Source: Psammoneis japonica (lineage: Eukaryota). Taken from it: a stretch of 64,000 nucleotides of DNA. This document shows, in pieces, positions 1 through 64,000 of the stretch; position 1 is the first letter of the stretch, and each line of letters begins with the position of its first letter. Below the pieces are notes generated by a model. It saw only the letters and a program-made list of their open reading frames with translations, had not been told where the DNA came from and searched no databases. The DNA lies in the NCBI GenBank assembly GCA_008632985.1, contig QPGO01000123.1, forward strand, positions 62,001 through 126,000, in the 5' to 3' direction. A program made the position numbers and the translations under genes.

Positions 1-274
1 ATATACCTCATACTTTGTTGGTCTCAATATCAGTACCGGTATGCAGTATAGCACAACAAAACGAATATGTAAAGGAGAGCTAAAGTTTAGCTACAGTCCG
101 TTAGATAAGAAAAGATAGAATTAGAAATTGTCTTTCATTGCGTCTGTCAGCCATTCCATTCGTCACAGCGCACCTGCACCCAATGCGATAGCGAAAAGCC
201 CTACTACCGGTATCCTGACGCCTCACGGATGATGATGTTCTGCCTCTTGCAATTTATTATACTGCTCAAGCTTT

Positions 275-1507
275 TTAACACGCATTGGCCACCGGGACAT
301 TCAACACATCTAAGGATGAGTTGCAGTTTGAAATGTAGTTTGCATCTGGGAATCCGTGTGGGCCACCTTGAAGAGAAGTTTTGTGATGTATCGAAGCCCA
401 AGTGACAGCGTTGTCAGCACCGGATGTAAGAGACGTCCCCACTCGAAATGTCAAACCGTGAGTCCATGCATATTTCAATCGTAAAAGCAACTGCCGACCT
501 TCGTCATTGTTGGGGAGATAGGCTGTACGTACAGTGCCGTTGAATCTATGACCCGGATTCTCGTGATAGGAGCGTTGGTTGCCCGAGGGAATGTCGTACG
601 TGATCTCAATAGCCTTGGTATGCGGAAACCCCGGACAGTCCATACGTGTCATGGTGATGCTCATTTCACCCGAGGGGCTCTTCCCTTGCGGTTCCCCAAT
701 GGGTATGCGGCATGCGGGGCATTTCACGTCGTGATTGAGGTAGTCAAGGATGCATTTCGAGTGAAACGCGTGTGCACAGCCCTGAACATGCACAAACCGC
801 TGCTGAGAGAGAGGTTCCATACAAATGAGACAGTCCCCGGAGGCTCCTGAAGCATTCGATGATGGTGGCCTTAAACATCCCGTCACGGCGGTGCTTGTTG
901 CAAAGGATTCTGGAGCTGAATAATTGATTGTCTCGTTACGAACAGCGTTGGCCGGAACTGGTACCGGCGGTGGTAGTGGCGAGGTCGTGTTGGAGTTCGT
1001 GCCGACTTGAGAATCAGAAGAAGGTGCTTTTAGCACATCCAGCACATTGTTGCAGACTGCAATGTAATTGCTGTCTGGCCATCCACACTGGCCGCCCTCC
1101 AGAGATGTTTTGTGAGGGACTTGGGCCCAGATCAGAACATCTTGCTCTCCCGTTGTCTGAGACGTGCCAATGTCGAAAATGAGGCCCCGAGACCAGGCGT
1201 GCTTGAAGCGATCGAGAAGTTTGCGGCCTTCGCTCGTGTTGGGAAGGTACGCCTTGCGTGTGGATCCAGCGAAGGGGTTCCCAGGATTCTCGTGGTACGC
1301 GTGTTGAATTCCGGATGGAATTTCGTACGTAATCTCGATTGTCTTGGATTTCGGAGTGCTTGGGAAACTTTTTTTCTTGGTCACTCGTACAATCATTGTT
1401 CCCGATGGTGAAAGGCCACTGGTGGAAGAGCCTGCTGCATCAAGACTGGGAGGAGCAAAGTACGGGATCTTCTCCGAGCGATTGGCAAACGAAATGGAAC
1501 GTAGCAT
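275..1507 (-). CDS. Deltex-like E3 ubiquitin ligase, DTC-RING(H2)-DTC architecture
   Basis: ORF 275..1528, first ATG at 1507. RING-H2 CLIC...CAHAFHSKC...CPAC. Two Deltex C-terminal domain copies (SPSGxM, IxYxIPSGxQxxYHENPG, RxAYLP, IGTSxTxG, HKTSLxGG, PDxNY). Confidence 0.9.
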   Translation of the reverse strand: MLRSISFANRSEKIPYFAPPSLDAAGSSTSGLSPSGTMIVRVTKKKSFPSTPKSKTIEITYEIPSGIQHAYHENPGNPFAGSTRKAYLPNTSEGRKLLDRFKHAWSRGLIFDIGTSQTTGEQDVLIWAQVPHKTSLEGGQCGWPDSNYIAVCNNVLDVLKAPSSDSQVGTNSNTTSPLPPPVPVPANAVRNETINYSAPESFATSTAVTGCLRPPSSNASGASGDCLICMEPLSQQRFVHVQGCAHAFHSKCILDYLNHDVKCPACRIPIGEPQGKSPSGEMSITMTRMDCPGFPHTKAIEITYDIPSGNQRSYHENPGHRFNGTVRTAYLPNNDEGRQLLLRLKYAWTHGLTFRVGTSLTSGADNAVTWASIHHKTSLQGGPHGFPDANYISNCNSSLDVLNVPVANAC

Positions 1508-1822
1508 GGTCGTTGTCTGTTCTGACAAAGCCGATTTCAGCCTGGTCTCGCTTCAGAAAATAATGAACGCGAGATTTGCTTTCATATCTTTTTTTGAGTC
1601 GTGCCGACAAAGCTCCGGAAGATATCTTCCAAGAAAATTCTGACACCAGGGCTTAATTGTTGACGATAAATTCTGACAGTCGGTCATACTGTAAGTAATC
1701 ATCACCTCGTGCGTACGCGTCATAGGCAACTCAAAAAGATTTGAGTCGTGCCGGGAAATCGAGCAAAGATTGCAGGAATTCCAGATATCGCCTCATTTCT
1801 TCGTCTCTCTTCCTTTTGAAAG

Positions 1823-4674
1823 ATGCGGCTACCTTCTATTTCCCGTCTACATGGTCTAGCAGTGTTGCTCTGTACAGGCACTTTGGTTCATTCTAGGGTG
1901 CTTCAAGCCGATGAAAGGAGACGAGTCTTCATCCCTGGTCTTTTCGATGCCAAGAACTTTGGCTGGGGCGAGGAGGTGAGTCGAAATTAATGTGTTCTGA
2001 TAATCACGCTTTCCTATCTCGAGCAACGTCTCTCACGCCACAGTCTTTTTCTCTTCTCTATCGAAAGATCTTTAATGTCACAGTTTCTCTCATTAACAAT
2101 CACACGGATGCATGGTATGACGACATCTTTAGCGACGGAACGGAGATTGATTGGATGGTTGCGGACGCTGGATGCGATGCCACGGTTGCCTCGCGGGCAT
2201 ACTGGGATCTGAGGTCTGAAAACAATGGCACCAAACCACACGGAGTGGCAGGCTGTCGTTGCTCCAGTGCCTCCATTGCTGTGGCCATGATTGCCGGATT
2301 GGAGGGTGTTCCTCAAATGTCACCCAGCTCCACATCGGCGAGGCTCAGTGACGTACAAGACTTTCCATTCTTCTCTCGAGTTGTTTCATCCCAAGAGACC
2401 GAAGCGCTGGTATCTATGCTTCGATCCTTTGGATGGGACCGCGTAACAATCCTTGCGACTGACACGCAATACGCAGTTGACCAGATGAACGAGTTTCAGA
2501 GTTTGTGGGTTGGTAAGCACGACGATGAATCCGGTGTTTGGGATGGGGAGATATCGTATTCCCATACAATCGGTCTCCTTACCGATGGCTCCATCGATCC
2601 CGATTCAGTTCAACAAGCACTTGATGGTGTCCCCACGGACGACCCATCCATAAACTCAAGAGCAATCCTTCTCCTAGGCCATGATCAGCACGTGTTTCCT
2701 ATTCTCAAGATTGCTGCCGAATCAAGCTTCCAACCTGACACTATCTGGATTGGCACGCAGTCATGGATCAACCGCTCCCCTCCAGACGGCGACATGTCAT
2801 GGTTTCCCAGGTTTCCGGGCTACATTGGCCTCACTCCCTTTAGGAATCGCAACTCGCACTATCAAGATTATCTTAGCCGCCTCAACGATGTTCGCATCAA
2901 GAATGGAAGGAAGCCCTGGGATGAATTACCAGACTACGCTGCGGAGACCTTGGTTGATTCTATTTTGGCCATGGCCATGGCTCTGTCGAGAGTTCCGCAG
3001 GAAGGTCGTCTAGATGGTCATCTCGTTACAAAGGAGCTTCTTAACCTTTCCTTTAATGGCGTCAGTGGGCCTGTGAGCTTCACCGCCGAGGGAGATCGAC
3101 GCGATCCACGTTTCACGATATTCAATTTGCAACCAAGTGAGTCGAATGACTTGGAGTTCTCGTGGGTCGACGTTGGTATTGCCACAACAAGAGTTGGAGA
3201 GTCAAGTCCCGATAGGGAAAGCATTTGTTTTGCAGTGGCCGGATGCAGTCTTGATGAATTTCCCGACGACTCCTACCCCATCCCAGATGACCCTCCTTCT
3301 CCGTTACTCTATGTGATTATTCCCGTTGCGGTCATTCTTCTCATTGTGTTCGCTTTGTACTGTCGCACAAGAAGGAAGAAAAGGCTTTTGAAGGAGAGTA
3401 TGACAGATTTACAGAAACAGATGGAAAAAATGAATCAAATCGATGGAGAGCTTATTGACATTGACGAACAGGTTGCTGAAGCCAAGAAGCGACAGGCGCT
3501 GCTTATCCTCCAACGTGCAGAGCTTCAGGAAACGCCCGACACATGGTCGGATTCATTGCGCACCGTCGTGGAAGTCCCTCCCGAGGATGAGCAGTATTGG
3601 ACAGTTCTGGATCGCATGAGGAAATCCATGGACAACGTCCATATCTCTAAGCTCTGGCGTATCCAAAACACGTCGCTATGGTCGTACTATTCGTTTCATA
3701 AGGATCGTCTCCTTACTCATGGAACTGATCATGGAGAACGACACGTTTGGCATGGAACGTCCAGTCTAGATCCGTCAGTCATCTATAACGACCAGCAGGA
3801 TGGATTCATGATGCAGTTCGCCGCCGAGGGCTTCTGGGGTCGTGGAATATACTTCGCAGACAAGGCAGATTATTCTTCGCACTATTCTTTCACACCATCA
3901 TCAGGCTCAATTGCTTCATCTTTGTTTTGCTCTAGTTCAAACTCTCGTCCTGCCGGTCGCAAAGACGAGCGCGAGATGTTCTTGGCGAAGCTTCTTGTCG
4001 GGAAAGATGTCCTCTTGGATCGCGACGTTAGTTCAGCAAAAGCTTCCGAATACCGCAAACTCACTGTTCCTCCCACGGACAACAGAACAGGTCTGAAGTA
4101 CAACACGGTCACAGGCCACACAGGTGGCTCCCAGGTTTGGATAGTCTATGGTGCGACCTCGTTGTTCGTGAAACTCTCCCCGAATGAATGTGAATTTCTG
4201 ACTGATTGCATTGCCTTGTCTCATCGCCGCAACACAGAGAATGGAAGAGCCTACCCAGACTATCTCGTAAGGTACTACGTCGGTGATAGAGACCCAAATC
4301 GCTCTCCCTACGAGTCTATGCAAGAAGCATGCAAGAATAAGCAAGTGCCCGAGAGTGCTGTCGATGATCTCAATGCCGCGGAAATGGGCATCAAACGCTT
4401 CACCTCGAGTAGTGCAAGCACCGGTAGCAGCAGCGGAAGCTCTGACTACACATGGGAGTATCTCGACAACTCAGGATGGAAAGCATACTCGGCTTCACAT
4501 CAGTCGATTATTGAGCAGGCGTACCAGGACTTTACTTCGAACAACGACCCATCATGTGTGGTGCAGATTCAAAGTGATTCTTGGATCTATGAGGTTGATT
4601 TGTCACTCCTTCGTCAGACAAATACGGAGCATCCGGGTCATAGGCAACGCGATGTGAGGAGAAGGGTACTTTGA
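1823..4674 (+). CDS. Single-pass receptor: signal peptide, ANF-receptor/Venus-flytrap ectodomain, TM helix, coiled coil, PARP-family ADP-ribosyltransferase, C-terminal WWE domain
   Basis: Predicted exons 1823-1975, 2068-4150, 4238-4674 (GT-AG introns 1976-2067 and 4151-4237; the second restores QVWIVY-ENGRAYP). VFT motifs VAGCRCSSAS, VPQMSPSSTSARLS, FPFFSRV, FGWDRV, FNGVSGPVSF. TM LLYVIIPVAVILLIVFALYC. PARP motifs RIQN, WHGTS, GRGIYFA, AYPDY. WWE WEYLDNSGWKAY...IEQAY...YEVDL...RDVRR. Confidence 0.88.
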
Positions 4675-5402
4675 TCTCATCCTCCACGTGGTAAATTCCA
4701 TTGCTGTGGACCCATTGCGCAGTTGGCAAAAACCCCGGTCTGCGGTTTGTGCATGTACCTAACACTTGCTTACGTTGTAGACTGTCCATTTTAAATAAGA
4801 CATGCATGAGTGCAGCTCTGTATTCCTGTGATGCAAGAACATGGTACCAGCACATTCAGCCTCGGCATTGCCACCATCCCTCCTCGCCGAATGATCATTG
4901 CAACTCTTTAGGGCCCCTCTCTAGAGTAGAGCTAGTAGATATTCTATTCAGCTTTGGCTTATTGGCTTTCAGAACGCAAGCAATCGCAAGCGTCAAAGCG
5001 AGCATTTAGAGAGAGCATAGCTACCGTAGCTACTCTTTAGAGAGCTAGATAGCAGTCTCAAAGTTACTTATCAGCAGGAGCGCCTAAGACGCATAGATGA
5101 TCTATGCGTGTTGCTATTCTCTACGGTATTCTCATAAATCAAACGTACTTGTACTCTTCGCCATGGCGTTTGGTAACGGACTGCTGCTCTACTTTAAGAG
5201 ATAGATAGTCATCGTTTGGCTGGGACCTGGTTCAATTCATTGGTGTCTCTCTTTGATTTTGCGCCTCTAGATTGTTTCACGCATTGATGATTTTGGGAAT
5301 GAAACTTTTTTGAAAAGTGTGCTTCATCGATCTCTGCCTTCCGACTCGATTAGATCAAGCGCCGCTTTTCTTATCCTCTCCATTGCCTACTGATACTAAA
5401 AG

Positions 5403-6266
5403 ATGAAGACTCTTACAGAGGAAGCACTGGGAGGCTTCTCTGCCGGCGTGGTCGGAACAGTGATTGGCTTTCCTCTCGACACCATCAAGGCTCGCCAACA
5501 AGTGCTGCAGTCGGGCAAAAGTATTGTCGGTACCGCCTCCACAATTTTTCGGCAAGAAGGCATTCTCGCGTTTTACCGAGGCCTTGTTCCTCCTCTACTT
5601 TCGCTCAGCATTCTCAACACGCTGAATTTTACCTCTTATGCATACTTTCAAACTAAATTCAAGGCGCAACGAGGTTGGGATGCAAAGAATGCTCTTGCTG
5701 GAGCTCTGGTTGGACCGCTCGCTTCGACGGTTTCCACGGTTGAAAATGTCATCAAGACTCAAGTGCAACTCGACAATGTGACTGCAAAACGCTATCAAGG
5801 AAGCTGGGATTGCGTAAAAGTGCTAATCAAAGAAAACAAGCCCACCGTATTGTACTCAGGTCATGCGGTCAACACCGCTCGAGAAATGGTCTTTATCTCA
5901 ACGTATTTTGGAGTCTATGAAGGCATTCGTCAGGAGCTTGCACATTGGCATCACGCGCGAGGCGATCCAGAAATCAATCAATGGGCCATTCCCACCGCGG
6001 GCGGGTTGGCGGGAGCCATTGCGTGGGCCGTGAGCTTTCCGCTCGATTGTGTTCGAGCGGGTGTGCAAGGGCAAGATTTTTCCAAACCACGAAAATCGGC
6101 CGTGCAGGTGTTTCAGAACTTAATGGCAACCAAGGGAATAGGAGGACTCTATTCGGGTGTAACGCCCAGCATTGTGAGAGCCTTTTTGGTTTCTGGGAGT
6201 CGCTTTTCTGCATATGAGGGAGCTCTGTGGCTGCTGCGAGGAGGTCGCGATAACAAGCATGATTGA
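5403..6266 (+). CDS. Mitochondrial carrier family (SLC25) protein, carnitine/ornithine-carrier-like
   Basis: Three carrier repeats with Px(D/E)xx(K/R) signatures (FPLDTIK, TVENVIK, FPLDCVR) and FYRG/LYSG motifs; 287 aa. Confidence 0.9.
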   Translation: MKTLTEEALGGFSAGVVGTVIGFPLDTIKARQQVLQSGKSIVGTASTIFRQEGILAFYRGLVPPLLSLSILNTLNFTSYAYFQTKFKAQRGWDAKNALAGALVGPLASTVSTVENVIKTQVQLDNVTAKRYQGSWDCVKVLIKENKPTVLYSGHAVNTAREMVFISTYFGVYEGIRQELAHWHHARGDPEINQWAIPTAGGLAGAIAWAVSFPLDCVRAGVQGQDFSKPRKSAVQVFQNLMATKGIGGLYSGVTPSIVRAFLVSGSRFSAYEGALWLLRGGRDNKHD

Positions 6267-6918
6267 TTCTCTACGGTTGGTGATTCATGTTGGCTATAGT
6301 CAGAGAGGATAGATGTGTGTAGGAGGAAAACGCTCTTAATCAGGAAAGACCCGCCTGAGGCGATTGGAACGGCAGCAGCCTTTGTTCCCAATAAAAGTGC
6401 AGCAAACTGACTGGCGGAAGTGCAGCAAACTGACTGGCGGTAGGCTTGCAGTACAATTTTGTTGATCCGGACAAAGGAATCACATGATTGTGACAGCACG
6501 TGAGCGGCCTTTCAATGAACCTTATAGAATTACCATATTTTTTATTTTATTCGCAACGCCGCCTCTTTTTCCTTTTCGGCATTCGCTGCTACATAGCCAC
6601 GGACTTGTCTCAAACTCATAAAAAGCACCCTCACGCGACGCTCTTCATTTAAGTTTTGAGACAAAGCTTGAAACCGAGAAAGGCGGTAAGATTACATCGA
6701 GGGTTGCCAGTAGATACTTGGCATGGACCCATCCCTTTTGCACATGTAGTCGACAAGGACGGCATGGGCGCCTGAGCATTTGAATCGCACATGATGATCT
6801 CTATCTAGGTACTCTTACGTGGTCACACATTGAAACGCGCCTCTAATAAACTTTGTGACAAGAGATCAGGTTGATTTTTTTCCTTTTCTATGTGTTTTCA
6901 ACATACACTTGTTTTTTC

Positions 6919-8170
6919 TCATAGCACGACAGGCCATTTGTAGTTCTCCATCAGCGCTTTGCCATTTAGAAGGTCACAGTAAACACCATGTGCAATTGCA
7001 TGTAGTGTATTCGTCTCATTTGTAAAGTTTTGATTCGGCTGCATTGGAATACCTAAACACTCACCCCCCTGCTTTGCTACTGAATGATGCAAGTATTCGT
7101 TGTTAAAAAAGGTACGTACTGCAGTGAAGTTGAGCGGTGACGACTTCAATCCACAAGCATCGAGTTCATGGCCAATTCGAGTGATCTCCCCAACAGGATC
7201 ACGCGCTATCGCATTCTTGCTAGCGAGAAATGGAAAGAGAGAAGCGAAGATAGAGGTTAAAGTGCCACAATGGAGATTAAAGGGCAAATGATTTGACCAA
7301 AGTTTTGACACACCTGGTAATCACTCGACATAGCTCTCTGGAGTTCTCGACAGCCATGCGATTGTACCATATCCACAATTTCAAAGAGTGCTCAAAATCG
7401 AGATTATTTCGTTTGCGACAGAGAAAGAGCCACCTCGAGTGGATCTCTAAAGGTGAAAAGCACAGCCGGAGTCGGCTGATGAAACACATTTAGCCAGCTT
7501 TTCAACGTAATGCAAATCCTGGGATCCTTGAGTAACCATTTCGCGTTTCGTCTCGTAGAATCTTTGTATGCCCACACTACTGAATTGAGGCTTTGGTAAT
7601 AGAGGTCAGTCTTGTTGACGGTACAAGTATTGGGTGAAATGCATGCTTGGGTCTCGTCATACCGACCATGCACGACACTGCCGTCATTGCCCATTGTGCG
7701 CATGCTGAGAGTGTCCCACGTCATTCCCTGCTCTTGGAGCCAAACATTGTTTTGTCTGATGACATGGCCGTTCTCAAAGAACCTAATGGGTTTTCTTCAT
7801 TCGCTCCTATCAGTGGTCCTGGTACATCATATGATAAACCTTGGACGAGCAAGCCTGACAATAGAGAAGTTCCCGACCGGTGCATGCCAAGAATTATCAA
7901 CCCAGGCGGCGTCGGCTTCTTGGCCTTGGCTACGATAGTCTGAGTTAGGTTGCGAAACTCTGAGTTTTTCCTCTCGTGTGTAAGGGTGTAATTACGTGTA
8001 GAATACAGGGAATCCTCCCCGTGTTTATGGGCAGCTTCGAGTTGGAAAGGGATTATACATGCGTGCAATGCAACAAAAATAAGGACTGCAACATTTAGGT
8101 AGCGCAATCGCATGTAAGATTGCATCCATCGCACTGTTCCTCTCCTTCTTTTAGCTTTGATGCTTGTCAT
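6919..8170 (-). CDS. Type II membrane sulfotransferase-like protein, frameshifted (assembly error or pseudogene)
   Basis: ATG 8170, N-terminal TM segment, PAPS-binding loop ILGMHRSGTS, then LLKDPR and FRDPLEVALSL in other frames. Apparent frameshifts near 7780 and 7420; probable intron ~7222-7313. Confidence 0.65.
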
Positions 8171-8479
8171 TTCAGCAATTCGTATGAGAAGATAGACTTC
8201 TTCATATCCAGGGAAAGTCACATTGTTGGTTCTGGCGCAGAGTCGGATGATCACAGAAGATAAGGAGAGCAACGTGGGATCACCAAGAATCAACCAAGAG
8301 TCAACTCAACGCTCGCTCGCGGCGCTCAAGCACGCGCTCGATTTTTTCATGAAGAGGTCGTTGTATTACGTAGATTCCTACGAGGGTTACAGTACACCGG
8401 GTCATTGTAGGCAGGTAGGACCGAAGCGACGAACCACGTTGCTTTGTCGAACCGCCATGGCGGTCAAGGGACAATCACA

Positions 8480-11400
8480 TTGACATGACACTGCCACTTC
8501 CAATGACCAAGTGAGAGAAATCCATTTATCTAAGCGACTGTGCAAGCAATGTGATGTCATTCTCTCTTTGATGGACCCAGCAACGAGTGCCCATTTCTCA
8601 AAAAACGAGGGCGGCTCAGTTGTCAGTGGCCGGGCGGCTGCAAGAATTCTTTGTTGTGAGTCACCATCAATTCAAGCATGACCCACATGGGAGTGACCAT
8701 CACCAAATGGCAATGATTGTCACTGCCTGGGGATGCTCTGCCTGCAGCAATTGAAGACCTTCCTCGGAACAAGCAAAGGTTCGGGGAGCCTTTCTCAAAT
8801 GATTTTTGAGCTGGCGACTCGAAACATGTCATCTCTCCATGATGTCAGCTAATCACTGAAACTGTCAAAACAAATTTTCTGCAACACCAATGACCAAAAC
8901 TCCAGCTGAGTGCATGAGGAAATGGGGGCCTCCAAAGTGAGAGGATGAGGCTGGAAGAGTGCAAAAGAAAGGTCGTCAGCTTGAAGGCCATGCATCAAGA
9001 GAGGAAGAAGCAAAAGGGATCTCACATGCCTTGGCCATGCTCAAGGTGCTTGTGGAGACCAAAAGGATGAGCACAAAGACAGTTTGAGCCAAGGGAACAA
9101 AAGGCGAGAGCTTTGAAGTGCTGTTGAAAAGTTCTCTTCCAGATTCACCGTCAGCAACATCATGCTTCTAATGGGCTGCTGCCTTCATTGTGGTCAACTT
9201 CTTTGATCAACACATCTGGAATCAGTTTCATTTTGCATGCACCACACACAGCAAGCATTGCATGAGTGAGTGGGGCTTTCACCACTCATCTGCTCTTTTG
9301 GGGCATCCAGCTGGACACCAGGATGAGATGATTCTTGAAACCACTCATGGTCACAACAAAGTCTGTTGATCCATGTCAACACAGGGTGCATGTTGTCAAT
9401 GTTGGCCTCAAACCAATGAGCACTGTGCAGTTGAGGTGATGTGCAAATTTGCACGTGGCACCTTTTAAAAAATCAGTGCTTAAAAAGAAAATCAACACTC
9501 CCTTCTTGAAAACTTTCTGCACTCTGACAAATTTGGAGGCACTGCTTGTGCTCAGGAGAACACAGCAGAACAACAACACAACCATGGCACAAATGCCATT
9601 TGTTGAGCACAATGGAGGTGGTCCATTGTCAAAGTCACTTTGCAAGATTGTCTCAACTGTCATGTTCAACAAACTTGCAAAAAAGAGACTTGGACACCTT
9701 TTGGCCTGCATTGCATTCAACAAATGGCACTTGTGTGCCAGCGCGGGAGGAGCAAACGTTTTCCAAGACAATGTGGCCTTTTTTGTTCTGTGGCTGCCAT
9801 TGAATCACAATCTTTTCCAACAAGGCAAGGCCCACCTCATTTGCAATTCTGGCCTGGTTGGTTGCCTGGACTTTGCCTTCTGAAGATTCTTTGTGCTTGC
9901 AGAGAGGTGCACGACATTTTGAAGTGGCTGCAACCAGCGCTGACATTTCCACCATTTCTCAAGCCTTGCTTCATCTGCTGGGTCAGTGGGAAGGAGAGAC
10001 TTGTGCTGAGGCAAGGCCTCCTTGAGAAATTCAATCATTGCAAGTGACTGACACAACTGAGTGATGCTGCCAGAAATGTGGTCTTTGTTGCACTCCAGGG
10101 GCTGGCACTTGCTTTTGTTTTTGCCTTTGGCAAGGACAATGTGGATTGTTTTACATGGAACAGACTTCGTGGCAAGTGCCACATGGATTGGCCATGTGCA
10201 TGATGACCTCCAGCAACCACAAAGCTCAAAATTGATGCATCAGTCTTCTTGCTGCACCAAAGAGGAATCATCAGGAGTGCTCTCAGTCCTGGCTGGCAAA
10301 ATGGCGCGCTTTCACATTTGCCAAAGCTCACGCAATTTCCATCTTAACTGGCACAGTGTCCCCTCATGATTGCAGAATCACCATCTTTGGGAAATTTGCT
10401 CGCACTGTGTCACCCACTGGAATCTCCTTGGTGCCTTGCTTCCAACTCAGATCAAGCACACTGCCATGGGACCCTGACTCCATTCCAGAGATTGCTCCAC
10501 TCCCCAACAAGTTGCCTGCTTGCATCGTGCAACCTGTTGCAGAATGATGCACAAGTTGTCAAGCCACATTCCAACACATGTGCTTCAAGTTGGATCAAGC
10601 AATCATGGCAGGCTCTGCTGACAGTCGGAAGCCTTGGCTCCAATGAATGGCTTGACATCAGCCAAATGCCAAATGCACAAACAGCAGGTCAAAAAACTGA
10701 CAAAAATGAAGAAGTCAATGGCAACAGGTGGCATTTTCAGTTTGCACCAAGCAATGGGTCCAAGAGTCTAATGTGGTTCACTGGTTCACTGCGGGAGTTG
10801 CAGGCAGAAATGAGCAATGACTCTTTTGTGCATCCAAAAACATGTGGAAAGACACCACACCTTTGGTTTGCAGCCAGACAGTCACCCGCACAGCCACAAC
10901 AGCAAGGGGAGGGCAGGTGTCTCAGTCAGAAGATTCAAGCCTTTTTGAGATTTCCAACAGCTCTGCATCTCTTGGCACACAGGGCTCATTCAAACTAAGA
11001 GTGGTGCAGAGTTCTGCCACATTTTCTAGTTTGCTTCATCAGCTGTGAAAATCAATCATTGTCTTCTTCTCTCAACTCTTGGATTCTTTTGAAAGCAAAT
11101 TCAGTGCAACAAGTTCAACTTTTGGACTGCTGCCAATGTGATTTTTATTCATCAGACCTGGAAAGAGGTGCATCGCCCAATCTGAAGTCTTGTCTTGCTT
11201 GCTCAGGAAATGCTGCCTCCCACTGGAGGCAGCGATGGCAGCTTCAACTTGATCAGCATCAAAATTCTCATCTGATTTTGTGGATGCTGCATTGGTGCCT
11301 TGCTCCTCATTGTTCAGGCTTTGCATCTCAGAAAGTTTTGTTGGCAGTCTCTCGTGTGCACTTTGATGCCGGCTGAAACACCAACACAATGCCAGCAACA

Positions 11401-13450
11401 AAAGTGCACCTGCAAGTGCAATTCCAGCTGCAACACCCACAGTGTTTGAAGGGTGGTTGCTCTCTGTCATGGAAAAAGTGTCTCAGTGTTCATTTGATGT
11501 TGTCCAAGAAATGCAATTCTGCAACATGGCATTGCCAGCAGCAGCAGCAGTTTCAAGTTGCCCATCATGGCCCATGACCCAATGGCTGCAGCACTCACAT
11601 CATGATGATGTGATTGCTGTGCCAGCTTGGCAATTTGATTGCAATTGCATGGCGAGATTGGTGTTTGGCATTTCCTCTTTTTTCAGTCCTGCACTTTTGG
11701 GTGTTGCTGCCATTTTGATTGCAAGCAAGGAGAATCACAGTGGTGGTCATGCACATTTTGCACTTTCATCTGTCCCTTCTGCACTCGACACCCAGTTCAG
11801 AAGGTTGTGGGGCCTCCCCAGTCTGTTTTTTGTTTCAAGATGTGGGCCATGAACCATCATCAGTGCACAGCAGAAGCAGCAATGTTGCACCAGCACCATG
11901 GGCCCAAGGCTCCATTTTGTGGACAAATGGGGGACTCCCCTTTTTGTTGGAAACTTTCCGGCCTGCCCCCCAAGCCTGCGCATGGCCAGCGCAGATCCAC
12001 AGTGTTCCATGACCCACTGGCACAGTGTGCCCACTGTCCATGCCAGCAGCAGCATCCCCTGTTTCTCCTTTTCTGGAGGCCAAACAGTCCAGTGGGAGCC
12101 TGGATGAATCAACAGCTTCAGGTGGCATTTGAGCAGCTGGGGGGATTTGATTGTCCAAGAACCCCCAGAGCAGTCTGCTGCCGACCAGAAATGGGTGGCA
12201 GCTCTTTTGTGCACATGTCCAAAACAGCACACAGAAAGATGCCACACCTTTGGTTTGCAGCTGTGTGCTGTTTTGAAAAGTGAGACAGCCCAGTTGCCCA
12301 TGCAGTCAAGAGAACATCTTTCCGCCAAACAACCCTCTGCACCAAAACTGCTGCTTTGCACCATGCACCATGCTCCAGCTCTGGACAGAAATCTCTGTGA
12401 CATCCACCAAAGATTCCTGTAATTTTCTTCTGTGCACATGGGCAAATGATGCACATTGCAAGCACATCAAAAATGCAAGATGTGTTGGCGCATTGTGCAA
12501 GACTTGCTGCAAGCACAGCAGCCACCACATTGCATGAGCGTCGGTGCTGCGGCACTGTTCAAGGCACTCTCTCAGCTGTGATTTCAAGTGTTGGTGCCCA
12601 AAAACACATCTGCTCCCTGCTTTCCTCCCACACCTGTCCTGATGACCAACAGCTCTTGCAAGAAAGCCAAGCATGAAGAGCCAAGCAGGACAAATCTTTT
12701 GGATCAAGCCCAGCCCAAGTTGGAGACCAGCCATTTGACAAAATCTTCCCGTCAGCTGCTTGCCTCTGAGGCCACCTTTCATTGTGCTTTGTCACCTCTT
12801 TGGAAGCATTGATTCTTGCCCAGTGCCAGTGAAGACAAATTGTTTGTTTCAAGCGGCTGCATTTCCCGCCTTTGATGTCTCCTTTGGGAGTGTGGAGATG
12901 CTTGTTGAGCTCAGCACAAGATTGTCCCTGCCTTTGCACTGCTGGGAAAGACAGCCAGAGCTCAGCTAAGATCATGCATGCCAAGCTGAGAGGTGTGGTC
13001 ATTGCACTTTGATGGCAACGAACGCAACATTTCTGACTTTGTGGGTTGGCAGCCCACACGTTGCAGCACACCAAGGCCAAGATGTGTCTGCTGGATTGTC
13101 CCCTTTTCAATGGGCAAGAAGGTTGGCCCTCTGAGGTGATGAGAGAAATGAAAGCAACTTCCAAGCCCTTTTTAACTGTGGAAATCTTCTTTCTTTTGTC
13201 ATGGAAGCATCCCTCAATTTGCCCGCAACGCACGCTCACATTTTTCTTTCGGGGATGTGTTTGCTGGTGCTCTCCACACACTTGCCCCAAACTCACCATC
13301 ACATGAGGAGCACCCTCCAGTGTTGGGCCAAACTCAGGGCTGCTGCTTTCACTGTTGGGACTTTCAGGAACACTGAAACGATTCTTGTCGCACCCATCAT
13401 TGCCAACGAGTTCTTGCAGCAGTGGGCAGCAAATGGCGCGCGGATTGATT
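8480..13450. other. CpG/TpA-depleted hypermutated block 1, containing decayed gene fragments
   Basis: CG and TA are very rare and TG/CA abundant; six-frame ORFs are nearly Tyr-free and Cys/His-rich. Borders approximate. Confidence 0.85.
9290..10560 (-). pseudogene. Decayed fumarylacetoacetase C-terminus followed by maleylacetoacetate isomerase (GST-zeta); FAH-MAAI fusion relic
   Basis: HHSATGCTMQAGNLLGSGAISG...GSVLDLSWKQGTK resembles the FAH C-terminus. QSLAMIEFLKEALPQHKSLLPTDP, LQPLQN and PQLHSAHWF...HPVL..INRLC....FQESSHPGVQLDAP resemble GST-zeta. Same strand and collinear, many frameshifts. Confidence 0.75.
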
Positions 13451-13815
13451 GATGATTCGGACAAATCTTACCGTACGAAAGTCAGAATCATCGGCATGCC
13501 GGATTTTTTGGAATGTTTGATTTTGGCTGGCGCGATATCAACGGAAACTTTTTAGTATGACATTTTAGTTAATTCTACATACACACATTCTTACATGGAG
13601 ACGACTACGGATCGGCTTTGTCGACGTCATTTTCCCGCCATCAAGCGAGACCAAATCCGATGCTCATCTTGCCACATCCTTTTCCCGTGAGCTTCTTGCA
13701 TCTCATTGGTTCAAGACTTCGCTTTGGTGAAGTTTCTCACCTGGAACTATTTTTGAACAGGACGTCTTATTCAAGTTCTCGGAGCGGTCTTTTTTCTTTC
13801 ATAAAACAATTCATC

Positions 13816-15032
13816 ATGATGATGGGCTTTTTGATGGCGAAGTTGGGGGTTTTGCTCTGTTGCGGGCTTCCCGTTGCGTCAGGATTCGGTTCTCCAGGCA
13901 GTTTTCGACCCATAAAACACTCCTTTCGAGTTGCGCCCGTTGTTGGACGGCCTGGCCATGGTTTCTCTGTGAATAAGCAGAGCTCAAGCCTATCGATTGG
14001 TGGGTCAAGCACTCCTACTACTGGTCCTGAGCTCCCTGCGGCATCGACTGCCGTGAGCTTTGAAGATTCCGGGAAAAAGCGGTTCCCTTTCCGATTGTCC
14101 TTTGGCGGTTCACAAGGCCTCATACTCTGATTGGATCGGCTTTAGCAATTCCATCTCTCTGTATTTTTGCAGCTCCAACTTTTCGGTCTGCCTTTACTGT
14201 CAAAACGCTTGTTGCCATGGTGTATGCAATGATTCCCTCGCTTCTCATGAACCTTTACATTACGGGTCTCAATCAAATTACTGATGTGGAGATTGACAAA
14301 ATCAACAAACCCGATCTTCCAATTGCAGCCGGCGACCTCTCCAAGAAGAATGCAATTGTTGTCGTTTTGATTTCGTTGATTGTATCGCTGTGGATGGGAG
14401 TGGCGCATCCTGTTCTTGGCACTCAAGGATTGAATGTCGCACTCTGGGGAAGCGGTATTCTCGGAACAATGTACAGTCTCCCTCCTTTCAGGCTCAAGCG
14501 CTTTCCAGCCCTCGCCGCGTTTTGTATTGTAGCTGTACGCGGATCAATCATAAATGCTGGATTCTTTGCTCATGCACAAGCGGCAGCGTTTGGCGTCGAA
14601 GGAGCATCGGTTCTTTCGTGTCTCATGAATGATCGTAGATGCATGCTGTCGAGTGCCTTCTTTGCTGTATTTGGAATGGTCATTGCGCTCATGAAGGATG
14701 TTCCAGATGTAACGGGAGACGCCATGTCAAACGTTAGAACCTTTTCTGTGCGAGTTGGTCAAAAGAGAATCTTCAAGTATACAAGAAAGCTGCTGACGGC
14801 GCTGTTTCTTGGCTTTGGGGGCGGCTTTCTCATGTCTGCCTTTGACACGCCTTCGAAGGTTGTTGGTACTTGTAGATTGCTTGTTGGTGTGGCATCTGTC
14901 ATGGGCGGCATTTCGGTACGGACAGAAGCCGAGTCGGTCGATCCCGAGAATAGCAAGCAAGTGTACCAGTATTACATGCACTTGTGGAAGCTGTTTTACC
15001 TTTCATACCTGGTTTTGCCGTTTGCAAGGTGA
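13816..15032 (+). CDS. Homogentisate prenyltransferase (UbiA family; phytyltransferase/VTE2-like), plastid-targeted
   Basis: Signal peptide ending VASG-F. LWRFTRPHTLIGS, NQITDVEIDKINKPDLP, KDVPDVTGD, LWKLFY. One apparent 1-nt indel near 14088 joins ORF 13618..14130 to the 14217..15032 frame. Confidence 0.85.
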
Positions 15033-15221
15033 AAGGATGAGCAGCCATTTTTATGTAGCCGGTACAAACGAGCTCAATGTTAAGAAGCTCCGCGGACGAT
15101 GCGAGTCACAAACATCGATTGACCATGCTACAAACATCTAGTGACTAGTAATGATTACGCTCTAGAGATATTGGCACCCTTCAAAGATACCCTCTCTAGG
15201 ATATCATACAATGGCTAGACG

Positions 15222-18200
15222 TCAAAAATATTCAGCATAGGACGTTCGAGCGCCAATCAGACGGTAGAACAGCCCGTCACGAGTCCAACTCAACGATGTA
15301 CAAGGATGCTTTGAATTACAGGCTGACTTAGGTCGCTTCGTCTCGCACATTTTGCATTTCCGAGCACTCTTGGAGTTCATGAACGTACATGCTTCGCAAG
15401 CCCATTTTGAAGATTTCGGTGGAGGTTTGGGGATTCTTCGGAGCCCGACGATTCGCTCAAGGTAGATGTGGACTGCGGCGAAGGACCAGCTGACACTTCA
15501 GATTCGGATTCTGGAGAACTCATGTCTGCCGTATGGGACGTATCACTCAGGACTTCGGGCTTCATTTCAACGTCGTCACTTTCTTCGAGGACGGGTTCCT
15601 CGTCCTCTTCAAGTGGTACAGTTCCGCCACATTGCGCGTTGGCTACTTTCAAGAGAGATGCATAAGTGGGCTCAAGTCCCGACGGCCACCCTCCAAACTC
15701 CTCGTCTTGGCAGCTGAGGCAACACTTCCATTCTTCGCCCTTGTTTGATTTCCACAAGCAGCAGGCTCGCCAAGAGCAGCTTTCGTGGAGCAAGACGACG
15801 AGGGCTCTGACAATATCTCTTTTTCGGATAGTACGCGACTAAGAGTCCATTCCTCGTCATCCGATGAATCCTCGCCATCGACGGACATCTCGTCGGAAGC
15901 TTGCTTGGCTGGGTCGGTAGCACCCTCGTCTTCTGATGACTTTTCTGAAGCTGTGGCGTCGGGGTCATTGCCTGGGCTCTCGACCTTGTCGTCGTTGGCT
16001 GGTTTCACATCCTCCTCGGCGTTTGGCTTGCTGTCCACTTGTTCATCCGCCACTTGATTGGCGGCGTTTGCTTCCTCCATTTCTTGGAGGCATTGTAGCT
16101 CCAACATTGCTTCTTTCTCTTCTTCCTCCTGTCGATACAAGGAAAGGAAAGCACAAGGTCAGCATATACCGCAACACAATCACATAGGGAGGTACGAGCT
16201 TGACAGACAAATCTTACCTGTTTCCTCTGTTGGATGAGACTCCACTGATACAGGATTGCATGAAAACTTCGGTGAGAAAACGCACGAACGTCAATATCAC
16301 GAGAACACCGTATTGATAACACTTACAGTCACTTCCAATCCGAAAACAAAGGATACCGTATCGTAACCCTTCATGGCCGCCCGAAAGACGGGATCATCCA
16401 CCGTATCGGTGGAATGGTGGTGGCTCCAGTGCCTCATGTTTTCTTCGTCGGGCATTCCGATTTGTTCCTGAAAATCTTCACCGCGTTCCGTCGATGCCGC
16501 CGCACAGCTCAACTCCACGTCGGTATTGTCGGTGCTGGGTGAGTCATCCATTGTGTCTGAATCAGCCTTCATAGTCATGAGCTTTGGAGCAAGATCGAGC
16601 CACTGTTCCTCCCACCAGCTCTGTAGTCGACGAGCATCGTCTGCAATCTCTTGTCCCGGGGACCAAACCTTGACAACATTGGCAAAGATGCGGTTCACGT
16701 CCTTGGAAAACTCCGACACGCTCTTGTATGCCCCGTTTTGATCTGCGGCAATCTCGATCCTCTTGCGGATCGCTCCCAAGTCGATTGGCTGACGAACAAG
16801 TTTCTCATAGTCTGCAATCGAGACACCGTATTCATCCGACTTGATTGGAGCGAGGAACTTGGCGGCGTCCTCGTGTTCAAACATTTGAGCTAACAGTGCC
16901 TTGCAAGCTTCCAATTGCTTTGGGAGATTCTTGGCTGCTTCCATTTCGGCGTGGTCCGCAATGATCTTGCACCGTTCGCAGCGAAGCTTGTCGTGCGTGT
17001 CTGGCAACAAGTGAAAGTGAACAAATGTGAGTATACACAAATCAAGTCAGTTTCTTCTAAGGCACAAGCTCGTTCTGCAAACTCACCAGACGGAGTTCCC
17101 TGTCTCATTTTGAAGAGATTACGCAAGTCCTTTGTACTAAGGGCATTCACTTGCTCCTTGTCATCCACGACGGACTGAAGACCCTCCTTGGACAGTTGGC
17201 GTTGAAAAATCTTTTCCAACAATTGAAAAAGGCGGATTGTGAGTATACAGGTAATAGGTAGTCAAGAAGACACAACCCCCATCCATCTCACCTTTTCTTC
17301 AACCGTCCCGGTGGCCAGAAAGCGATAGGTAAAGCAGCGCTTCTTTTGCCCGTCACGCCAGCAACGAGCAGCAGCCTGTTTATCGACGGCGGGGTTCCAA
17401 TCTAAATGGTATTCTTTGAGAAATGTTTCAAGTCACACGATTAACAAAAAAGAACATTCATTGCGCTTACCTGGATCAAAGAGAACCAGACGATTGCCTC
17501 CAATCAAGTTCAGGCCACTGCAGTAGAGGATGACAAATGAAGGAGAAAAAGAGTGAGACTTGATATCATCGACAGGAACAAGATTCAAAACAAATACAAT
17601 GTAGTTTAATACACACCATCCTCCGGCTTTGCTGGAAAGCAAAAAAGCAATGAGACTGCTGGAGGGATCGTTGAACTCGTCCACCATTTTCTGTCGCTTC
17701 TTCATGGTGATACTCCCATCGAGCCGACAAAAGCCCCAGCTATTCTCACGACACATGCGTCCAATGAGATCCAACGTCTGAGTATAGTTGGAGACGATTA
17801 CAATCTTGTCGGCGCCATTGCCCGGCTTGCGCATTTCCTTCATGAGTCGGTACAACACAAACATCTTGCCGCTCCACTCGGGACGGACCGGAGCATTCGA
17901 GTCGCCGCGGCGACCGCCTCCTCCGCCAGCTTCGTAGGGCAAAAACTTGGACAATCCCTCGGCACCAGGAGCGGCCGCTGTTTCTTGTTCCGAGTACTTG
18001 ATCTTTTTCGAAGCCGCCTTTCGTCCACTCCCCACTCCACTCGAATGATCCTCGGTCACGAGACGTGGATGGTTGCACAGCTTCATGAGCATTTGAATGG
18101 ACCCCAAACAGTTCTCTTGCTTGCCAGAAATGGCATGCTGTAAATGCTTGCTGTCTACCAAATGCTTGTACATGTTGGCTTGCATGGGAGTCGGTTTGCA

Positions 18201-19792
18201 GCACACCACCTGTACCAACTTTGGTGGCAGGTGCTGCGCATTGAGGGTATTGACACGACGCAAAATAAATTCATTCACGGTAAGACTCATGTCGTTTTGG
18301 ATTTCCATCATTCTGCGCTTTTGCGAATCCGTCGCGTCCGGTTCACGTCCACGGAGAATGGGAAAAAGAATGCGTTTGCGGAATTCCTCTTGAGTCCCCA
18401 TGACGCCAGGATTGGTAAAGTCCACCATGGCAAAGAATTCTTGCAAATCATTCTGCATGGGCGTGCCGGTGAGCAAGACGCGGCGCTTGACGGGGAGTGA
18501 CGCGAGTGCCCTGGAGGTTTGGTTCTCGCTATTCTTGAGACGGTGTGCTTCGTCACACACCAACAAGTCGCAACAGTCCTTACTCTTGGTGAGCCGGCCC
18601 ACATGTGTGCGAATGCATTCATAGCTGGCAATGAGAACATTAAACATTTTGGTTCGTACAAACAAATCGATATTCTTCTCCACCGTTTTCCGGTCCGCTT
18701 CGGCGAGCGCTAGAGTCTTGACCGTACCAGCACCAAGCCACTTGATGAATTCATTGTCCCAATTCTTGACGAGCGAACAGGGACAAACCACAATGACGCG
18801 TCTGGCGGTGGGCTCGCGATTGGCGGTAATGCCAGTTTTCAAAAGAGTGTAAATCAGCGTTACCGCCTGGATCGTCTTGCCGAGGCCCATATCATCGGCA
18901 AGGATACATCCGTTTCCTTTGAAACTCTTGGACTTCAAGCCCATGACACAGGCATACATGAATTCCACACCTTCCCGTTGATGTGGACGAAGCCACTTTG
19001 CGAGAACCGGCGGAACAAAAACATTTTCCTTGGCATACGCCGAGTCGGGGGCTGTTTTAGAAGTAGAAATAGCAATACGCATTGTTAGATTAAAAAGGCA
19101 GGGTTTTGCTTTACATGAATAGGCGCGGAACTGATTCCTACCTGGTCGCAGAACCGTCACAGACTCTTCCACGCCATACTCGTCGGGTTGCATTTCCGTC
19201 ACACTGTAATTACAACAAATAGGATAATAGAGCGTTAGAAAACTGGCATGATTCACATACTACAACAAAGCGATAGCATAGCAAGTACTTACAAGGTTGG
19301 TGGAAGCCCCAGCGCTTCTCCACCCTGATGAGGCGACGTCCAGACGCAGAGCGGTTCAAAGGGCTTTTCATTTTCATTTTCATCGTCGTCTTCTTGTTCA
19401 CTATCCGAACCACTCTCGTCATCCTTCGAACGAGCTGCTGTGCTTGGCAACTTGTACGCGAGTCCCCGTCCGGCCCGTGCCATGAGTTTCACCATGCCGT
19501 CCATGCGTCGGCGTTGTCCCAGAGACGATTGACGCAACGCCGCATCGGCGCTCTTGTTGTAGGCACGCCGCTTGGTCATGGGGCGTTGAAATTTCTTTTG
19601 TAGCGAAACCGAAAGGCCAACCATGACGGGAGCGCGTTGAACGAGAATGCGTTGGCCCGGTTGAAAGAGCTTGTTGGAGGAATGACATGATGATGTGTTG
19701 CTGCATGTTGTTGTCTTGATTGTAGTTGTTGCATTGACACGACGGCCGTCGGCACCAAACGAACCACGCGATCGCTTACGACCCGCCAACAT
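15222..19792 (-). CDS. RAD54: Rad54-like SNF2 ATPase with C-terminal bromodomain, Cys-rich module and RanBP2-type zinc finger (multi-exon)
   Basis: [84 protein letters not shown]. Bromodomain in 16297..17040. [10 protein letters not shown]...CKMC near 15330-15410. The 3' end is uncertain because of indels near 15785 and 15430. Confidence 0.85.
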
Positions 19793-20371
19793 GATGAGAG
19801 AGACAAATACGCCAAGAGTCGGGACGGTATAGGGGAGGGATGGAGAGAGATGGAACGACTCTATCTCCTGTCTCTCTCGCGTCGGTGTGTTGGGTGTTGA
19901 AAAATTCGCATGAGATCTCGCACCGTAGCCTCTACGCGGTTCAAGTACTAACTCAAAACGTGGTACTGAATCACGTGGGTTTGTCCGTAGAACCGCATGG
20001 CGCGCCAAAAGTTCCCGCCACGAGCTTTTTCACATTGCAATTGTCTCGAGACTTTTGTCGTTACAAAACATGCCAATCATGGGGCGTGGTGCTGTGTCAC
20101 TCCCGGTCTCTGATCCAAACAGATTTCTAATGTTGCTCATCAACAAAAGCTGCTCTTGTCGTGCAATGCAATCTCGGGTGCCATCGGGTCTGTACGTCGC
20201 CCAAACACGTCTGTCCTGCCTCACGGGATTCATGGACGTCTGACAGACGATGGCTGCATGTCAACTCGTAGCGAAATCGCAGGTAAGGACGCTTTGCCGT
20301 TTCCTTTCCCTCCCCTCTTTGTTCTTTTGGACTTCTCTTTCACTCACCATTCTATCTCTTTTTTTTCCCAA

Positions 20372-20884
20372 ATGCAGCGGATGCTCGGGCTGTCGTCGAG
20401 GTCACACTTAGCCCCATCCTCGACGCCGACGGTCGCAACACCGTTCTACACGACCTCCCAAGGTTCTTTTGACATGAAGAAGCGGCCGTTGTTTGTTCCG
20501 GTTTATGAGTTGGTGACGAATGGAGCGTCCGTACCTGAAGAGCTTGGGCGATTCCCCATTGAGCGACGAGATGAATTGATCGAAGCTTTTGGTGAGATTG
20601 TTGAATTTGTCAACGCCACTGGCGAAGCAATGGAGACGGCGGCATCATCAAGCGCACCATCCTTCCGTTCCGAACTCGCGGACAGCACATCTGGGGGGCG
20701 TCACCCAGATGATGCGAGTGCTCGCAGCGACGGTGCAGTTTCAAGGATTCGAAGAGATCAGGGCACGAGACTTGCCATTTCTGATGGAAACCACCAGAAT
20801 GGTGTTGAGGCTGCGATTCTTCCCCGCATCCCACATGTGGCAGACCTTGCAGGTTCAAATGGGGAGAACATGGGGCTACTCTAG
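20372..20884 (+). CDS. Hypothetical protein
   Basis: Open frame of normal composition, divergent from RAD54; no recognisable domain. Confidence 0.3.
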   Translation: MQRMLGLSSRSHLAPSSTPTVATPFYTTSQGSFDMKKRPLFVPVYELVTNGASVPEELGRFPIERRDELIEAFGEIVEFVNATGEAMETAASSSAPSFRSELADSTSGGRHPDDASARSDGAVSRIRRDQGTRLAISDGNHQNGVEAAILPRIPHVADLAGSNGENMGLL

Positions 20885-21199
20885 ATGGCACTGTGGCTGC
20901 ATCAGACCAAGTCCCTAGTCCGGTCAATGGAGAAGAGGTTGACGTCCATTCCCAAGACAGTCCTCAGAACTAGTCAGTTGAAAGGGGGCAAAGCGTTGGT
21001 TTCAGTTCAATTTTTCGTCTGTTCTCCGTCTCGAATAAACTCAAAACGATACGATTGCTTTGTTCGGTGCCGGCATGAAAACGACCATTGAATTAGTAAA
21101 ATCACAAATGATGCAGCAGCACGCTGTAAAGAAACAACAAGAAGCTTTCTTTTGAGAATGTCTCTAGCCATGTTATGAAGTCGATCAAGTTGCCATGCT

Positions 21200-23200
21200 G
21201 TGGATTAGGATTTTGATTCTTTCGACAGGTTTGCAATCGACCTGTTGCAGTGCAGTCCCCAGTTCACAGGAAAGCATGAGCTGCATGGTGTGATCAAATG
21301 CCATTTAGCTACATTGTGTTGGGGCAGTCCTACATCGAGAATGGGAAGATTCATTCGCAAGGTCTCAAAGCGCCCATTTGACATCAGGCTGAAGAGCAAT
21401 CCAGTTTGGTCCAAAACAAGGGCAGCATTGCTTCCCATTAAAGACAGTCTTGCTGGACATGAAGCAGAGCTGAAAATGGGAATGCCAGCAAGAAAAAGGA
21501 GCACACATTTCATTCAATCTTGTTGTGAGTGCTTTGGTGGCTCCCTGACTCTTTGCTGCATTTTTCTTCCATTTCATCAAGCACAGCTTTGCATTGTCAA
21601 TGAAAGACAGCAGTTGTTTTTTGCTCAATTCATCAAGCAGCTCATCATCATTCAAGAATTGATTTCCTTTGCCAGTTTGAAAATGATGCTTCAACAAGAA
21701 TCACTGTGCAAGTGCCAGCCTCCAGACCATGCCATTTGCAAGTTCAGGAGCCACCATCATTCTGAGTTTGTTCTAAACAACCCACTTCATTCTGCCTTGG
21801 TCCACTTGAGCAATGCAATCACCTTTTCACTGTTTTCAACCAGTGTTTTAGAGCAGTTTACCTTGCTTTTTTGCATGCAAGTTTTGCATCACCAAAGTCT
21901 GCACTTGTTTTGCACCTTTGAAGCACCTTGGAAATGCACCACATGATGAGTGGGGGTGCCAGCGATTCTCAGTCAACATTGTCTGGAAGAAACATGCTGC
22001 CCCGTTGCTTTTCTTTAACTCACACACTCAAATGCCTCCACTGAAAAAGTCTTGAGGATGGCTGTAAACCAGATGCAGCCATTCAACAGTGCTTTTTCAG
22101 TGGCAGAAATGAAGAACAAATGGTTGCCGTTCCCAGAAATGGTTGGTGTGTCTGTGTGGTGAGCAAGCAGAGGTTGTTGGGATGAGCTTGTTCCACATCT
22201 TTTGCAGCCCCTTCCATGGCACAACCTGGTTGTGGCTCCAAGAGGACAGTTTCCATGCACAGATGCAAGAGCTGCTGAAGTGCCCTGAACTTTTGTGAAC
22301 ACACAGCATCTCTCATTGGGGCATCAACAAGCTGGCCAACCATGGGCAAATGTTGGCACTGGTGGTTGCACAATGCAGTTCAAACAAGCCATGCATTGCT
22401 GCTGCATTGCAGCTGCAACTTGAGGCAACTGCTGTGCCACACTTCTCCTTCACTCTTCTCCTCTCTGTCCTTCTTGGGCAAACACAGTGGCAGCATGGCA
22501 AAATCCTGCATGCTCGGGAGGAGGATGGCTTGTGGAAGCATGGCATGCTCTTTGTTCTAGAGACTTGGCACACTCAAGGAGCTTGACAAGGCTCTCATTC
22601 TTGCCAAGGAGACCAGGGAGAGTTCTTGCAGTGCTCTGATGCAAAGAGAGAAATGGGCCTCTTTTTTGTGCTGCAAAAGTCTTCTCCCCCCGCATTGTGC
22701 AAAGTGTGTTTGAGATCATCACAGACCCACACCAACAACGCAGTGAGTCACATTTTCTAATGGCTGGAGCAGTGCAAACTGCCAGCTGGATGGTGCCACA
22801 CTGTTTGCTTGGTGACAAGTGCAATGCTGCTGGTGATGTGTGCACTCTTCATGCACTCATCATGGAGAAACGCTGCAGTCCGAGCAGCGCACTCTTCAAC
22901 CCCCCTGTGTGTCTTGTTGGCACTTCTTGTTGACAGAAAGCACCACATCATCACAATCATTGTGGCAGAAACAAGCACTGGACATTGCATCAGAAGATTG
23001 AGACACATGAGATTTTTTCTTTCTGTGCTCCTTCGTCCACCGGAGTGAAAAAACAAGAAGCTCTTTTGTGCACAGAGCGATCACAAACATCCTCGATGAA
23101 CAGCAGGAGTGTGGTGAGAGCCAGGAGTCACCAGCAGGACAGAACAGTCATTTTTTGATGCCATTTTGAATGAACTGCATCCAAGAGCTTGTTTCTAAGA
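21200..23200. other. CpG/TpA-depleted hypermutated block 2 (unidentified decayed coding or TE sequence)
   Basis: Same dinucleotide signature and Tyr-poor, Cys/His-rich ORFs as block 1. Confidence 0.8.
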
Positions 23201-23552
23201 TGCTCACAGAAACGTCAAAAAGAGGGTGCAGAGTCGAATCGTCGAGTGCTCTGTCTGGGATGGAAGTGGGTCACGGCACTCGCGATGTAAAACGCCGTTA
23301 TCTGAACGGATAAAATTATTCGTATTCGAGGATAATTTATTTCGCGCCGGGCCCTTGTTCAGTTACTCGTCACAACATACAGTATAGTAACACACGCAAC
23401 AAAAAACAAACGAACAACGTGATGTGGAAGGGCAAGTGGCAAGTGGCAAGCTGGGCAAACTCATTATTTGCAATCATTGCTCTTCTCTCAGTGTGAAGGA
23501 GTTTGCTTTCTTTTTGCGCACGTAAATCGAAAAATATCCTCATTTAGTCGTG

Positions 23553-25442
23553 ATGTGGTCTTTTAGAATAAGAGGTTTGGCCAAGAAAGCGCTCGCAGCT
23601 TCGACAGCAGGTCCGATTGGCGCTTCTGTGTTTTATAGCGGTTACGTTTATGCAACAACGCCAGAGGACCAAATTAGTGTTTCTCATACCGCGTATAGCA
23701 TTTATGTGCAGAGTCTGGTAAACTTGATAATGTCAAAACTTGGAGAACGTTCTCTCAAGAATCTTGACAAAAATTGCGAAAGCGCAGTCTCAGAGAATGA
23801 ATCCTTCCTGTTAGAACTGTTGGAAAGAAACAAGAATACTCAGTACGGAAAAGATCACGATTTCGATCAAATCAAGTCAAGAGAGGATTTTCAGAAAAGG
23901 CATCCAATCACGAATCATGAGTATTACTCCCCATACATCCACAGAGTTGTGGAAGGCGGCAACAATGTCATGTTTCCAGAGACACCCAGAATGATTGGAG
24001 AAACTTCTGGGACATCAGGGACTCGAAAGCTACTTCCGATAAACCCACTGCAACGACGCGTGTTTTTCTCCGAGGGGATTGGAATCACCTTTGGTGTCCT
24101 TGAAAACGGGATTCGAGAAAGAACAAAAGGAAGAATATCGTGGCCAAACCTTCAAAAGTCTTGCAAGCTCATGTTTACGCCAAGATATAGCTACGCAAAG
24201 TGCGGCCTGAGAATCGGACCTAATTCGTCTGCTCCGGGTGATAATAAAACTTTGCTTCAGCTATACACGACACCCCCGGATGCTTGGGAGGTGCAGGATC
24301 AGAACGCCATGCTGTTTCTGCATTGTCTTTATGCGTTGCTCGACAAAAACATGGGATTCATTGAATCGAACTTTGCTTCGGGCGTCTTTAACTTTTTCGT
24401 TTGTATAATGGACAACTGGGATGATCTCATGGCCACAATCGAGACTGGAACTTTACCACAGCATCTCAACATTGATGCCTCTGTAAGGCAAAATTTGGAA
24501 CGAGGCCTTCAGCGCAACCCGGATCGAGCAAGTGAGTTGAAGATAATACGGCAGGAAAAGGATGGAGCTTCACTCGCACGACGCATTTGGCCCAGCCTGC
24601 ATACGATTTTAGCAGCCGACACTGGATCGTTCCATATCTACGGAGAAAAGCTGAGAAAAGAATTTATTGGAGACGATGTAGCAATTTATGCTGCGCTATA
24701 CGCAGCTACTGAAGGATTGATTGGCGTCAATCCAGTCATAGAGGAGAAAACTTATGTCCTACAACCTCGCGCCATGTTTTTTGAATTCTTGCCCATTGGT
24801 AGCAACGTTCGAGATACAACACCACTTTTGTTCCTGGAGCAGCTGGAGGTTGGAAAAGACTATGAAGTGATAATCACCAATCTCACCGGCTTGTACAGGT
24901 ATCGATTTGGCGACGTTGTCCGTTGTGTGGGGTACAAAGGCGAAGCTCCTATAGTACAAGTTGCCTATCGAAAAGGTCAATTTCTGAACGCAATGGGAGA
25001 GCAAACATCAGAAGAAGACTTTTACAGAGCTCTCTCCACAGCTTGCACCCTCGACTGGAACATGGAGCTTGGGGAGTACTCGGCTGTCGAGTACTTTGCT
25101 CGAACCGTGGGTGAGCGAAAGCCCCGATACACGGTGTTTGTCGAACTCAAAGGAAAAGAAGCGAACAAAGAACGCCTTCCAAAGGCCATGACAAGGCGAG
25201 AAATGAAGGCGTTTGATCTCAGACTCTCTCAAGTAAACGAAATGTACGCTCTTTTCAGATCAACCGGGCGGCTTCATCAGGCAGAGGTGATATCTGTGCT
25301 CCCTGGCACTTTTGAGAAAGTTCGAAAAGCAATGATAGAAACGGGTGTAAGTCCAAGCCAGCTCAAAGTACCGAGAGTATTGCGGAATGAACGGTTGATC
25401 AGTATTCTCGAACAGAACTCTGTTACAAAATATCAGCACTGA
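23553..25442 (+). CDS. GH3-family acyl-acid amido synthetase (GH3/GHDC-like)
   Basis: ETSGTSGTRK, YAATEGLIGVN, FFEFLP, GLYRYRFGDVV, QLKVPRVL; intronless, 629 aa. Confidence 0.9.
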   Translation: MWSFRIRGLAKKALAASTAGPIGASVFYSGYVYATTPEDQISVSHTAYSIYVQSLVNLIMSKLGERSLKNLDKNCESAVSENESFLLELLERNKNTQYGKDHDFDQIKSREDFQKRHPITNHEYYSPYIHRVVEGGNNVMFPETPRMIGETSGTSGTRKLLPINPLQRRVFFSEGIGITFGVLENGIRERTKGRISWPNLQKSCKLMFTPRYSYAKCGLRIGPNSSAPGDNKTLLQLYTTPPDAWEVQDQNAMLFLHCLYALLDKNMGFIESNFASGVFNFFVCIMDNWDDLMATIETGTLPQHLNIDASVRQNLERGLQRNPDRASELKIIRQEKDGASLARRIWPSLHTILAADTGSFHIYGEKLRKEFIGDDVAIYAALYAATEGLIGVNPVIEEKTYVLQPRAMFFEFLPIGSNVRDTTPLLFLEQLEVGKDYEVIITNLTGLYRYRFGDVVRCVGYKGEAPIVQVAYRKGQFLNAMGEQTSEEDFYRALSTACTLDWNMELGEYSAVEYFARTVGERKPRYTVFVELKGKEANKERLPKAMTRREMKAFDLRLSQVNEMYALFRSTGRLHQAEVISVLPGTFEKVRKAMIETGVSPSQLKVPRVLRNERLISILEQNSVTKYQH

Positions 25443-25694
25443 AAACTTATTGATGCCGGGAGAGTAAGCGTGAGCACCACCTGGGCGATGCCGATTCAAT
25501 GCAGGCGAAGCGGACGTTACCGAAAGACACAAACTATATACAAAACAGAACGCCTAAAGCAATCTCAAAAGAGAATCAGCAGATATCTATAGGAGGGATA
25601 TAAATAGGGCTAAGTCGAGAAGGGGATCCATTCGCGATTCCAAAGTATGCCTGACCCAAAGCCACGAAAAGAAACACTGGTCCACCGAAGCTCT

Positions 25695-26213
25695 CTAGTT
25701 CTGGGTGGCACTAAAGTCAACAACTACGTCCGTGACGTCTTCAAAGTACGAGTAAGGTCCCTCGCGAAGAACAGCGGCCATGGTCTTCTCGAAACGGCGG
25801 TGGAGCTCGGCGGTGTTACCGGGAATCACGGTCTCGAGCTCACGTTCCTCTCCTTCGAGCTTGCGGCCTCCATAGCATAGGTAGCAGTTGCCTCCATAGA
25901 CTCCACCGCCCCAGTTCCTTCCGGGGAGCTCACGGTGAACCGAGTCACTACCACGGAGAGCGCGGTTCGTAGGCTCCTGCTGAGTCTCGACGACGAAGGA
26001 GGTGGCTTCAGTCTGCTCCCCAGTTGCATGGGAATGGACGAGGTTGTAGGTATCAACGAACATGTTCTGGAAGTACGCGGTCTCTTCGGGGGGCATCTCG
26101 CCGGACGCTCCAACAATGTCGAAGGTAGCGTACTCGTGGATGCTCTGAGTAGCATCGATGGACTTGGAGGAGACGGCAAGAGCCACGAGGAGGGAGGCAA
26201 GGGAGAGCTTCAT
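25695..26213 (-). CDS. Secreted acidic protein with RXL processing sites, paralog 1
   Basis: Signal peptide MKLSLASLLVALA; RAL, REL, RKL, REL motifs; high identity to 27216..27749. Confidence 0.85.
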   Translation of the reverse strand: MKLSLASLLVALAVSSKSIDATQSIHEYATFDIVGASGEMPPEETAYFQNMFVDTYNLVHSHATGEQTEATSFVVETQQEPTNRALRGSDSVHRELPGRNWGGGVYGGNCYLCYGGRKLEGEERELETVIPGNTAELHRRFEKTMAAVLREGPYSYFEDVTDVVVDFSATQN

Positions 26214-27215
26214 GGTTTCGGCTGGTGAGTGTTTTCTGCTGTGAAAATGATCAAGAGAGAAAATTGTGAGCTGTTTTGAAGGCGAAAAGTGAATCGACGA
26301 GAAGTGAGTAGTCGCGTAAACGAGTACCAAGACTTGTGTGGACTACGACTAGCACTCATACATTTCAACGCGAAACTCTGACAATCGATCTGCCGGACAT
26401 TTGGTTTCGTTCAGTTCTACAGGGACTGGCAGACAAAGAAAGTCACGAAGAAAAGATGGACCAAAACTCGGAGTCGATGGGCTGTTCTCTAAGTGTTGTG
26501 TGTTGGTCGCATTTTGGTTCCCTAAAACAAAACGCGACAAGCGTTTATTCGCGATCACTATGGCTGACTTACTCAAGACATGTCTAAGTAAATTTTCCGC
26601 TAGAGGTACGTATTGCCTTCACTTAGATGAGATTATGATGGCAGATTTGAATTTGAATTCTTTGAATGAAGATTGTGAAAGCTAATTTGCTCGCATTTAT
26701 GCCTATGTAAAAATTTAATTAGGCGGATCGTGAGTGTCCCATTGTCCTCAGCACACGGGAGCTACGGTAGTTAACTACTGGTGCCAAACCTGCAACGTGA
26801 CTGGTCGCGTTCTTTAAGCGAGAAATTTAATACCAAGGTCGAGGAATGCTACTTAGACAAAGTCGTGGATAAAAATGGCGGGAAATTGAGGCTAAAACGG
26901 ACTCCACCATATTATTTTTGTCGGCGTGGCAACGATACGGCTTTGCCGAGTACCTTGGACCATTTTGGTCCTCTTTCAGCGGATGACTGTGTTCGAGAAC
27001 CGGACTCTGTACAATTCCACAAGAAGGAATGCCAGTCTTCGCGACAATATGGAAGGGTACGACAAACTCCTGTACCTTACGTCGCCTCTGGTAGGTGTTT
27101 TCGTTCATCAAAAGTTGCGTTGGACCGAATGAGCAGTCACTTTTTCGCCTCTCGAACTTCTCACAATTTTTCTCTTCTGTCTTCTGACAACAAGAAATCA
27201 CTCTCATTCGCAACC

Positions 27216-27749
27216 ATGAAGTTCTCCCTTACCTCCCTCCTCCCCATTGCGGCTCTCGCCTTCGCCAAGACTGCCGCCGCTACTCAGAGCATCCATGAGT
27301 ACACGACCTTTGACATCATCGGAGCGTCCGGTATCATGGCTTCCGAGGAGGTTTCCTACTTTGAAGCCATGCTTGTGGACACGTACAACCTCGTTCACTC
27401 GCACGAAGAGGGTACTCAGACGGAAGCGACATCCTTCACCGTCGAGACTCAGCAGGAGCCTACCAACCGTGCTCTCCGTGGTGAAACGACCGACGAATCG
27501 GTTCACCGTATGCTTCCCGGAAGGAACTGGGGCGGCGGAGTCTATGGAGGCAACTGCTTCCTCTGCTACGGAGGCCGCAAGCTCGCTGATGAAGAGCAAC
27601 GCGAGCTTCAAGATGCTATCCCAGGCGACAGTACCGAGCTTCACCGCCGATTCGAGTTGACTTTGGCCGCTGTTCTTCGTGAGGGACCCTTCAGCTACTT
27701 CCACGATGTCTCGGACGTTGTCGTCGACTTTGGTGCCACCCAGAACTAG
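27216..27749 (+). CDS. Secreted acidic protein with RXL processing sites, paralog 2
   Basis: Signal peptide MKFSLTSLLPIAALA; shares ATQSIHEY...PGRNWGGGVYGGNCxLCYGGRKL...VVVDFxATQN with paralog 1; divergent orientation. Confidence 0.85.
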   Translation: MKFSLTSLLPIAALAFAKTAAATQSIHEYTTFDIIGASGIMASEEVSYFEAMLVDTYNLVHSHEEGTQTEATSFTVETQQEPTNRALRGETTDESVHRMLPGRNWGGGVYGGNCFLCYGGRKLADEEQRELQDAIPGDSTELHRRFELTLAAVLREGPFSYFHDVSDVVVDFGATQN

Positions 27750-29373
27750 TTTCTCTTTGGTGAAACCGTTTCATTCCTCAAGCTACTTTTTCGTCTGGAT
27801 GTGGTTCTGTTTTCGGTTTCTTGGGACTCCCGGGTCGCGAGATATACCATGTTTCTGTGTTGGGACTAGTGGTGTTTGCAATCATGATGCATTGCTTTCG
27901 TCAGCCATTGAAGCAGCTTTAGAGTAAACCTGAGAAGGATAACTACTAGATTTGTTATCTTTACGGTCATAGTATCTGATCACCAGCCTTCATATCGGTT
28001 GCTGTTGCGTTCTTTGTTAACATATTAGCGCAGATTCGTTCTAAAGCTCATCGTGAAACCTCCCTCCGACAAAGAGGAATGAGCCCTTGGTCGGTCGTCG
28101 AGCTGACGCGTTGCTGGCCCTACGATTGTTCATATTAATTTTCTCGCATTTTGTCAGCATCGTTAAGTAACTCTGAGTCAGCCCAATAGCAGCCACAATA
28201 CTGTACAAGCAAGAAAAAGTTACGGCTTACGGACTGACAGTTTCTTCCGACTTTCGAGCTCGACGCCACTCGAAGTAGAGTATGAGGCTACGACTAGCAT
28301 AAACGTACCTGTTATACCGGTCAGACATTTTGTATTGGATTTTATGTACCCCTTTATTTAATGATAACGGTTATTGCCAAAACAAATAGCAGGTTTTACA
28401 TGTGTATCATATACAAATGTCTCACAAAAGTCCATACCTTTCAACTATTTAGATGTTTTTGTAGATGTTACACATTCAACCGTCGATACTCCGTTTGTCA
28501 ACTCCGTCTTTGAATAATACTTCATATATGCTCGTATGTTTGATTAAATGGCGTGGCGGGCGTGGGCATGACCTTCATTTGAATTCGTACTTAAGAAGAG
28601 TCATTCTATGTATTGCCTCAGCATTTTCTTCGTTAAGTGCGTAGAACAGTACAAATCTTACGCAAAAAGTCATATGCAGTCATTCAACATTCTTGTATAT
28701 TCGTCATTAATAAATCATATCAATGTTTTTTATATGTCAATGATTATATCATATTGCATTTTATGCTAGTCGAAGCCCCATAGCTCTACTACCGTAGAGT
28801 AGAGGAGTAAAGTAGCTACTAGCTAGAGTAGCTACGGTAGCTTTAGAGAGACTCTAGCTCTAAAGTGGACTACTTCCGGTAGCTCTAGAGGGAGCGAACT
28901 GCACAATTTGCTGGAAAGCAGAGACAAAGGCCACAATCGCAAATGGCAGAATCCGGGTGGGCGGAAAAAGTCTCTTCTACAAAGTGAAGGTGGCAGCGAA
29001 AACGAAACGGATTTTACTCACGCGTTAGTCACCTCCGATGATGGTGCGAAAATGAAGCTCAAACCCCTAAAACAAGAAAAGCCGAAACGACCTCGACCCT
29101 TCTCTGCAGCCCATAAAGATTCGGTCGAAAATCCCCCAAGGGTTCCACTTGTTTCCTTTCTCTCTATCAGGAAACTGGATTGACTGTGAAATTGGGAGAG
29201 AAAACCATCATCAGTCAATACACAGCTTTAGCGTCTCATAATATCTTTCACTTTGAGTACCCATTTTGTAGAAATTCTTTTGTTACCCGTAGCAACCTGA
29301 GGCGCAATCTTTGATGTTGGGCCGGCATCAAAAGTCCTGGTTCTCTTCTATTCTCTGTTCAAGTAGCAAGCGA

Positions 29374-30525
29374 CTACTCATCAGACACGGTCAAAAAGTC
29401 AGTCTCGATTGTAGACAGTAGCTCTCGTATCCCTTCTCCCCTTGTCGAACTTGTAATGTGTACCATTGGCGCCTGACTCCCGCCCCCGCCTTGCTGCTGC
29501 TGTCCATAAAACTGACTGTGATATCTCATGCACACTTCATTGACAAAGCGGATCAACTGGGGTCGACTGACTTTATCCGCTTTGGTCAAGACAATTGTAT
29601 ACGAAATGTCAGCCTCATCCAACCAACCCATGACGTTTCGGTCGGTTTGTGTTGGACCACGGCGAGCATCGACTAGCACAAAGACATTTTTCATTGTGTT
29701 GGCATCACGACAATTCAATAGAAAGTCTTGTGTGTTTTTTTGCCACGCATCTACATTGTCGTCGGGCGCCTTGGCGTACCCATAACCGGGCAAGTCCACC
29801 AAAAAGCCAGTCGCATCCGAGGGGTGTTTTTCAGGTGTACGACGAGTGGATTTCTTCGTTTGCTCAAAGAGCGCAAAGTAATTTACTTGTTGTGTACGGC
29901 CCGGATGTTTGGAACATTTTGCAAGGTTGTTGCGCATCAATGCATTCACCAATGAAGATTTACCGACGTTGGATCGTCCCAAAAAGGCAACCTCGGGAAT
30001 GTCCCATGTTTGGTCTTGGAAGGACTTGGGATTGAAAAATTCAAACGAGGAGGATCGAAAGGTGGGAGGAAGCTCCGTAGTAGATGCGATATCCGCAAAG
30101 AGCGACTTGTGATTGATTCCAAACTCTTGTATCGCGCAAGACGCCACATACACAAAGGGCGACGCAGTTGGCATCAAGTGCGCGGGAGGAACTGGCTGCT
30201 GCTGCTGCTGCGGCAGAGCCTTCTTTTTCTTGTTTTCTGCACGTGTCGATTCAGATGATCCTTTTGATTTTTGAATTTTGTTTCTCTTGGTTGTTGCAAA
30301 TGCTCTTACTACAAGAGAAGCATTACGCATACCCGCCGTTTGTCGATGCCGAGTATGAGCTATGCCAACAACGCAGTCTCGTGCCACGATGCGGAATTGA
30401 AGCGTACTCGGTAAGGAAAGCATATTTCCACCAATCGTTTGGGGTAGTGGAGTGTTGACTGAGACTATAGAATGGCAATGTGGTGAGAAGATACACTGTC
30501 TGAGCATCCTTGTCACTGCAGTCAT
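29374..30525 (-). CDS. EngB/YihA-family ribosome-biogenesis GTPase, probably organelle-targeted
   Basis: PEVAFLGRSNVGKSSLVN, PGRTQQVN, LVDLPGYGYA, LTKADK, TSS; long basic N-terminal extension. Start codon uncertain (30525 or 30423). Confidence 0.9.
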   Translation of the reverse strand: MTAVTRMLRQCIFSPHCHSIVSVNTPLPQTIGGNMLSLPSTLQFRIVARDCVVGIAHTRHRQTAGMRNASLVVRAFATTKRNKIQKSKGSSESTRAENKKKKALPQQQQQPVPPAHLMPTASPFVYVASCAIQEFGINHKSLFADIASTTELPPTFRSSSFEFFNPKSFQDQTWDIPEVAFLGRSNVGKSSLVNALMRNNLAKCSKHPGRTQQVNYFALFEQTKKSTRRTPEKHPSDATGFLVDLPGYGYAKAPDDNVDAWQKNTQDFLLNCRDANTMKNVFVLVDARRGPTQTDRNVMGWLDEADISYTIVLTKADKVSRPQLIRFVNEVCMRYHSQFYGQQQQGGGGSQAPMVHITSSTRGEGIRELLSTIETDFLTVSDE

Positions 30526-30699
30526 GGTAAAAATTGAAAATCCAATCAAGGCTGGAGAAGATGGTGGACATCAAAACGGACGGCGACGGACGGAGACTCG
30601 GCTCGACGGTCCAAGTACGCGAGAATCGCAGTGGCGGTCTGTCTGTACAGAGATTTCTACGCATGTTTTGTCCTTTCGTCCGTCACACACCTCCAATTG

Positions 30700-33440
30700 G
30701 AATCGGGTTGCGTCAATGTGTCTTTGGTGTTGTTTCTCACTTCTTGTCATTGTTTCAATGTTCATGCTGCAAGGTGTCTGCAGGGCTTGTTTTTTTTTTC
30801 ACACTGACTTGCTCCTCCGAGCTTGCAGTTGAATGATCAAAACTGCATTTCAGCTGGAGTTGATGATCAGAGTTGGGGCAGTGGTGATGTCTCTCAACAT
30901 CCCTGGGGCCAGTTTTGGCACTTCTTGTTTCATTTTCAATGGAAATTGCACAAGGAACATGACAGGCTTGGTTTTGTTGTGCAAAATTTCACTCCATTGA
31001 CACGGGTTCATTGGACGTCAAGGGGTGCCAAACAACGGCCAACGCAACTCAGCCAACCCTGACAAATTGGGGAAAAAAGATTGCGGACTCTTTTGGAGTG
31101 ACAAGTGCACTGCTTTCTAAATGTCAGGGTGGTTTTGAACTCCAGAGCAGACAAAATGGGAAGAGACATTTGGTGTCAAGACACATTTGGCGTGTGCTGT
31201 CACTTAAATTTGAAAAGGGCTGTGTGCCTTTTTCTGTCACATCAGGCCTTTTGTCCCTTCTCAACCACAATGGAGTCCAATGGCAAATTGCCGTGCATGC
31301 TTTGATGGAGGAAAATGGAGAGCCACTCAACTCGGGCAGGAGTGAGTGCACGTCCAAAGTCGAGTGTCTGTCCAAGCAAAGTCTGTCTCACACCTTTTTG
31401 CTTTGTCCATTCCTGAGTTGAAAATCTGCATTGTTGCTGATGCAAGTGAGGGCCAAAAACTCAACCACATTCTTCTCCTCCACAGCTCAAGCAATTGTTC
31501 AGCACCTGCATGCAGAGCACACTCTTGACAAAAAAGTGTGTGCCAGCACAGACCAGGCAGTCTGCAAAAATTGAAGCACCTTAAATGTTGTCTCCAGCTG
31601 GCCTGTCAGTTGTGCACTTCCAATGGCTCTGCAACCACATGCCTTGAGATGACAATTCATCCACTGCTTGACATCATTGGTGGGAACATTTGAAGCAGCC
31701 TCTGGTTGGCGAACTCTTGCTCCATTGACAAGTCACCCTGTCAAGAAAATGTCCATCAAGGTTGGTTTGCAGTTGTTTTTAGATGGCATGGTCTTGTTGT
31801 GCTGTTGCACAAATCAATCAGAAGTGTGACACACCATGCAACAACCCGGTTGTTTCAATGCAAAAAAATTCCCGTGCTTCCTCCGCAAAAGCATGGAAAG
31901 TGTGGTCACCAAAGAGGAGTGTGGGTCAGCACAACGTGTCAATGGAGGAGTGCAACATGGGTTGCATTCCCTGGACAATGCACCGGTGGGCAGTCTGTGT
32001 GTGCCAAGCAAAGTGAGGGTTGACGTTGTTCAGCGGCTGCACAGCACCTCTGACTTGTCACTCATTGCTGTTTGCAACCACCAAGAGCAGCACAACCACC
32101 ATCGAATCTGGCGCGCAAATTTCACACGCTGCACCACACACATGCTACGATGTTCAATGTGCAGCAAGCAGTTGCGGTGCGGTGCAATTTACAAGTCTGT
32201 CAGGATGCACAAGCTCCAGCACATGCAAATCCACAGCGTGCAATTCTGCGTGAGAGCATGTTGCCATGCGTGGTGCGAACACCGTCGATGCGCTCCAGCT
32301 CTGGGTGGGACCTCGCACTGCTGCACTGTGACATCAACAGTTTTTTGGATTGCGTCGTGTGTTGCGCACGTGCATTTCTGCGTGTTGTGTTCTCCGAAAT
32401 TGTTTCGTGCTCCCTGTTTTGCGAAGCCAAAGGCAGGCTTTCCATTTTCAACATTCATGAGAATGAAAATGCACTGGGTGCATTCTTCAATGTCTGAAGA
32501 ATGTGCCCAGGCAAACCATCAATGAATGATGTGCTTCAAGTGTGGAGGAGGAGATGAGTTCGTAAAATTGCCTCTTTTTCTGTTGGCGATCATTTGCATT
32601 TTCATTGCAGCACATGTTTGCTGCAGAGCTCGCACACAGAATTCTGTGGGCCCAATGTCACACGGAGTCCCGCCCCCAGGACTGGAGATGCCCACAGCAC
32701 AAGAATTTAATTGGTGGACACATTTGTCTTGAACATCAAACAAACGGCCAAGTTTGTGGTGCAATTGTGCCTCTTGCCATTTGACTTTTTTGCAAATGCG
32801 CCTGCCCTGCGCGATTCTTAAGACATTGTAGAATCGCGCTGTGACAAAAAATGTCAAAAGTTTTTGGACGGATCGCTCAACAAGTGCACCGTAAAATGAC
32901 ACAAAATGTCAAAAAAATCACGTAGAAATCTACGTGTGCGACATACGACGAGATTCAAAAAACTGTCGATGTCACAGTTCAGTGGTGCGAGGTCCCACCT
33001 GGACCTGGAACGCGCCTGGAACCCGTCCGTCAAACTTTGCACTGGATTTTACGGAGGCCTGCTTCAGGGTTCTGATGGGACAAACTTAAGGCATTCACAC
33101 AACAAGCTGATGGATGGCAAGATGATTGGACTTTCTGAACTTTTTTTGCACTGGAGACACGACACACACTGTCGCCAAAAATCGGCGACACAACGGGGTG
33201 GTGCATTGTCGCAACGACAGCGATGACAGCGATGTGTCCAAGAGTCTTTTGTCATCACAGACATTTAGTTTGTTAGGTTTAAGAACGTGTTCAGTCATGA
33301 AAGTCCCCAAGAGCAACCTCCGTTGGAAACCAAAAGGTCGAGCCAATGCCGAGCTCTGTTTTCAGACCTGTCACTGTCATGCATTCATTGTTGAACGATT
33401 GAGACTTCGTCAGGGGGGACTTTCTTTTTACACATTTGTG
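30700..33440. other. CpG/TpA-depleted hypermutated block 3 (TE-like, with internal inverted repeat)
   Basis: TA nearly absent; CG partly retained toward 32.1-33.4 kb. Confidence 0.75.
32291..33012. repeat. ~94-bp imperfect inverted repeat (32291-32384 / 32919-33012)
   Basis: Reverse complement of the left arm cacgcagaaatgcacgtgcgcaacacacgacgcaatccaaaaaactgttgatgtcacag... aligns without gaps to cacgtagaaatctacgtgtgcgacatacgacgagattcaaaaaactgtcgatgtcacag... Confidence 0.85.
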
Positions 33441-33775
33441 TTTTAAATAGTGTAATCGATCATTGTGATAAGTGCCCATTGCAAAGTCCTCCTGTAAGAG
33501 CTTGAGAAAAAATGTCATGGTCATCGTCGGCGTCGACGGCAATTTGTCGCGCAAATCGCGAAAAATGCACGACTGTCGTCTGTCCGACATTGCGCTACTG
33601 ATCGCTCGCGCCCGCCGCAACACGATCGCCGATGGCCGCAACATGATCGCCGCAACACGCAATGCATCTGGATACGTACTGTACTTTAATAGCTAGTGGC
33701 TTATCCGCCACAACAATTTCGCAACACAATCGCCCCAACAACAACAACCAACAGCAGCAAGAACAAGTGAGTGTC

Positions 33776-36772
33776 ATGTCTACAAACATGCCAACAGACG
33801 AGGAAAAATTCTCAGCTCATCGCGAGTGGGGAAGTGAACTCAGCAATAATGGGTGGGATTTGGAAGGAATTAAGTTGGAAAATGAAGACATGATGACCGC
33901 CATCTTCAAAGAACTGGGGATCCCCGAAGATTTTAAGAGACAGTCTCAGCTCGTTGGCTACATTAAGAAACACAAGCAGCAGCCGCAGCCGCATCAGTGA
34001 TCAGTGGGGAAGTGAACTGGGCGAAGGATGGCCTGTGGATGGCATTGATTTGGGAGATACGGACATGATGGAGGACATCTATAAGCATTTAGGGATCCAA
34101 AATGATTCCAGCAGCCGTTCGCAGTTCCGTGCCTACATTAAGAAACACAAGCAGCAGCCAGCAGCAGCAAGAGAATGATCCCTACAGAATCCACGTACGA
34201 AGTCTCAACCAGAAAACAATAAACTGTCTGCCACCCTCAGAAGGCTCTTGAAAAGCTAAAGAACAAACGAATAGATTTGAATGACCTTCCAACGGACAAC
34301 GAACACAAAGGATGGAGCGATGTAGAAACAAGAGCAGAGTTTTCGCCACTTGAATTGTCAGCAGTGCAGAACTATCGGAAAAGACTGGCTCAAGAGCAAA
34401 TTGCCGTCCCCGAAGATATTGACCATGTCATCCGAACATATGATTCTCGAAAACGCCAGCCATTTTCCTCTACGAGGCTAAATTCCGACATCTCCACGCT
34501 GTATCAGTATAAGGATCGACCGGATTTTCTTACTTTCCGCCTGGGCGAACAGAACTACAGTGACGAAGCGACACGTGCTACCATTCAAAAAGCTATGGAG
34601 AAAGCACCAGTCTGCGTGACAGGAGTCTCGGGAGCAGGAAAGACTCGAACGGTGTTGGAACTTCTGTCCACCCATTGGGGCATTTACTTCAGTGCTGGCA
34701 TGTACCTTATTTGGGGTCCCCAGCCAGACAAACCTTGCTCTACAGACCTTGCATGGATTGCTGAAAACAGCACTACGGACCTTCAGAAAGATACTTACAC
34801 CAGAACCGTGCAGCGGCTCGAATGTGCTATTGTCGCACGATTTCTGATACTCAAGAAAAAGATCAAAACTGTAGAAGGGTTCAATTGTCTTGATTGGACT
34901 CTGATGCAACTGTATCCACCCATTATCTCCCGGCAAGGAAGAGAGTGCGACGTTTTTGAAGCGCTGACTATTGAGCTGTACAATTCCTACAACACGAAGC
35001 AAATTGCAAAGGTCCTCGGACAGCTGCCTACTCTGTTTAAATACATTGTGGTAGATGAGGCGCAAGTTGCAATGGCCCAGAACCCGGAGCGCTATGACAA
35101 TGTAGACAAGTCCGCGAAGCATCCTTTCCTTTTTGCAGTGATTCGATGCTTGTGGAATATTGGCAAGAAATGTGGCATGTCCCCTATCCTTTGTGGGACA
35201 AGCATTTCAATTATGAAAATGTCGTCAATTGCAATCAGTGCTGTGGGCGAGGTAGAAACCCGACATGCAGGAGATCTGGACGAGAAATATAAGCTGCAGG
35301 TGCCAATCTCGACTGTGTTGGAGCCCCCAGTCATAAACGCCCTGGTCAAGGAGGTTCTTGTGAGCCAAGCTTGGGAACGACACCAATTGGGCCTTTGGAG
35401 CAGAACGCTGGTGGGTCGGCCTCGAATTCTATGGGGCTTCCTCGCTTTAGCACTTGCAGATACTGTTGCTGGGATCGATCGTATTTTCAAAAAATATTGT
35501 TTGCGGATGACGTCCGATCAAGGGATGGGGAATAGCACAACTACATTGTATTCGTGTGTGTCGAAAGCGCTGGCTCGTCGAGCCACTGGAGAAACCGTCC
35601 TTTCTCAAAGCATAGGATTTGCAGTATCAGAAATTGTTGTGAATTGGCTTACCGGGAAAACACCCGCTGACGTGGAGGAGGAGGAAAAAGTTGACTTCAT
35701 CGTAGACTGCGGGGTTTGCATCTTAGAGAGGAAAGAGGACAATACTCAACTGGTTGCTAGGTTGCGTGAGCCGATGGTTGTGCAGGCGTATCTGGAGTAC
35801 ATAAAAAAATCCTCGCCTGATCGGATCTTGAGGACAATCATGGCAATGCTGGAAGCTGCGACTGAACCATCCTCCCAAGGCTTCCTCTTTGAGCTTCTCT
35901 TCTACTTTGCATTACAAAAGTGGCTCCATGGTAAATCTTTGAAAGAGGCAGGTTTCGCCCCATCGGATCTGACTTCCTGTGACTTTCTTAGTGAAGCTTG
36001 CAACATTCCACTAGAGTCCCTGGGCAACAGCCTTCTACGGCTTCCCGAGAAGCCCGATGGAAGTCAAGTCAGCCTCCAGTCTCAGTTTCTCAATTGCCAC
36101 CGTCTCTACCTCGAATCTGAGACATTTCGACCCAGGCCCAGGGCAGCAGCGACACCGGCCAAGAAAGACACCGACGACCTTGTCGTTGTAGCGCTTACAG
36201 AAAATTATGTGCTCGTCTTTCTTATTCAATGCAAGCTTGAACAGAACACAGATTATCTCAAGGCTGCACAAACGACATTCCCTGACCTGCTGCTGCATCA
36301 ATCAAAGAAAAGAAGGCTCGATACTGCTGCGTTTGGTCGAAAAAACGTATATGACTACGAGATGGCGGAGGCCAACAAGGTGGAATACAACAAATTACAA
36401 GACTTATTGGGCATGGAAAAATGGGGAGATCGCACGGTTTGTGTGGTTCAGCTTGTTGTGGCATATCCAGCCAATGTTTCGAAGCTTGGAGACACTAGAT
36501 GGATTACAAAACCATCACGGCGTTGCAGTACTTCAGAAGAACTTGCAGCGCTGCTAGAAAGAGTCCCTGAGGCGAATGAACAAAAGCGCCTATTAGTCAT
36601 TGTCAAGGAGAAGCTGTTGCAACAGTTACTGGGAAACCATGTCTTTGGCAGATTGAAAGAAGTCAAAGCGCTGAAGGCAATCGACGATCATACTTTTGAC
36701 GTATCGATGAGTCTGTCCGATCTTTTGCCTTACGAGGATAGCACTGGCACGGTCGATGGCAAAGAAGAGTGA
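33776..36772 (+). CDS. Crinkler/RHS-type P-loop NTPase plus restriction-endonuclease-fold protein with duplicated N-terminal header
   Basis: Main ORF 34277..36772: Walker A GVSGAGKT, HWGIYF, Walker B IVVDEAQ, CGTS, GRPR, GFLFE, TDDLVV...LIQCK (PD-(D/E)xK-like). Two tandem ~55-aa repeats (WGSEL..GW..GI.L...DMM..I.K.LGI...SQ...YIKKHKQQP) at 33820-34160, joined by frameshifts or introns. Confidence 0.7.
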
Positions 36773-36889
36773 GAACCTTTTGGTCACGGGGCGCTAAAAC
36801 AAAGCCCCTGGGGTGAAAGGGCTTCTGACAGCCTAGACATCGTTGTAGATTAATCGCTTTCTATAGCCAATTGTGGAATGCATCCACAC

Positions 36890-37405
36890 CATGTCTTGGA
36901 CCCTTTTCAGTATAGGCGCGTCAAGGATTGGACGAGGGATGAGCCTCTCTTTAATTTGCCTTTACCGCCTATCTTGACAGGAATTTTGGAGCATTATTTC
37001 GTAATGTGAATTTTATAGCCAAGAAAGAACGCGGAGTCACTCGCGGCGTGAGTAATCTGTCTTTTCGAGGTTTAATTCCAGTTTCAGTCTTTCATGTAGG
37101 AAGTCTTTAATTTCTTCGCGAATTTGAACACAGTCTTCCTTACTTCCCATAACCCCAATGAGGAAATCGTCGGCATATCGGACGTATTTTCATCTTCGGA
37201 ATCCATCATCATTACCTAACCGAGGTCAGATTCTTTTAACGATTGCCTCACGGGCGACTACCTGATCTGATCAGTTTATTGTACTCAGGATTAGCTTTTC
37301 GCCCCAATCCTCGGTCGATTACGTACGAGGTACACCTCCATCCATGTGTCAATTTCCGACATAATGTAGATATTGGAAAGGAGAGGTGAAAGTACAAAGT
37401 ACCCC
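36890..37405 (-). pseudogene. Fragment of group II intron reverse transcriptase/maturase, organellar type (probable NUMT)
   Basis: Minus strand reads LSPLLSNIY..., [48 protein letters not shown]...AFFLGYKIH, PRPILDAPI, broken by indels. Confidence 0.85.
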
Positions 37406-37785
37406 TTCTTGGCTTACACAACATAAAGCCCTACTCTATTTCACTGTGTGTGCGTGCGCGGACGTGAGCTCATGTTTCTCAGCGGAGTCAAACCTACAAG
37501 AAGCACGTTCTATGATCTCTCATGGAATCCGTGTGTTTACTGTATAAACATTATGAAGAGGCATACAACACACCATGCACCGGTAACACAGCATAAGCCA
37601 CAGCGACCGTGCCTACTAGGTTTGATTATCTTGTGTCTAAATGGAGTCCGACCTTTTTCAGGAAGCACATAAACCAAAATCTCATGGAATCTGCATCGAT
37701 CATAGAGCCGTGACTCATCATGAAATACATGCTGGGGGAAAGCAGTGCCGAGATGCAGAGCTTTGGGCCGGCACTGCGTCTTTTT

Positions 37786-39552
37786 CTAGCAAAGCGGGAT
37801 AGAACTCTCACCCAGTTCATTCATCATTTTCCAAACGGATCTCCTGCAAATAGTGACGCTTTTTTTCCACTCTTTTGCTGCTTGGGCAGACTTTGCGGCA
37901 GCCAAGTTTTTCTTCTCTTTGCTTAGGGAGTTATCGCTTATGACGCCACGAAAGGAAACGAGGTACTTTTGCACAAGAGAAATGGCGCAGAAACTTGTCC
38001 TTCTCCCAATGTCCTTGGAAAATCCAGGAGCCGTCATGCCTAGATTTTCCAATCCTTCCATGGCTTGCGTGAGCTTGTTGAGGGATCGAACAACTTCACC
38101 TCGACTCTTGATGATTGCTCTGGCAGATAATGCTTTGCGTAGCGAAGCGTCGTATGAAGACTGTCCCTTGTTGAACTTGGTACGCTGTTCATACCTCTTA
38201 AGAACTCTTTTAAGGCAAGAAGAGTACGCACAAGTAACTTTGTTGAAATCAGCGGGGAATAGTCCAGTCATCGGTGGAACTTCGATTGTGGCACAGCGCT
38301 TGAGGGTCGGATAAGTGTTTGATCCAAAGTCCCATATGCTATCGTTCCAAGCAGAAATTGGTGCATTATTGTTTCCATCTTGAAAGTAGATGAGGCTTTC
38401 GACGTGTTGTGCTTCAGTCTTGACTGCTCCATAATTGCCAACGCCAGGTTTCATCCTAAAATAGTTGTTTTCCAATTTAATCGATGACGCCAAGTGGCCA
38501 ATCAACCCCCCGGTACCATTCCTTGCATCGACGGAAACTGAACCAGTGGCAAAGCTATTTTTTACAAAACGGCTTAGTTTGTCCATGCTTCCGACGAGTC
38601 CTCCAGCATGATGTCTGATTGCATTCACATCACCAACTGCATAGCTATTCGATATGGAAGAGCCCTCGAAAGCAATTCCAACGAGGCCCCCAGCATCCTC
38701 GTACACCGGAGGTTGGACATCGATGGTTGAAAAGCTGTTGGTGATGGCTGCTTTTTGCATGGATCCCACAAGACCACCGACCTTCCGTGCTCCGTACTCC
38801 CCGTAGTCATTCGCTCCAAACTTGAGCTCTTCTGTACTACACTTATCAATAAAGCCATTACTGAAGTGCCCAATAAGTCCACCAACAGAATCTTCGCCCA
38901 GCACCATGCCGCCACGAACGTGGCAGCATGAAATGAAAGACTCGCGAGCGCCGCCAAGGTACCCAACGAGTCCACCAGTACCTTCACCAGGGCCATGGCG
39001 TGGGTCTTGGGAACAACGCATCGATACGTTCTCAACTGTCACGTCGTGTATCGTCACACCACCGTCACGGACACCTCCCACAAGTGCACCAGATAAGCTG
39101 TCGCAATACAAAAAAGCATCCTTGATGGTGAGATTGAAGATCTCAGCGTTCGGCCCAGCGATGCCAAATAGACCCTGATAAGCATAGGGATCAAGTCCAG
39201 GCACGATGGGAATTGTATATCGAATCGTGTGCCCATTCCCATCAAATATACCAGTGAACGGATCGCTGGTTCCATCGTAATACCCCGTAACAGGGTGATT
39301 TATTCCCGCAATCGGAATGTGTTTCTCGATTTGGAGGTCGTTCATTAGAACATAGTGCTTGTCGGGCTTTTCGTGGATTTGGTACAAGTCATTATTTGAG
39401 AAAATCTCGCAGGGTCCCTTGTCTTTTGTTCCACAACCCGGTTCCAACTCTGCGCTCACTCGAAGCAGCGCACAGAATGGGCCAATCCGCGCCAGAGCGA
39501 GGCAGATCAGTGGTAGAACGAGTCGTCGTCGCTTGGCATGGCCTTTTAACAT
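37786..39552 (-). CDS. Secreted/surface protein with GLUG-type (GGLVG) repeats
   Basis: Hydrophobic N-terminus; HYVLMNDL, FTGIFDGNGHTI, GLFG, and repeated GGLVG/GGLIG...I.NS(F/Y)A.G.V units. Confidence 0.8.
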   Translation of the reverse strand: MLKGHAKRRRLVLPLICLALARIGPFCALLRVSAELEPGCGTKDKGPCEIFSNNDLYQIHEKPDKHYVLMNDLQIEKHIPIAGINHPVTGYYDGTSDPFTGIFDGNGHTIRYTIPIVPGLDPYAYQGLFGIAGPNAEIFNLTIKDAFLYCDSLSGALVGGVRDGGVTIHDVTVENVSMRCSQDPRHGPGEGTGGLVGYLGGARESFISCCHVRGGMVLGEDSVGGLIGHFSNGFIDKCSTEELKFGANDYGEYGARKVGGLVGSMQKAAITNSFSTIDVQPPVYEDAGGLVGIAFEGSSISNSYAVGDVNAIRHHAGGLVGSMDKLSRFVKNSFATGSVSVDARNGTGGLIGHLASSIKLENNYFRMKPGVGNYGAVKTEAQHVESLIYFQDGNNNAPISAWNDSIWDFGSNTYPTLKRCATIEVPPMTGLFPADFNKVTCAYSSCLKRVLKRYEQRTKFNKGQSSYDASLRKALSARAIIKSRGEVVRSLNKLTQAMEGLENLGMTAPGFSKDIGRRTSFCAISLVQKYLVSFRGVISDNSLSKEKKNLAAAKSAQAAKEWKKSVTICRRSVWKMMNELGESSIPLC

Positions 39553-40103
39553 ACTGTTGTTGTTTCAGATCTAGATTTTTGTCTCTTTTCTATAGCGAAC
39601 TTTCGTGCGCCAGCAAACAAAAGGAGGACAAAGCAAATGTGTCAGCCACTCATGTCATTCGAAGCAAGCAAAACGAAGATACGCAGCAAGTGGATATGCC
39701 AGAAGAAGGCTAGTGGCGCGGAAAGAAGACGACTTTAGATAAGGCTCTGCTCATTTCATCTGAGTGAGCAATAACGAGTGCAGCACAGATATAATCGCAG
39801 TGCATAGAGGTGCTATCAAGATCCAAGAACCTTTTCGGTTAATGGGAAATCCCAGGAGCGCGGAACAAGGATGCTGATTGCAAGTTCAAGGATTTGATCA
39901 GGCTCGTAACATGTTGGGCCATGGGCACTCACCTCTTCGCAACTTTCGGGTCTTCGGTTAGTGTGATCCGATATCGATCCCTGATTGCTCATTGTGTTTG
40001 GGGAGTTCGCATTTTGGGTTTCGTTGTTCAGCTGATTTTCGCACGACCAAAAATATGTTGTAAAAGCCTCTTGATACAGTGTATTTGTTTAATGCCGGTA
40101 TAT

Positions 40104-40452
40104 CCCTGCTTATGCACACGAACCACCTGGTGGTCCGTGTGCATTTTTGGGTGCACACGAACCACCTGGTGGTTCGTGTGCACCCTACGCAAAATGCTGC
40201 GTAGATTTGTACCGAATTAAATCTGAATGCCTACATCTGCAGTAGGCTCTACGTGAAAACGCACTCGAAACAGTGTCCACCGAGCCGGCAGTCATGTGCC
40301 GGAACGTCGTGAAAAGTATTTTATGTCTGAGAAAGAGTTCGTCAGGGCCGGCGAACAACACCCCACTACGATGCGACTGGTATAAAATGTACGTAAATGC
40401 ACAGGAACCAGCATGTGGTTCGTGTGCAAATTAGAGCTCGTGAAAAATAGGT
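40104..40452. mobile_element. Diverged inverted copy of the neighbouring piggyBac-like MITE
   Basis: Begins CCCTGCTTATGCACA; 40308-40450 aligns to the reverse complement of 40540-40683; contains two hairpins, including a perfect one at 40149-40185. Confidence 0.65.
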
Positions 40453-40533
40453 TGTCCTATGTGTGACAGGCCACCTAACTGTGCTTCAACTAATTTTTGG
40501 TCGAGTCAGGTGTCAAATGACCGGCTCTGTTAA

Positions 40534-40783
40534 CCCTGCTTATTATTTACGAGCTCGAATTTGCACAGACATGCTCCAGAGCGTATCTGTGCATTTACGT
40601 AGATTTTGTACCAGTCGCATCGTAGAGTGATGTTGTTCGCCTGCCCCAACGAACTCTTTCTCGTACATAAAATATTACTCACGCCTGCCGGATAGGTTGG
40701 AGGTACATTTTCCTGGTACAAACACGTAGAATTTAACGCAGCTGCACAGATGGTCTCTGGAGACCATCTGTGCATAAGTAGGG
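40534..40783. mobile_element. piggyBac-like non-autonomous element (250-bp MITE)
   Basis: TTAA|CCCTGCTTAT ... ATAAGTAGGG|TTAA: TTAA duplication at 40530-40533 and 40784-40787, CCC/GGG termini, subterminal hairpin 40743-40774. Confidence 0.8.
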
Positions 40784-40789
40784 TTAATT

Positions 40790-43700
40790 GTTGAGGTTAC
40801 CCACCCCTGCGTCAGTGGAGAGTGTGGTTGGTGATGTCATGGTGATGCATGCTCACGTCATGGCATTTTTGCATTTGTGTGAATGCAAAGACAACCACAC
40901 TTGCGCACAAATGCCAACAGCTGCAGGAAAAATCCTGAGCCCCATGGGATGCAGGAGATCACTTGTGCTTGTGCATGCACTCGCCTCAGTGCGAACATTC
41001 TCTTCTCAATGCATGTGATGACATCATCACACATCACACACAACCACACCCCACAGTGCCGCTGACGCAGGGGTGAAGGTCGCCGAGGCATGGCGCAAAA
41101 CCTGTTTGCGGTTTCGCGCAACCGGGCTGCGTGGACCAGGGACATTCCCGTTGCGCCACACACACTTCAGTGGACCCAGCCAGCAGAAGCAGCCACTCCA
41201 GCTGCTCGCTCTCTCTGACTCCAGCCAGCGGTCATTTGACACTTGCACCACCGATCTGTTGTCAACTGTCTTCAATCGAAAGTGCTTTCTTGTTGCAGCC
41301 ATGCCATCTCCAGGTTGCGGCGCCTTTCCACGTCATGTCACCAAGTGGGGAAAAAACGGCAGCTGGGGCCTTGTCTTCACTGCTCACTGCAGTGTCACAT
41401 GCTCAAATGTTTCAAGTTGACAAACGTTGGTGGTGATCCAAAGCATCAGTTGAGTGTTTTGGTCAGCCAATGCAAATGAGTGTGACCTCTTGAATTTCAG
41501 CTCATGGTCTCCAAAACCCCTCAACTGCTGTGTCAAGTGCCGCACATTTGCAGTTTGATCTTTTGACTTTTGCAGGATTGTGCCCACCATTTTGGCTGGT
41601 GATGACACCTGCCAGTTGTTCCCACAGGCAGTTGCATGGCCCTGGAGTGGTGCACAGCTCCCTGCTGACATGCCAGCTCCTGCACTTCATTGTCCTCAGA
41701 GGATCAACTGGCTGTCAAAGACAAGTGTGCTGTGCTGTGCTGTGCTGTGCTGCACACAATGTCTCTGCTGCCACCCTCTTTTGATCTGCCTGTGGGGCAA
41801 ATCTGGGTGCTGGGTGTTGCTGCAAATCAAAACTCATTGAGAGTCTTTCTGAGTGGTTTGCCACAGCCGCCACTTTCCTGTCTGACTTTGTTGTGGACCT
41901 GATTGCTCCAAAGCAATTTGCGACCTCTCTGGTGTGAACTTGTCCTTGGGGTTCAGCAGACATGGCCCCTGTCTCCACTGCAGTGACCATGCTGGATCAA
42001 GACTCAGCACTTCCATGGGTGACGGGACTTTGGAAAAAGTGGCTGCACGCACCCACGTCGCTCACAAAGCCTGCAAGCAACAGAGTGTGTCAATGCCCTG
42101 CTGCAGAACATGAGACAAAACAAACAACTGTGAGCAAGACAAGGGCAGGCAACAACACCCACAAAAACATCAGAACATGACACTGTGCCATTGGGAAGCA
42201 CAACTGCAACTCAACACACTCAAATTTCTCACCACAATGCTGCCGTGTGATTCATGTGACAGGGATTTTTGGCAGTGTTAAAAGATGATCATCTTTGAAA
42301 TGAGCACTGCAGAGATGAGCGCCATTTTTGCCATTGATGATTTTTGAATTTGTGTGCTCATCATTGGAAAAGCACCAGAAGGTGTGCTGCACGACTGGCC
42401 AGCAATTGATTTTGGGTGGATGGGCTGGTGATCCATGCGTCCACTCTTTCAAAGTCCCGTGACCCATTCAAGTGAGTGTGACAGAGATGACTGTGCCATC
42501 CACCTCCTGGACTGTGAAACAAAGGCCTTTGATGGTGTGTGTCCCTTGGAGTGGTCTGCTCCCTTGCTTCTTGTTGGCATGTTTCACACTTGGCTTGCAA
42601 CTTGACCCTCTTGCCTGGGCAGTTCAAAAGAACAAAGGTTGTCCATGCATGGACAGCTGCCAGTCCATTGTCCATCATGGCAGAGATGAGCACAAAAGCC
42701 CTGAACAGTTCCATCCACAGTGCAACAGATGGCAAGGTGGATGAGACACCACCAGTCTTTTTTGGTTCAGCAGTTGAGTGGCATTTGACACACACATGGA
42801 ACTTGTGCATCACTCATCCCCACAGCATTTCATTGAGCCTCACATCATCCCAACCTTGTGCCAGCAGAAGTCTGCATCTTTGTGGACTTGCTCATTGTCC
42901 CAGTCAGTCCAATCTTTGGTGGGTGAAACTCTTGCTCCAGGCAGCAACTCTTGTCAGAAATCTGAGAGCCCCCTTGCCTTGCACACCTCATTTGATGAGC
43001 ACCCTGTGCTCAATCTGGTCAAGACCTTGGCTCTCTTTCCTCCTCCTCTTGTTGCCACCAACAAATGTGATTCTGTGGTCCAAGCCAGTGCAGACTCTCC
43101 AAACATCAAGGGTGCAAAGATGTTGGATTGCCCCCTTTCTCTGGCACCATCTTTGTGGATGATGCAATGGCACACACCCCAGCTTGCATTCTTCAAGCCA
43201 GCAGCACTCAGCCACATGAAATTGGAAGCTGTCATCAGTTTCATCTTGCACTTCCTGGGGTTCAATGTTGATGCCTGCTTCATGGTTGTGACTTGGCTGC
43301 TGGAGAAACACATTGAGTTTTGCACCATCCTTGACAAGCTCTGGATGAAAAAAAACTGCCTGTGGCTCACCACACAAAATTGCTCAACTTCTTGGCTTTG
43401 CATGCAGTGCATCATCATGTGGGTGTGTTCCTCTCTCTCTCTCTCTCTCTCTGTGCAGCCACAGCTCTGAACAAGGCAGCCAGTGCTCCAGCTGCCAGAG
43501 CCTTTTCTGAGGGCTTCTGGTGTTGCAGACAGATCACCATGCCTGCTCAAGAACAACAAGATCTCCAGCTGCTGTGTGACAGAACTGTGGAGCCTTGCTT
43601 CACTCAGCTCTGGTCTCAGCACATTGGACACCTTGTCCCTTTTTAGACCCCACAGAGGAGGTGCTGTTGGGTGCACCCCATGCAGGCTGAGCAGCTGAAC

Positions 43701-45050
43701 CCTGCATTTTGATCTCATGTGGCAACTCAGCTGGGTGGGCTCATTGTGGCAGGGCTTCCCTGTGAAGCTCATTGAGGGCCAGTTGCAGGAGCCCCTTGAT
43801 GCATGGAGGGACTGCACGTCAATGTGCTGGAGTTTGCAGCCATCATCAACAACACCCATGTGGCCCTCATCTTCCACTGGTGGCGTGCAATTGGTGCCAG
43901 GGGACGGCTGCTCCACACATGGCAGGACAACACCAGTGTTGTCTCTTGGCTGCAACACATGAGTTGTCATTTGCACTGTCCCTGTTGCTTTTGCAACAAT
44001 GTCTGGCTTGCTTCCTTGGCATTCTTGCTGCTCAATGTTCAACCTGAGCATCCATTGTTGATGTGCATGCTCCCAATTTGCAACTGTGCAAGTGCACCAA
44101 GCACCCTCCAAGCATGGTTTGATGACTTCATTGCTCATTGGACAGGGTGCAACCATGGGCATGTCAGGTGTGCAAATGACTCATCTTTGGAATCTTGTGC
44201 CATGCACTTTTCACATGGCACTGGCTTGAGCAGCATGGCTTCAACAATGTCAGCCTTGCAAAATTAACTTTGGCACAGACTTTCCCCACACTGAGCTGCC
44301 ACATGTTGGGCCTGGCAGAAGGTGACTCTCTGTGCTGGAGCATTGACATTGTTTCAGAAGACTTGCTTGTTGGCCATCTGAATGCTGTCATTGCTTGATT
44401 TGAGTGTCACTTCAATGTTGATGCTCCCGTGCATCAGCAAGTAAGAGGCAAGACTCAGTTGTTTCCCTTCTGCAAAGAAACCACTTGTGAGTGTGGCACC
44501 TGGTGCAAGAAATGCAACAAGAAGCAGCCCATGTCTGGTCTCATGTGTCTGCACATGGAGCTTCAGCATGCCGAGCAGCTGGGTGTGTGTGAAGCTTGAT
44601 CTTTGGTGAGCTGAAAGAGGTCAGCAACGTGCACAAAAGCATGTTCCAGATGTTGTGAGAGGCTCAGAGCTGGTCTTTGAACCAAGGAGTGAATGAAGTC
44701 TGTCGGAGAGCGCAAGCAGATTGCACAAAAATCATTCCTGTGTGAGAGAGACAGTTCAGTCACTGTCAGCTGATTTGTCACAACATGAGACTACAATGAC
44801 AGCCATGCTGACAGTTGATTCCTGTCACCCCCTTGAATTGAATGGGTGAACATGAGGTGAAATCATGGAGTCATGTGAGAAGGGGGAAAGCCAAAGGGTG
44901 TGATTGACCATGACCCAAATCTTCTAAGTGACTTGAGTTTTTTTTTTAGAACATCTGTGAGTTGGCTTTCTGCCAGGATCCAGCCAAGGACATGATGACC
45001 ACACCACTGACCTTCTTGGACATGTTGAAAATGTTGCTTGATGTGTCATG
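40790..45050 (+). mobile_element. Decayed DIRS-like (tyrosine-recombinase) retrotransposon, copy A, recombinase part deleted
   Basis: RT-like PPVFFGSAVEWHLTHTWNLCITHP and LHFLGFNVD; RNase H-like LHVNVLEFAAIINN...DNTSVVSW at ~43810-43950. Hypermutated; limits approximate. Confidence 0.65.
41725..41753. repeat. (TGTGC)n pentanucleotide microsatellite
   Basis: gtgtgctgtgctgtgctgtgctgtgctgc. Confidence 0.8.
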
Positions 45051-47070
45051 TGTGCCTGGTCTGCTGATCATTGATGCTTGTCATCTGTGATGCACTCTGG
45101 CAGAGCAAGCCATGATTAGAGCTCTGCTTGACACCTGGTCTGTGGCAGCAAGAGTCAAAGACAGAGCAGTTGTTTGCTTGACAGGGCATCTCCAGTGGGC
45201 CAGAATGGTCCGCTGCTCAACAACATGACTGTCTCTCATCTGCTCCAGCAGCAATTGGTGCATGGAGACTCCCCTCCACCGGCACGTGGTTTTCAATTTC
45301 TTTGCACCACTTTTCATTGAGACGCAAATTTTGCAAGTCGCAAATTGATTTACAAAGACAAACAGCTCACATTTTTTCACAATGAAAGCACGTGCGAGGT
45401 CTCAGAGCACTTCATTTTTGGCTTCAAATGAGCAAATGCTGCTGTTTCAACAACCGCAGGTCTGCAAGTGACATGAAACAACACACCAATTGAATTGTCA
45501 TCATTGCAAAGAGCCATTTGATGTTTTGTTTGTGAGGAAAGGTGGTGCAATTGTCAAAAAAGGTCATTTTTGTTCAAATTTTGCGATGCGCTGGCATGAG
45601 TTGCAGTCATGAGAAGGCAGTTTCCTTTGAAAATGATGATTTCTTGTCCTTTCTCGTGCATCACATCTTTTCTCAATTGAAGCAAAAAGAACACCTGCAC
45701 CTTGAATGGCACCAGAGGATATTGCCTGTGTTGCAAAGATGATCTTTGAGGGTGACAAGGGTCATTTCTTGACTCGCCACATGGCGATTGTGCGGGGATT
45801 CAGAATTTGTCACAAATTCAGCAATGTTGCAAATTTTTCAATTCAGTGGCTCTCCTTTCTTGGCAAAGATTTGCCAGCACATGCCCTTTCCTTGGTGGCA
45901 CAGCGGCTCTTGGCAGCCAGTTTGCAGCTCCCTGCTTGCCTCTTTTTCACCATTGCCATCTGTCACTTCTGCCCGGCTCCCTTTCTCTCTTGTTGTGTGG
46001 CCTCTTTTGGTGCACCCCTCCAAGGTGGTGTGGCAGCTCTCTGGCTGGTGCTCCAACTCCAGGTTCTCCTGGATTTGGCATCACTGGCTCAAGGTCTGCT
46101 GGTGCTTTTGCCTTGCACTGCAACCAACCAGACAGCTTGTCCAAGAGTGCATCAGACACAGGAGGACAGCAGAGTTGAGAGCGACAGACTGCAGTCAACC
46201 TGTCTCGAATGTTTGGCGCAAATCAGAGCCAATGAGAGACAGTGTGGTCTCTGTGCCTCTCCCTGTGCAAATTGGGGGTTGACTGGCAGGATCTGCTTTT
46301 GCGTCACTCACTCAATGCAGAAGCAGTGCACTGGCCTGTGAGCACCACACAAGTCACAGCAGCAAGCTTGCCCCCATTTCTTGCCAAGTCTCGCTGTGTG
46401 ACTTTGTTGAGTTTAGAGAGAAAGAGAGAGAGAGAGAGAAAGAGAGAGAAGCCTCACTTGCAGCCAACACCACCACCCCTTTTGTGGCTCTCCAATTGGA
46501 GCTCCAATTCTGGGTTCCCTCAGATTTGGTGTCTCCAGCTCAAGGTTTGGTGCTCATGGCTTGTGCCACAACCAAGAGCTTGTCCAACAAGAGGCACATC
46601 ATCAGACACCAGAGAGGACAGCAGGGTTGAGAGCACCAGAGAGGGCAATTGACCCATTGATTGACAAGAGCAGCAGATGGCATTGACAACCATGACAGAG
46701 ACAGCAAGTGAAATTGCCCTGTTAATTGAAATTGAACACAAAGCGTGTGGTGAACCATGGGAAGATCAGACGAAGTGGAATTGCCTTCAGGCATTTGTCC
46801 AAAGATTGGAAAGTGTGAATTCCTTCAGTGACTGATGGACCTGTGACAATGGAGCAGCTGACGGACCCCCACAACCCACAATGCAACACAATGTCAACGC
46901 AACCGCAACAGTGCATGCAGTGAACATCGGATGTTGAAGCCAAGGTGCAGTCTTGCATGTTCCTCTTTTACTTGAACAAGACTGTTCTGCAGTGCCACAG
47001 CATTCTAGACATGCCTCTTTGGATTGAGCTCACGAGGCAAGAGGAAACAAACTGAAAAATTGAGCAAAGC

Positions 47071-47923
47071 ATGACAAACAATGACATGAGAGTCGACACG
47101 GAAGATGGCACAAAGAATGGTGCGCCTCCCCATTGGGAGGACAAGGAGCTTTGTCTTGATCAAGCCCCTGAATTGCCTTGACCACCGAAGCGATTCTTTG
47201 TGCCATCGTGGATGGCTGGACACTGCAAGATGTTCAATTTATTCAAATGATTCCTGGAGGTAACTTGCCCCACTTGCAAGAAAACCTTGATCGGTTCCGA
47301 ACGTCTTCCTTTTTCAGTTTCACAAAGAGCGCCTTTCACAAAACAGAGGAGCGAGAAGCCCTTGCTGACTGCACGCCAATGTCCATGTCGGCCGTGCCTC
47401 GATTGCTTCAAGAAGGAAAGCTCTCTGTTGATGTTGCCATCATCAAGGTGACTAAACTGCACAAGGGATTCTGCAGTTTGGGATTTGGAGTTGAGTGCAC
47501 ACATGATTTTATCAAATGCGCCAAAATTGCCGTGGCAGAAGTGACGACTCACATGCCATGGACCGAGGCGCATTCCAAGATCCATGTCAGCGAAATTGAT
47601 TGGTGGGTCATGGAGGACTCGCCTCTGAAAACTGTGCAAGAGCTCTGGCCAGACTGCATGCAGTCTGTTCCTTGTTCACAGGAGGTGCTGGCTGGCATTG
47701 GAAAGAACCTTGTGAAAGAGATTTCCAACGGCACCACACTCAAATTTGGTTTAGGACCAGTTCCACTTTCTGTGACCCGTTTCTTGCATCAGCGAAAGAA
47801 CATTGGCCTTCACACGGATGTGCTGGTGGAGGAACTCTTTCGCTTGCAGCTTGATGGTGTCATTGCCAACACAGCAAAGGCAGTTGATGCTGGCAGAACT
47901 GTCGTGGCACAAGCTTGCGGGAG
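47071..47923 (+). pseudogene. Truncated, hypermutated duplicate of the acetyl-CoA hydrolase/transferase gene
   Basis: Aligns to 53739-54631 with a ~37-nt deletion; every aligned Tyr codon has become Cys or His; truncated where DIRS copy B begins. Confidence 0.95.
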
Positions 47924-47949
47924 AGTCAAGAGTTGTGTGCATTTTTTTT

Positions 47950-50900
47950 TCAACAATCATTGGGTCGAGTCAGGTGCCAAATGACTGTCTCGCCATCTGT
48001 CAATTGTCAGGCATGGTGCTCTTCGCACCGCAACCAAGCAATGTCACAGCAATCAGAGCAGGCAGATGGAGACGACACTCCAAGGGCACACTCACCTGAT
48101 CTTTGGAAGCAAATCCTCTGGCTGGTCCTCGGATTTGCGGCAAACCAAACCTTTTTTGTGTCCCATGAATGCAAGGGTCACCCCCCCAAGCACTTGTGAC
48201 CAGACTTGGGGTTGATCCCAGACAACAACCAACATGACTGAGGGAGCAAGCACTTGAGCCAATTGGGCCAAAGTGCAGCTGAGAGTTTCACAGCTCGCCA
48301 CATTTGGCAGATGCACACAAGTCACAGCACTGGGGGTGGGCGGGCAAAAATTCAACCCCGCCCTCTGCAGGGTCTCGCCAGTGCTGCAAACAGCAGATCG
48401 GCGGGACTCAAAGAAGAAACCCTGGATCTGCCCTGCCAGGGGGGTGTTCCGAGCATGGGTTGCTTGGCAACAAAGCAATGCCATGATGTTGCGTGTGGTG
48501 GAAACTCATTGTCAAAAACAGAACACCATGTTGAGATGACAGGACAGCTGGTCCCCTCAATCCCTGGGCCCCAAAATCCAGTGGGAGCCACCCCAGTCCT
48601 TGATCCAAGAAGACAGCAACCCAGGAGACCTCTCAAAGGTTTCTAACAAGTGAAAATCAACAAATGGCATTGCACACTTCCCCTCTGTGACTCCTTTGGC
48701 AAGTGCCTCCTGCAAGATGCCATTGGTGCCTTGAGCCAGGAGCGTGCAAGTGCCCACACCAAGGACCAAGCTGAGTCTGAAGCCACCCGTGGATCAAGCG
48801 GAGTGGACACGGGTGACCTGCTCCAACAGCTCAGGGCTCACAAAGGTCTGTTTGTAAAAAGCTGTTTCCAACACCAAGTTGTCAGTGACAAAGAAGAGCT
48901 CTGCTCCTGTGAGATCTCCAGCTCCTCACTGTGCTCTTCTGGCATGCTTCCACTGTGTTGGTGATGCCCCCCCCAGCTGGGAAGAACTCTGACTCATCAT
49001 CCTTCACCTTCACCCAGATCCCAACTCAGTGCAACACCAAGCCATCAGGTTTCTGAACCAAGGATCCAAGTCCTTTCCCAGTGCATCACCAAATCTGGGC
49101 AGAACAACACAATTTTGTGCTCACACACTGTTGCGCATGCTGGTGTGTGGGGGGCAAACATCCAGTCCATGGCCTGCAGATCTCCCAGGAACTGGAGAAC
49201 TGCTTGGACCAAGGAGGGAGCTTGAAGGTCCCTTGAGATCACTCTGCAAGTCCTCTTGTCTGTCTCATGCCTGAGCCAACAACCAAATTCCTTGCCTGAA
49301 ATTGCCCATCCATCTGTCCAGCAATTTAGGTGCCATGAGTCCAAGGCAAGGTGCTGTCCCTTGTGGAAGGGATTTAGAAAGTTGCAGGTCATTGCCATCT
49401 GCCCCTCTTCCTCTCCAAGTCCTCTCACAATCAAAGGTTTGCAACTCCATTCCTTGCTCGTGTGCTTCCTTGCACACCAACAGTGGCAGACTCCTGACAA
49501 TCAACTTTTGGCCTTGTCCCACTTTGCAGCAGTCACAGTGACTGTCAAGTCCATGCCATTCAGCACCCCAAAGATGACCCAAGCCCAAGCACCAACTTGA
49601 TCCCCAGATGTTGGCATGAACTTGCACAAAGCATTTGGAATGCCCAAGCACTGAAGGTGCAAAGCCATTTGCCATTTGCCTTGTGACCCACCAAGCATTT
49701 TCTTTGCTGAATCCTGTGCCCTTTGAGTCATTCACAAATGTCCCAAGGTCTCCCGCAACAGCCTGGCTGACAGTGCTCACTCCCCTTCATTGCCCTGGGG
49801 AGCCATGGTTTGCAGGCAGGGTCTCGCAGCAAATTGAAGATCATCAAGATGAAACCCGTTGGATTGTCTGGGAGCACAGGATTTCCTCTGCAAATCTCCT
49901 TGGTCCAACAAAGCATCCTTGCAGCATCACATGGGCTTGGTTTCATGTGCCCATGAACAGGCAAACCCATCATTTGCAGCAGACTGCAGACCATGCATGC
50001 TTCTTGGACTCCCAGGAGGTGCTTGAGAACAGGCAACAAGTCAATGCCTGTGTGTGGTCCAATCTTCAGGAGTGGTCATGCACCACAGGACTGACTTTGG
50101 AGTTGGGAGAAAGAAGCCTGGGGCCCACAAGGCACAATTGAACCCCCCCCCCCAAGGATGCACTGTTGCAGACCATCCCAACAATGGCATGATCCAAATG
50201 GACAGCAGGAGAAACCACATTGAACCCAATGACAAACAAGATTGGCTGCATTGATGTGGTGCCACCAACCCAAGTGTGTGACAAGGACACTGTGTCAGCA
50301 CACCAACCAATCCCTGCCACCAACTTCTGGGCCCAAATCTCATGGCTGCCATGGGACGAGTTGCACATTCTGCCCAGCGGGCCAATTGCAGGAACCCCTC
50401 ATTGACGCACAGAGGTGCTGCATGTCAACATGCTGGAGTTTGCAGCCATTGTCATCAACACCCATGTGGCCCTCATTTTCCACCAGTGGCATGGCTGGAC
50501 AACACCAGCACCATCTCTTGGCTGCAACACATGAGCTGCCATTTGCATTGTCCTGTTTTGCATGTCTGGCTTGCTTCCTTCTCTTTGCTGCTGAATGTTC
50601 AACCTGGGCCTCTGCCATTGATCAATGCTCCCAACTTGCAACAGTGCAAGTGCACCAAGTCCCACTTCCAAGCTTGAATTGATGACTTCATTGCTCACTG
50701 GACAGGGTGTGACCATGGGTGTGTGAGGTGTGCAAATGACTCATCTTTGGAATCTTGTGCCTTGCACTTTGCTCATGGTGCTGGCTTGAGCAGCATGGCT
50801 TCAACAACATCAGCCTTGCAAAGCCAACTTTGGCACAGACTTTTCTTCCCATGCTGGGCTGCCACATGTTGGGCCTGGCAGAAGGTGACTCTCTGTGCAG

Positions 50901-52300
50901 TGTCAACATCATTTCAGAAGACCTTCTGATTGGCCATCTGAATGCTGCCATTGAATGTTGATGCTCCCATGCATCAGCAAAAATGAGGCAAGATTCAATT
51001 GTTCCCATTCTGCAAAGAAAAACCACTTGTCAGCATGGCACCTGGTGCAAGAAATGCAACAAGAGGCAGCTGATTTCTGGCCTGATGATGTGTTTGCACA
51101 TGGAGCTTCAGTGTGCCAAGCATCTGGGAGGTGTGCAAAGCTTGTGTCCTTGCTCCAGCCTTCACAAACTGGGACCACTTTTCCTTGTGTTCACCAGGTC
51201 TTGTCTTGCCAAATGTGCTCAGAGCAAAGTGCCCAAGAGGCAACATTTTGCTGCCATCCTGCACAATGCCAAAGCAGGTGAGTGGGATGGCATGCCCCTT
51301 GTGTTTGTTGTCACACAAGACTTTGTGTTTTGTGCATCCTCTGCCTGATCACCACAAACTTTTGCATGAAGCAGCAGATCTGCATGTTCTCTTCAGATGC
51401 AACAAGAGCAAAATGAATTTTGCCATTTTGCATCTCTGTCACAGTTGCCAGCAGGCAATTTTCTTGTGCCCTGTGCAAGCCACTCAAGCCACCATTCACT
51501 GTTCTTGGCACCAAGCTGCCCAAGAGTGCATTGCACCTTCTCTCCTTTGGGCTCATTTGCCTGTTGTGTTGTTGAGGGCAAGCACATCATCATCAAGTTT
51601 CTTTGTGACACCTGCCAAGCTGCACACTCTGACCTGGCCATCACCTGTGGCAGCATGTCAAGTGTTCAATGATGTCACACTCCAACAGATTGACAGTGGC
51701 AGTTGCACTTCTTAACACAGGCATTCCCATCAAGGACATGGCCTGCCATGGCACTAAAGCAGTCTCAGGCAGGTCTCACTGACAGGATGAAGAGTGATCA
51801 AGTCTTGAGCCAGAGAGCAAAGTCAGCTTGAACGAGCTAAAAGAAGTCAATGCTGTGCAAAAAAGCATGCTCTAGATGTTTTGAGAGATTCAGAGCTGGT
51901 GTCTTAACCAAGCAGTGAACAAAATCTGTCGAGGAGGAGAGCAAGGAGCAGCTTTCACAAAAATCATTCCTGAGTGAGAGACAGTTCAGTCACTGTCAGC
52001 TGATTTGTTGCAACATGAGGTTCTCATGGCAACCATGCTGTGACACAGTTGATTCCCATCACCCTCTTTTAAGTTGAATGGGTGAACATGAGGTGAAATC
52101 AAGAAGTTGTGCAAGAAAGGAGAAGCCAAAGGGTGCAATTGACCATGACCCAAATCTTCTCAGCAACTTGAGTTTTTTGCAAGGACATCTGTGAGTTGAT
52201 GCCAGGATAAAACCAAGGACATGATGACCACACAAGTTGCCTTGTCAGACACATCAAAAAACATTGCACAATGTGCCATGTGCAGCTGGTGTGCTGATTG
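47950..52300 (+). mobile_element. Decayed DIRS-like retrotransposon, copy B, with tyrosine-recombinase remnant
   Basis: RNase H-like segment 50400-50550 matches copy A. LHVLFRCNKSKMNFAILH...LCPVQA at ~51380-51490 resembles a DIRS recombinase. The 5' sequence ggtcgagtcaggtgYcaaatgac also occurs at ~40499. Confidence 0.6.
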
Positions 52301-53738
52301 TTGATGCTCATCTGTGATGCACTCTAACAGAGCAAGCCTTGATCAGAGCTCTGCTCAACACCTGGTCTGTGGCAGCAAGAGTTGAAGACAGGACATTTGT
52401 TTGCTTGACAGGGCATCTCCAGTGTGCCAGAATGGTCCATTGCTTGACAACATGACTGTCTCTCATCTGTTCCAACCAGTGCCTGGAGAGGCCCCTCTGC
52501 TGGCACATGTGAGGTGGTGGTCTTCAACTTTGCACCACTCTCCTTTCTTGGCCCAGATCTGCCAGCAAACATGCCCTTTGCTTGGTGACACAGTGGCTCT
52601 TTGCAGCCACTTTGCAGCTTCCCACTGGCCTCTTCTTTCACTGTTGCCATTTGTCACTTCATCCTTGCCCCCTTTCTCTCTTGTTGTGGGGCATCTTGCA
52701 ACCCTCTCCAAGGTGACAACTCTCTCTGCCTGGTGCTCCAATTCTGGGTTCTCCTGGACTTGACATCTCTGGCTCAAGGTCTGTCATTGCTTCTGCCTTG
52801 TGCTGCAACCAACCAGATGGCTTGTCCAAGAGTGCATCAGACACAGGAGGATGGCAGAGTTGAGAGCGACAGATGGCAACCGACCTGTTGAATGTTCGGC
52901 ACAAATCGGGTGCCAATGAGAGACAGTGGTCTCTGTGCCTCTCCCCATGCAAATTGGGGGTTGACTTTCAGGATCTGCTTTTACATCACTCACTCAATGC
53001 AGAAGCAGTGCACAGGCCTGTGAGCACCACACAAGTCACAGCAGCAAGCTCGCCCCCATTTCTTGCCAAGTCTGGCGCTGTGTGTTTTTGTTGAGTTTCA
53101 AGAGAGAGAGCCTCACTTGCAGCCAACGCCACCCCCATTTTGTGGCTCTCCAATCAGAGCTCCAATTCTGGGTTCCCTCAAATTTGGTGTCTCTGGCTCA
53201 AGGTTTGGTGCCCATGGCTTGCGCCACAATCAAAGAGCTTGTCCAACAAGAGGCACATCATCAGACACCAGAGGACAGCAGGGTCAAGAGCACCAGAGAG
53301 GGCAATCGACCCATTGATTGATGAGAGCAGCAGATGGCATTGACAACCATGACAGAGACAACAAGTGAAATTGCCATGTCAATTGAAATTGAACACAAAG
53401 CGTGTGGTGAACCATGGGAAGATACCGGCAGGACGAAGCACAATTGCAATTGCCTTCAGGCATTTGTCCAAAGGTCGGAAAGTGTGAATCCCTTCAGTGA
53501 CACTGACGGACCTGTGACAATGGAGCGGCTGACGGACCCCCACAACGTAAAACATATATAATGTCAATACGCAACCGCAACAGTGCAGTGAGCATCGGAT
53601 GTTGAAGCCGAAATGCAGTCTCGTATGTTCCTCTTTTACTTGCACAAGACTATTCTGCGGTGCCACAGCATTCTAGACATGCCTCTTTGGATTGAGCTCA
53701 CGAGGCAAGACGAAACGAACTGAAAAATTGAGTAAAGC

Positions 53739-55692
53739 ATGACAAATAATAACATGAGAGTCGACACGGAAGATGGCATGAAGGATGGTGCGCCTGCTCC
53801 CAGTTGGGAGGACAAGGAGCTTCGTCTCGATCAAGCCCCTGAATTGATAAAGAATGGTAATCACATCTACATTGGCAGCACCGCCTCGACCGCCGAAGCG
53901 ATTCTTCGAGCCATCGTGGATAGCTGGACGCTGCAAGATATTCAAATTATTCAAATGATTCCTGGAGGTAACTTGCCCCACTTGCAAGAAAACCTTGATC
54001 GGTTCCGAACGTCTTCCTTTTTCAGTTTCACAAAGAGCGCCTTTTATAAAACAGAGGAGCGGGAAGCACTCGCTGACTACACGCCAATTTCAATATCGGC
54101 CGTGCCTCGATTGCTTCAAGAAGGAAAGCTCTCTGTCGATGTTGCCATCATCAAGGTGACTAAACCGCACAAGGGATTTTGCAGTTTGGGATTTGGAGTT
54201 GAGTGCACACGCGATTTTATCAAATACGCCAAAATTGTCGTGGCAGAAGTGACGACTCACATGCCATGGACCGAGGGGCATTCCAAGATCCATGTTAGCG
54301 AAATTGATTGGTGGGTCATGGAGGACTCGCCTCTGAAAACTGCGCAAGAGCTCTGGCCAGACTATATACAGTCTGTGCCTTATTCACAGGAGGTGCTGGA
54401 TGGCATCGGAAAGAACCTTGTGAAAGAGATTTCCGACGGCGCCACACTCAAATTTGGTTTAGGACCAGTTCCACTTTCTGTGACCCGTTTCTTGCATCAG
54501 CGAAAGAACATTGGCCTTCATACGGATGTGCTGGTAGAGGAACTCTTTCGCTTGCAGCTTGATGGCGTCATAACTAACACAGCAAAGGCAGTTGATACTG
54601 GTAGAACTGTCGTGGCACAAGCTTACGGGAGTCGCGAGTTATATGAATTTCTCGACCGCAATCCAGCTATTGAGTTCCAGCCGAGCAGCTACGTGAATGA
54701 CTACCGAATCATGGGACAAATCGAAAATCTTGTCGCGATTGTGGACGCTCTTAAAGTTGACTTGACAGGTCAGGTGGCTACAGACTCGATTGCGCACAAC
54801 TTTTACGGCAGTGTTTGGAGTGTCGATGACTCCATTCGTGGTGCTCGATTCTCACGTGGCGGGAAGCCGATTGTTGCGTTGCCCTCTAAGAGTTTACGTG
54901 GGCGCTCCAACATTGTGCTTGCATTGCCACCAGGTACAGGAGTCTCCATTACTCGATCAGATGTGGAGTACGTTGTGACTGAGTACGGAACTGCTTATCT
55001 TTATGGTAAACCGATTCGAGAGCGCTGCTTGGCACTGATCGACATTGCTCATCCGGACTTTCGAGATGAACTTCTTATGGAAGCCAAGCGCCGCCACTTT
55101 GTTTCAGAGTCCCAACCCGGGTATTCCTTTAGTAGTACGTATCCAAAAGAGATCGAGTGTACACACACAACTCGGAATTTCAAGACTGTCTTTGTGCGAC
55201 CAATCAAGGCGGTTGATGAGGACATGCTTCGAAGCTTCTTTCACAAGTTGTCTGATCATTCTGTCTATCTGCGTTACTTTCGCAAAATGCCTTCCTTGCC
55301 CCAACGGATTCTACAAAAGTTTGCCGATGTTGACTATTCAAGCGACATGGCTTTAATTGCACTTCACCCCCACGATTCACCAACCCCGATCTCGTTGGAA
55401 TCGCTCAGTGGATTTCCGATCCGCACGACGGAATTCCAGAAGTTGCGTTTCAGGTGCGAGACGATTGGCAAGGACAAGGATTGGGCTTGTTTCTTTTCTC
55501 TATTTGGTAGAAGTATCCAAATTCTTCGGTGGTGTCACTCATTTCAAAGCTGATGTGCTAGTTGACAACAAAGCCATGCGAAGTGTGTTTGAGAAGTCTG
55601 GCATTGAATACACTAGCCGTACCGAGTTTGGTGTATGTATCTATGTGTTCACCATCCCCAAGCGAAAAACGGATCTTCTTGCTATAAAGTAG
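53739..55692 (+). CDS. Acetyl-CoA hydrolase/CoA-transferase fused to a C-terminal GNAT acetyltransferase
   Basis: IYIGSTAS, DVAIIKVTKP..GFCSLG, DGATLKFGLG, IGLHTD, VDLTGQV, SRGGKPIVALPS, VVTEYG, IAHPDFRDEL, then RPIK..DE..L..FF..LS..SVYLRYF and EVAFQVRDDWQGQG. One apparent indel near 55390. Confidence 0.9.
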
Positions 55693-56397
55693 AGCCCGCT
55701 TTAAACGTGCTTCAATTGGGGGGTTCGGCCAAAAACTACCGAAGGATGTGTATTTACAATGTCAGCGCACAACAGTACAACACGACACACACCGATAACC
55801 TCAAAATAAAGATCGATTAGCTAAACGCACATAGAGGAAAGAAGCGGAAGCTGTCGAGAAGCTGCTATTTACCACGGAAGAGATGGGGTACCGAGGCAGG
55901 GTCATATTGCAGAAAGCACAGCTCGCTGTTGTTCGTTACAAGAACCTCGCCTTGTGTCAATTGGAAAAGGCAACGAATTTGTTGCATCTTCTTCAAGACC
56001 ATTCATACTTGTTGTCAAAACAGGATGTTTGGCTTTTGGTCGCCTTTGGCCACATGTCGAACTTTAGTATGTGCCACTGGGTTGCTTCGGTGCTACTGAT
56101 TCTCACGAAGAAGACGAGGATGATTAGGATAAAAGTGAGTGAGGTATAAGGAAAGTAGTATGGAGAAATGTAGCTTTGTTTATTCGATATGTTGAGGCCA
56201 CTGCTGTTCACACGACTTTGAGACAGGGAAGCGAATGAGGTGTGTAGTGTGATGTTGCTTTATCATGCATGTTCACGATTCTAGATACACTTTACACTTG
56301 GATCAAAGAATGTTTTCATCGAGGATTTTGCATTTAGCAGCGGAGACTGGGACGAAAGTCTTAAACGCAGTAGCTTCTTATACACAACGTATTATTT

Positions 56398-58173
56398 TTA
56401 AGCAAATAGACTCTTGATGACTGCCTGTACACTCAGCTTCTTCAAGTGATTGTACTTTTGTCCCGTCCCAACAAACACAACGGGAGCACCCGTGACATGC
56501 GTCATGGTCAATGCGGCTCCGACCTTGTCACTAACTGTATCAAACTTGGTCAGTACAATGCCATCAATTTGTCTGGAATGACCGCCCGATCTCAGCGCTT
56601 TGTTAAACATGGAAAGCTGGTCCATTCCATCGTTGCCCACGAGTGCCTCGCACACAAACAGGACCAGATCCGGTTGGTTCTCCACCACAAGCTTGGACAA
56701 GGCCTTCATGAGAGGCACGTTATTTTGCATACGCCCGGCCGTGTCCACCAAGACAACATCGTGCTTTTCTTCAGCAGCATGGGCAATAGCCGCCTTGGCC
56801 ACGGCGGCAGGGTCCTTGGCATATCCCTTGTGATAGAGAGGCACATCAAGACACTTGGCATGGACATTGAGCTGTTCGACCGCACCACTCCGAAAGGTAT
56901 CACAAGCCGCCAGCATGGGAGAGCATCCGTTGGATTTCAGGTAGTAGGCAATCTTCGCCAAGGACGTGCTCTTGCCGACTCCATTGATACCCACCATGAC
57001 AATCACATAGGGCTTACCGCCACCGCCGCCGCCAAAGAAACCACTCCCATCTCGCTTGGTTACAACCGAACGAAGCAAATCCACTTCTCGACCCTTGGTG
57101 GGTTTGAGAATCTTGGCAATGGCCACCTCCAACGCTTGTCGCACCGCCGTCTTGACGCGATGAAAGGACTGCATCTTTTTCCCCACCAGCTTGACTCGGA
57201 CTCCGTCACAAATTTCCTTGGCGATTTCACTCGCTACATTTTTCGACGTGAGCATGCGTTGCATATCCGCGAGTGGTGCCTCCAAGTCGGCTTGTGTCAG
57301 AACCTTGTTTCCCGACATTTGATCCATGAGTCCCTTGAGCGATGCTCCCCATCCAGCACTCGTCGTTGCATCATCATCATTATCGTCCAATTCTTCTTCT
57401 TGTTCCCACGCGGGTACTTCGTCCGAATCTGGTAAATAGGCGGCTCGGGCTTCTGCCAAGGCACGTGCATCGTCCACTTCAATCCCGCTCGCCACAACCT
57501 CCTTGGACCGATCCAGATTGGCCATGGCTTCCTTTGTTACCTTGGCATTTCCATCATGCCATACCGTCTTTTCCTTGCCCTTTTTTGGCTTGTTCTTTTT
57601 ACCCTCATCGACTGCTGCAGCAGCACGGTTTGTCGATTCCGTCATGATGACCGGTTCCTCGTTGTTGCTGCTGCTAGTACTGCTGGTTTGTTTCAACAAG
57701 ACGGAAAAGGTCGAATCAAACAGAGTGCTATCCAACACGGGTTGTTGCTCGTTCGATTGTGATGATTCAAACAAATCATATTCCTTGAGGGAAGACTGCA
57801 GCAAGTGTCGAATCCACACTACAGACTTGCGTCCCCGCAACACCACTTCGGGATACACTGCAATAGACAATTTGTCCATTGCGTCTTCCCATTCCACAAC
57901 GACTCCTCCATCCAGGGTGGTTCGTTTGGTTGTAATAGATTGAGTAGCATCCAATAGGGTCGAAGAGATGAATTTGTTAATCACTAAAGTCGTCTCTTGC
58001 AACAAACCATGGGAGGGGTCCTTGTATTGGTAGAGAACGAGACCGCCTGCAATTTTCAGACGAGAGCGAGTGTGAGTCAGAAAGAGGAATTGGCAACAGA
58101 ATACGTTAGATTTTCGACCTGGAAAAGTTATCTATTCCGTACCTTTTGAGATTATAGTTAGAGATTCAATCAT
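56398..58173 (-). CDS. SRPRA: Signal recognition particle receptor alpha subunit
   Basis: Exon 1 58173-58143 (MIESLTIISKG), GT-AG intron 58142-58047, exon 2 58046-56398. GINGVGKSTSLAK, ACDTFRSGAVEQL, DTAGRMQ, TKFD, FVGTGQ. Confidence 0.95.
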
Positions 58174-58249
58174 CCTTACAGTGTTGATCTTCGCTTCAGC
58201 GGCCCTCTTTACTTTATTACAGTAACTATGGAAGCTTGTGTGTACAGTA

Positions 58250-60780
58250 GGCCCTAGACATGAAAGCGTTGAAATGCAATGAGCAACAGGCAACAGGCGT
58301 AGGCAACCTCTTCCGTACCACTTACAGACCTCCCAGTTGGGAGTGGCAGCAGCAGGCATGCAACAGGAGTTGGCACGGAAGGCGCTGCATGCTGTACTTA
58401 CCGGTACACTGCAGGCGGGGCAGGACGAGGGAAAGAAGGGGCGCGCAAGACAGCGCGTAGGGCTGGAGCCAGCAGGGGAGGGGAGAGTGTGGGCGGCGGA
58501 ATGATGAACAATGTTGCATCCAAGAGTCTGCACTGGTGCAGCCCACTGAGAAGGAGAGGCAGAGCGGTGGGAACTGCCAAAGCGATCAGCAGCAATTTGT
58601 TGCCAGGTGAAATCAGCGGCAGGGGTGGGAGAGGGAGAGAGCGCAGGAGGCAGGAGGCATCGAAGGACGCAGTTGAGTGCTGCTGTGGGGAGGAGGAATC
58701 GGGCCAGGGAGGCTTGGGCTGAGAGGAGAAGGAGGGCAAAGAAGAGACAAAGAGAAATCAATGAAAGAAGTGACCAAGAACACCAAGACAATCAACAGCA
58801 AATGGAAGAAGAAAGATCCCAGCGGTGTTGAGGGGGGTTGAACAGCAAGAGAGACATCAGAGGAGAGGAGGCAGAAGGACCCAAAAACTTTGATCTCGCG
58901 CTTGTGTGGTGCACCTCAGCAAAAATGGGAGAAGAAGGGGCAGGCAGACCAGGAGGAGCTTTGCAGAGATGGAGGCAGGAGGGTGGAAATGCCAACATTG
59001 GCTGGGCAAAGGAGAGGCCGGTGTGGAAGGAGATTTGCGGGTTCAAGGTGAACATCACTGGGGGAGTGACAGAGCTTGGAGAGAGGACCAAGGGTGTGTG
59101 CAAGGACAAAGACAGCACCTCAAATGCCATTGGAGAGCTTGGACTTGTGACTGTGATTGCGTGCAAAAACATGATCGCCAAAAGCATCTGGTGGGGTGGC
59201 ATGACTGCAAGGACAAGGAGAGTTGACAAGGGAGGAAGCACCAGAAGATGAAGCTTGTGTTGGTGGACAGCCACAGTGCACTCATTGGAGGCAAGGTGGG
59301 AGACAGCAAAGCATTGGCAGAGGGGGCAAAGCGGGAGACTGGTGAGAGGGGACAGAAGAGAAGGAAGAGCAGTGTGAATGTCAGAGGGGGCACTGGCGCA
59401 AGAGCAGCAGCAGAAATTGTGCACTGTTGATGGGCATGGTGGAGCCATCAAGCCAGGCCAGGGAGTGTTGCCATCTTGACCAAGGCAGAGAGAGTTGGAG
59501 CAGCCAAAGATGAATCAGAAGAAAGGGCAGAAGTGAAATGGTGAAAAAGAGTGCAGAGACAGAGGTGGGAGCATGGATTGTTGTTCCAAGAGGAGAGGGA
59601 CAATTGAAAGCATCAAGGGAGCTCAAGGGTGTCACCAGAAGGAAGTTGAATCCTGTGGGTGGTGAAGCAGAGGGAGCAAAGAAGGGAGATGAGGAATGAT
59701 GGGATGGCAGCAGCAGCAGGATCCCAAAGGCCGAAGCCACCAAGAGCAGTGGGCAAAAAGGCATTGGCAAGAGAGAAGGAAGGAAGGGGATCCAGATGAG
59801 CAGAGGCATGACAGAGGAAGCAGTGGATGGCAGCAAGGAAAAAGTCTTGAAACAGAGAAGTCTAGAGGAAGGGATCAGGCAGGTCATCAGGGTCAAAGTT
59901 GCAGCAGAAATTGGCACCAAGAAGGCAAGCGGAGGAGGGAACAAAACAATGCCTAAAAAGCTGAGCCTGTGTTTGCTTGTCATGAAGGTGAGACAAAAGT
60001 TTGTCAACTTTGGAAGAGAGGGAGGAGGAAGCATTCAAAAGGAAGGAGTTGGTGAAGGTCTGGGAACCAAGGGGGGCAGCCTTGAGTGAAGCCTTCACAT
60101 TGGGTGAAAGAGCTCCAGATGGAATTGGGATGGCAATGCCAGCACTCATTAGAGTTCTGATGCGCAATGTCAAAAAGAAAGGGAGCAAAGGATGAAAGGA
60201 CTCTTGAGATGCCAGGATGTCATGGCAAGCATGATGAGAGACTTCATCAATCATGTTGAAAAGGTCAAGGAGAAGCAGGACTTTGGGGGGAGAAGCCAAA
60301 GAGAGACAATGCTGAGTGTTGGTGTGAGCAGAATGAACAAGGTGGTCAAGGCTGCCCTCGACACCAACTCCAAATTGACCATCAGGAAGGAGGAATTTGG
60401 CAAACTCAGAGAGACACCAGAGAGCTGCGCCAACACCAATCGGATGGAGCTCATCAAGATCAGCAGGATCTCTGTGAAGTGCTGCAACATGGTTGAAGAG
60501 AGGAAGGGATGAATGGAAGGTGGCACTGATCCATCAAGGACAGAAAGAAGGAGGGCTTGAAGGGAGGAGAAGCAAGGGCATTGAGAAGAGCAAGAGGGTG
60601 ACTTGGCAGAACACAAAGCACAAGCTTTGAGAAGATCAGCAGAGCCAGCAAAGACCCCAGCAGCAGCAGCTGGTTTGCATCCACTGAGAGCCAACAGAAG
60701 AGATTTGGGAGAAAGAGTGACACAGGGTCATTGTTGGGGGCAGAGGAGGAGCAAGGGGAAGGAGCTGAAGTGAGGTTGGG
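58250..60780 (-). mobile_element. Decayed non-LTR retrotransposon (RT, CRE-like)
   Basis: LHPIGVGAALW (RPIGVG-like), LLLLDLFNMIDEVS, QCEGFTQGCPL on the minus strand; strong purine skew; hypermutated. Confidence 0.65.
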
Positions 60781-62440
60781 TGGGTGGAGGCAGGGAGGAT
60801 AAAGTTCGAGCATTGAAGGGAGACTCTCCAGAGTGTCCAGAATGATCTTCCTCAGGACACCATCAAGACTTGGCACACTCCTTTCCATTTCAAAGCTGAC
60901 CATGGCACCACCTTTGAAGCCTCCCAAACCACAAAAAGATGCAGAGAAGGCAAAGCTCTTTTTCACAACCAACTTCTTCTTGAAAAAGAACATTGCATGC
61001 TGCTGCCAACCCAGAAACTGCAGCAGCACACAAGGTGGTGCAAACCAGCCATGGCCTCTCAGAGTGGCTCCAGCTTGTTGTTCTCCTGACAAATTGAGAG
61101 GCAAAGGTAAAGATTTCAATGTGCAGCAGCTGTGCATCTTGTGAGCCTTCTGTGCATCTTGGCACAGACTTGGGTGACACTCAAAAGAAAAGATTCTGGT
61201 GGTGGCCCTGTGAATGCTGATGATGTGATGTTGAGAGAGGTGAGAAAAAGATGCCGGAGCAGCATGGGGCCAAGCGCCAAATTGGCAGCACATCATCTCA
61301 ACACAGTTGGAATGAGAGGGTTCAGCATTCTGGAATTGTGAGTGTGCCACATGAACAGACCAAACTTAAGAACTGGCTGAAACTGCTTGCATGCTCTCCA
61401 TGCGGCAAGGCTGAGAGAGCTGTTTGAATGCTTGGAAGACACAAACAACAAGAAGGAAGAAATGAGAGCCACCCAGCTGCAAGAGCTGCTTCCAGCCACA
61501 AAGGCAGAGCTGCAAGAGAAGAATGGCAACATCAGGAAACTGCACACAAGAAGGGCTTGTGTGCCATGTTGTTTTTGTTGTGACTGTGCAAGTGGAGGCC
61601 AGCTCCCCTGCCTCAGCTTCAAAGTTTAAAGCAACGATCCAGTCTTTGGAATCAGGTGACACTGCAACTGAAGAAGTGGTCCAAGAGGTGTCAAAGTGGC
61701 ACACTCTGCCTGGTGCAGGAGGTGCAGCAGATGGTGGTGGGGAGGACAAGGGCAGTGGCCAGGGGAGTTGTGTGAATGGCAAAGTTGGGGGTGCCGCCGT
61801 TCCATCATCTTCTTGTTGTGATGAGTGGTCCAGACTGGTTTAGCCACAAGAAGTGTTTTTTAAAAGTGTTTGGTGTTGTCAAACAAAATGTTTTTATCTT
61901 TCATTCTGTTGTCCATGCGACTGTCTCCCACGGGCTCAGTGCCATGTTCATGGTGCACAATGTGACCCAAGCTCATCAAAATTCAGTGGAGCTTGTGGCT
62001 TGTCAAAATCTCCATGTCAAGCAGCAAGTGCTGGCCAGCTCCATGCACAGCCACCACCAGTGTCACCTGGGCTCGTGCTGTGCAGCCCAGTGCCACGAGA
62101 GCACCCCGCACTGCCATCGCGCCACGGTCGTGTGACACGTGCCTGCCACTGCGGTGCACCATGACGTGTGCCGCAGCCAATTCAACTCCCCATGCCCAAC
62201 TCCCCACTGCAGCAACCAGGAGGGTGCTGCGGTGCTGTGCATGGGGGTTGCACCCACAGATCCACTAACTTGGACACACAGCAGAGTGGATCATCATCTG
62301 GGTTCTCCACCAGCAGATTGCACGTTGCCGCGCACCACGTGGTGAAGACCTCCCCACAGGCTGTGGGGAGAACCCAGGCAGTGATTGCCACTGTCTGGAA
62401 CAAGTTGAACAAGTTAGAAAAGACGGCGTTGGCATGATGA
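58500..62440. other. CpG/TpA-depleted hypermutated block 5
   Basis: TA almost absent; CG reappears first at both edges. Confidence 0.85.
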
Positions 62441-62624
62441 TTATGCCACGGTTGGAGAAATTCAAATTTTGTTTCGTGTCTTGTACCAAGTTCCCAGTAG
62501 CTTCTACACACCGGCCCAAAATTGTCGAGATGATGAATGTGACTTTTTCGTACACAGCCTACGCGCTCGCTCGCGCCCGTTTTTCGATCTGTGCACTCGA
62601 AAATCGAAAAGCATCGCGTTGACC

Positions 62625-63328
62625 ATGGCAACTAGCAGCCGCCCCCGTAGCACTGACAACGATGGTGACAGAGGGCAACCAACCAAGAAGAAGAGGACCG
62701 ATTAGGCTCGTTCTCCAGGTGCTAGTGACCCAGTGATCTCACTGTCACAAGTTGCTGTCAGTCCTTCGAATGTAGCGACGTCACCTCATGATGCAGCTGC
62801 TCCGGAGTCGCTTGAAGCAGTTCTGAAATATGCTCGCGACGTCGTTACAGCCAATTTCACAGAGGCTGACTTTGTGGTGGAACTCATCGAATTGGTCCTA
62901 AGAAAATGGTATGACAAGTGCTCGAACGGCCAGGATACGGACGAACAGAAAAGATTCGTAAAGTCTCTAGCGGGATTCGAAGACACAAAAATCCAAGAGT
63001 CGATAAGAAAATCAATGCTTTGGTGGAGTATGAAAAGGGCCGCGTCGAAGTGGACAAATGCGAATTGCTGCATAAGTTGAGGACGTGGCACCTCGGCGAT
63101 GGTAGGTGCTCGCATGGTCCACCATTTCACTGCGGATTCTGTAACTACTTTATCGATTGTGCAGATACAGACAAAACAAACCGGAAAAAGATAAATGACG
63201 TTTGCCTGGAATATAAACACACATTGAATGAGAAGAGGAAAGTCTCGTTTCGTCACGTGCAAGCGGATGTTTCAGAAATGGTGAAATCAATATCCTCGAT
63301 CGTAACCCGTGACGATCTGATCAATTGA
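62625..63328 (+). CDS. Hypothetical protein interrupted by a stop and a frameshift
   Basis: Consecutive coding-like segments MATSSRPR..., 62733..63080 and 62918..63328; no recognised domain. Confidence 0.25.
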
Positions 63329-64000
63329 GAAACCCAGGGACTGAAAATCGTTGGTCCGTATTCGACAAGATTGTTACTGCGTATTTCGACACAGATAAGG
63401 CAAAAGCAATGAAGCCTGAATGGCGAGCATTTGCTCGCGAGTAAGTTTCCGTCTTGGTCGTTGTTGAAGTGAATTGGGACCAAACTGACTTATCCTTGTT
63501 TTCATCAGGTATCTTCGAACGCTTCGCAAATTCTGCAACCGTGATATTGTCCCAACTGAGAACGAAGGTAGTGAACGCGACATCGACCTTCACATTACTA
63601 CGATTTTGATACGGCACTAGAGCTATATGAAATGATGTTCCACTGTGGCGAATACAGTAGCTGTGCAAAGAAGGAGGTTGACCAAATGCGAAGAAACCTC
63701 GATGGCATCGTCAAGGCTGATAATAAGAATGATGTAGCGTTCTTTGAGAATAGTCTTCGAATGGATCCAAACACACAGATATATCATTCGAATGAAGATG
63801 ATGGAAAATTGCGACGTCAATGCATCGCTCGTGTCAAAGAGACTCGAAAGACGGGCGCTTCATTAGTAATTGATCCGGTTGCTGTGCAATTAGCCCGAGA
63901 GGAAAATGGCGAGGCCATCTCATCGGGATATTCCTTGAAGGTTCATCAAATGGTGGTCGGTCAAAGTGGCATTCTTGAATGGCACAAGCTTGCCGAGACC

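Follow-up and report, generated by a model that had tools for sequence, protein, structure and literature searches.

A Deltex-type ubiquitin ligase gene and a receptor-PARP gene of the diatom Psammoneis japonica probably form a functional writer/E3 module, convergent with the vertebrate PARP9-DTX3L pair. We place at roughly 55% the probability of a conserved divergent module in which a type-I receptor-PARP and a dedicated Deltex E3 share one promoter. Both genes lie at the start of the window, the 64,000-nucleotide stretch analyzed here (contig QPGO01000123.1, positions 62,001 to 126,000, forward strand). A functional pair is favored because linkage is kept among relatives (by a contig-size proxy), the gene trees are congruent, and intergenic motifs are repeated or conserved. 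These data stand alongside the domain architectures and residue conservation described below.

We know of no receptor that has ADP-ribosylation as its direct output. To our knowledge, the biochemistry of ADP-ribosylation-dependent ubiquitylation by Deltex proteins is recent, and nearly all of it comes from animals. The literature searched yielded no account of receptor-PARPs in diatoms or of a connection between them and Deltex, and the accessible text of surveys from 2010 and 2014 reports Phaeodactylum tricornutum and Thalassiosira pseudonana as without PARPs. Our data suggest a receptor-to-ADP-ribose-to-ubiquitin signaling route, undescribed so far. If true, this would be a complete pathway from the cell surface to ADP-ribose to ubiquitin that arose independently of the vertebrate unit, and an independent, convergent case of writer-E3 gene coupling. 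It would also provide a natural case of subfunctionalized DTC domains in tandem, of which one is catalytic and the other degenerate, and a tractable system for studying how abundant phytoplankton perceive cues from outside.

The two genes are arranged head-to-head. The original prediction had placed their start codons at 1507 (minus strand) and 1823 (plus strand), 315 bp apart, and the open reading frames agree. The window is gene-dense, with the next gene beginning 728 bp past the receptor gene. A divergent pair with a 315-bp gap is in itself ordinary, and not beyond chance in a compact genome. What is beyond chance is the conserved linkage (by proxy) together with the intergenic motifs. Searching the window by tblastn for paralogues of either protein returned the two genes themselves and nothing else, and no further ADP-ribose gene (macro, PARG, or ARH) was found among the 46 other ORFs.

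The Deltex gene encodes a RING finger between two unequal DTC domains.

275..1507, minus strand: Deltex gene (protein P0001), intronless, 410 aa, stop codon at 275-277, DTC-RING-DTC Deltex-type E3
1019..1411, minus strand: DTC1, aa ~33-163, degenerate
707..835, minus strand: RING finger, aa 225-267 (zf-RING_2, 3.5e-10)
308..688, minus strand: DTC2, aa 274-400, ADP-ribose pocket complete

As had been claimed, two DTC domains flank the RING and a WWE is absent; Pfam assigns two stretches to DTC (E 4.7e-81; the best covers aa 274-400) and gives no WWE. The RING is directly followed by a DTC, and the protein aligns to the DTX1, DTX2, and DTX3L structures. The ADP-ribose pocket of DTX2 comprises R535, S567/S568, W578, H582, and H594 (PMC7442474). 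In the alignment, DTC2 has the pocket residues R327, S359, W370, H374, and H384 at the positions of R535, S567, W578, H582, and H594, with L360 as a main-chain contact at the S567/S568 pair. DTC1 retains R84, S116, and W127 only, with Pro131 at the His582 position and Cys141 at the His594 position. It lacks two of the pocket residues that were mutated, in combination with S568A, when ADP-ribose binding by DTX2 was abolished (PMC7442474).

The catalytic His is kept in DTC2 (H374) and not in DTC1. Among 168 Deltex homologues scanned, double-DTC proteins usually carry the HH motif in just one of their DTCs, the one directly after a RING. In the DTC2 pocket, and at the Cys/His positions of the RING, the residues are invariant. 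The His582-Glu608 pair of Deltex proteins is catalytic for ubiquitylating ADP-ribose at its 3' hydroxyl (PMC7615817). Since the Glu608 position is Ser398 in DTC2, by both HMMER and MAFFT alignments, formation of ester-linked ubiquitin-ADP-ribose by this protein is not assured. Ser is found at this position throughout the clade, and an invariant Asp400 lies two residues further on. A hidden upstream RING exon was considered and rejected: the ORF is closed at 1552, there are 315 bp of room, and the closest homologues have no such exon.

The neighboring gene encodes a signal peptide and a Venus-flytrap domain (VFT), then a single transmembrane helix and a helical segment, and last a PARP domain followed by a WWE.

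1823..4674, plus strand: receptor-PARP gene, two introns, spliced CDS of 2673 nt, 890 aa, no internal stop
1823..1975, plus strand: exon 1, aa 1-51
1823-1894, plus strand: signal peptide, within exon 1
1976..2067, plus strand: intron 1, 92 nt, GTGAGT...AG
2068..4150, plus strand: exon 2 of the spliced model
2128..3135, plus strand: Venus-flytrap/ANF_receptor ligand-binding domain, extracellular (Pfam 3.6e-42)
3304..3363, plus strand: transmembrane helix, aa 464-483, followed by RTRRKKR; the sole hydrophobic segment above threshold
3391..3528, plus strand: juxtamembrane charged helical segment, aa 493-538, a putative coiled coil judged by eye
3607..4278, plus strand: PARP catalytic domain, split by intron 2 (Pfam 6.5e-11)
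3748-3759, plus strand: PARP triad His, in WHGT
3838-3858, plus strand: PARP triad Tyr, in GRGIYFA
4151..4237, plus strand: intron 2, 87 nt, in frame, no stop
4238..4674, plus strand: exon 3, stop codon at 4672-4674
4447..4662, plus strand: C-terminal WWE domain (Pfam 6.3e-14)

The raw ORF reads through intron 2 because this intron is in frame and has no stop. A homologue (P0250) matches the spliced protein at both exon junctions, and in another relative (P0122) the introns are read through at both sites. The WWE domain expected on the neighbor of Deltex is recovered by Pfam, with ANF_receptor and PARP alongside. The sequences nearest to the ligand-binding domain are those of mGluR6/8/7/4. A protein atlas search returned generic ANF_receptor clusters at 0.80 and nothing else.

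The PARP domain aligns over its full length to PARP15 and has the NAD+-binding His and Tyr of the PARP/ARTD H-Y-[EDQ] clade. Its third triad residue is a Val (in QVWIVY), which aligns with the Leu of the mono-ART PARP15; the acidic Glu of poly-ADP-ribose-forming PARPs is absent. Within the receptor family, the His and Tyr are strictly conserved and the third residue is V or I. Because the triad is H-Y-V without Glu, and loss of the catalytic Glu in PARPs goes with MARylation (PMC9027952), the enzyme is predicted to be a mono-ADP-ribosyltransferase.

The region between the genes contains repeated and conserved motifs.

1508..1822, no strand: divergent intergenic region, 315 bp, presumed shared promoter
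1593..1606, plus strand: copy 1 of TTTGAGTCGTGCCG, a direct repeat of 14 nt, exact, 86-99 bp upstream of the Deltex ATG
1740..1753, plus strand: copy 2 of the repeat, TTTGAGTCGTGCCG, exact, 70-83 bp upstream of the receptor ATG
1633..1652, minus strand: conserved block GCCCT[G/C]GTGTCAGAATTTTC, common to the Deltex upstream region of the metagenomic contig L001, 14 nt exact

A metagenome scan for relatives' DNA yielded L001 (1638 bp) and L002, an unrelated RING match; two genome-contig scans and one viral-contig scan yielded nothing. Neither the 14-nt repeat nor the 14-nt block in common with L001 was reached in any of 1000 shuffles. Furthermore, AAATTCTGACA, which lies inside the 1633..1652 block, recurs at 1668-1678.

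Linkage of the two genes appears to be conserved among relatives. As a proxy for co-location, we took Deltex-bearing and receptor-bearing contigs of identical size; the proxy uses the longest contig per protein and covers 15 of the 30 receptor-cluster members. Comparing 135 Deltex with 121 receptor contigs gave nine exact size matches, eight of them above 5 kb, where ~0.07 would be expected by chance. Relatives in the window's Deltex clade have 12 contigs above 5 kb, of which 8 are identical in size to a contig carrying an orthologous receptor and four have no match; outside this clade, none of 34 such contigs matches a receptor contig. By this measure, the pair has been kept together in about five further lineages. 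Two matched contigs (5486 bp and 8657 bp) leave no room for an intervening gene. A 4176-bp match was dismissed as chance: short contigs are expected to give ~1.4 chance matches, and a contig of this size could not hold two 685-aa ORFs.

The gene trees are congruent. The receptor gene falls in a clade marked 99* with 9 rows, 8 of them linked. The Deltex gene falls in a clade marked 96*, also of 9 rows, 6 linked and 3 on contigs of at most 2.2 kb; all members of its sister clade of 4 are linked, and the topology matches that of the receptor tree. A lack of conserved linkage had been named beforehand as what would count against the pair, and linkage is kept by proxy. The Deltex-receptor link is confined to one orthogroup. 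In the lists, the receptor paralogues of Fragilaria crotonensis have no common contig size or neighboring locus tags with Deltex, and the same holds for the Conticribra weissflogii homologues of both proteins. A 48-aa "transposase" in the Deltex cluster (P0231) was considered as a sign of diatom DNA in a bacterial assembly and set aside, its sequence being unrelated.

It is possible, though we think it unlikely, that the two genes are intact but functionally unrelated, placed head-to-head by the compactness of the genome, their 4.4-kb block simply not yet broken in close relatives. Divergent orientation is expected for about one-quarter of neighboring gene pairs, and gaps of a few hundred base pairs are normal here. 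The linked relatives all belong to a single clade (50-68% protein identity), and more distant family members lack the link. However, in both trees the link extends over two sister subclades, with no exception seen on long contigs, and the intergenic motifs recur close to each ATG and are conserved in L001, neither of which favors neutral synteny. PARP plus DTC also has a specific biochemical logic, and a natural RING-DTC-TAZ-PARP fusion exists (P0314), with a RING-DTC 48% identical to that of the window's protein.

We consider it improbable that the genes are co-regulated in one program (e.g., life-cycle or sexual) and act separately, the E3 not working on the receptor's ADP-ribose marks. In such a case, the receptor WWE would read its own modification, while Deltex would target other ADP-ribosylated proteins or nucleic acids, the latter being among the reported substrates of DTX enzymes. 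Deltex members are upregulated in sexual reproduction of four diatoms, in a paper whose main text does not mention PARP (PMC12618581), and numerous Deltex and receptor paralogues of diatoms are not linked. Yet nothing in the accessible text of that paper ties the upregulation to particular paralogues, and the congruent co-inheritance of the two genes argues for a closer tie. Far less probable still is that one partner is catalytically dead, serving as scaffold or reader. The absence of an acidic third triad residue in the PARP and of the Glu608 equivalent in Deltex would fit this, as would the plant WWE-PARP RCD1, which appears to be without ADP-ribosyltransferase activity (PMC4245714). But the His and Tyr retained throughout the receptor family are also those of active mono-ARTs, and the invariant DTC2 pocket and RING residues likewise speak for a working ligase.

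In the conserved module that we prefer, the receptor would be a type-I membrane protein with the Venus-flytrap domain outside and PARP plus WWE in the cytosol, resembling a receptor guanylyl cyclase with a mono-ADP-ribosyltransferase in place of the cyclase. The ligand is probably small and amino-acid-like. The Deltex protein would be the dedicated E3 of the receptor, its RING-DTC2 binding ADP-ribose on the receptor tail or on receptor substrates and ubiquitylating them. DTC1, which has lost the catalytic His and its own RING, would be a non-catalytic accessory or reader domain. The 315-bp promoter, with its motifs, would drive both genes. We infer these enzyme activities, the ligand, co-expression, and E3 action on the receptor's own ADP-ribose marks from sequence. 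In its fullest form, a ligand-gated transmembrane ADP-ribosyltransferase hard-wired to a co-transcribed Deltex E3, independent of vertebrate PARP9-DTX3L, the proposal is tentative, and we would not bet on it; in that form, given the Deltex rise in diatom sexual reproduction, the cue may be amino-acid-like or a pheromone. The domains and the proxy linkage fit the writer/reader module originally proposed. A simple copy of the mammalian model is weakened, because one DTC only has the His and the full pocket and Glu608 is replaced by Ser. For an innate-immunity-like role, we found nothing in support.

The vertebrate PARP9-DTX3L pair, reportedly the subject of work by Juszczynski in 2006, likewise sets a gene of the PARP family head-to-head with a RING-DTC Deltex gene across a short intergenic region. 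PARP9 carries macrodomains and lacks a membrane part; the diatom protein is a receptor with VFT, transmembrane helix, and WWE, and no macrodomain by Pfam. DTX3L combines a single DTC with RRM and KH-like domains, in contrast to DTC-RING-DTC. A stable heterodimer and interferon or immune induction are features of the PARP9-DTX3L type of module; the diatom pair is known here from its sequence. The vertebrate locus is head-to-head, with a short shared intergenic region and synteny across species (bioRxiv 10.64898/2026.04.23.720386), an arrangement also found here, with 315 bp in the window and synteny in relatives by proxy. The same preprint dates the origin of the vertebrate locus to after lungfish diversification, and the diatom pair would therefore be independent of it.

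Other known systems share parts of the pair. RING-DTC2 aligns to DTX1 (7.5e-36) and DTX2 (3.8e-35), with the pocket and His582 kept. DTX1, DTX2, and DTX4, E3s that act on ADP-ribosylated substrates, are, however, WWE-WWE-RING-DTC proteins, while the diatom E3 has no WWE, the WWE being on the neighboring PARP, and carries a degenerate DTC before the RING and Ser in place of Glu608. Among solved structures, the PARP domain best matches clade 3 mono-ARTs, PARP15 (4.7e-16), PARP14 (2e-14), and PARP12 (3e-13). Like the WWE-bearing members of this clade (PARP7/11/12/13/14), it has a hydrophobic third triad residue and a WWE in the same polypeptide. In human WWE-bearing PARPs, the WWE is N-terminal to the PARP domain; here it is C-terminal, and, unlike clade 3 mono-ARTs, the enzyme forms the cytosolic tail of a receptor that crosses the membrane once.

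Class C GPCRs (VFT plus 7TM) have the VFT in common with the diatom receptor, in which Pfam finds no 7tm_3 and there is one hydrophobic segment. Receptor guanylyl cyclases and natriuretic peptide receptors share an ANF_receptor/VFT, one transmembrane helix, a helical segment, and a cytosolic enzyme. They differ in that the diatom output is PARP plus WWE without a kinase-homology domain, and its VFT is closer to those of mGluRs. The closest solved WWE, by a weak alignment (E 0.033), is that of RNF146, a WWE-RING E3 that reads PAR. Of the iso-ADPr contacts of RNF146, the equivalent of Tyr107 is kept and those of R110 and W114 are Asn and Lys; in the diatom, it is the writer, not the E3, that carries the WWE.

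The Deltex-type E3 gene and its divergent neighbor, a receptor-PARP gene, form a real pair that appears conserved in relatives, joining a predicted receptor-type mono-ADP-ribosyltransferase to a predicted ADP-ribose-directed E3. The window DNA is eukaryotic, and all named organisms among the informative protein matches are diatoms (Fragilaria, Attheya, Cylindrotheca, Amphora, Conticribra, Helicotheca, Chaetoceros, and Thalassiosira). The window's own proteins are absent from the searched databases, where top identities are 65–68%. We refer to the two genes as gene A and gene B, and to proteins, including the gene A product P0001 and its homologues, by P-numbers.

275–1507, minus strand: gene A (P0001), intronless, 410 aa
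1823–1975, plus strand: gene B exon 1
1976–2067, plus strand: gene B intron 1, GTGAGT...AG
2068–4150, plus strand: gene B exon 2
4151–4237, plus strand: gene B intron 2, 87 nt, in frame
4238–4674, plus strand: gene B exon 3

The original prediction described two head-to-head genes, a DTC-RING-DTC protein without WWE and a neighbor that carries one; both descriptions hold. The start codons of gene A (minus strand) and gene B (plus strand, ATG at 1823) are separated by 315 bp. In P0001, two DTC stretches flank a single RING at aa 225–267 (Pfam DTC, E 4.7e-81) and a Pfam search detects no WWE domain, while the same database places a WWE in gene B. Spliced gene B encodes 890 aa with no internal stops. 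The junction sequences of the spliced homologue P0250 are identical to those of gene B, and in the relative P0122 introns are read through at both gene B intron sites.

The adjacency of the two genes is by itself no more than chance. Genes are closely packed here: the 64-kb window has 58 stop-to-stop ORFs of ≥150 aa, and divergent orientation is expected for about a quarter of adjacent gene pairs. Downstream of gene B, a mitochondrial carrier gene starts after 728 bp. The window holds no paralogues of P0001 or of the gene B protein, and no macrodomain, PARG, or ARH was found among 46 further window ORFs.

The linkage appears conserved among the nearest relatives of both genes. Co-location in relatives was judged from the database-given lengths of the contigs that carry each protein. 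Between 135 Deltex and 121 receptor contigs there are nine exact size matches (4176, 5486, 8657, 12879, 15401, 15695, 18567, 18568, and 424786 bp). Judged by near-misses (up to 50 bp apart), chance alone should give about 1.4 matches in total and about 0.07 at lengths above 5 kb, where eight of the nine lie; we take the 4176-bp match as one of the chance matches rather than true linkage. The matched pairs, which are the nearest relatives of both window genes, are P0009 with P0122 at 424786 bp (ENA), P0006 with P0150, P0003 with P0261, the P0005 cluster with the P0149 cluster (three contigs), P0213 with P0163, and P0267 with P0242; the contigs of 5486, 8657, 12879, 15401, 15695, and 18568 bp are from JGI/NCBI. 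The 5486- and 8657-bp contigs have no space for an intervening gene once a Deltex gene of 1.2 kb and a receptor gene of ≥1.8 kb are placed on them. By this proxy and by the agreement of the gene trees, the loss of linkage that the original prediction had tied to chance adjacency is not what we find.

Matching is concentrated in the window's Deltex clade. Taking the longest contig per protein, and with 15 of 30 members representing the receptor cluster, at least 8 of 12 contigs above 5 kb in this clade match a receptor contig (unmatched sizes: 16305, 31526, 12065, and 14756 bp); none of the 21 rows at ≤5 kb does, although these rows are uninformative. Outside the clade, 0/34 contigs above 5 kb and 1/70 short contigs (4176 bp) match, a difference with Fisher p ~2e-6 across rows that are non-independent. 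A metagenome scan for relatives' DNA yielded no relative's locus beyond L001, a 1638-bp contig with a relative's Deltex gene, and the other collections scanned yielded nothing.

Two cases count against linkage as a general rule across diatoms. Fragilaria crotonensis has five receptors, all placed in other clades than the window's receptor, with contig sizes that match no listed Deltex. In Conticribra weissflogii, the Deltex and receptor homologues have locus tags far apart and lie on different contigs. The F. crotonensis receptor-PARP genes MHU86_11628 and MHU86_11629 are in tandem.

The two gene trees are concordant. In the receptor tree (93 rows, quick method), the window's protein falls in a 9-row clade (support 99) of which eight rows are linked, and a second linked clade (P0163 and P0242) lies nearby. 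In the Deltex tree (53 rows), P0001 is in a 9-row clade (96) with six linked rows and three on contigs of ≤2.2 kb, while all four rows of the sister clade are linked. Topologies also match, for instance P0006 + (P0005, P0226) against P0150 + (P0250, P0149). From proxy linkage and concordant trees, the two genes seem to have been passed down together from the common ancestor of the linked lineages.

Gene B encodes a predicted receptor with the domain order signal peptide, ANF_receptor/Venus-flytrap (Pfam E 3.6e-42), a single transmembrane helix (aa 464–483, with RTRRKKR next to it on the C-terminal side), a helical stretch rich in charged residues, PARP (6.5e-11), and a C-terminal WWE (6.3e-14). 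The flytrap domain is nearest to the ligand-binding domains of mGluR6/8/7/4 (E ~1e-17), and the PARP domain to PARP15, PARP14, and PARP12. The receptor family keeps the PARP His (WHGT) and Tyr (GRGIYFA) with V/I as third residue; the gene B Val aligns with Leu of PARP15. In the available text of PMC9027952, a missing acidic residue is the classical mono-ART mark. The WWE bears a weak likeness to that of RNF146, retaining the Tyr107 equivalent but not those of R110 and W114.

The two DTC domains of P0001 differ in what they retain. We aligned P0001 to solved DTX1, DTX2, and DTX3L (E 7.5e-36 to 3.5e-28), with pocket and catalytic reference residues from the accessible parts of PMC7442474 and PMC7615817. 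The domain after the RING retains R327, S359, W370, H374 (His582), and H384 (His594); the catalytic Glu608 position is Ser398, with an invariant Asp400 two residues on in the alignment. Ubiquitylation of an ADP-ribose hydroxyl by P0001 is therefore not to be assumed; ADP-ribose-guided recruitment can be. The domain before the RING retains R84, S116, and W127, all invariant across 29 sequences, with Pro131 and Cys141 at the His582 and His594 positions.

P0001 has the look of a RING-DTC unit duplicated in tandem, in which the first RING has gone and the first DTC no longer carries the catalytic His. Some of its relatives are RING-DTC-RING-DTC. Sorted by regular expression, the 168 homologues scanned comprise 66 RING-DTC (R-D), 44 D-R-D, 14 R-D-R-D, and 12 R-D-D architectures, plus smaller classes. 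Where two DTCs are present, usually only one retains the HH motif, namely the DTC directly behind a RING (exceptions include P0002, P0008, and P0010). The diatom Deltex family is large and varied (P0001–P0121 and P0295–P0341), and Chaetoceros tenuissimus has a tandem cluster on one contig (CTEN210_06426–06429 and 06437). P0231, a 48-aa bacterial "transposase, partial" listed in P0005's 90% cluster, is unrelated in sequence; its listing is probably a clustering-table artefact.

The spacer between the genes contains candidate shared cis-elements, among them the motifs GTGTCAGAATTTTC and TGAGTCGTGCC. A 14-nt exact direct repeat, TTTGAGTCGTGCCG, occurs at 1593 and 1740, its copies 86–99 bp from the gene A ATG and 70–83 bp from the gene B ATG, and AAATTCTGACA occurs at 1635 and 1668; neither has a further exact copy in the 64-kb window. 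The L001 Deltex protein is 65% identical to the window's, and its upstream DNA (148 bp compared) has in common with the window a GCCCT[G/C]GTGTCAGAATTTTC block and a CACG[A/T]CTCAAAAA stretch. Neither the 14-nt cross-species exact match nor the 14-nt internal repeat arose in 1000 shuffles.

Whether conserved pairing reflects a shared function is a separate matter. Genes A and B most likely form one signaling module, at a probability of roughly 0.55. The main rival, neutral synteny, has the two genes staying together without acting together; it is a less likely though serious reading, consistent with an adjacency that in itself does not exceed chance. P0314, a natural writer–E3 fusion (RING-DTC-TAZ-PARP, where TAZ is a zinc finger; 875 aa, single ORF on a 2911-bp Logan contig), lends the module reading independent support. 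P0314 shares 48% identity with P0001 over the RING-DTC, and its PARP has only a distant likeness to that of gene B.

Our literature searches turned up no account of receptor-PARPs in diatoms or of receptor-PARP/Deltex pairing. Citarelli 2010 and Perina 2014, in their available text, describe the two model diatoms, Phaeodactylum tricornutum and Thalassiosira pseudonana, as without PARPs and T. oceanica as having at least two. The accessible part of PMC12618581 reports Deltex family members upregulated in sexual reproduction in four diatoms. A 2026 preprint, in its available portion, dates the DTX3L–PARP9 locus to after lungfish diversification; the diatom pair is therefore convergent.

Several other features lie in the window. 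A strongly purine-rich (plus strand) stretch of ~3.8 kb at 58100–61900 (GC skew ≤0.35, AT skew 0.33) carries a low-complexity ORF chain on the minus strand, with no Pfam matches and no tandem repeats. At 16297–19259 (minus strand), a bromodomain ORF adjoins a SNF2-family helicase ORF on the same strand; the two may be exons of a single chromatin-remodeller gene. Two acetyl-CoA hydrolase/transferase-domain ORFs lie 6 kb apart at 47172–47984 and 53736–55553 (both plus strand), and the first covers no more than part of the N-terminal domain and thus could be either a fragment or a diverged duplicate. A 638-aa ORF at 23526–25442 (plus strand) has all three domains of GH3, a plant-hormone-conjugating family (acyl-acid amido synthetase type, E 8.3e-64).

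Follow-up and report, generated by a model that had tools for sequence, protein, structure and literature searches.

Can a single gene couple a ligand-binding ectodomain, through one membrane-spanning helix, to an ADP-ribosyltransferase, and what would its product do? The question is raised by a locus in a stretch of 64,000 nucleotides (hereafter the window) of contig QPGO01000123.1 of the diatom Psammoneis japonica. The gene runs from an ATG at 1823 to a TGA at 4672–4674 of the window on the forward strand and has three exons; its spliced coding sequence of 2673 nt contains one terminal stop and encodes 890 aa. An initial annotation, made from the letters alone, had placed a signal peptide, a Venus-flytrap (VFT) domain, one transmembrane (TM) helix, a coiled coil, a PARP domain and a WWE domain in one spliced frame, and we located each of them as follows.

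1823..1975, forward strand: exon 1 (51 aa); residues 1–24 (1823–1894) signal-peptide-like, then the start of the VFT domain (V-F-I-P-G-L-F-D motif)
1976..2067, forward strand: intron 1 (92 nt, GTGAGT...AAAG), the reading frame shifting from exon 1 to the long ORF
2068..4150, forward strand: exon 2, one uninterrupted frame (2083 nt) covering VFT domain, stalk, TM helix, coiled coil and PARP domain up to the strand with the third triad residue
2128..3135, forward strand: VFT domain (ANF_receptor / type I periplasmic-binding fold; Pfam PF01094, 3.4e-42)
3226..3303, forward strand: stalk, in which a Cys-x5-Cys loop is conserved and a P-x-D-x-Y-P-[VI]-P motif immediately precedes the membrane
3304..3363, forward strand: TM helix (spliced residues 464–483), followed by RTRRKKR on the cytosolic side
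3373..3528, forward strand: juxtamembrane coiled coil of about 50 residues, with a heptad pattern, continuous with the TM helix
3556..4281, forward strand: PARP (ARTD) catalytic domain (Pfam PF00644, 6.1e-11), split by intron 2
3751..3753, 3850..3852 and 4135..4137, forward strand: codons of the PARP triad His, Tyr and Val
4151..4237, forward strand: intron 2 (87 nt, GTGCGA...ACAG), in frame and stop-free, between the last two PARP strands
4238..4674, forward strand: exon 3, with the final strand of PARP (E-N-G-R-A-Y-P-D-Y-L) and, after a Ser-rich linker, the WWE domain and stop codon
4447..4662, forward strand: C-terminal WWE domain (Pfam PF02825, 6e-14; model pLDDT 94–97; RNF146 WWE, E 0.033)

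In the read-through translation (P0001), ANF_receptor (3.4e-42, residues 21–356), PARP (6.1e-11, 514–660) and WWE (6e-14, 794–865) each score above the Pfam gathering threshold, and the three matches are therefore far beyond chance. Both introns are supported by comparison with transcript-derived diatom homologs. The acceptor of intron 1 was set at 2067/2068 because homologs continue with E-[IL]-F-[DN]-F-T; the end of exon 1 aligns with their I-A-G-L-F-D...F-D-W-G block, and in a nine-row alignment they run from exon 1 (F-G-W-G-E-E) directly into I-F-N-V at 2068. An alternative acceptor (AG at 2042–2043, with an in-frame exon start at 2044) was rejected, as homologs lack the eight extra residues that it would add. 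The 29 residues that intron 2 would encode are missing from all seven full-length diatom homologs in the nine-row alignment (three MMETSP transcripts marked complete and one Helicotheca UniRef entry among them), and they have low pLDDT when read through in an AlphaFold2 (AF2) model. The best matches in a search of all libraries cover query residues 1–694 and resume at 724, bracketing the intron-coded residues 695–723.

Could a VFT membrane-protein gene and an adjacent PARP-WWE gene have been misread as one? Many database relatives are indeed fragments, with an end or a start close to query residue 591. These are, however, explained by ORF-based gene calling across introns in the relatives, whereas in the window the VFT domain, TM helix, coil and PARP domain up to residue 694 share one stop-free exon of 2083 nt, such that the join between ectodomain and PARP domain needs no splicing. 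Complete three-domain ORFs are also present in transcript-derived homologs of several diatoms, including MMETSP transcripts marked complete (P0005, P0019). We regard such an artefact as extremely improbable, and the single gene of the initial annotation stands.

By eye, the N-terminus resembles a signal peptide (MRLPSISRLH, a 12-residue hydrophobic core, then VHS/R). The VFT domain matches that of mGluR7 by sequence (8e-18) and is modelled by AF2 with a pLDDT of 95.2 and a pTM of 0.90; the best Foldseek match is the mGlu8 ATD (6e5v_A, E 2.4e-21, TM 0.72/0.70), and GABA-B, CaSR and NPR-C are also found. Sequence, model and fold search agree with the annotated VFT fold and place it nearest the ectodomains of class C GPCRs and natriuretic peptide receptors. 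S66 (44/46 sequences), S85 (46/46) and T/S89 (43/46) align to a Ser/Thr pair in the pocket region of mGluR7 that we take to bind the amino-acid ligand. The only conserved cysteines, C36, C65, C387 and C393 (44–45/46; the latter two each kept in 45), all belong to the ectodomain, the cytosolic part having none, and the five N-x-S/T sequons detected in a scan of the first 470 residues are likewise all ectodomain sites. A single TM helix, as annotated, is borne out by hydropathy: the TM segment is the sole 19-residue window with a mean above 1.6 (peak 2.95), and positive charges follow on the inside. Beyond it, AF2 predicts one helix over model residues 2–63 (P0001 425–486) that continues the TM helix, and conserved hydrophobic positions in P0001 436–487 recur with a periodicity of 3.4–3.5, in agreement with the proposed coiled coil.

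These topological features fit the cell surface as well as the endoplasmic reticulum (ER), Golgi or vacuole; location in the plasma membrane is assumed here. On an internal membrane, the VFT domain would face the lumen, and ADP-ribosylation would inform the cytosol of lumenal metabolites or stress. Against this, VFT-TM receptors of the same fold (mGluR, CaSR, GABA-B and NPR) are surface receptors, no retention motif was seen by eye at the C-terminus, and the Cache, CUB and EGF ectodomains found in sister families are typical of extracellular sensing. The internal location has a parallel in PARP16, which is membrane-anchored (PMC4245714, accessible part) and listed with a role in ER stress (PMC9189837, accessible part), although the likeness at the ER is loose. 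We consider an endomembrane sensor improbable and treat the protein as a putative surface receptor.

The PARP domain is closest in sequence to PARP14 (1.2e-11), then PARP15 and PARP12. In an AF2 model of the cytosolic part (pLDDT 83.2), which comprises the helix at 2–63, a PARP fold and the WWE domain, the PARP domain matches PARP15 best by Foldseek (7otf_A, E 8.2e-14, TMt 0.82; nearest folds PARP15/12/14/10), and its nearest feature clusters are PARP11- and PARP12-like (0.93–0.90). The motifs WHGTS, GIYFA and SQVWIVY are present exactly as first quoted, and the H-Y-V triad read from them is borne out by the family alignment: H562 aligns to H-G-T and Y595 to Y-F-A of PARP14; H562, G563, Y595 and F596 are identical in all 46 relatives; and the third residue, V690, is V in 39 and I in seven. 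The Ile found at this position in one homolog (P0192) is aligned with the Leu of K-L-F-V-V-F in PARP15, which we take to be the third triad residue there. PARP15 is listed as H-Y-L, and an H-Y-hydrophobic triad as the mono-ADP-ribosyltransferase (mono-ART) signature, in the accessible text of PMC9189837. Assignment of the domain to the mono-ART class is supported by the predicted fold and the aligned triad.

The domain might instead be a pseudoenzyme that binds NAD+ or ADP-ribose, or serves as a scaffold, and signals by recruitment rather than transfer, as proposed for RCD1/SRO and PARP13. Inactive WWE-PARP proteins are on record (PMC4245714 and PMC9189837, both in part): plant RCD1/SRO proteins are reported inactive in the former, and according to the latter a third-position Val also occurs in inactive PARP13 (Y-Y-V). 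The Pfam match in the clade of the window is, moreover, modest and partial (6.1e-11; profile positions 11–134 of 199). PARP13 has no His, however, and the same holds for the inactive human members as far as PMC9189837 describes them, whereas the NAD+-positioning His, the Tyr and the adjacent Gly are kept in 46/46 diatom sequences with a third residue that is always V or I. If the intron-coded insert is disregarded, AF2 also gives high confidence for the entire PARP fold. The conservation of H, G, Y and F and of the WWE and VFT pockets is, on this comparison, purifying selection on function. A pseudoenzyme seems unlikely, and an active mono-ART remains our preferred assignment.

For the WWE domain, both the Pfam assignment and the fold were confirmed. 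W796, Y841, Q850 and R861 are each invariant (46/46), W804 is kept in 45/46, and position 798 is always aromatic (Y 25, F 20, W 1). In a pairwise alignment, Y841, Q850, R861 and Y798 correspond to Y144, Q153, R163 and Y107 of RNF146; Tyr107 (adenine-stacking), Gln153 (adenine) and Arg163 (phosphate) are named as ligand contacts in the accessible part of PMC10877565, and the adenine and phosphate contact residues are thus retained. The equivalent of Arg110 is missing (N801, variable across the family), and the receptor stops short of the position of Lys175; in RNF146, both are distal-phosphate contacts that confer specificity for iso-ADP-ribose (poly-ADP-ribose). Since these two equivalents are missing, ADP-ribose or an ADP moiety is the more likely ligand than iso-ADP-ribose, to judge from the aligned residues.

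We consider it reasonably probable (about 60 per cent) that the gene encodes an enzyme-linked, single-pass membrane receptor with mono-ADP-ribosylation as its output, a reading based on sequence and predicted structures. In sequence and models, the hydrophobic leader and single TM helix put the class C GPCR-like VFT domain outside the cytosol. The TM helix is predicted to pass unbroken into the heptad coil of about 50 residues; some ten residues farther on, after an invariant P-x-T-W, the H-Y-V PARP domain starts, and the WWE domain forms the end of the protein. The receptor may be a parallel dimer held together by the VFT domains and the coil. When the VFT domain closes around its small ligand (probably an amino acid or a related compound), the two helices would be re-oriented and the PARP domains thereby switched; using NAD+, these would then attach single ADP-ribose units to the receptor, to nearby substrates or to both. 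The WWE domain might bind the resulting mark on the receptor or on partners.

Relatives with this architecture form a large diatom family: ANF_receptor and PARP occur together in 70 of 105 matches, and all three domains, WWE included, in 53 of the 105. The family has expanded within lineages (at least five named paralogs in Fragilaria crotonensis), and the receptor type appears to be common across diatoms. We considered whether matches with ANF_receptor only (55–80% identity in the juxtamembrane part) make up a PARP-less VFT family and decided against it: many matches stop at query residue 591 or begin close to it, which marks these ORF calls as truncated. The receptor type was not described in the full-text literature that we searched, one review that possibly covers such architectures being beyond the reach of these searches; it seems never to have been studied, in line with the initial annotation, which knew of no characterised example. 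Surveys credit model diatoms with no PARPs, or with about two in one species (PMC2964712 and PMC4245714, accessible parts), against which the diatom PARP family appears to be large and modular in many diatoms.

Sensors and outputs are exchanged among these proteins. Relatives of the VFT domain that were added to an alignment (A4) are 33–47% identical in the ectodomain, and sister families carry Cache, CUB and EGF ectodomains. On a single metagenome contig (L001), a Cache ectodomain precedes the same TM-PARP-WWE cassette (type A), 49% identical to the window and scoring 1e-95 against the type A HMM. A second PARP clade (type B), with the order WWE-PARP and an H-Y-I/V triad, is found behind VFT domains in 5/27 scanned proteins and behind Cache in 30 of the 61 relatives of its Cache ectodomain; SH-aLRT 100 branches, about 2.6 substitutions per site long in a quick tree, split the two clades. 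In eight of the same 61 relatives, Guanylate_cyc replaces PARP, in two of them together with PDEase_I. VFT and Cache are thus each joined to two PARP cassettes, and Cache also to cyclase/PDE, which supports the view that PARP behaves as an interchangeable receptor output.

How does the protein compare with known systems? Receptor guanylyl cyclases of the natriuretic peptide receptor type share the signal peptide, the ANF_receptor VFT domain (the NPR-C ectodomain, 1jdp_B, matches structurally with TM 0.66/0.70), one TM helix, a coil before the enzyme and a presumed dimer. They differ in that the diatom output is a PARP fold with WWE and the coil directly continues the TM helix. The analogy that the initial annotation drew with these cyclases is confined to the layout: at E up to 1, Pfam matched neither a kinase-homology nor a cyclase domain (PF00211) in P0001. 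Class C GPCR ectodomains (mGluR, CaSR and GABA-B) provide the best sequence and fold matches and share the Ser/Thr pocket motif, but the window protein lacks a class C-type cysteine-rich domain and has a single TM helix; P0001 has no Pfam match to the seven-helix domain (PF00003, 7tm_3) and only one hydrophobic segment.

Among human PARPs, PARP11/12/7 and PARP14/15 share the H-Y-hydrophobic catalytic domain (PARP14/15/12 being nearest by sequence and fold), and PARP11/12/7, the WWE-containing mono-ARTs, also have WWE within the same polypeptide. As described in the accessible parts of PMC9189837 and PMC11269756, PARP11/12/7/14/15 are soluble, carry WWE on the N-terminal side of PARP and also have zinc fingers or macrodomains, whereas the window protein has a C-terminal WWE domain, Val as third residue and the module on a TM receptor. 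The PARP11/PARP12-type order was not found in it, PARP being followed by WWE behind the TM helix, but type B diatom receptors do have WWE-PARP. The diatom VFT-TM-WWE-PARP and Cache-TM-WWE-PARP proteins resemble the window protein in their homologous VFT domain (VFT forms), single TM helix, H-Y-I/V PARP domain and WWE, and differ in reversed domain order and a separate PARP clade; the diatom Cache-TM-cyclase(-PDE) forms have no PARP at all. PARP16, a sponge TM-PARP and Rhizarian clade 3 PARPs (TM plus H_lectin) are likewise tethered to membranes, and in the Rhizarian forms there are signs of a binding domain outside the cell (PMC4245714, in part). PARP16, however, has a C-terminal anchor, an H-Y-Y triad and no sensor ectodomain, and none of the membrane-anchored PARPs in the accessible part of that survey has a VFT domain, a coiled coil or a C-terminal WWE domain.

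Upstream of the receptor-PARP gene lies a divergent neighbour.

275..1507, reverse strand: Deltex-like E3 ligase gene (410 aa, DTC-RING-DTC; Pfam DTC PF18102, 5.3e-81 in two stretches; zf-RING_2, 3.6e-10)
1508..1822, no strand: intergenic region of 315 bp that separates the start codons of two divergent genes, Deltex-like and receptor-PARP

The neighbour matches the RING-DTC of DTX1 (6y5n, 7.5e-36); the aligned blocks include I-H-H-K-T and G-[YF]-P-D. RING followed by DTC, as in the Deltex family, is present; the N-terminal tandem WWE of classical DTX1/2/4 is missing, and a second DTC fills the N-terminal half. The 315-bp region is possibly a shared promoter. The same divergent arrangement, with a RING plus start-of-DTC gene, occurs at one (L018) of the four loci with long enough upstream flanks; the other three (L011, L014 and L015, of which the last two may be one species) lack it. 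Linkage to Deltex as a general rule was rejected: a tblastn match was obtained at 1/52 metagenome loci, and the three long-flanked loci were negative. Separately, two further receptor/Deltex homolog pairs lie on contigs of equal size (424786; 15401), a putative adjacency.

An ADP-ribose-ubiquitin link is known from animal immunity and Wnt signalling, and the head-to-head Deltex gene suggests that one may exist in an algal signalling pathway. We propose that the Deltex-like ligase acts on the ADP-ribose mark; more speculatively, it might read or ubiquitylate the ADP-ribosylated products of the receptor. PARP9-DTX3L provides a parallel, being a PARP-family gene head-to-head with a RING-DTC Deltex gene (PMC11251020, in part); the diatom ligase differs in being DTC-RING-DTC without KH/RRM, and its PARP partner in being a membrane receptor with the His intact.

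This parallel also bears on the biological role. Instead of a nutrient or infochemical, the receptor could sense a molecule derived from a pathogen, a virus or damage and so serve in immunity or danger perception, with the PARP domain ADP-ribosylating invader or host targets or draining NAD+. Antiviral PARPs and TIR NADases would then be its counterparts, and the Deltex ligase its partner, as DTX3L is for PARP9. Human DTX3L/PARP9 are also head-to-head, with a bidirectional promoter (PMC11251020, accessible part), and the nearest solved and clustered relatives of the PARP domain are PARP14/15/12/11, for which immune-response roles (PARP11, 12 and 14) and stress-granule formation (PARP15) are listed in the accessible text of PMC9189837. 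A close VFT relative (P0154) has TIR_2 behind the membrane (E 2.5e-6, 28.4 bits vs a cut-off of 28), and the within-lineage expansion noted for F. crotonensis would also suit such a role. On the other hand, the VFT domain has kept the Ser/Thr small-ligand motif seen in class C receptors that bind amino acids. The classical second-messenger outputs cyclase and PDE are also found behind these sensor families, and neither the protein nor the window as a whole gave a Pfam match to a macrodomain or another domain of immune type. We judge an immune role rather unlikely; it departs from the enzyme-linked mono-ART receptor that we favour in biological role, not in mechanism.

To our knowledge, enzyme-linked receptors all act through kinases, phosphatases, cyclases or, in TIR receptors, the cleavage of NAD+. 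If real, one with mono-ADP-ribosylation as its reaction would bring a new output chemistry to transmembrane signalling, and the mono-ART branch of the PARP family, which is poorly understood, would gain an easily manipulated member under ligand control. Diatoms contribute heavily to primary production, and little is known of the receptors by which they perceive nutrients, pheromones and other infochemicals. Tentatively, they may possess an entire receptor class in which ADP-ribosylation, rather than phosphorylation or cyclic-nucleotide synthesis, is the second step: interchangeable VFT, Cache and CUB/EGF sensors would sit on two independent TM-PARP/WWE cassettes that swap with cyclase/PDE, a built-in WWE domain would read the mark, and a dedicated DTC-RING-DTC Deltex ligase would couple the sensing of a ligand at a membrane to ADP-ribose-directed ubiquitylation.

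Elsewhere in the window, a search of the purine-rich stretch at 58–62 kb found no tandem repeats there, and the minus-strand ORFs of this stretch look non-coding.

The receptor-PARP gene has three exons, and its spliced coding sequence of 2673 nt encodes 890 aa with a sole, terminal stop; the coordinates in the initial annotation, from the ATG at 1823 to the TGA ending at 4674, were exact. Its parts are as follows:

1823-1975, + strand: exon 1, 51 residues; a basic start leads into a hydrophobic core of 12 residues and V-H-S/R, after which comes the first of the conserved Venus-flytrap (VFT) motifs
1976-2067, + strand: intron 1, 92 nt, GTGAGT...AG
2068-4150, + strand: exon 2, a single open frame of 2083 nt
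4151-4237, + strand: intron 2, 87 nt, an in-frame stretch with no stop codon
4238-4674, + strand: exon 3, to the gene end

Both splice choices are fixed by the sequences of relatives. In a nine-row alignment, the exon 1 motif is joined straight to the residues encoded at 2068 in all seven full-length homologs (among them a UniRef entry from Helicotheca tamesis and MMETSP transcripts flagged as complete), and the 29 residues encoded by intron 2 are missing from the same 7/7. The best matches in a search of 1.84 billion representatives align to query residues 1-694 and restart at 724. One rival explanation is a gene-model artefact; against it, exon 2 alone spans the VFT, the transmembrane (TM) helix, the coiled coil and, as far as its penultimate strand, the PARP, and the fusion of ectodomain and enzyme is therefore independent of splice prediction. 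Retention of intron 2 would add 29 residues between the last two PARP strands, beside the third triad residue, and could act as a splicing-level off-switch.

All three domains originally claimed were found by Pfam, each over its gathering score, in P0001 (2068-4674 translated with intron 2 included; its numbering becomes spliced numbering by adding 51 up to residue 694 and 22 after 723):

P0001 residues 21-356: ANF_receptor, 3.4e-42
P0001 residues 514-660: PARP, 6.1e-11
P0001 residues 794-865: WWE, 6e-14

The predicted ectodomain model (pLDDT 95.2, pTM 0.90) has the mGlu8 amino-terminal domain as its best Foldseek match (6e5v_A, E 2.4e-21, TM 0.72/0.70), with GABA-B, CaSR and the natriuretic peptide receptor NPR-C among its other best matches; by sequence, the nearest solved relative is the mGluR7 VFT (8e-18). 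The cytosolic model (window 3337-4671, intron 2 read through; pLDDT 83.2) contains a single continuous helix at residues 2-63 (TM end and coil), a PARP fold, a disordered Ser-rich linker and a confident WWE, and its low-confidence loop coincides exactly with the residues encoded by intron 2. For the catalytic domain, Foldseek places PARP15 nearest (7otf_A, E 8.2e-14, TMt 0.82), followed by PARP12, PARP14, PARP10 and tankyrases, and phmmer ranks PARP14 (1.2e-11) ahead of PARP15 and PARP12. In a language-model atlas, the receptor-PARP lies nearest to PARP11- and PARP12-like clusters (scores 0.93-0.90).

The proposed single TM helix is borne out by the sole 19-residue window with a mean hydropathy >1.6, which falls at spliced residues 464-483 and is directly followed by RTRRKKR. 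Across P0001 residues 436-487, conserved hydrophobic positions follow a 4-3-4-3 spacing and their periodicity peaks at 3.4-3.5, a coiled-coil signature; the invariant P490-x-T-W493 comes after this coil, and the PARP starts ~10 residues further on. The only conserved cysteines (C36, C65, C387 and C393, in 44-45 of 46 family members) are all in the ectodomain, the 46 aligned members share no cytosolic cysteine, and the five N-x-S/T sequons, from a scan limited to the first 470 residues, are likewise all in the ectodomain. Cysteines, sequons and charges support a VFT outside the cytosol and a PARP-WWE inside. The rival explanation of a lumen sensor turns on the same signals, which would fit the cell surface or the endomembrane lumen alike and do not distinguish the two.

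Of the claimed H-Y-V triad, H562 and Y595 are invariant in a 46-sequence alignment, as are G563 and F596, and the third position, V690, is occupied by V in 39 of the sequences and by I in the other 7. In P0192, a homolog of the spliced type, its counterpart in PARP15 is the Leu of K-L-F-V-V-F, which we take to be the triad residue. PARP15 is described as H-Y-L, and H-Y-hydrophobic as the mono-ADP-ribosyltransferase (mono-ART) motif (PMC9189837). The conservation of the triad counts against another rival explanation, a PARP pseudoenzyme. In the WWE, Y798, Y841, Q850 and R861 align with Tyr107, Tyr144, Gln153 and Arg163 of RNF146, in which Tyr107 together with Gln153 holds the adenine, Arg163 being a phosphate contact (PMC10877565). 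Y841, Q850 and R861 are each conserved in 46/46 sequences, and an aromatic residue (Y 25, F 20, W 1) occupies position 798 in 46/46. Because the position of RNF146 Arg110 is unconserved and the protein ends before that of Lys175, binding of ADP-ribose or an ADP moiety is plausible and specificity for iso-ADP-ribose doubtful. In the VFT, the mGluR7 Ser/Thr motif has S66 (44/46), S85 (46/46) and T/S89 (43/46) as its aligned counterparts. In mGluRs this motif contacts the amino-acid ligand, and an amino-acid-like ligand of the VFT is only a lead.

The architecture, topology signals, folds and conserved catalytic and ligand-contact residues are shown by the sequences and models; we put the reading of the gene as a receptor mono-ART at roughly three chances in five. 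The receptor would be dimeric, with VFT closure relayed via the TM-coil helix to the H-Y-V PARP, which would mono-ADP-ribosylate either the receptor or substrates close by. Binding of the ADP-ribose mark would fall to the WWE and, more speculatively, hand-over to a Deltex ligase might follow.

Searching with the cytosolic part matched 105 proteins, 70 with both ANF_receptor and PARP and 53 of these with WWE too. All readable organism names among the matches are those of diatoms: Helicotheca tamesis, Fragilaria crotonensis (five proteins), Seminavis robusta (two) and Conticribra weissflogii (one more MMETSP match has its organism name shown only as ‘Tric...’). Many shorter matches are ORF fragments whose break lies close to query residue 591, where these relatives probably have an intron.

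The TM-coil-PARP-WWE cassette of the window gene (type A) also occurs behind other sensors. The metagenome locus L001 encodes, in one 1170-aa ORF, a leader, a Cache domain, a single TM, PARP and WWE, with a cytosolic part 49% identical to that of the window gene (type-A HMM score 1e-95); the database protein P0100 has CUB and EGF domains ahead of the type A TM-coil region, and P0103 combines Peripla_BP_6, PARP and WW. Close VFT relatives include a sister layout, ANF_receptor-TM-WWE-PARP (type B), with named examples in Cylindrotheca closterium and Stauroneis constricta and PARPs that are also H-Y-I/V. The 27 VFT relatives scanned comprised 5 of type B, 3 with ANF_receptor and PARP, 11 with ANF_receptor and WWE (probably truncated), 1 with ANF_receptor and a borderline TIR_2, 1 with ANF_receptor and WW and 6 with ANF_receptor only. 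The borderline case, P0154, has its TIR_2 domain after the ectodomain (E 2.5e-6; 28.4 bits vs a cut-off of 28), which, if real, would give the VFT sensor family a second output that consumes NAD+.

Among 61 relatives of the L001 ectodomain, 30 combine Cache and PARP, including an S. robusta ‘polymerase 14’ and MMETSP transcripts, and 18 of these have WWE in type B order. Guanylate_cyc is present in 8/61, two of which (from Amphora coffeaeformis and Nitzschia inconspicua) have PDEase_I too. These eight (P0391, P0397 and six others) are diatom receptors of the layout Cache-TM-guanylate/adenylate cyclase, to which some add a phosphodiesterase domain, and their ectodomains are 36-39% identical to those of the Cache-PARP proteins, across the full 721 residues in 6/8 and across 85-88% of them in two. 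A quick maximum-likelihood tree of 77 of the 84 PARP domains supplied (seven Cache-type rows with truncated domains dropped, L001 excluded) separates, by branches with SH-aLRT 100, a group of 45 VFT type A and 6 others from a group of 23 Cache and 3 VFT type B. Judged from these sequences, VFT and Cache sensors are each wired to two PARP clades, and Cache also to cyclase/PDE, as would be expected if receptor output modules were interchangeable. This pattern is the strongest indirect evidence for the receptor interpretation in the initial annotation.

Sequences of the family are public under automatic names (‘Poly [ADP-ribose] polymerase’, ‘polymerase 11’, a JGI domain string). One PARP-family survey states that PARPs appear to be missing from diatoms (PMC2964712), and another lists at least two PARPs in Thalassiosira oceanica and mentions, for Rhizaria, clade 3 PARPs with TM or H_lectin and, for a sponge, a TM-PARP, with no VFT or Cache receptor among them (PMC4245714). 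A full-text literature search for the receptor-PARP architecture returned nothing relevant. Because of these names, surveys and search, we regard the receptor-PARP as an enzyme-linked receptor with a new output, uncharacterised and undescribed as far as we searched.

The start codon of one neighbour is divergent from the receptor-PARP gene, 315 bp away:

275-1507, - strand: Deltex-like E3, 410 aa, DTC-RING-DTC; Pfam DTC 5.3e-81 (two stretches), zf-RING_2 3.6e-10

Its best solved match is the DTX1 RING-DTC (7.5e-36), and its layout is unusual in having a second DTC where the N-terminal WWE pair would be. The protein has 186 matches at E <= 0.001; coverage of the query is 97% in the best 7 of the 120 listed, a hint that relatives share the layout, and source-named matches are from Attheya, Cylindrotheca, Amphora, Pseudo-nitzschia and Conticribra. 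The ligand of DTC domains is NAD+ or ADP-ribose, and in humans the DTX3L and PARP9 genes lie head-to-head with a bidirectional promoter (PMC11251020), an orientation that the two window genes share. Linkage is hinted at in close relatives by P0013 (receptor, 75% identical) and P0242 (Deltex, 61% identical), each on an ENA contig of 424786 bp, and by P0106 and P0239, each on a JGI contig of 15401 bp. A tblastn search with the Deltex-like protein against 52 metagenome loci of the receptor family gave one match, L018, in which a RING and the start of a DTC are cut off by the end of the contig; they are divergent from a receptor-PARP with 51% identity to that of the window. In a flank scan covering 40/94 listed ORFs, no DTC was found in L009 and L019 (~0.8 kb of upstream flank each) or in the long-flanked L011, L014 and L015. 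By these comparisons, the association is real in this sub-lineage and not general. We hypothesize a functional link between ligase and receptor-PARP; an immune-type role for the gene is a further rival explanation beside the receptor mono-ART reading. L011 also carries (64-3668, + strand) two ORFs, one with a GAF domain and one for a HisKA-HATPase-receiver hybrid kinase, 2-5 kb upstream of its receptor-PARP gene.

A scan of 36 window ORFs (the longer ones of 95 listed ORFs >=130 aa) yielded no further ADP-ribosylation gene. At 58001-62000, the + strand has a strong purine excess (GC skew 0.35 and 0.20, AT skew 0.33 and 0.18) with no tandem repeats; long minus-strand ORFs there have no Pfam matches, and their translations look non-coding. 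The other genes recognized, ordinary neighbours except for the last two, are:

5400-6266, + strand: mitochondrial carrier
14064-15032, + strand: UbiA prenyltransferase
16297-19259, - strand: bromodomain and SNF2 helicase ORFs
53736-55553, + strand: acetyl-CoA hydrolase/transferase
56398-58131, - strand: SRP54-type GTPase gene, with the purine-rich stretch just upstream
23526-25442, + strand: complete GH3-family ORF with N-terminal, middle and C-terminal domains (8.3e-64)

The GH3 family is known for its part in plant hormone-amino-acid conjugation; the ORF here is in a diatom-like genome.

Follow-up and report, generated by a model that had tools for sequence, protein, structure and literature searches.

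In a diatom genome, blocks of DNA that have almost lost the dinucleotides TA and CG lie beside genes of normal composition, and one such block contains a decayed copy of a gene that stands intact just outside it. This locus raises the question of what selects DNA for mutation, a homologous partner or the domain in which the sequence lies. In RIP, known from Neurospora and other ascomycetes, CpA is changed to TpA, thereby raising TA; a duplicated partner is needed, and both copies are hit. RIP also requires a RID-type methyltransferase and takes place at a premeiotic stage. The first-pass annotation of the window, i.e., the whole stretch of 64,000 nt analysed here, had proposed targeting by domain rather than by homology of the RIP type.

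Domains depleted of TA and CG

Domains were called with two-state HMMs on YR steps, which returned five TA-depleted blocks in the window (Table 1). The ratio TA/(TA+TG+CA) is 0.011-0.021 inside these blocks, compared to 0.16-0.26 outside. Summed over all five blocks (25,714 bp), there are 74 TA (observed/expected ratio, o/e, 0.05) and 332 CG (o/e 0.21), and the o/e values of TG and CA reach 1.73 and 1.79, respectively. Outside the blocks, the TA and CG o/e values are 0.68 and 0.98 in intergenic DNA (14,235 bp), 0.50 and 0.96 in long ORFs, and 0.85 and 0.99 in one 1.6-kb spacer. When the inside is compared with the outside, TA (0.08x) and CG (0.22x) are the only dinucleotides that fall and TG/CA (1.52x) the only ones that rise; the remaining 12 range over 0.87-1.16x, with TC/GA at 0.88x, AA at 1.04x, and AG at 1.14x. 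Bounded depletion of TA and CG is confirmed as genuine in the window. The five depleted blocks beside normal genes in the first-pass annotation agree with the HMM domains to within about 100 bp, and its remark on many spurious Tyr-free ORFs is borne out by ORFs of at least 100 aa, which contain 5 Tyr in 13,594 aa inside the blocks versus 393 in 17,356 aa outside. Long Tyr-free false ORFs arising in such domains may mislead gene prediction.

Table 1. Features of the window, with coordinates, strand, and supporting observations
Feature	Coordinates	Strand	Basis and observations
Block 1, TA/CG-depleted	8539..13462		HMM; TA 13 vs 326 expected from base composition, CG 59 vs 290
Borderline relic of a fumarylacetoacetate-hydrolase-family domain, block 1	10372..10612	-	PF01557, E = 4e-5, 23.8 bits vs cut-off 23.9
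Margin left of block 2, partial loss of TA and CG	20885..21332		TA o/e 0.38, CG o/e 0.66
Block 2	21333..23286		HMM; TA 9 vs 135 expected, CG 23 vs 109
Block 3	30662..32808		HMM; TA 8 vs 145 expected, CG 53 vs 123
Margin right of block 3, partial loss of TA only	32809..34276		TA o/e 0.42, CG 0.98, TG/CA 1.3
MITE-like inverted-repeat element adjoining the left edge of block 4	40040..40800		Unmutated: TA 49, o/e 0.90; CG 41, o/e 1.0
Block 4, largest	40802..53543		HMM; TA 33 vs 793 expected, CG 148 vs 799
TA-free island inside block 4, CG retained	41060..41357		0 TA; 19 CG, o/e 0.76
Duplicate unit 1, entirely inside block 4	43776..47944	+	Self-BLAST to 50379-54650
Dead truncated acetyl-CoA hydrolase/GNAT-family gene copy	46880..47944	+	PF02550, E = 8e-10
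Duplicate unit 2: mutated upstream half, unmutated 5′ flank, and first 910 bp of the live gene	50379..54650	+	Self-BLAST
Unmutated 5′ flank of the live gene, block edge to ATG	53544..53738	+	HMM, copy alignment
Live acetyl-CoA hydrolase-family gene, TA and CG normal	53739..55553	+	PF13336, PF02550
Block 5	58464..62410		HMM; TA 11 vs 211 expected, CG 49 vs 253

The loss of TA is sharp and uniform, whereas that of CG is slower, patchy, and weaker at the edges. With the ten edges summed, the innermost 300 bp hold 7 TA versus 131 in the outer 300 bp, and 86 CG versus 170, i.e., the inner 300 bp retain 5% of TA but 51% of CG. CG had been described as returning before TA at block edges, and the HMMs place TA depletion beyond CG depletion at 8 of the 10 edges, by 52-708 bp, the left edges of blocks 2 and 4 being the exceptions. 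CG depletion of block 3 is limited to 30714-32100, and the right third of this block is TA-free with its CG kept. Surviving CGs are clustered in the blocks (variance/mean 2.85 vs 1.12), whereas surviving TAs are not (0.95 vs 0.97). Two processes of unlike speed account better for the two signatures than a single one does. At the block edges, no tRNA genes or tandem arrays were found, and a search for nucleosome-like periodicity of surviving CpG gave only a weak 185-bp peak, which is missing in the largest block.

A Pfam scan of 150 of the 170 in-block ORFs and a six-frame read-through of all five blocks showed no viral or transposon domain (reverse transcriptase, integrase, transposase). The only matches were a dead acetyl-CoA hydrolase fragment and the borderline hydrolase relic of block 1, whose coordinates were derived from residues 951-1030 of its reading frame and for which no live partner was found among the 24 long ORFs scanned outside the blocks. 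A 408-aa ORF at 42957-44180 (- strand) had no relative in a word-indexed search, in the ESM Atlas, or among 1.84 billion representatives searched with phmmer. Transition-tolerant alignment detected no terminal repeats at the block ends (z < 2 in all ten comparisons). In most bins of block 4, the summed contig depth, which is not a copy number, is like that of neighbouring genes and equals one contig's worth. The blocks could be old repeats whose partners diverged or were lost. The MITE-like element has a summed contig depth of 1651 versus about 55 elsewhere, depth again not being a copy number; it is apparently high-copy and, being unmutated, may be younger than the mutation. An inverted paralog pair (25695-26292 and 27137-27749; 76% identity) is unmutated as well. 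As side observations, the + strand of block 5 is purine-rich at 58-60 kb, and run X2 leaves the interior of block 4 uncovered, which is not evidence of silence, and includes one contig that looks spliced.

A live gene and its dead copy

A 4.2-kb duplication within the window, with 77-87% self-BLAST identity between its units, places closely related sequences on both sides of a block edge. Within block 4 lie all of unit 1 and, after a spacer, the upstream half of unit 2. The live gene, whose best match has 81% identity and whose named relatives are pennate diatoms, begins beyond the right edge: TA depletion stops at 53543/53548, 191-196 bp before the ATG at 53739, in line with the fade at ~53550, some 190 bp upstream of the ATG, noted in the first-pass annotation. 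The dead copy is partly mutated, with o/e values of 0.10 for TA and 0.53 for CG. Alignment of 53560-54640 of the live copy to the dead copy (~1.1 kb shared) showed that 23 of 31 TA sites of the live copy have become TG (13) or CA (10) in the dead copy, as have 21 of 55 CG sites. These losses amount to 44 of 86 sites in the dead copy, compared to 0 of 40 informative sites in the live copy (Fisher p = 6e-10), the informative sites being those still TA or CG in the dead copy (7 TA and 33 CG). Changes of TA or CG to TG/CA account for 44 of the 68 substitutions in the dead copy, and none runs in the opposite direction. At the target sites, a metagenomic ortholog (L001) matches the live copy 20 times and the dead copy 5 times; at 10 sites it matches neither, and 9 are unalignable. 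Non-target differences against it split 8 to 6. The live gene is no poorer in TA and CG (0.50 and 1.00) than this ortholog (0.41 and 0.85), and equal loss of TA and CG relative to an outgroup was accordingly not seen in the live copy.

The upstream halves record mutation after the duplication. Aligned TG-versus-CA double differences occur there at 19/171, 19/134, and 13/183 aligned TG/CA steps, whereas the gene part has 1 in about 152 (p = 1e-5), and the presence of such differences in both upstream halves indicates that each was mutated independently after duplication. Judging from these alignments, the adjacent live segment stayed unmutated while both upstream halves kept mutating, with the edge held about 195 bp before the ATG. 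Transversion divergence is about 3-5% in the upstream halves and about 1.3% in the gene part, and therefore the duplication history may include gene conversion or two steps. ADAR-like RNA-stage editing of retro-elements was considered and rejected because the two copies acquired their changes separately and in place, following a segmental duplication at the DNA level.

The same data make it scarcely credible that the composition preceded the arrival of the blocks, as foreign or retro-element DNA that had been RNA-edited or shaped by a virus, or that it is a base-calling artefact of modified bases. Avoidance of CpG and UpA is common in RNA viruses and retro-elements, and the blocks are without recognisable homologs, which is in keeping with such an origin; however, comparison with its live neighbour and with the outgroup shows that a host gene copy gained the signature where it lies, and the duplicate halves diverged by TG-versus-CA alternatives after duplication. 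In addition, the TA/CG-free sequence is reproduced, with 1-9 differences per 0.75-1.2 kb, by contigs of a sequencing run that may not be independent of the assembly; the DNA runs represent one sample, perhaps the source of the window's assembly.

It had been noted that the live gene keeps synonymous TA sites, and the count agrees: the live copy has 22 TA sites that could become TG/CA by a synonymous or noncoding change, among them ones in the 195-bp 5′ flank, and it retains every one, whereas 15 are mutated in the dead copy. These intact sites also speak against a lack of any targeting, in which TA and CG would be unstable genome-wide and kept only by selection, the blocks being simply unconstrained DNA. 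TA does lie below expectation outside the blocks too (0.50-0.68), but the near-normal composition of the 14.2 kb of non-block intergenic DNA and of the 1.6-kb spacer, and edges with 131 TA outside versus 7 inside within 300 bp, leave this explanation very improbable.

Tempo, context, and strands of the mutations

Since the duplication, the dead copy has lost 74% of its TA and 38% of its CG, compared to 2.3% for other substitutions. No strand-coordinated runs were found among its 44 events, which form 25 runs where 22.6 are expected. These partial states and the lack of strand runs, together with data from Bigelowiella natans, where mutations accumulated few at a time (bioRxiv 10.64898/2026.01.13.699255), suggest that the mutations accumulated gradually, one at a time. 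Between the window and a sequencing run at 40969-44711, 11 of the 23 listed differences are CG versus TG/CA, in both directions.

The loss depends on flanking bases. TAA/TTA-type contexts hold 65 of the 74 surviving TAs in the blocks versus 565 of 1480 outside (p = 1e-17), and in the dead copy all 14 TAs with neither a 5′ T nor a 3′ A are mutated, compared to 9 of 15 of the TAA type. GCGC and CCGC contexts are over-represented among surviving CGs, and spontaneous deamination is expected to leave CpG survivors in such GC-rich flanks. The 21 CG-to-TG/CA changes of the dead copy have no counterpart in the reverse direction, and the in/out ratio of 0.22x for CG versus 0.88x for TC/GA indicates that the change is CpG-restricted, as in methyl-CpG decay. 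Given the tight co-occurrence of CpG and TA loss, one enzyme may act on both A and C; a 5′ T precedes 11 of the 21 mutated Cs against a 32% background (p = 0.06), a weak lean. An asymmetry of products by context was rejected as confounded because TA and CG yield identical products and the outcome would hinge on the ancestral composition.

A coupling of the two losses could also come from a repair chain, in which deaminated methyl-CpG gives a T:G mismatch and its error-prone patch repair introduces A-to-G errors at nearby TA. Such a chain would resemble the A:T phase of antibody hypermutation, in which polymerase eta acts with a WA motif. It would fit that TA and CG loss share the five domains, with their respective edges some 50-700 bp apart, and that both strands are hit equally, but polymerase eta also hits AA, and AA is undepleted (1.04) and AG only 1.14x. 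Moreover, TA loss is faster and further-reaching than CG loss, and TA-free islands retain CG, so that the supposed CpG trigger lags its consequence. Of 231 hypermutations recorded in mutation-accumulation lines of B. natans, 230 are A>G or T>C, and TpA is the site of them all (bioRxiv 10.64898/2026.01.13.699255), i.e., TpA mutation proceeds there with almost no G:C-to-A:T change according to the preprint. Collectively, we regard the repair chain as improbable.

Probable targeting by position and comparison with known systems

Selection could also have shaped the contrast between the copies. A RIP-like, homology-triggered mutator would hit all duplicates, and mutated live copies would be removed by selection. 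Both upstream halves of the duplication were indeed mutated after its origin, the blocks may be ancient repeats, and diatom DNMT4 enzymes are described as related to fungal RID (PMC9998398). On the other hand, the live copy shows 0 of 40 losses, with 22 of 22 synonymous or noncoding-route TA sites intact, some of them in the 195-bp 5′ flank. The process looks gradual, most of block 4 is at single-contig depth (not a copy number), the apparently high-copy MITE-like element and the 76%-identical paralog pair are unmutated, and the chemistry is reversed, TA being destroyed rather than created. The B. natans targets were a viral insert, single-copy and transcriptionally silent, and a virophage insert (Mettrop et al., bioRxiv 10.64898/2026.01.13.699255, 2026), indicating that homology is not required there. 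The RIP-like mutator is thus unlikely, although selection could mimic protection of the live gene if mutations came in linked bursts. The synonymous-site argument of the first-pass annotation is valid only if mutations accumulate singly, because bursts and linked selection could protect synonymous sites too. Its interpretation is partly supported: the main proposal, that position decides, stands on the dead/live contrast, the stable edge, and the unmutated MITE-like element, and chromatin is a putative determinant. One 1.1-kb sequence carries the mutations in unit 1 but not in unit 2, and as far as sequence can tell, the core inference holds that position inside a bounded domain, not pairwise homology, would decide the fate of DNA.

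We consider it probable, with moderate confidence, that a mutator converts TpA to TpG/CpA in place across sharply bounded gene-free domains, chosen by domain and not by homologous partner, alongside methyl-CpG decay. TpA to TpG/CpA would represent A:T to G:C transitions on either strand of DNA mutated where it lies, and the domain in which a sequence lies would make it a target regardless of a homologous partner. The domains may be silent, methylated chromatin. In these domains, CpG would change to TpG/CpA more slowly and patchily, fading over the last 300 bp or so, as would be expected from spontaneous deamination of methylated CpG. As proposed for B. natans, an enzyme that deaminates adenine in DNA could carry out the TpA step, here perhaps preferring T-A-pyrimidine, and the role of this step could be to disable foreign or useless DNA. 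A further-reaching version is tentative and, in our view, rather doubtful: an old chromatin-guided DNA-editing defence common to diatoms and chlorarachniophytes, in which a T-A-pyrimidine-reading deaminase works at methylated silent domains with edges of roughly nucleosome accuracy and domain membership alone is decisive. If this were true, every TA would be progressively erased together with Tyr codons and TAA/TAG stops, host gene copies included, and neither foreignness nor repetition would be needed for erasure, since domain membership suffices.

To our knowledge, hardly any natural enzyme is known to deaminate adenine in DNA, and for a targeted A:T-to-G:C mutator the only report so far is a 2026 preprint on an unrelated alga. 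The presence of this signature in a diatom genome suggests that the system is widespread in SAR lineages. A control of a rare kind is built into the window, one sequence lying both within and beyond a domain, and it speaks to aiming by position and not by homology. Several predictions follow: the borders of chromatin marks should fall within about 100 bp of the block edges, the 7 TA and 33 CG still present in the dead copy should prove hot sites in mutation-accumulation lines, and any candidate deaminase is expected to favour T-A-Y and to act poorly on Y-T-A-R. A full-text literature search found no description of TpA hypermutation in diatoms and no paper joining TpA, CpA, TpG, and diatom.

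Among known systems, RIP is similar in that dense directional transitions kill gene copies and leave dinucleotide-skewed, gene-free blocks beside normal genes. Unlike in RIP, TA is erased (o/e 0.05) and CA enriched (1.79), one duplicate is spared over the shared 1.1 kb, and apparently unique sequence is fully hit. Hypermutation in Pucciniomycotina reportedly follows the motif TCG to TTG. It is directed at CpG in transposons (PMC3318451), and the domains share with it C-to-T change at CpG in (here presumably) silenced DNA and, weakly, the lean to a 5′ T (11/21, p = 0.06); however, it is described as repeat-directed and is not known to have a TpA component, whereas the CpG loss observed here is a slower, secondary signature. 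In Phaeodactylum tricornutum, methylation of transposable elements is attributed to DNMT5a (PMC9998398), and the domains would resemble the methylated, silent, repeat-type compartment in which methyl-CpG decay occurs, although such decay leaves the TpA loss unexplained.

The closest published case is the TpA hypermutation of integrated NCLDV and virophage DNA in B. natans. This rhizarian alga carries recognisable viral inserts with 3.3% TpA, whereas our case is in a stramenopile, reaches a TA o/e of 0.05, and concerns domains without a viral or transposon domain that include relics of host-type genes. The preprint describes almost no G:C to A:T component, whereas CG is also lost here (21/55 sites), maybe by a separate process; the CpG co-depletion and the resistant TAA/TTA context are additions, the main text of the preprint mentioning neither CpG, flanking context, nor diatoms. 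Rates were measured in B. natans, where the de novo rate in mutation-accumulation lines is about 1000-fold over background (bioRxiv 10.64898/2026.01.13.699255), whereas here they are only inferred, as the ratio of 74% of TA lost to 2.3% other substitutions. Despite these differences, both cases share the change of TpA to TpG/CpA on both strands, in bounded regions of an otherwise normal genome, and both point to gradual accumulation with the same long-term footprint, clusters of windows in which TpA is scarce and CpA+TpG abundant.

Extent and composition of the depleted domains

At 1-kb resolution, five stretches show observed/expected ratios of 0-0.3 for CpG and 0-0.1 for TpA, together with TpG/CpA ratios raised to 1.6-2.0, at a G+C content of ~0.5 that holds along the whole window, the depleted stretches included. 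Two-state HMMs delimit the corresponding TA-depleted domains (blocks 1-5), within which the CG-depleted segments are mostly nested. The blocks total 25,714 bp and retain 74 TA and 332 CG; intergenic DNA outside them (14,235 bp) has observed/expected ratios of 0.68 for TA and 0.98 for CG. Apart from TA, CG, TG and CA, no dinucleotide shifts by more than 16%. In ORFs of at least 100 aa, tyrosine accounts for 5 of 13,594 residues within the blocks versus 393 of 17,356 outside. The descriptive claims of the first-pass annotation are all borne out, including five bounded TA- and CG-poor blocks with normal neighbours, evident from the 1-kb windows, HMMs and dinucleotide counts, and the scarcity of tyrosine in block ORFs.

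Features of the window discussed in the text
Feature	Position	Strand	Remarks
Block 1	8539-13462		TA-depleted
Block 2	21333-23286		TA-depleted
Block 3	30662-32808		TA-depleted
Block 4	40802-53543		TA-depleted
Block 5	58464-62410		TA-depleted
Inverted paralogous ORF pair	25695-26292 / 27137-27749		76% identity over 620 bp
MITE-like inverted-repeat element	40040-40800		761 bp; borders block 4; 49 TA and 41 CG kept, unmutated
Inverted arms of MITE-like element	40308-40404 / 40587-40683		97 nt
Palindrome of MITE-like element			31 nt, three times
Piece adjoining MITE-like element	40803-41075		273 bp
CG-retaining island	41060-41357		inside block 4
Open frame	42957-44180	-	408 aa; inside block 4
Duplication, unit 1	43776-47944		
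Duplication, unit 2	50379-54650		
High-depth element	45337-46003		within block 4
Dead copy	46880-47944	+	in unit 1
Live gene	53739-55553	+	acetyl-CoA hydrolase/GNAT family
Purine-rich stretch	58000-60000	+	first half of block 5
Bases absent from one contig	58046-58141	-	96 bases

The two losses differ in their distribution. Summed over the ten block edges, 7 TA lie within the inner 300 bp versus 131 in the outer 300 bp, so that TA loss is near-complete and ends abruptly; CG loss is weaker toward the edges (86 versus 170), and the earlier observation that CG returns before TA holds at 8 of the 10 edges in the HMMs. Surviving CG is clustered (variance/mean 2.85 versus 1.12), with GCGC and CCGC contexts favoured and CG-retaining islands such as the one listed for block 4, whereas surviving TA is evenly spread. 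The young dead copy of the duplicated gene has lost 74% of its TA and just 38% of its CG. The most fitting explanation for the earlier return of CG is a slower decay of methylation type in the very domains where a fast TpA mutator is at work. With AA left untouched and TA loss running ahead of CG loss, a repair-coupled origin of both signatures is improbable. Between the window and contigs of one sequencing run, 23 differences are listed for 40969-44711; 11 of them pair CG with TG/CA, running in either direction, and another 3 are doubles of TG versus CA, so that the CpG decay is still polymorphic. A weak spectral peak of surviving CpG at ~185 bp is seen in blocks 1, 2 and 5 (reached by 0-2 of 300 locally constrained shuffles) and is absent from block 4, the largest; either a footprint on the nucleosome scale or mere noise could account for it.

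Opposite fates of a duplicated sequence

Self-BLAST of the window reveals a duplication whose last 1.1 kb take in the 5′ flank of the live gene plus 910 bp from its start; the counterpart inside block 4 is a dead, truncated copy. Relative to the live sequence (53560-54640), TG/CA replaces 23 of 31 TA and 21 of 55 CG in the dead copy, which together make up 44 of the 68 substitutions, and the reverse change toward TA/CG occurs at 0 sites. An ortholog on a metagenomic contig (74% protein identity over the alignment) matches the live copy at 20 target sites and the dead copy at 5, with 10 matching neither and 9 falling outside the alignment; the tally for non-target differences is 8 to 6. Because the substitutions are directional and polarised by this outgroup, they are true mutations that arose in the dead lineage, at the DNA level and in place.

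The claim that the live copy is spared and keeps synonymous TA is upheld by the same alignment. At 40 sites where the dead copy keeps TA or CG, the live copy has TG/CA at none (p = 6e-10). Of the live TA sites, the 22 that permit a silent change or belong to the 5′ flank are all intact, and the dead copy is mutated at 15 of them. Nor is the live gene poorer than its ortholog (observed/expected TA 0.50 versus 0.41, CG 1.00 versus 0.85), which was the comparison set beforehand as a possible refutation. A RIP-like trigger (repeat-induced point mutation), with the live gene protected by selection, is given only a small chance.

In the upstream halves, where both units are depleted, TG-versus-CA double differences account for 19 of 171, 19 of 134 and 13 of 183 aligned TG/CA steps, compared to only 1 of ~152 in the gene part (p = 1e-5). 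Such alternatives are independent strikes, on opposite strands, at one ancestral TA or CG; another 17 sites in 45850-46880 / 52538-53550 retain CG or TA in just one unit. Much of the mutation in the upstream half of unit 2 thus postdates the duplication, extending all the way to 53543 while the adjoining 1.1 kb stayed clean. The shared 1.1 kb is mutated in one location and untouched in the other, i.e., the same sequence has met opposite fates. What decides the fate of a sequence here seems to be its position and not the presence of a homologous partner.

Other repeats can be set beside this result. The inverted paralogous ORFs, for which no Pfam family was found, have normal TA and CG. The MITE-like element has a summed contig depth of 1651 versus ~55, and the adjoining piece, which carries its own inverted ends, has 0 TA. 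Most block 4 bins have depths of 50-76, the level of the genes at 53.3-58 kb; since summed contig depth is not copy number, this is only a hint that near-identical extra copies are absent. No transposon or viral Pfam domains and no terminal repeats were found in any of the five blocks, and the relics are all of host type (a fragment of the hydrolase gene, now dead, and a borderline match to FAA hydrolase). At the high-depth element (1597), most differences between its contigs and the window are transitions, so that it probably belongs to a family of dispersed repeats with copies mutated to varying degree. One contig of run X1 links 45030 to 52271, roughly homologous positions in the two units; 7240 bases are left out, and 9 other letters stand at the join. 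This contig may represent a duplication-free form or a contig-graph collapse.

Gene content and unusual stretches

The ORFs of the window are long and intron-poor, with eukaryotic products including Deltex, receptor-PARP-WWE, mitochondrial carrier, SNF2, GH3, SRP receptor and bromodomain proteins. Named relatives of the live gene are from the pennate diatoms Nitzschia, Cylindrotheca and Seminavis (62-63% identity), and unnamed matches reach 81%; the genome is accordingly classed as diatom-like. The 96 bases absent from one contig of run X2 acquire GT..AG ends when the gap is moved by one equivalent base, on the minus strand, as is the SRP-receptor gene; they look like a spliced intron, and X2, labelled 'DNA?', is therefore probably cDNA. 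Exon 1 of this gene appears to extend to at least 58238.

No relatives of the 408-aa frame were found by word-indexed search, phmmer or ESM Atlas. By a rough estimate, chance alone would seldom produce such a length, even where TAA/TAG stops are missing, and the frame may thus be a relic of an unknown gene. In the strongly purine-rich stretch (GC skew 0.35, AT skew 0.33), many contigs omit 65-281 bases, suggesting degenerate internal repeats; TG and CA are nonetheless balanced (373 versus 405).

Sequence context and comparison with known systems

Surviving TA is concentrated in TAA/TTA contexts (65 of 74 in the blocks versus 565 of 1480 outside; p = 1e-17), distributed as CTAA 28, TTAA 18, GTAA 13 and ATAA 6, and ATAC, ATAT, GTAC, ATAG and CTAC are nearly extinct in the blocks. 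The dead copy's seven surviving TA comprise six of TAA/TTA type and one CTAG; TA lacking both a 5′ T and a 3′ A is mutated at 14 of 14 sites versus 9 of 15 of TAA type (p = 0.08). Survival is highest in TTAA, CTAA and CTAG, each of which has the form Y-T-A-R; this is consistent with a mutator that prefers a pyrimidine after the target A, a purine before the T, or both. In the dead copy, the T-A-Y strand was edited at 5 of 7 asymmetric sites (not significant), and strands alternate at random (25 runs versus 22.6 expected), which argues against processive single-strand episodes.

The domains could correspond to methylated, silent chromatin; the TpA step would be adenine deamination, and the process may serve as defence. 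According to a 2026 preprint (bioRxiv 10.64898/2026.01.13.699255), Bigelowiella natans undergoes A:T-to-G:C hypermutation at TpA only, at ~6e-7 per site per generation, in a silent single-copy 186-kb viral insert and a virophage insert, with a few to 45 mutations accumulated per line; its authors propose an ADAT2-like deaminase. CpG, flanking context and diatoms are not mentioned in its main text, and full-text literature searches found no equivalent process in diatoms. Compared to fungal RIP, the chemistry is opposite, and RIP's expectation that both copies are mutated fails here. Compared to B. natans, the TpA mutator signature is the same, but it occurs in another SAR lineage, is near completion and is joined by CpG decay. 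The window also gives direct evidence on how the process is targeted.

Follow-up and report, generated by a model that had tools for sequence, protein, structure and literature searches.

The window, i.e. the whole 64-kb stretch of DNA that was analysed, contains non-genic domains with sharp boundaries and lengths of 2-13 kb, in which a transition process acting at the level of DNA has converted TpA and CpG to TpG or CpA. The process affects anything that lies within a domain, including fragments of cellular genes. Probably, the pattern is caused by a domain-restricted DNA mutator that acts at TpA, most plausibly by adenine deamination, together with the decay of methylated CpG. A preliminary description of the DNA had already proposed a second, TpA-directed A>G mutator operating on both strands apart from CpG decay, and the sequence context, the polarity, the strand symmetry and the existence of islands that keep CpG all fit this proposal.

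A decayed copy of an intact gene

The process can be followed in two copies of a cellular gene:

53739..55553, + strand: intact gene I, encoding an acetyl-CoA hydrolase/transferase fused to a GNAT-type C-terminus; reference for the ancestral state
46831..47944, + strand: decayed copy D, covering the promoter and the first ~300 codons of gene I

Gene I matches the Pfam families AcetylCoA_hyd_C (2.6e-49) and AcetylCoA_hydro (3.4e-15). It is 62-81% identical to diatom homologues from Nitzschia, Cylindrotheca and Seminavis, which agrees with the earlier labelling of the DNA as diatom. Moreover, the composition of gene I is normal, with observed/expected ratios (O/E) of 0.54 for TpA and 0.96 for CpG over positions 54001-55000. 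Copy D still matches AcetylCoA_hydro (7.6e-10). Relative to gene I it carries a 37-base deletion and small indels, and tyrosine is absent from its translation.

For the comparison of the pair, positions 45850-47944 (D) and 52538-54650 (I) were globally aligned with MAFFT. Over 53739-54631 of gene I, 21 of the 26 TpA sites are changed in copy D (12 to TG, 8 to CA and 1 to TT), as are 16 of the 44 CpG sites (11 to TG and 5 to CA). The other substitutions in this range number 18 (7 at A, 4 at T, none at C, 6 at G and the TA>TT change). An alignment by hand had given about 20 of 26 TpA and about 16 of 44 CpG sites converted to TG or CA and 15-20 other substitutions; the computed alignment yields exactly 20 of 26 and 16 of 44, and the 18 fall within the estimated range. 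Over a longer range (53545-54650), 28 of 36 TpA and 21 of 56 CpG sites have become TG or CA.

The substitutions depend strongly on context. Within 53739-54631, A>G occurred at 12 of the 26 adenines of TpA and at 1 of the 202 remaining adenines (Fisher p=4e-12; odds ratio ~170). Thus, as had been claimed, A>G is more frequent at TpA than in other contexts after proper alignment. Likewise, T>C affected 8 of 26 thymines of TpA in comparison to 3 of 183 elsewhere (p=2.5e-6). C>T was found at 11 of 44 cytosines of CpG and at none of the 152 others (p=2.5e-8), as expected for methyl-CpG decay, and G>A at 5 of 45 guanines in CpG and 4 of 171 elsewhere (p=0.02 in the same range). The relative loss of TpA in copy D corresponds to -ln(5/26)=1.65 per site, to be compared with 18 other substitutions in ~750 other bases. 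Gene I has retained its synonymous and 5'-flank TpA and CpG sites, whereas copy D has lost 81% and 36% of TpA and CpG, respectively, over 53739-54631. CA and TG sites are nearly stable in copy D, with changes at 3 of 63 and 2 of 63, respectively, and it is TpA that is lost; the direction is indeed opposite to that of fungal repeat-induced point mutation (RIP), as the preliminary description had pointed out.

The polarity of the changes was set by the best 45 of 120 listed homologues. At 26 of the 30 non-synonymous differences between the copies, the residue of gene I is the commoner one among these homologues (for instance, Y114, P143, V167 and G180 are each found in 45 of 45), and at 2 neither residue is present. 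The residue of copy D is commoner at only 2 positions, and these belong to the N-terminus, where the alignment is poor. Thus, the intact copy I, and not the TG and CA of copy D, represents the ancestral state.

Five TpA-depleted domains

The survey covers one 64-kb window, in which domains were called by two-state segmentation. Five sharply bounded, unstranded TpA-depleted domains comprise 25,618 bases (~25.6 of 64 kb, ~40%):

8539..13462: domain 1, TpA-depleted; carries a second decayed cellular gene
21333..23190: domain 2, with 8 TpA in 1.86 kb
30662..32808: domain 3, whose right part (32101-32808) retains CpG (TA 4, CG 30)
40802..53543: domain 4, the largest, with 33 TpA in 12.7 kb; ends 196 bases upstream of the ATG of gene I
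58464..62410: domain 5, with 11 TpA in 3.9 kb; the + strand is purine-rich

Copy D lies within the 12.7-kb domain 4, and the depletion pattern recurs in the four further domains. Inside the domains, the O/E is 0.05 for TpA (often ~0.03), 0.21 for CpG and ~1.75 for TG/CA. The corresponding values for TpA and CpG are 0.50 and 0.97 in ORFs and 0.71 and 0.96 in non-ORF DNA beyond the domains (11,048 bases). Given the normal values of this non-ORF DNA, a genome-wide neutral equilibrium is not the cause. The GC content is equal between the domains and the remainder (0.47-0.51), and the process ends ~100-350 bases from the ORFs of active genes.

CpG-depleted DNA (23,270 bases) is almost wholly contained in TpA-depleted DNA (25,954 bases); 2,854 bases are depleted of TA only and 170 bases of CG only. 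Two islands within domain 4 have lost TpA and kept CpG:

41058..41359: TpA lost, CpG normal (TA 0, CG 20, GC 0.59)
47088..47625: TpA lost, CpG kept; the young gene part of copy D (TA 4, CG 22 in 538 bases)

The decay of TpA is ~3 times faster than that of CpG and extends over a slightly wider area, which bears out the earlier statement that TpA loss exceeds CpG loss. The TpA arm of the process is therefore separable from CpG decay, yet both are co-localised.

A base-calling artefact is unlikely. Contigs of the deep sequencing run X1, which were built from exact 31-letter words, reproduce domain stretches of 0.7-1.2 kb with 1-9 other letters at a word depth of ~55, and the pattern can be taken as real, with the reservation that X1 may be the sample behind the window's own assembly. 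It is very improbable that modified bases were miscalled and TA and CG were thus written as TG and CA in the assembly. Independent random calls could also yield TG/CA doublets between copies, and X1 is a run of unrecorded platform, maybe that of the assembly itself. However, contigs of 31-letter words at a depth of 55 are not expected from error-prone signal-level reads, and sites that read TG on one strand and CA on the other would break the contigs every few dozen bases. Copy D also bears indels and 18 unrelated substitutions, and neither the clean preference for TAY described below nor the nested arrangement of the domains would be expected from miscalls.

Regarding the content of the domains, a second decayed cellular gene was found in domain 1, where positions 10612..9302 (minus strand) match residues 358-703 of the fumarylacetoacetase-GST fusion protein P0121. 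Three frames, interrupted by stops, contribute to this relic with a joint E of 3e-35, and Cys or His stand in place of Tyr. Hence, two of the five domains carry partial copies of cellular genes. No viral or transposable element (TE) domain of Pfam was detected in 270 of the 279 stop-free domain ORFs of at least 55 aa, and the idea of a defence against foreign DNA is thus without support here. What Pfam matched was the copy of the acetyl-CoA hydrolase and, below threshold, FAA_hydrolase and one DUF2076, the last of which was treated as a chance match (16.8 bits at a cut-off of 38). A search of 1.84 billion representatives found no relative for a 408-aa domain ORF.

Decay of both copies of a 4.2-kb duplication

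The decay of 47071-47923 relative to 53739-54631 had been described correctly, but the underlying duplication is larger than claimed and consists of two units:

43776..47944, + strand: D unit, upstream copy of a 4.2-kb direct duplication; self-BLAST aligns it in three pieces with 77.6-87% identity to 50379-54650
50379..54650, + strand: I unit, downstream duplicate; the first ~3.1 kb are decayed too, the last 1.1 kb are normal

In the parts that the domain covers in both copies, these differ by TG/CA doublets at 19 per 752, 19 per 686 and 13 per 943 aligned bases, in total 51 in 2,381. By comparison, the gene part has 2 in 1,107 aligned bases, and a control pair with 24.6% divergence has 2 in 597. 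The changes continued in place and independently in both copies after the duplication. The site density before decay was estimated as twice the doublets plus the singly kept sites; on this basis, the shared upstream 3 kb held at least ~46-69 TpA/CpG sites per kb at the time of duplication, in comparison to ~92 per kb in normal DNA. Thus, both copies decayed afterwards.

The latter finding, together with the partial cellular-gene copies in two of five domains, could be taken to indicate a single RIP-like machinery, in which duplication marks both copies and one deaminase for A and C erases TpA and CpG at YpR steps. ADAT2 enzymes have been reported to deaminate both A and C in DNA (cited in the available part of 10.64898/2026.01.13.699255), and the RID-related DNMT4 is described as widespread in diatoms (PMC9998398, in part). 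However, the duplicated 1.1 kb of gene I, which share 93% identity with D, show no such changes, not even at synonymous sites or in the 5' flank. Moreover, the word depth of domain 4 in run X1 (~55) equals that of the flanking genes, so most of this domain, and likewise most of the affected DNA, is single copy. Multi-copy MITEs at 40090-40790, which adjoin the domain, keep normal TpA and CpG, although they are short, and the islands that lost TpA and kept CpG indicate that the arms can uncouple. We therefore regard a single RIP-like machinery as quite improbable, and a mutator at TpA alongside methyl-CpG decay as the better reading.

Strand symmetry and sequence context

The changes hit both strands as independent single events, unclustered and without processivity. 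Between copy D and gene I, 27 TG and 22 CA outcomes form 26 strand runs, in comparison to 25.3 expected from shuffles, and the domains overall contain 2,769 TG and 2,879 CA. The changes of copy D at TpA comprise 15 A>G and 13 T>C, which are intermixed. This bears on the suggestion that ADAR-type RNA hyperediting followed by reverse transcription and insertion, or else selection against TA and CG words, shaped the domains. ADAR usually favours U before the edited A (Discussion of 10.64898/2026.01.13.699255, in the available text), and many RNA viruses are described as avoiding both UpA and CpG (PMC3829696, in part). However, single-strand editing yields either A>G or T>C only, and both copies kept changing in place after the duplication. 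Copy D is a dead, frameshifted fragment and thus no object for selection, and an O/E of 0.05 is far beyond known avoidance. Both routes are extremely improbable.

The TpA arm favours A before a pyrimidine, i.e. T-A-Y is converted to T-G-Y per strand. In copy D, A>G affected 21 of 39 TAY in comparison to 6 of 31 TAR (p=0.006); by +1 base, 9 of 13 sites with C, 12 of 26 with T, 3 of 12 with G and 3 of 19 with A are mutated. The residual TpA sites agree, as survival in the domains relative to the outside DNA is 0.0066 for RTAY (2 vs 453), 0.04 for mixed contexts and 0.31 for YTAR (50 vs 241), the last value being inflated because YTAR contains stop codons and is less common in coding DNA, although this bias could hardly amount to 47-fold. 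Per strand, trinucleotide survival is 0.017 for TAT, 0.026 for TAC, 0.092 for TAG and 0.19 for TAA. The preference for TAY is derived from 27 events in copy D and from these residual counts, and the ancestral composition of the domains may differ from that of the outside DNA. The survival of CpG also varies with context, from 0.11 for TCGA (A/T-flanked and most decayed) to 0.58 for GCGC (least decayed).

A different account of the TpA arm invokes a base modification instead of a deaminase: a modified T or A in silent chromatin would mispair or be misrepaired and give T>C or A>G, and the CpG arm would be 5mC decay. Candidates are TET/JBP-type oxidation of T or N6-methyladenine at the palindromic TA. 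That a 2-bp palindrome is hit equally on both strands is what a symmetric, maintained mark such as CpG methylation would produce; the domains depleted of TpA and of CpG have almost the same extent, and independent, unclustered events fit the slow decay of a mark better than the bursts of a processive enzyme. However, the asymmetric preference for a +1 pyrimidine would have to come from the writer or from the repair step, and we know of no TpA mark of this kind in diatoms. On balance, a modification is rather unlikely, and deamination of adenine is preferred; a repair error at TpA is a further candidate.

Proposed mechanism and implications

The CpG arm may be explained by ordinary deamination of 5-methylcytosine on silent DNA that carries CpG methylation of the DNMT5 type; indeed, DNMT5a is described as methylating CpG of diatom TEs (PMC9998398, in part). 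The TpA arm would be a separate and probably enzymatic deamination of DNA adenine to hypoxanthine, which is then read as G, by an enzyme that would be recruited to the silent chromatin of the CpG arm. The process may be of the same kind as the TpA hypermutation of Bigelowiella natans. The net GC content remains unchanged because both arms cancel. In a more far-reaching scenario, which we consider distinctly unlikely, a duplicated or inserted segment would become silent chromatin that recruits a deaminase for palindromic pyrimidine-purine steps (A in T-A-Y and perhaps C in CpG). This would amount to a heritable genome-defence mutator of diatoms, chemically unlike RIP, that erases TpA and CpG to TpG and CpA with unchanged GC and the loss of two of the three stop codons. 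Provided that the B. natans process is homologous, such a mutator would represent an ancient property of the SAR supergroup and not the curiosity of a single alga.

As far as our searches show, hypermutation of nuclear DNA by A>G changes at TpA was described once before, in a preprint on B. natans (Mettrop et al. 2026, 10.64898/2026.01.13.699255). The literature searches yielded no report of the signature for diatoms. The earlier view that no mechanism had been described can thus not be upheld, as the TpA>TpG/CpA signature is already present in the available part of this preprint. That this signature recurs in a diatom-like genome means that the process is peculiar neither to one alga nor to viral inserts. 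The window constrains the process to one that is DNA-level, in place, strand-symmetric, unclustered, T-A-Y-preferring and domain-bounded. For genome annotation, it is relevant that ORFs in such domains become longer as TAA and TAG disappear, that His or Cys take the place of Tyr and that the source of the DNA is obscured. With respect to genome evolution, the process provides a route to kill duplicated or inserted DNA without a change in GC. Since diatoms are transformable and mutation-accumulation and methylome resources exist, the enzyme should be identifiable.

Comparison with known systems

In mutation-accumulation lines of B. natans, 230 of 231 mutations in hypermutable regions were A>G or T>C, all of them at TpA, at a de novo rate of ~1e-7 to 1e-6 per site per generation, and an ADAT2-like deaminase has been proposed (Mettrop et al. 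2026, 10.64898/2026.01.13.699255, in the part available). The window shows the same A>G and T>C changes at TpA, with 20 of 21 changed TpA sites converted to TG or CA. According to the same text, the process is confined to particular regions, as it is to five sharp-edged domains here, and leaves TpA-depleted, CpA- and TpG-enriched clusters with many unannotatable sequences, as in the window. However, B. natans is a chlorarachniophyte and the host in this case a diatom-like stramenopile. The available preprint text contains no mention of CpG and reports a spectrum that is almost only AT>GC, whereas CpG is erased in the same domains here (16 of 44 sites in copy D, O/E 0.21). The depletion described there is also shallower (cluster cut-off Rho <=0.43, NCLDV region 0.45) than the TpA O/E of 0.05, and a +1 pyrimidine preference, as observed here, is absent from that text. 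Furthermore, the targets described in B. natans are integrated viral regions, whereas those of the window include cellular gene fragments, and none of the 270 scanned domain ORFs (of 279) yielded a viral or TE domain.

RIP in Neurospora and other fungi is similar in that context-dependent transitions inactivate non-genic or duplicated DNA and leave a dinucleotide footprint; likewise, both copies of a duplication decayed here after it arose. However, RIP converts C to T at CpA and thereby creates TpA, whereas CpA and TpG are the end products here. In addition, one duplicated gene part is untouched, most of the affected DNA is single copy and the events are not strand-clustered.

Methyl-CpG decay, as expected for diatom TEs methylated by DNMT5 (PMC9998398, in part), also acts on both strands in non-genic domains and leaves TpG or CpA in place of CpG. 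However, it accounts for the smaller arm only and cannot give A>G at TpA, which was lost also where CpG was kept.

The chemistry of TadA/ADAT2 deaminases and of TadA-derived base editors would yield A>G. The natural members are tRNA enzymes, in whose substrate the target A follows a U, and the family may prefer a pyrimidine on the other side. The window agrees with this context, as the mutated A stands after T and preferably before a pyrimidine (C). A TadA-8e variant is reported to favour A within 'YAC' (PMC13109818, in part), which resembles T-A-C, the most mutated trinucleotide in copy D (9 of 13). In contrast, T-A-T was hit nearly as much as T-A-C in the old domains. To account for the pattern, a TadA/ADAT2-type enzyme would have to act in vivo on double-stranded DNA in chromatin.

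Finally, APOBEC3/AID and ADAR share with the process the inactivation of unwanted nucleic acids by deamination in a short sequence context. However, these enzymes generate strand-coordinated clusters on single-stranded DNA or RNA, whereas the events in the window are strand-symmetric, unclustered and in place, and they occur at A in DNA.

Decay of a duplicated gene copy

Self-comparison of the window revealed that the gene pair of the preliminary description, an intact gene (copy I, 53739..55553, plus strand) and a decayed upstream copy (copy D), belongs to a more extensive direct duplication, which is made up of three pieces with 77.6-87% identity:

43776-47944, decayed unit (D)
50379-54650, unit with the intact gene (I)

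Gene I encodes an acetyl-CoA hydrolase/transferase that carries a GNAT-type tail. Its named relatives are from diatoms (Nitzschia, Cylindrotheca and Seminavis, 62-64% identity), and the best match, with 81% identity, is unnamed. A metagenome search with gene I returned a single contig of 2.2 kb without flanks.

The regions 45850-47944 and 52538-54650 were aligned with MAFFT, and the fates of sites were counted by context with I as the reference. Over positions 53739-54631 of I, 21 of the 26 TpA sites (12 to TG, 8 to CA, 1 to TT) and 16 of the 44 CpG sites (11 to TG, 5 to CA) are changed in D, corresponding to losses of 81% and 36%, respectively. The copies differ by 18 further substitutions over these positions. 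Thus, the hand counts of the preliminary description, which had claimed hypermutation of TpA and CpG to TpG/CpA in this gene pair, were correct. Moreover, the excess of A>G at TpA over other contexts persists after alignment, with 12/26 for A within TpA as compared to 1/202 for all other A (p=4e-12). T>C changes affect 8/26 T within TpA and 3/183 elsewhere, and C>T changes 11/44 C within CpG and 0/152 elsewhere. CA and TG are nearly stable in D (3/63 and 2/63 changed, respectively). In gene I, TpA and CpG are retained at synonymous and 5'-flank positions.

The polarity of the changes was assessed using the best 45 of the 120 listed homologues. Among these, the I residue is more frequent than that of D at 26 of the 30 non-synonymous differences between D and I; at Y114, P143, V167 and G180, it is present in 45/45 homologues and the D residue in none. 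The D residue is more frequent at two sites, both of which lie in the N-terminus, where the alignment is poor; at the remaining two, the homologues have neither residue. Because the I residues predominate among the homologues, TA/CG is the ancestral and TG/CA the derived state, and the possibility that TG/CA is ancestral in an outgroup does not hold.

Extent and edges of the depleted domains

A 1-kb profile revealed blocks with an observed/expected ratio (O/E) of about 0.03 for TpA and about 0.1 for CpG, and of 1.7-2.0 for TG and CA, as compared to 0.4-0.7 for TpA and about 1 for CpG beyond the blocks. By two-state segmentation, five depleted domains were delimited in this one 64-kb window, to which all domain results refer:

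about 8.6-13.4 kb, domain 1
about 21.4-23.2 kb, domain 2
about 30.7-32.8 kb, domain 3
about 40.8-53.4 kb, domain 4 (the large domain)
about 58.7-62.1 kb, domain 5

The 23.4 kb of domains contain 65 TpA and 208 CpG, and the 40.5 kb outside 1,489 and 2,248, respectively, with equal GC content inside and outside. When TpA and CpG were segmented separately, the CpG-depleted DNA (23,270 bases) was found to lie nearly entirely within the TpA-depleted DNA (25,954 bases). Only TA is depleted in 2,854 bases and only CG in 170 bases. Some islands have lost TpA and kept CpG at normal density, for example:

41058-41359, TpA-lost island with normal CpG (TA 0, CG 20)
32101-32808, TpA-lost, CpG-kept island (separate segmentations)
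47088-47625, TpA-lost, CpG-kept gene part of D (separate segmentations)

The domains are separated by ordinary genes, which encode Deltex/RING, PARP-WWE, mitochondrial carrier, UbiA, bromodomain, SNF2 and GH3 proteins, a GTPase and the SRP receptor. The distance from the domain edges to the ORFs of these genes is about 100-350 bases, and the large domain ends 196 bases upstream of the ATG of gene I. At the left end of the window, a receptor-PARP protein of unusual architecture is encoded beside a likely ubiquitin-ligase partner:

278-1552, minus strand, Deltex-C/RING gene, head to head with the following gene
1915-4671, plus strand, fusion of an ANF-receptor ligand-binding region with PARP catalytic and WWE domains

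In the 11,048 bases beyond the domains and beyond all ORFs of at least 130 aa, the O/E is 0.71 for TpA and 0.96 for CpG; in the ORFs it is 0.50 for TpA. Within the domains, the O/E is 0.05 for TpA and 0.21 for CpG. The mutational process is therefore restricted to the domains, and a genome-wide neutral equilibrium is rejected because the non-coding DNA beyond them is undepleted.

Sequence context of the changes

Counted per strand, the TpA changes in D depend on the base following A (C 9/13, T 12/26, G 3/12 and A 3/19), and TAY is mutated more often than TAR (21/39 vs 6/31, p=0.006). The old domains concur independently with this TAY preference. Relative to outside, survival in the domains is 0.0066 for RTAY (2 vs 453) and 0.04 for the mixed contexts, as compared to an apparent 0.31 for YTAR (50 vs 241), a value that is inflated, if hardly 47-fold, as YTAR words include stop codons and are thus scarcer in coding DNA. 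Per strand, survival is 0.017 for TAT, 0.026 for TAC, 0.092 for TAG and 0.19 for TAA, and TGC is the product most enriched in the domains. Among CpG contexts in the domains, survival is lowest for TCGA (0.11) and highest for GCGC (0.58). In D, C>T at CpG occurs at 0/24, 2/19, 8/28 and 11/39 sites preceded by A, C, G and T, respectively; this effect of the -1 base is non-significant (TCG vs rest, p=0.08) and disagrees with the ranking of the residual CpG.

Strand-symmetric action on DNA

A doublet, in which TG in one copy faces CA in the other, is the expected outcome if a CG or TA common to the two copies is struck on opposite strands in them. In the upstream 3 kb of the duplication, where both copies lie in a domain, there are 51 doublets per 2,381 aligned bases (19 in 752, 19 in 686 and 13 in 943, by segment), as compared to 2 in 1,107 in the gene part and 2 in 597 in a 24.6%-diverged pair in normal DNA. 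The latter consists of inverted related ORFs (25695-26292 and 27137-27749, 75.8% identical) without a Pfam family. From the abundance of doublets in the shared domain part, it follows that both copies kept decaying after the duplication. Adding the singly kept sites to twice the number of doublets gives at least about 46-69 TpA/CpG sites per kb for the shared segment at the time of duplication, as compared to about 92 per kb in normal DNA.

The 27 TG and 22 CA outcomes in D are interspersed (26 runs vs 25.3 in shuffles), and the totals in the domains are balanced (2,769 TG and 2,879 CA). The process thus acts on the DNA in place, on both strands and by single events. Processive editing of one strand is excluded by the intermixed outcomes and the balanced totals. 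RNA editing or selection was considered as a further explanation, of which an edited RNA intermediate is excluded by the same intermixing of strands.

Support from sequencing runs

The pattern could also be a sequencing artefact, and the preliminary description had named base-calling errors as an alternative to its claim. The sequencing run X1 contains 82% of the sampled words from 45800-55600. Its contigs span the domain at a word depth of about 55, equal to that of the flanking genes, and reproduce the domain sequence with 1-9 differing letters per 0.7-1.2 kb, mostly transitions. An artefact is unlikely because contigs of exact 31-letter words at this depth are not expected from reads with errors at the signal level; with strand-discordant reading of the sites, the contigs would shatter. 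X1 is therefore strong support for real mutation, not independent support, as it may be the assembly's own sample. The word depth also shows most of the domain DNA to be single-copy.

Differences between alleles or near-copies in X1, covered at 40 of 119 places, form 32 groups, of which 28 lie in blocks. The latter comprise 13 groups with CG vs TG/CA, 3 with TA vs TG/CA, 4 TG/CA doublets and 8 others. The groups at 46923, 46942 and 47070 carry the same letters as copy I and probably stem from misplaced contigs of the paralogue. The 20 of the 28 block groups with CG or TA vs TG/CA or with doublets, 3 of the 28 being probably paralogous, hint that the process is recent, a hint on which no conclusion is built.

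Run X2, labelled 'DNA?', behaves like a transcriptome. It covers 40534-40746, 53769-55697 and 56491-58000, which are gene parts and one miniature element, and its contigs are identical to gene I over 53769-54277. It covers none of 41202-53221, and this missing cover carries no evidential weight.

By appearance, nested piggyBac-like miniature elements (MITEs) at 40090-40790 abut the large domain. Their terminal repeats read CCCTGCTTAT... and ...ATAAGTAGGG and adjoin TTAA at 40530 and 40787. These MITEs are multi-copy (word depth in X1 of 850-1550 vs about 55 for single-copy DNA), yet normal in TpA and CpG. Empty-site alleles are suggested by some contigs that omit 354 bases (40095>40450) and 254 bases (40528>40783).

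Contents of the domains

Viral or transposon Pfam domains were found in none of the 120 block ORFs of at least 90 aa and the 150 of 159 ORFs of 55-89 aa that were scanned, the nine omitted ORFs being those overlapping copy D. The Pfam matches in block ORFs were copy D, a weak, sub-threshold match to FAA_hydrolase (E 4.6e-4) and one other, which was taken as chance. The weak match pointed to P0121, a fusion of fumarylacetoacetase and glutathione-S-transferase (GST):

10612..9302, minus strand, decayed 3' part of a fumarylacetoacetase-GST gene (P0121 residues 358-703, domain 1)

This match spans three frames with in-frame stops and frameshifts (joint E 3e-35) and has Cys or His in place of Tyr. 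No intact copy of the fusion was found within the window. Given copy D and the P0121 match, two of the five domains carry decayed fragments of cellular genes.

A 408-aa ORF (42957-44180, minus strand) has no relatives among 1.84 billion representatives, and two more long domain ORFs gave no usable Atlas match. As TAA and TAG are depleted in the blocks (2.4 vs 16.5 per kb of strand outside), the long ORFs are read as by-products of stop loss. In domain 5, the plus strand is strongly purine-rich at 58700-61400 (GC skew 0.25-0.41, AT skew 0.28-0.38) without a tandem repeat. The minus strand there carries a chain of ORFs of 217-301 aa in differing frames without a Pfam match, one of which was compared with the Atlas and had no usable match. 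Furthermore, a TpA-free stretch present only in D (45409-46009, insertion at 45311-45850) has a word depth in X1 of about 986, which suggests a short repeat with about 18 copies.

Possible mechanism

A regional, strand-symmetric transition process that acts at the DNA level on TpA, with TAY preferred, and on CpG has been shown here. The CpG arm would correspond to deamination of methyl-cytosine. In Phaeodactylum, CpG methylation on transposons has been described to be maintained by DNMT5a (PMC9998398). The TpA arm would be a separate, probably enzymatic adenine deamination directed at the same silent chromatin. The TA-only islands and the roughly three-fold faster decay per site of TpA in D (-ln(5/26)=1.65 vs -ln(28/44)=0.45 for CpG) argue for two separate arms; the rival explanations are a dual A/C deaminase set off by duplication and, for the TpA arm, a modified base specific to TpA. 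The natural target A of the TadA/ADAT deaminases is preceded by U. Moreover, a TadA variant with a 'YAC' preference has been described (PMC13109818). Both features would make a deaminase of the TadA/ADAT kind an attractive candidate for the adenine deamination.

Comparison with known systems

A literature search returned no report of such hypermutation in a diatom, and part of the searching was hampered by other meanings of 'TPA'. The TpA signature is already known from Bigelowiella natans, in which it has just been described. According to the 2026 preprint, mutation accumulation in B. natans yielded the same TpA>TpG/CpA signature, and A>G/T>C changes, all at TpA, accounted for 230 of the 231 mutations within two integrated viral regions, with a rate of about 6e-7 per site per generation (10.64898/2026.01.13.699255). 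Moreover, 124 TpA-depleted clusters enriched in CpA and TpG and an ADAT2-like candidate were reported, and the available text of the preprint makes no mention of diatoms, stramenopiles, CpG or a flanking-base preference (10.64898/2026.01.13.699255). In contrast to B. natans, the window belongs to a different supergroup lineage, its erasure is much deeper, the loss of TpA is coupled to CpG decay and the targets include fragments of cellular genes. As compared to fungal RIP, the process in the window is chemically opposite.
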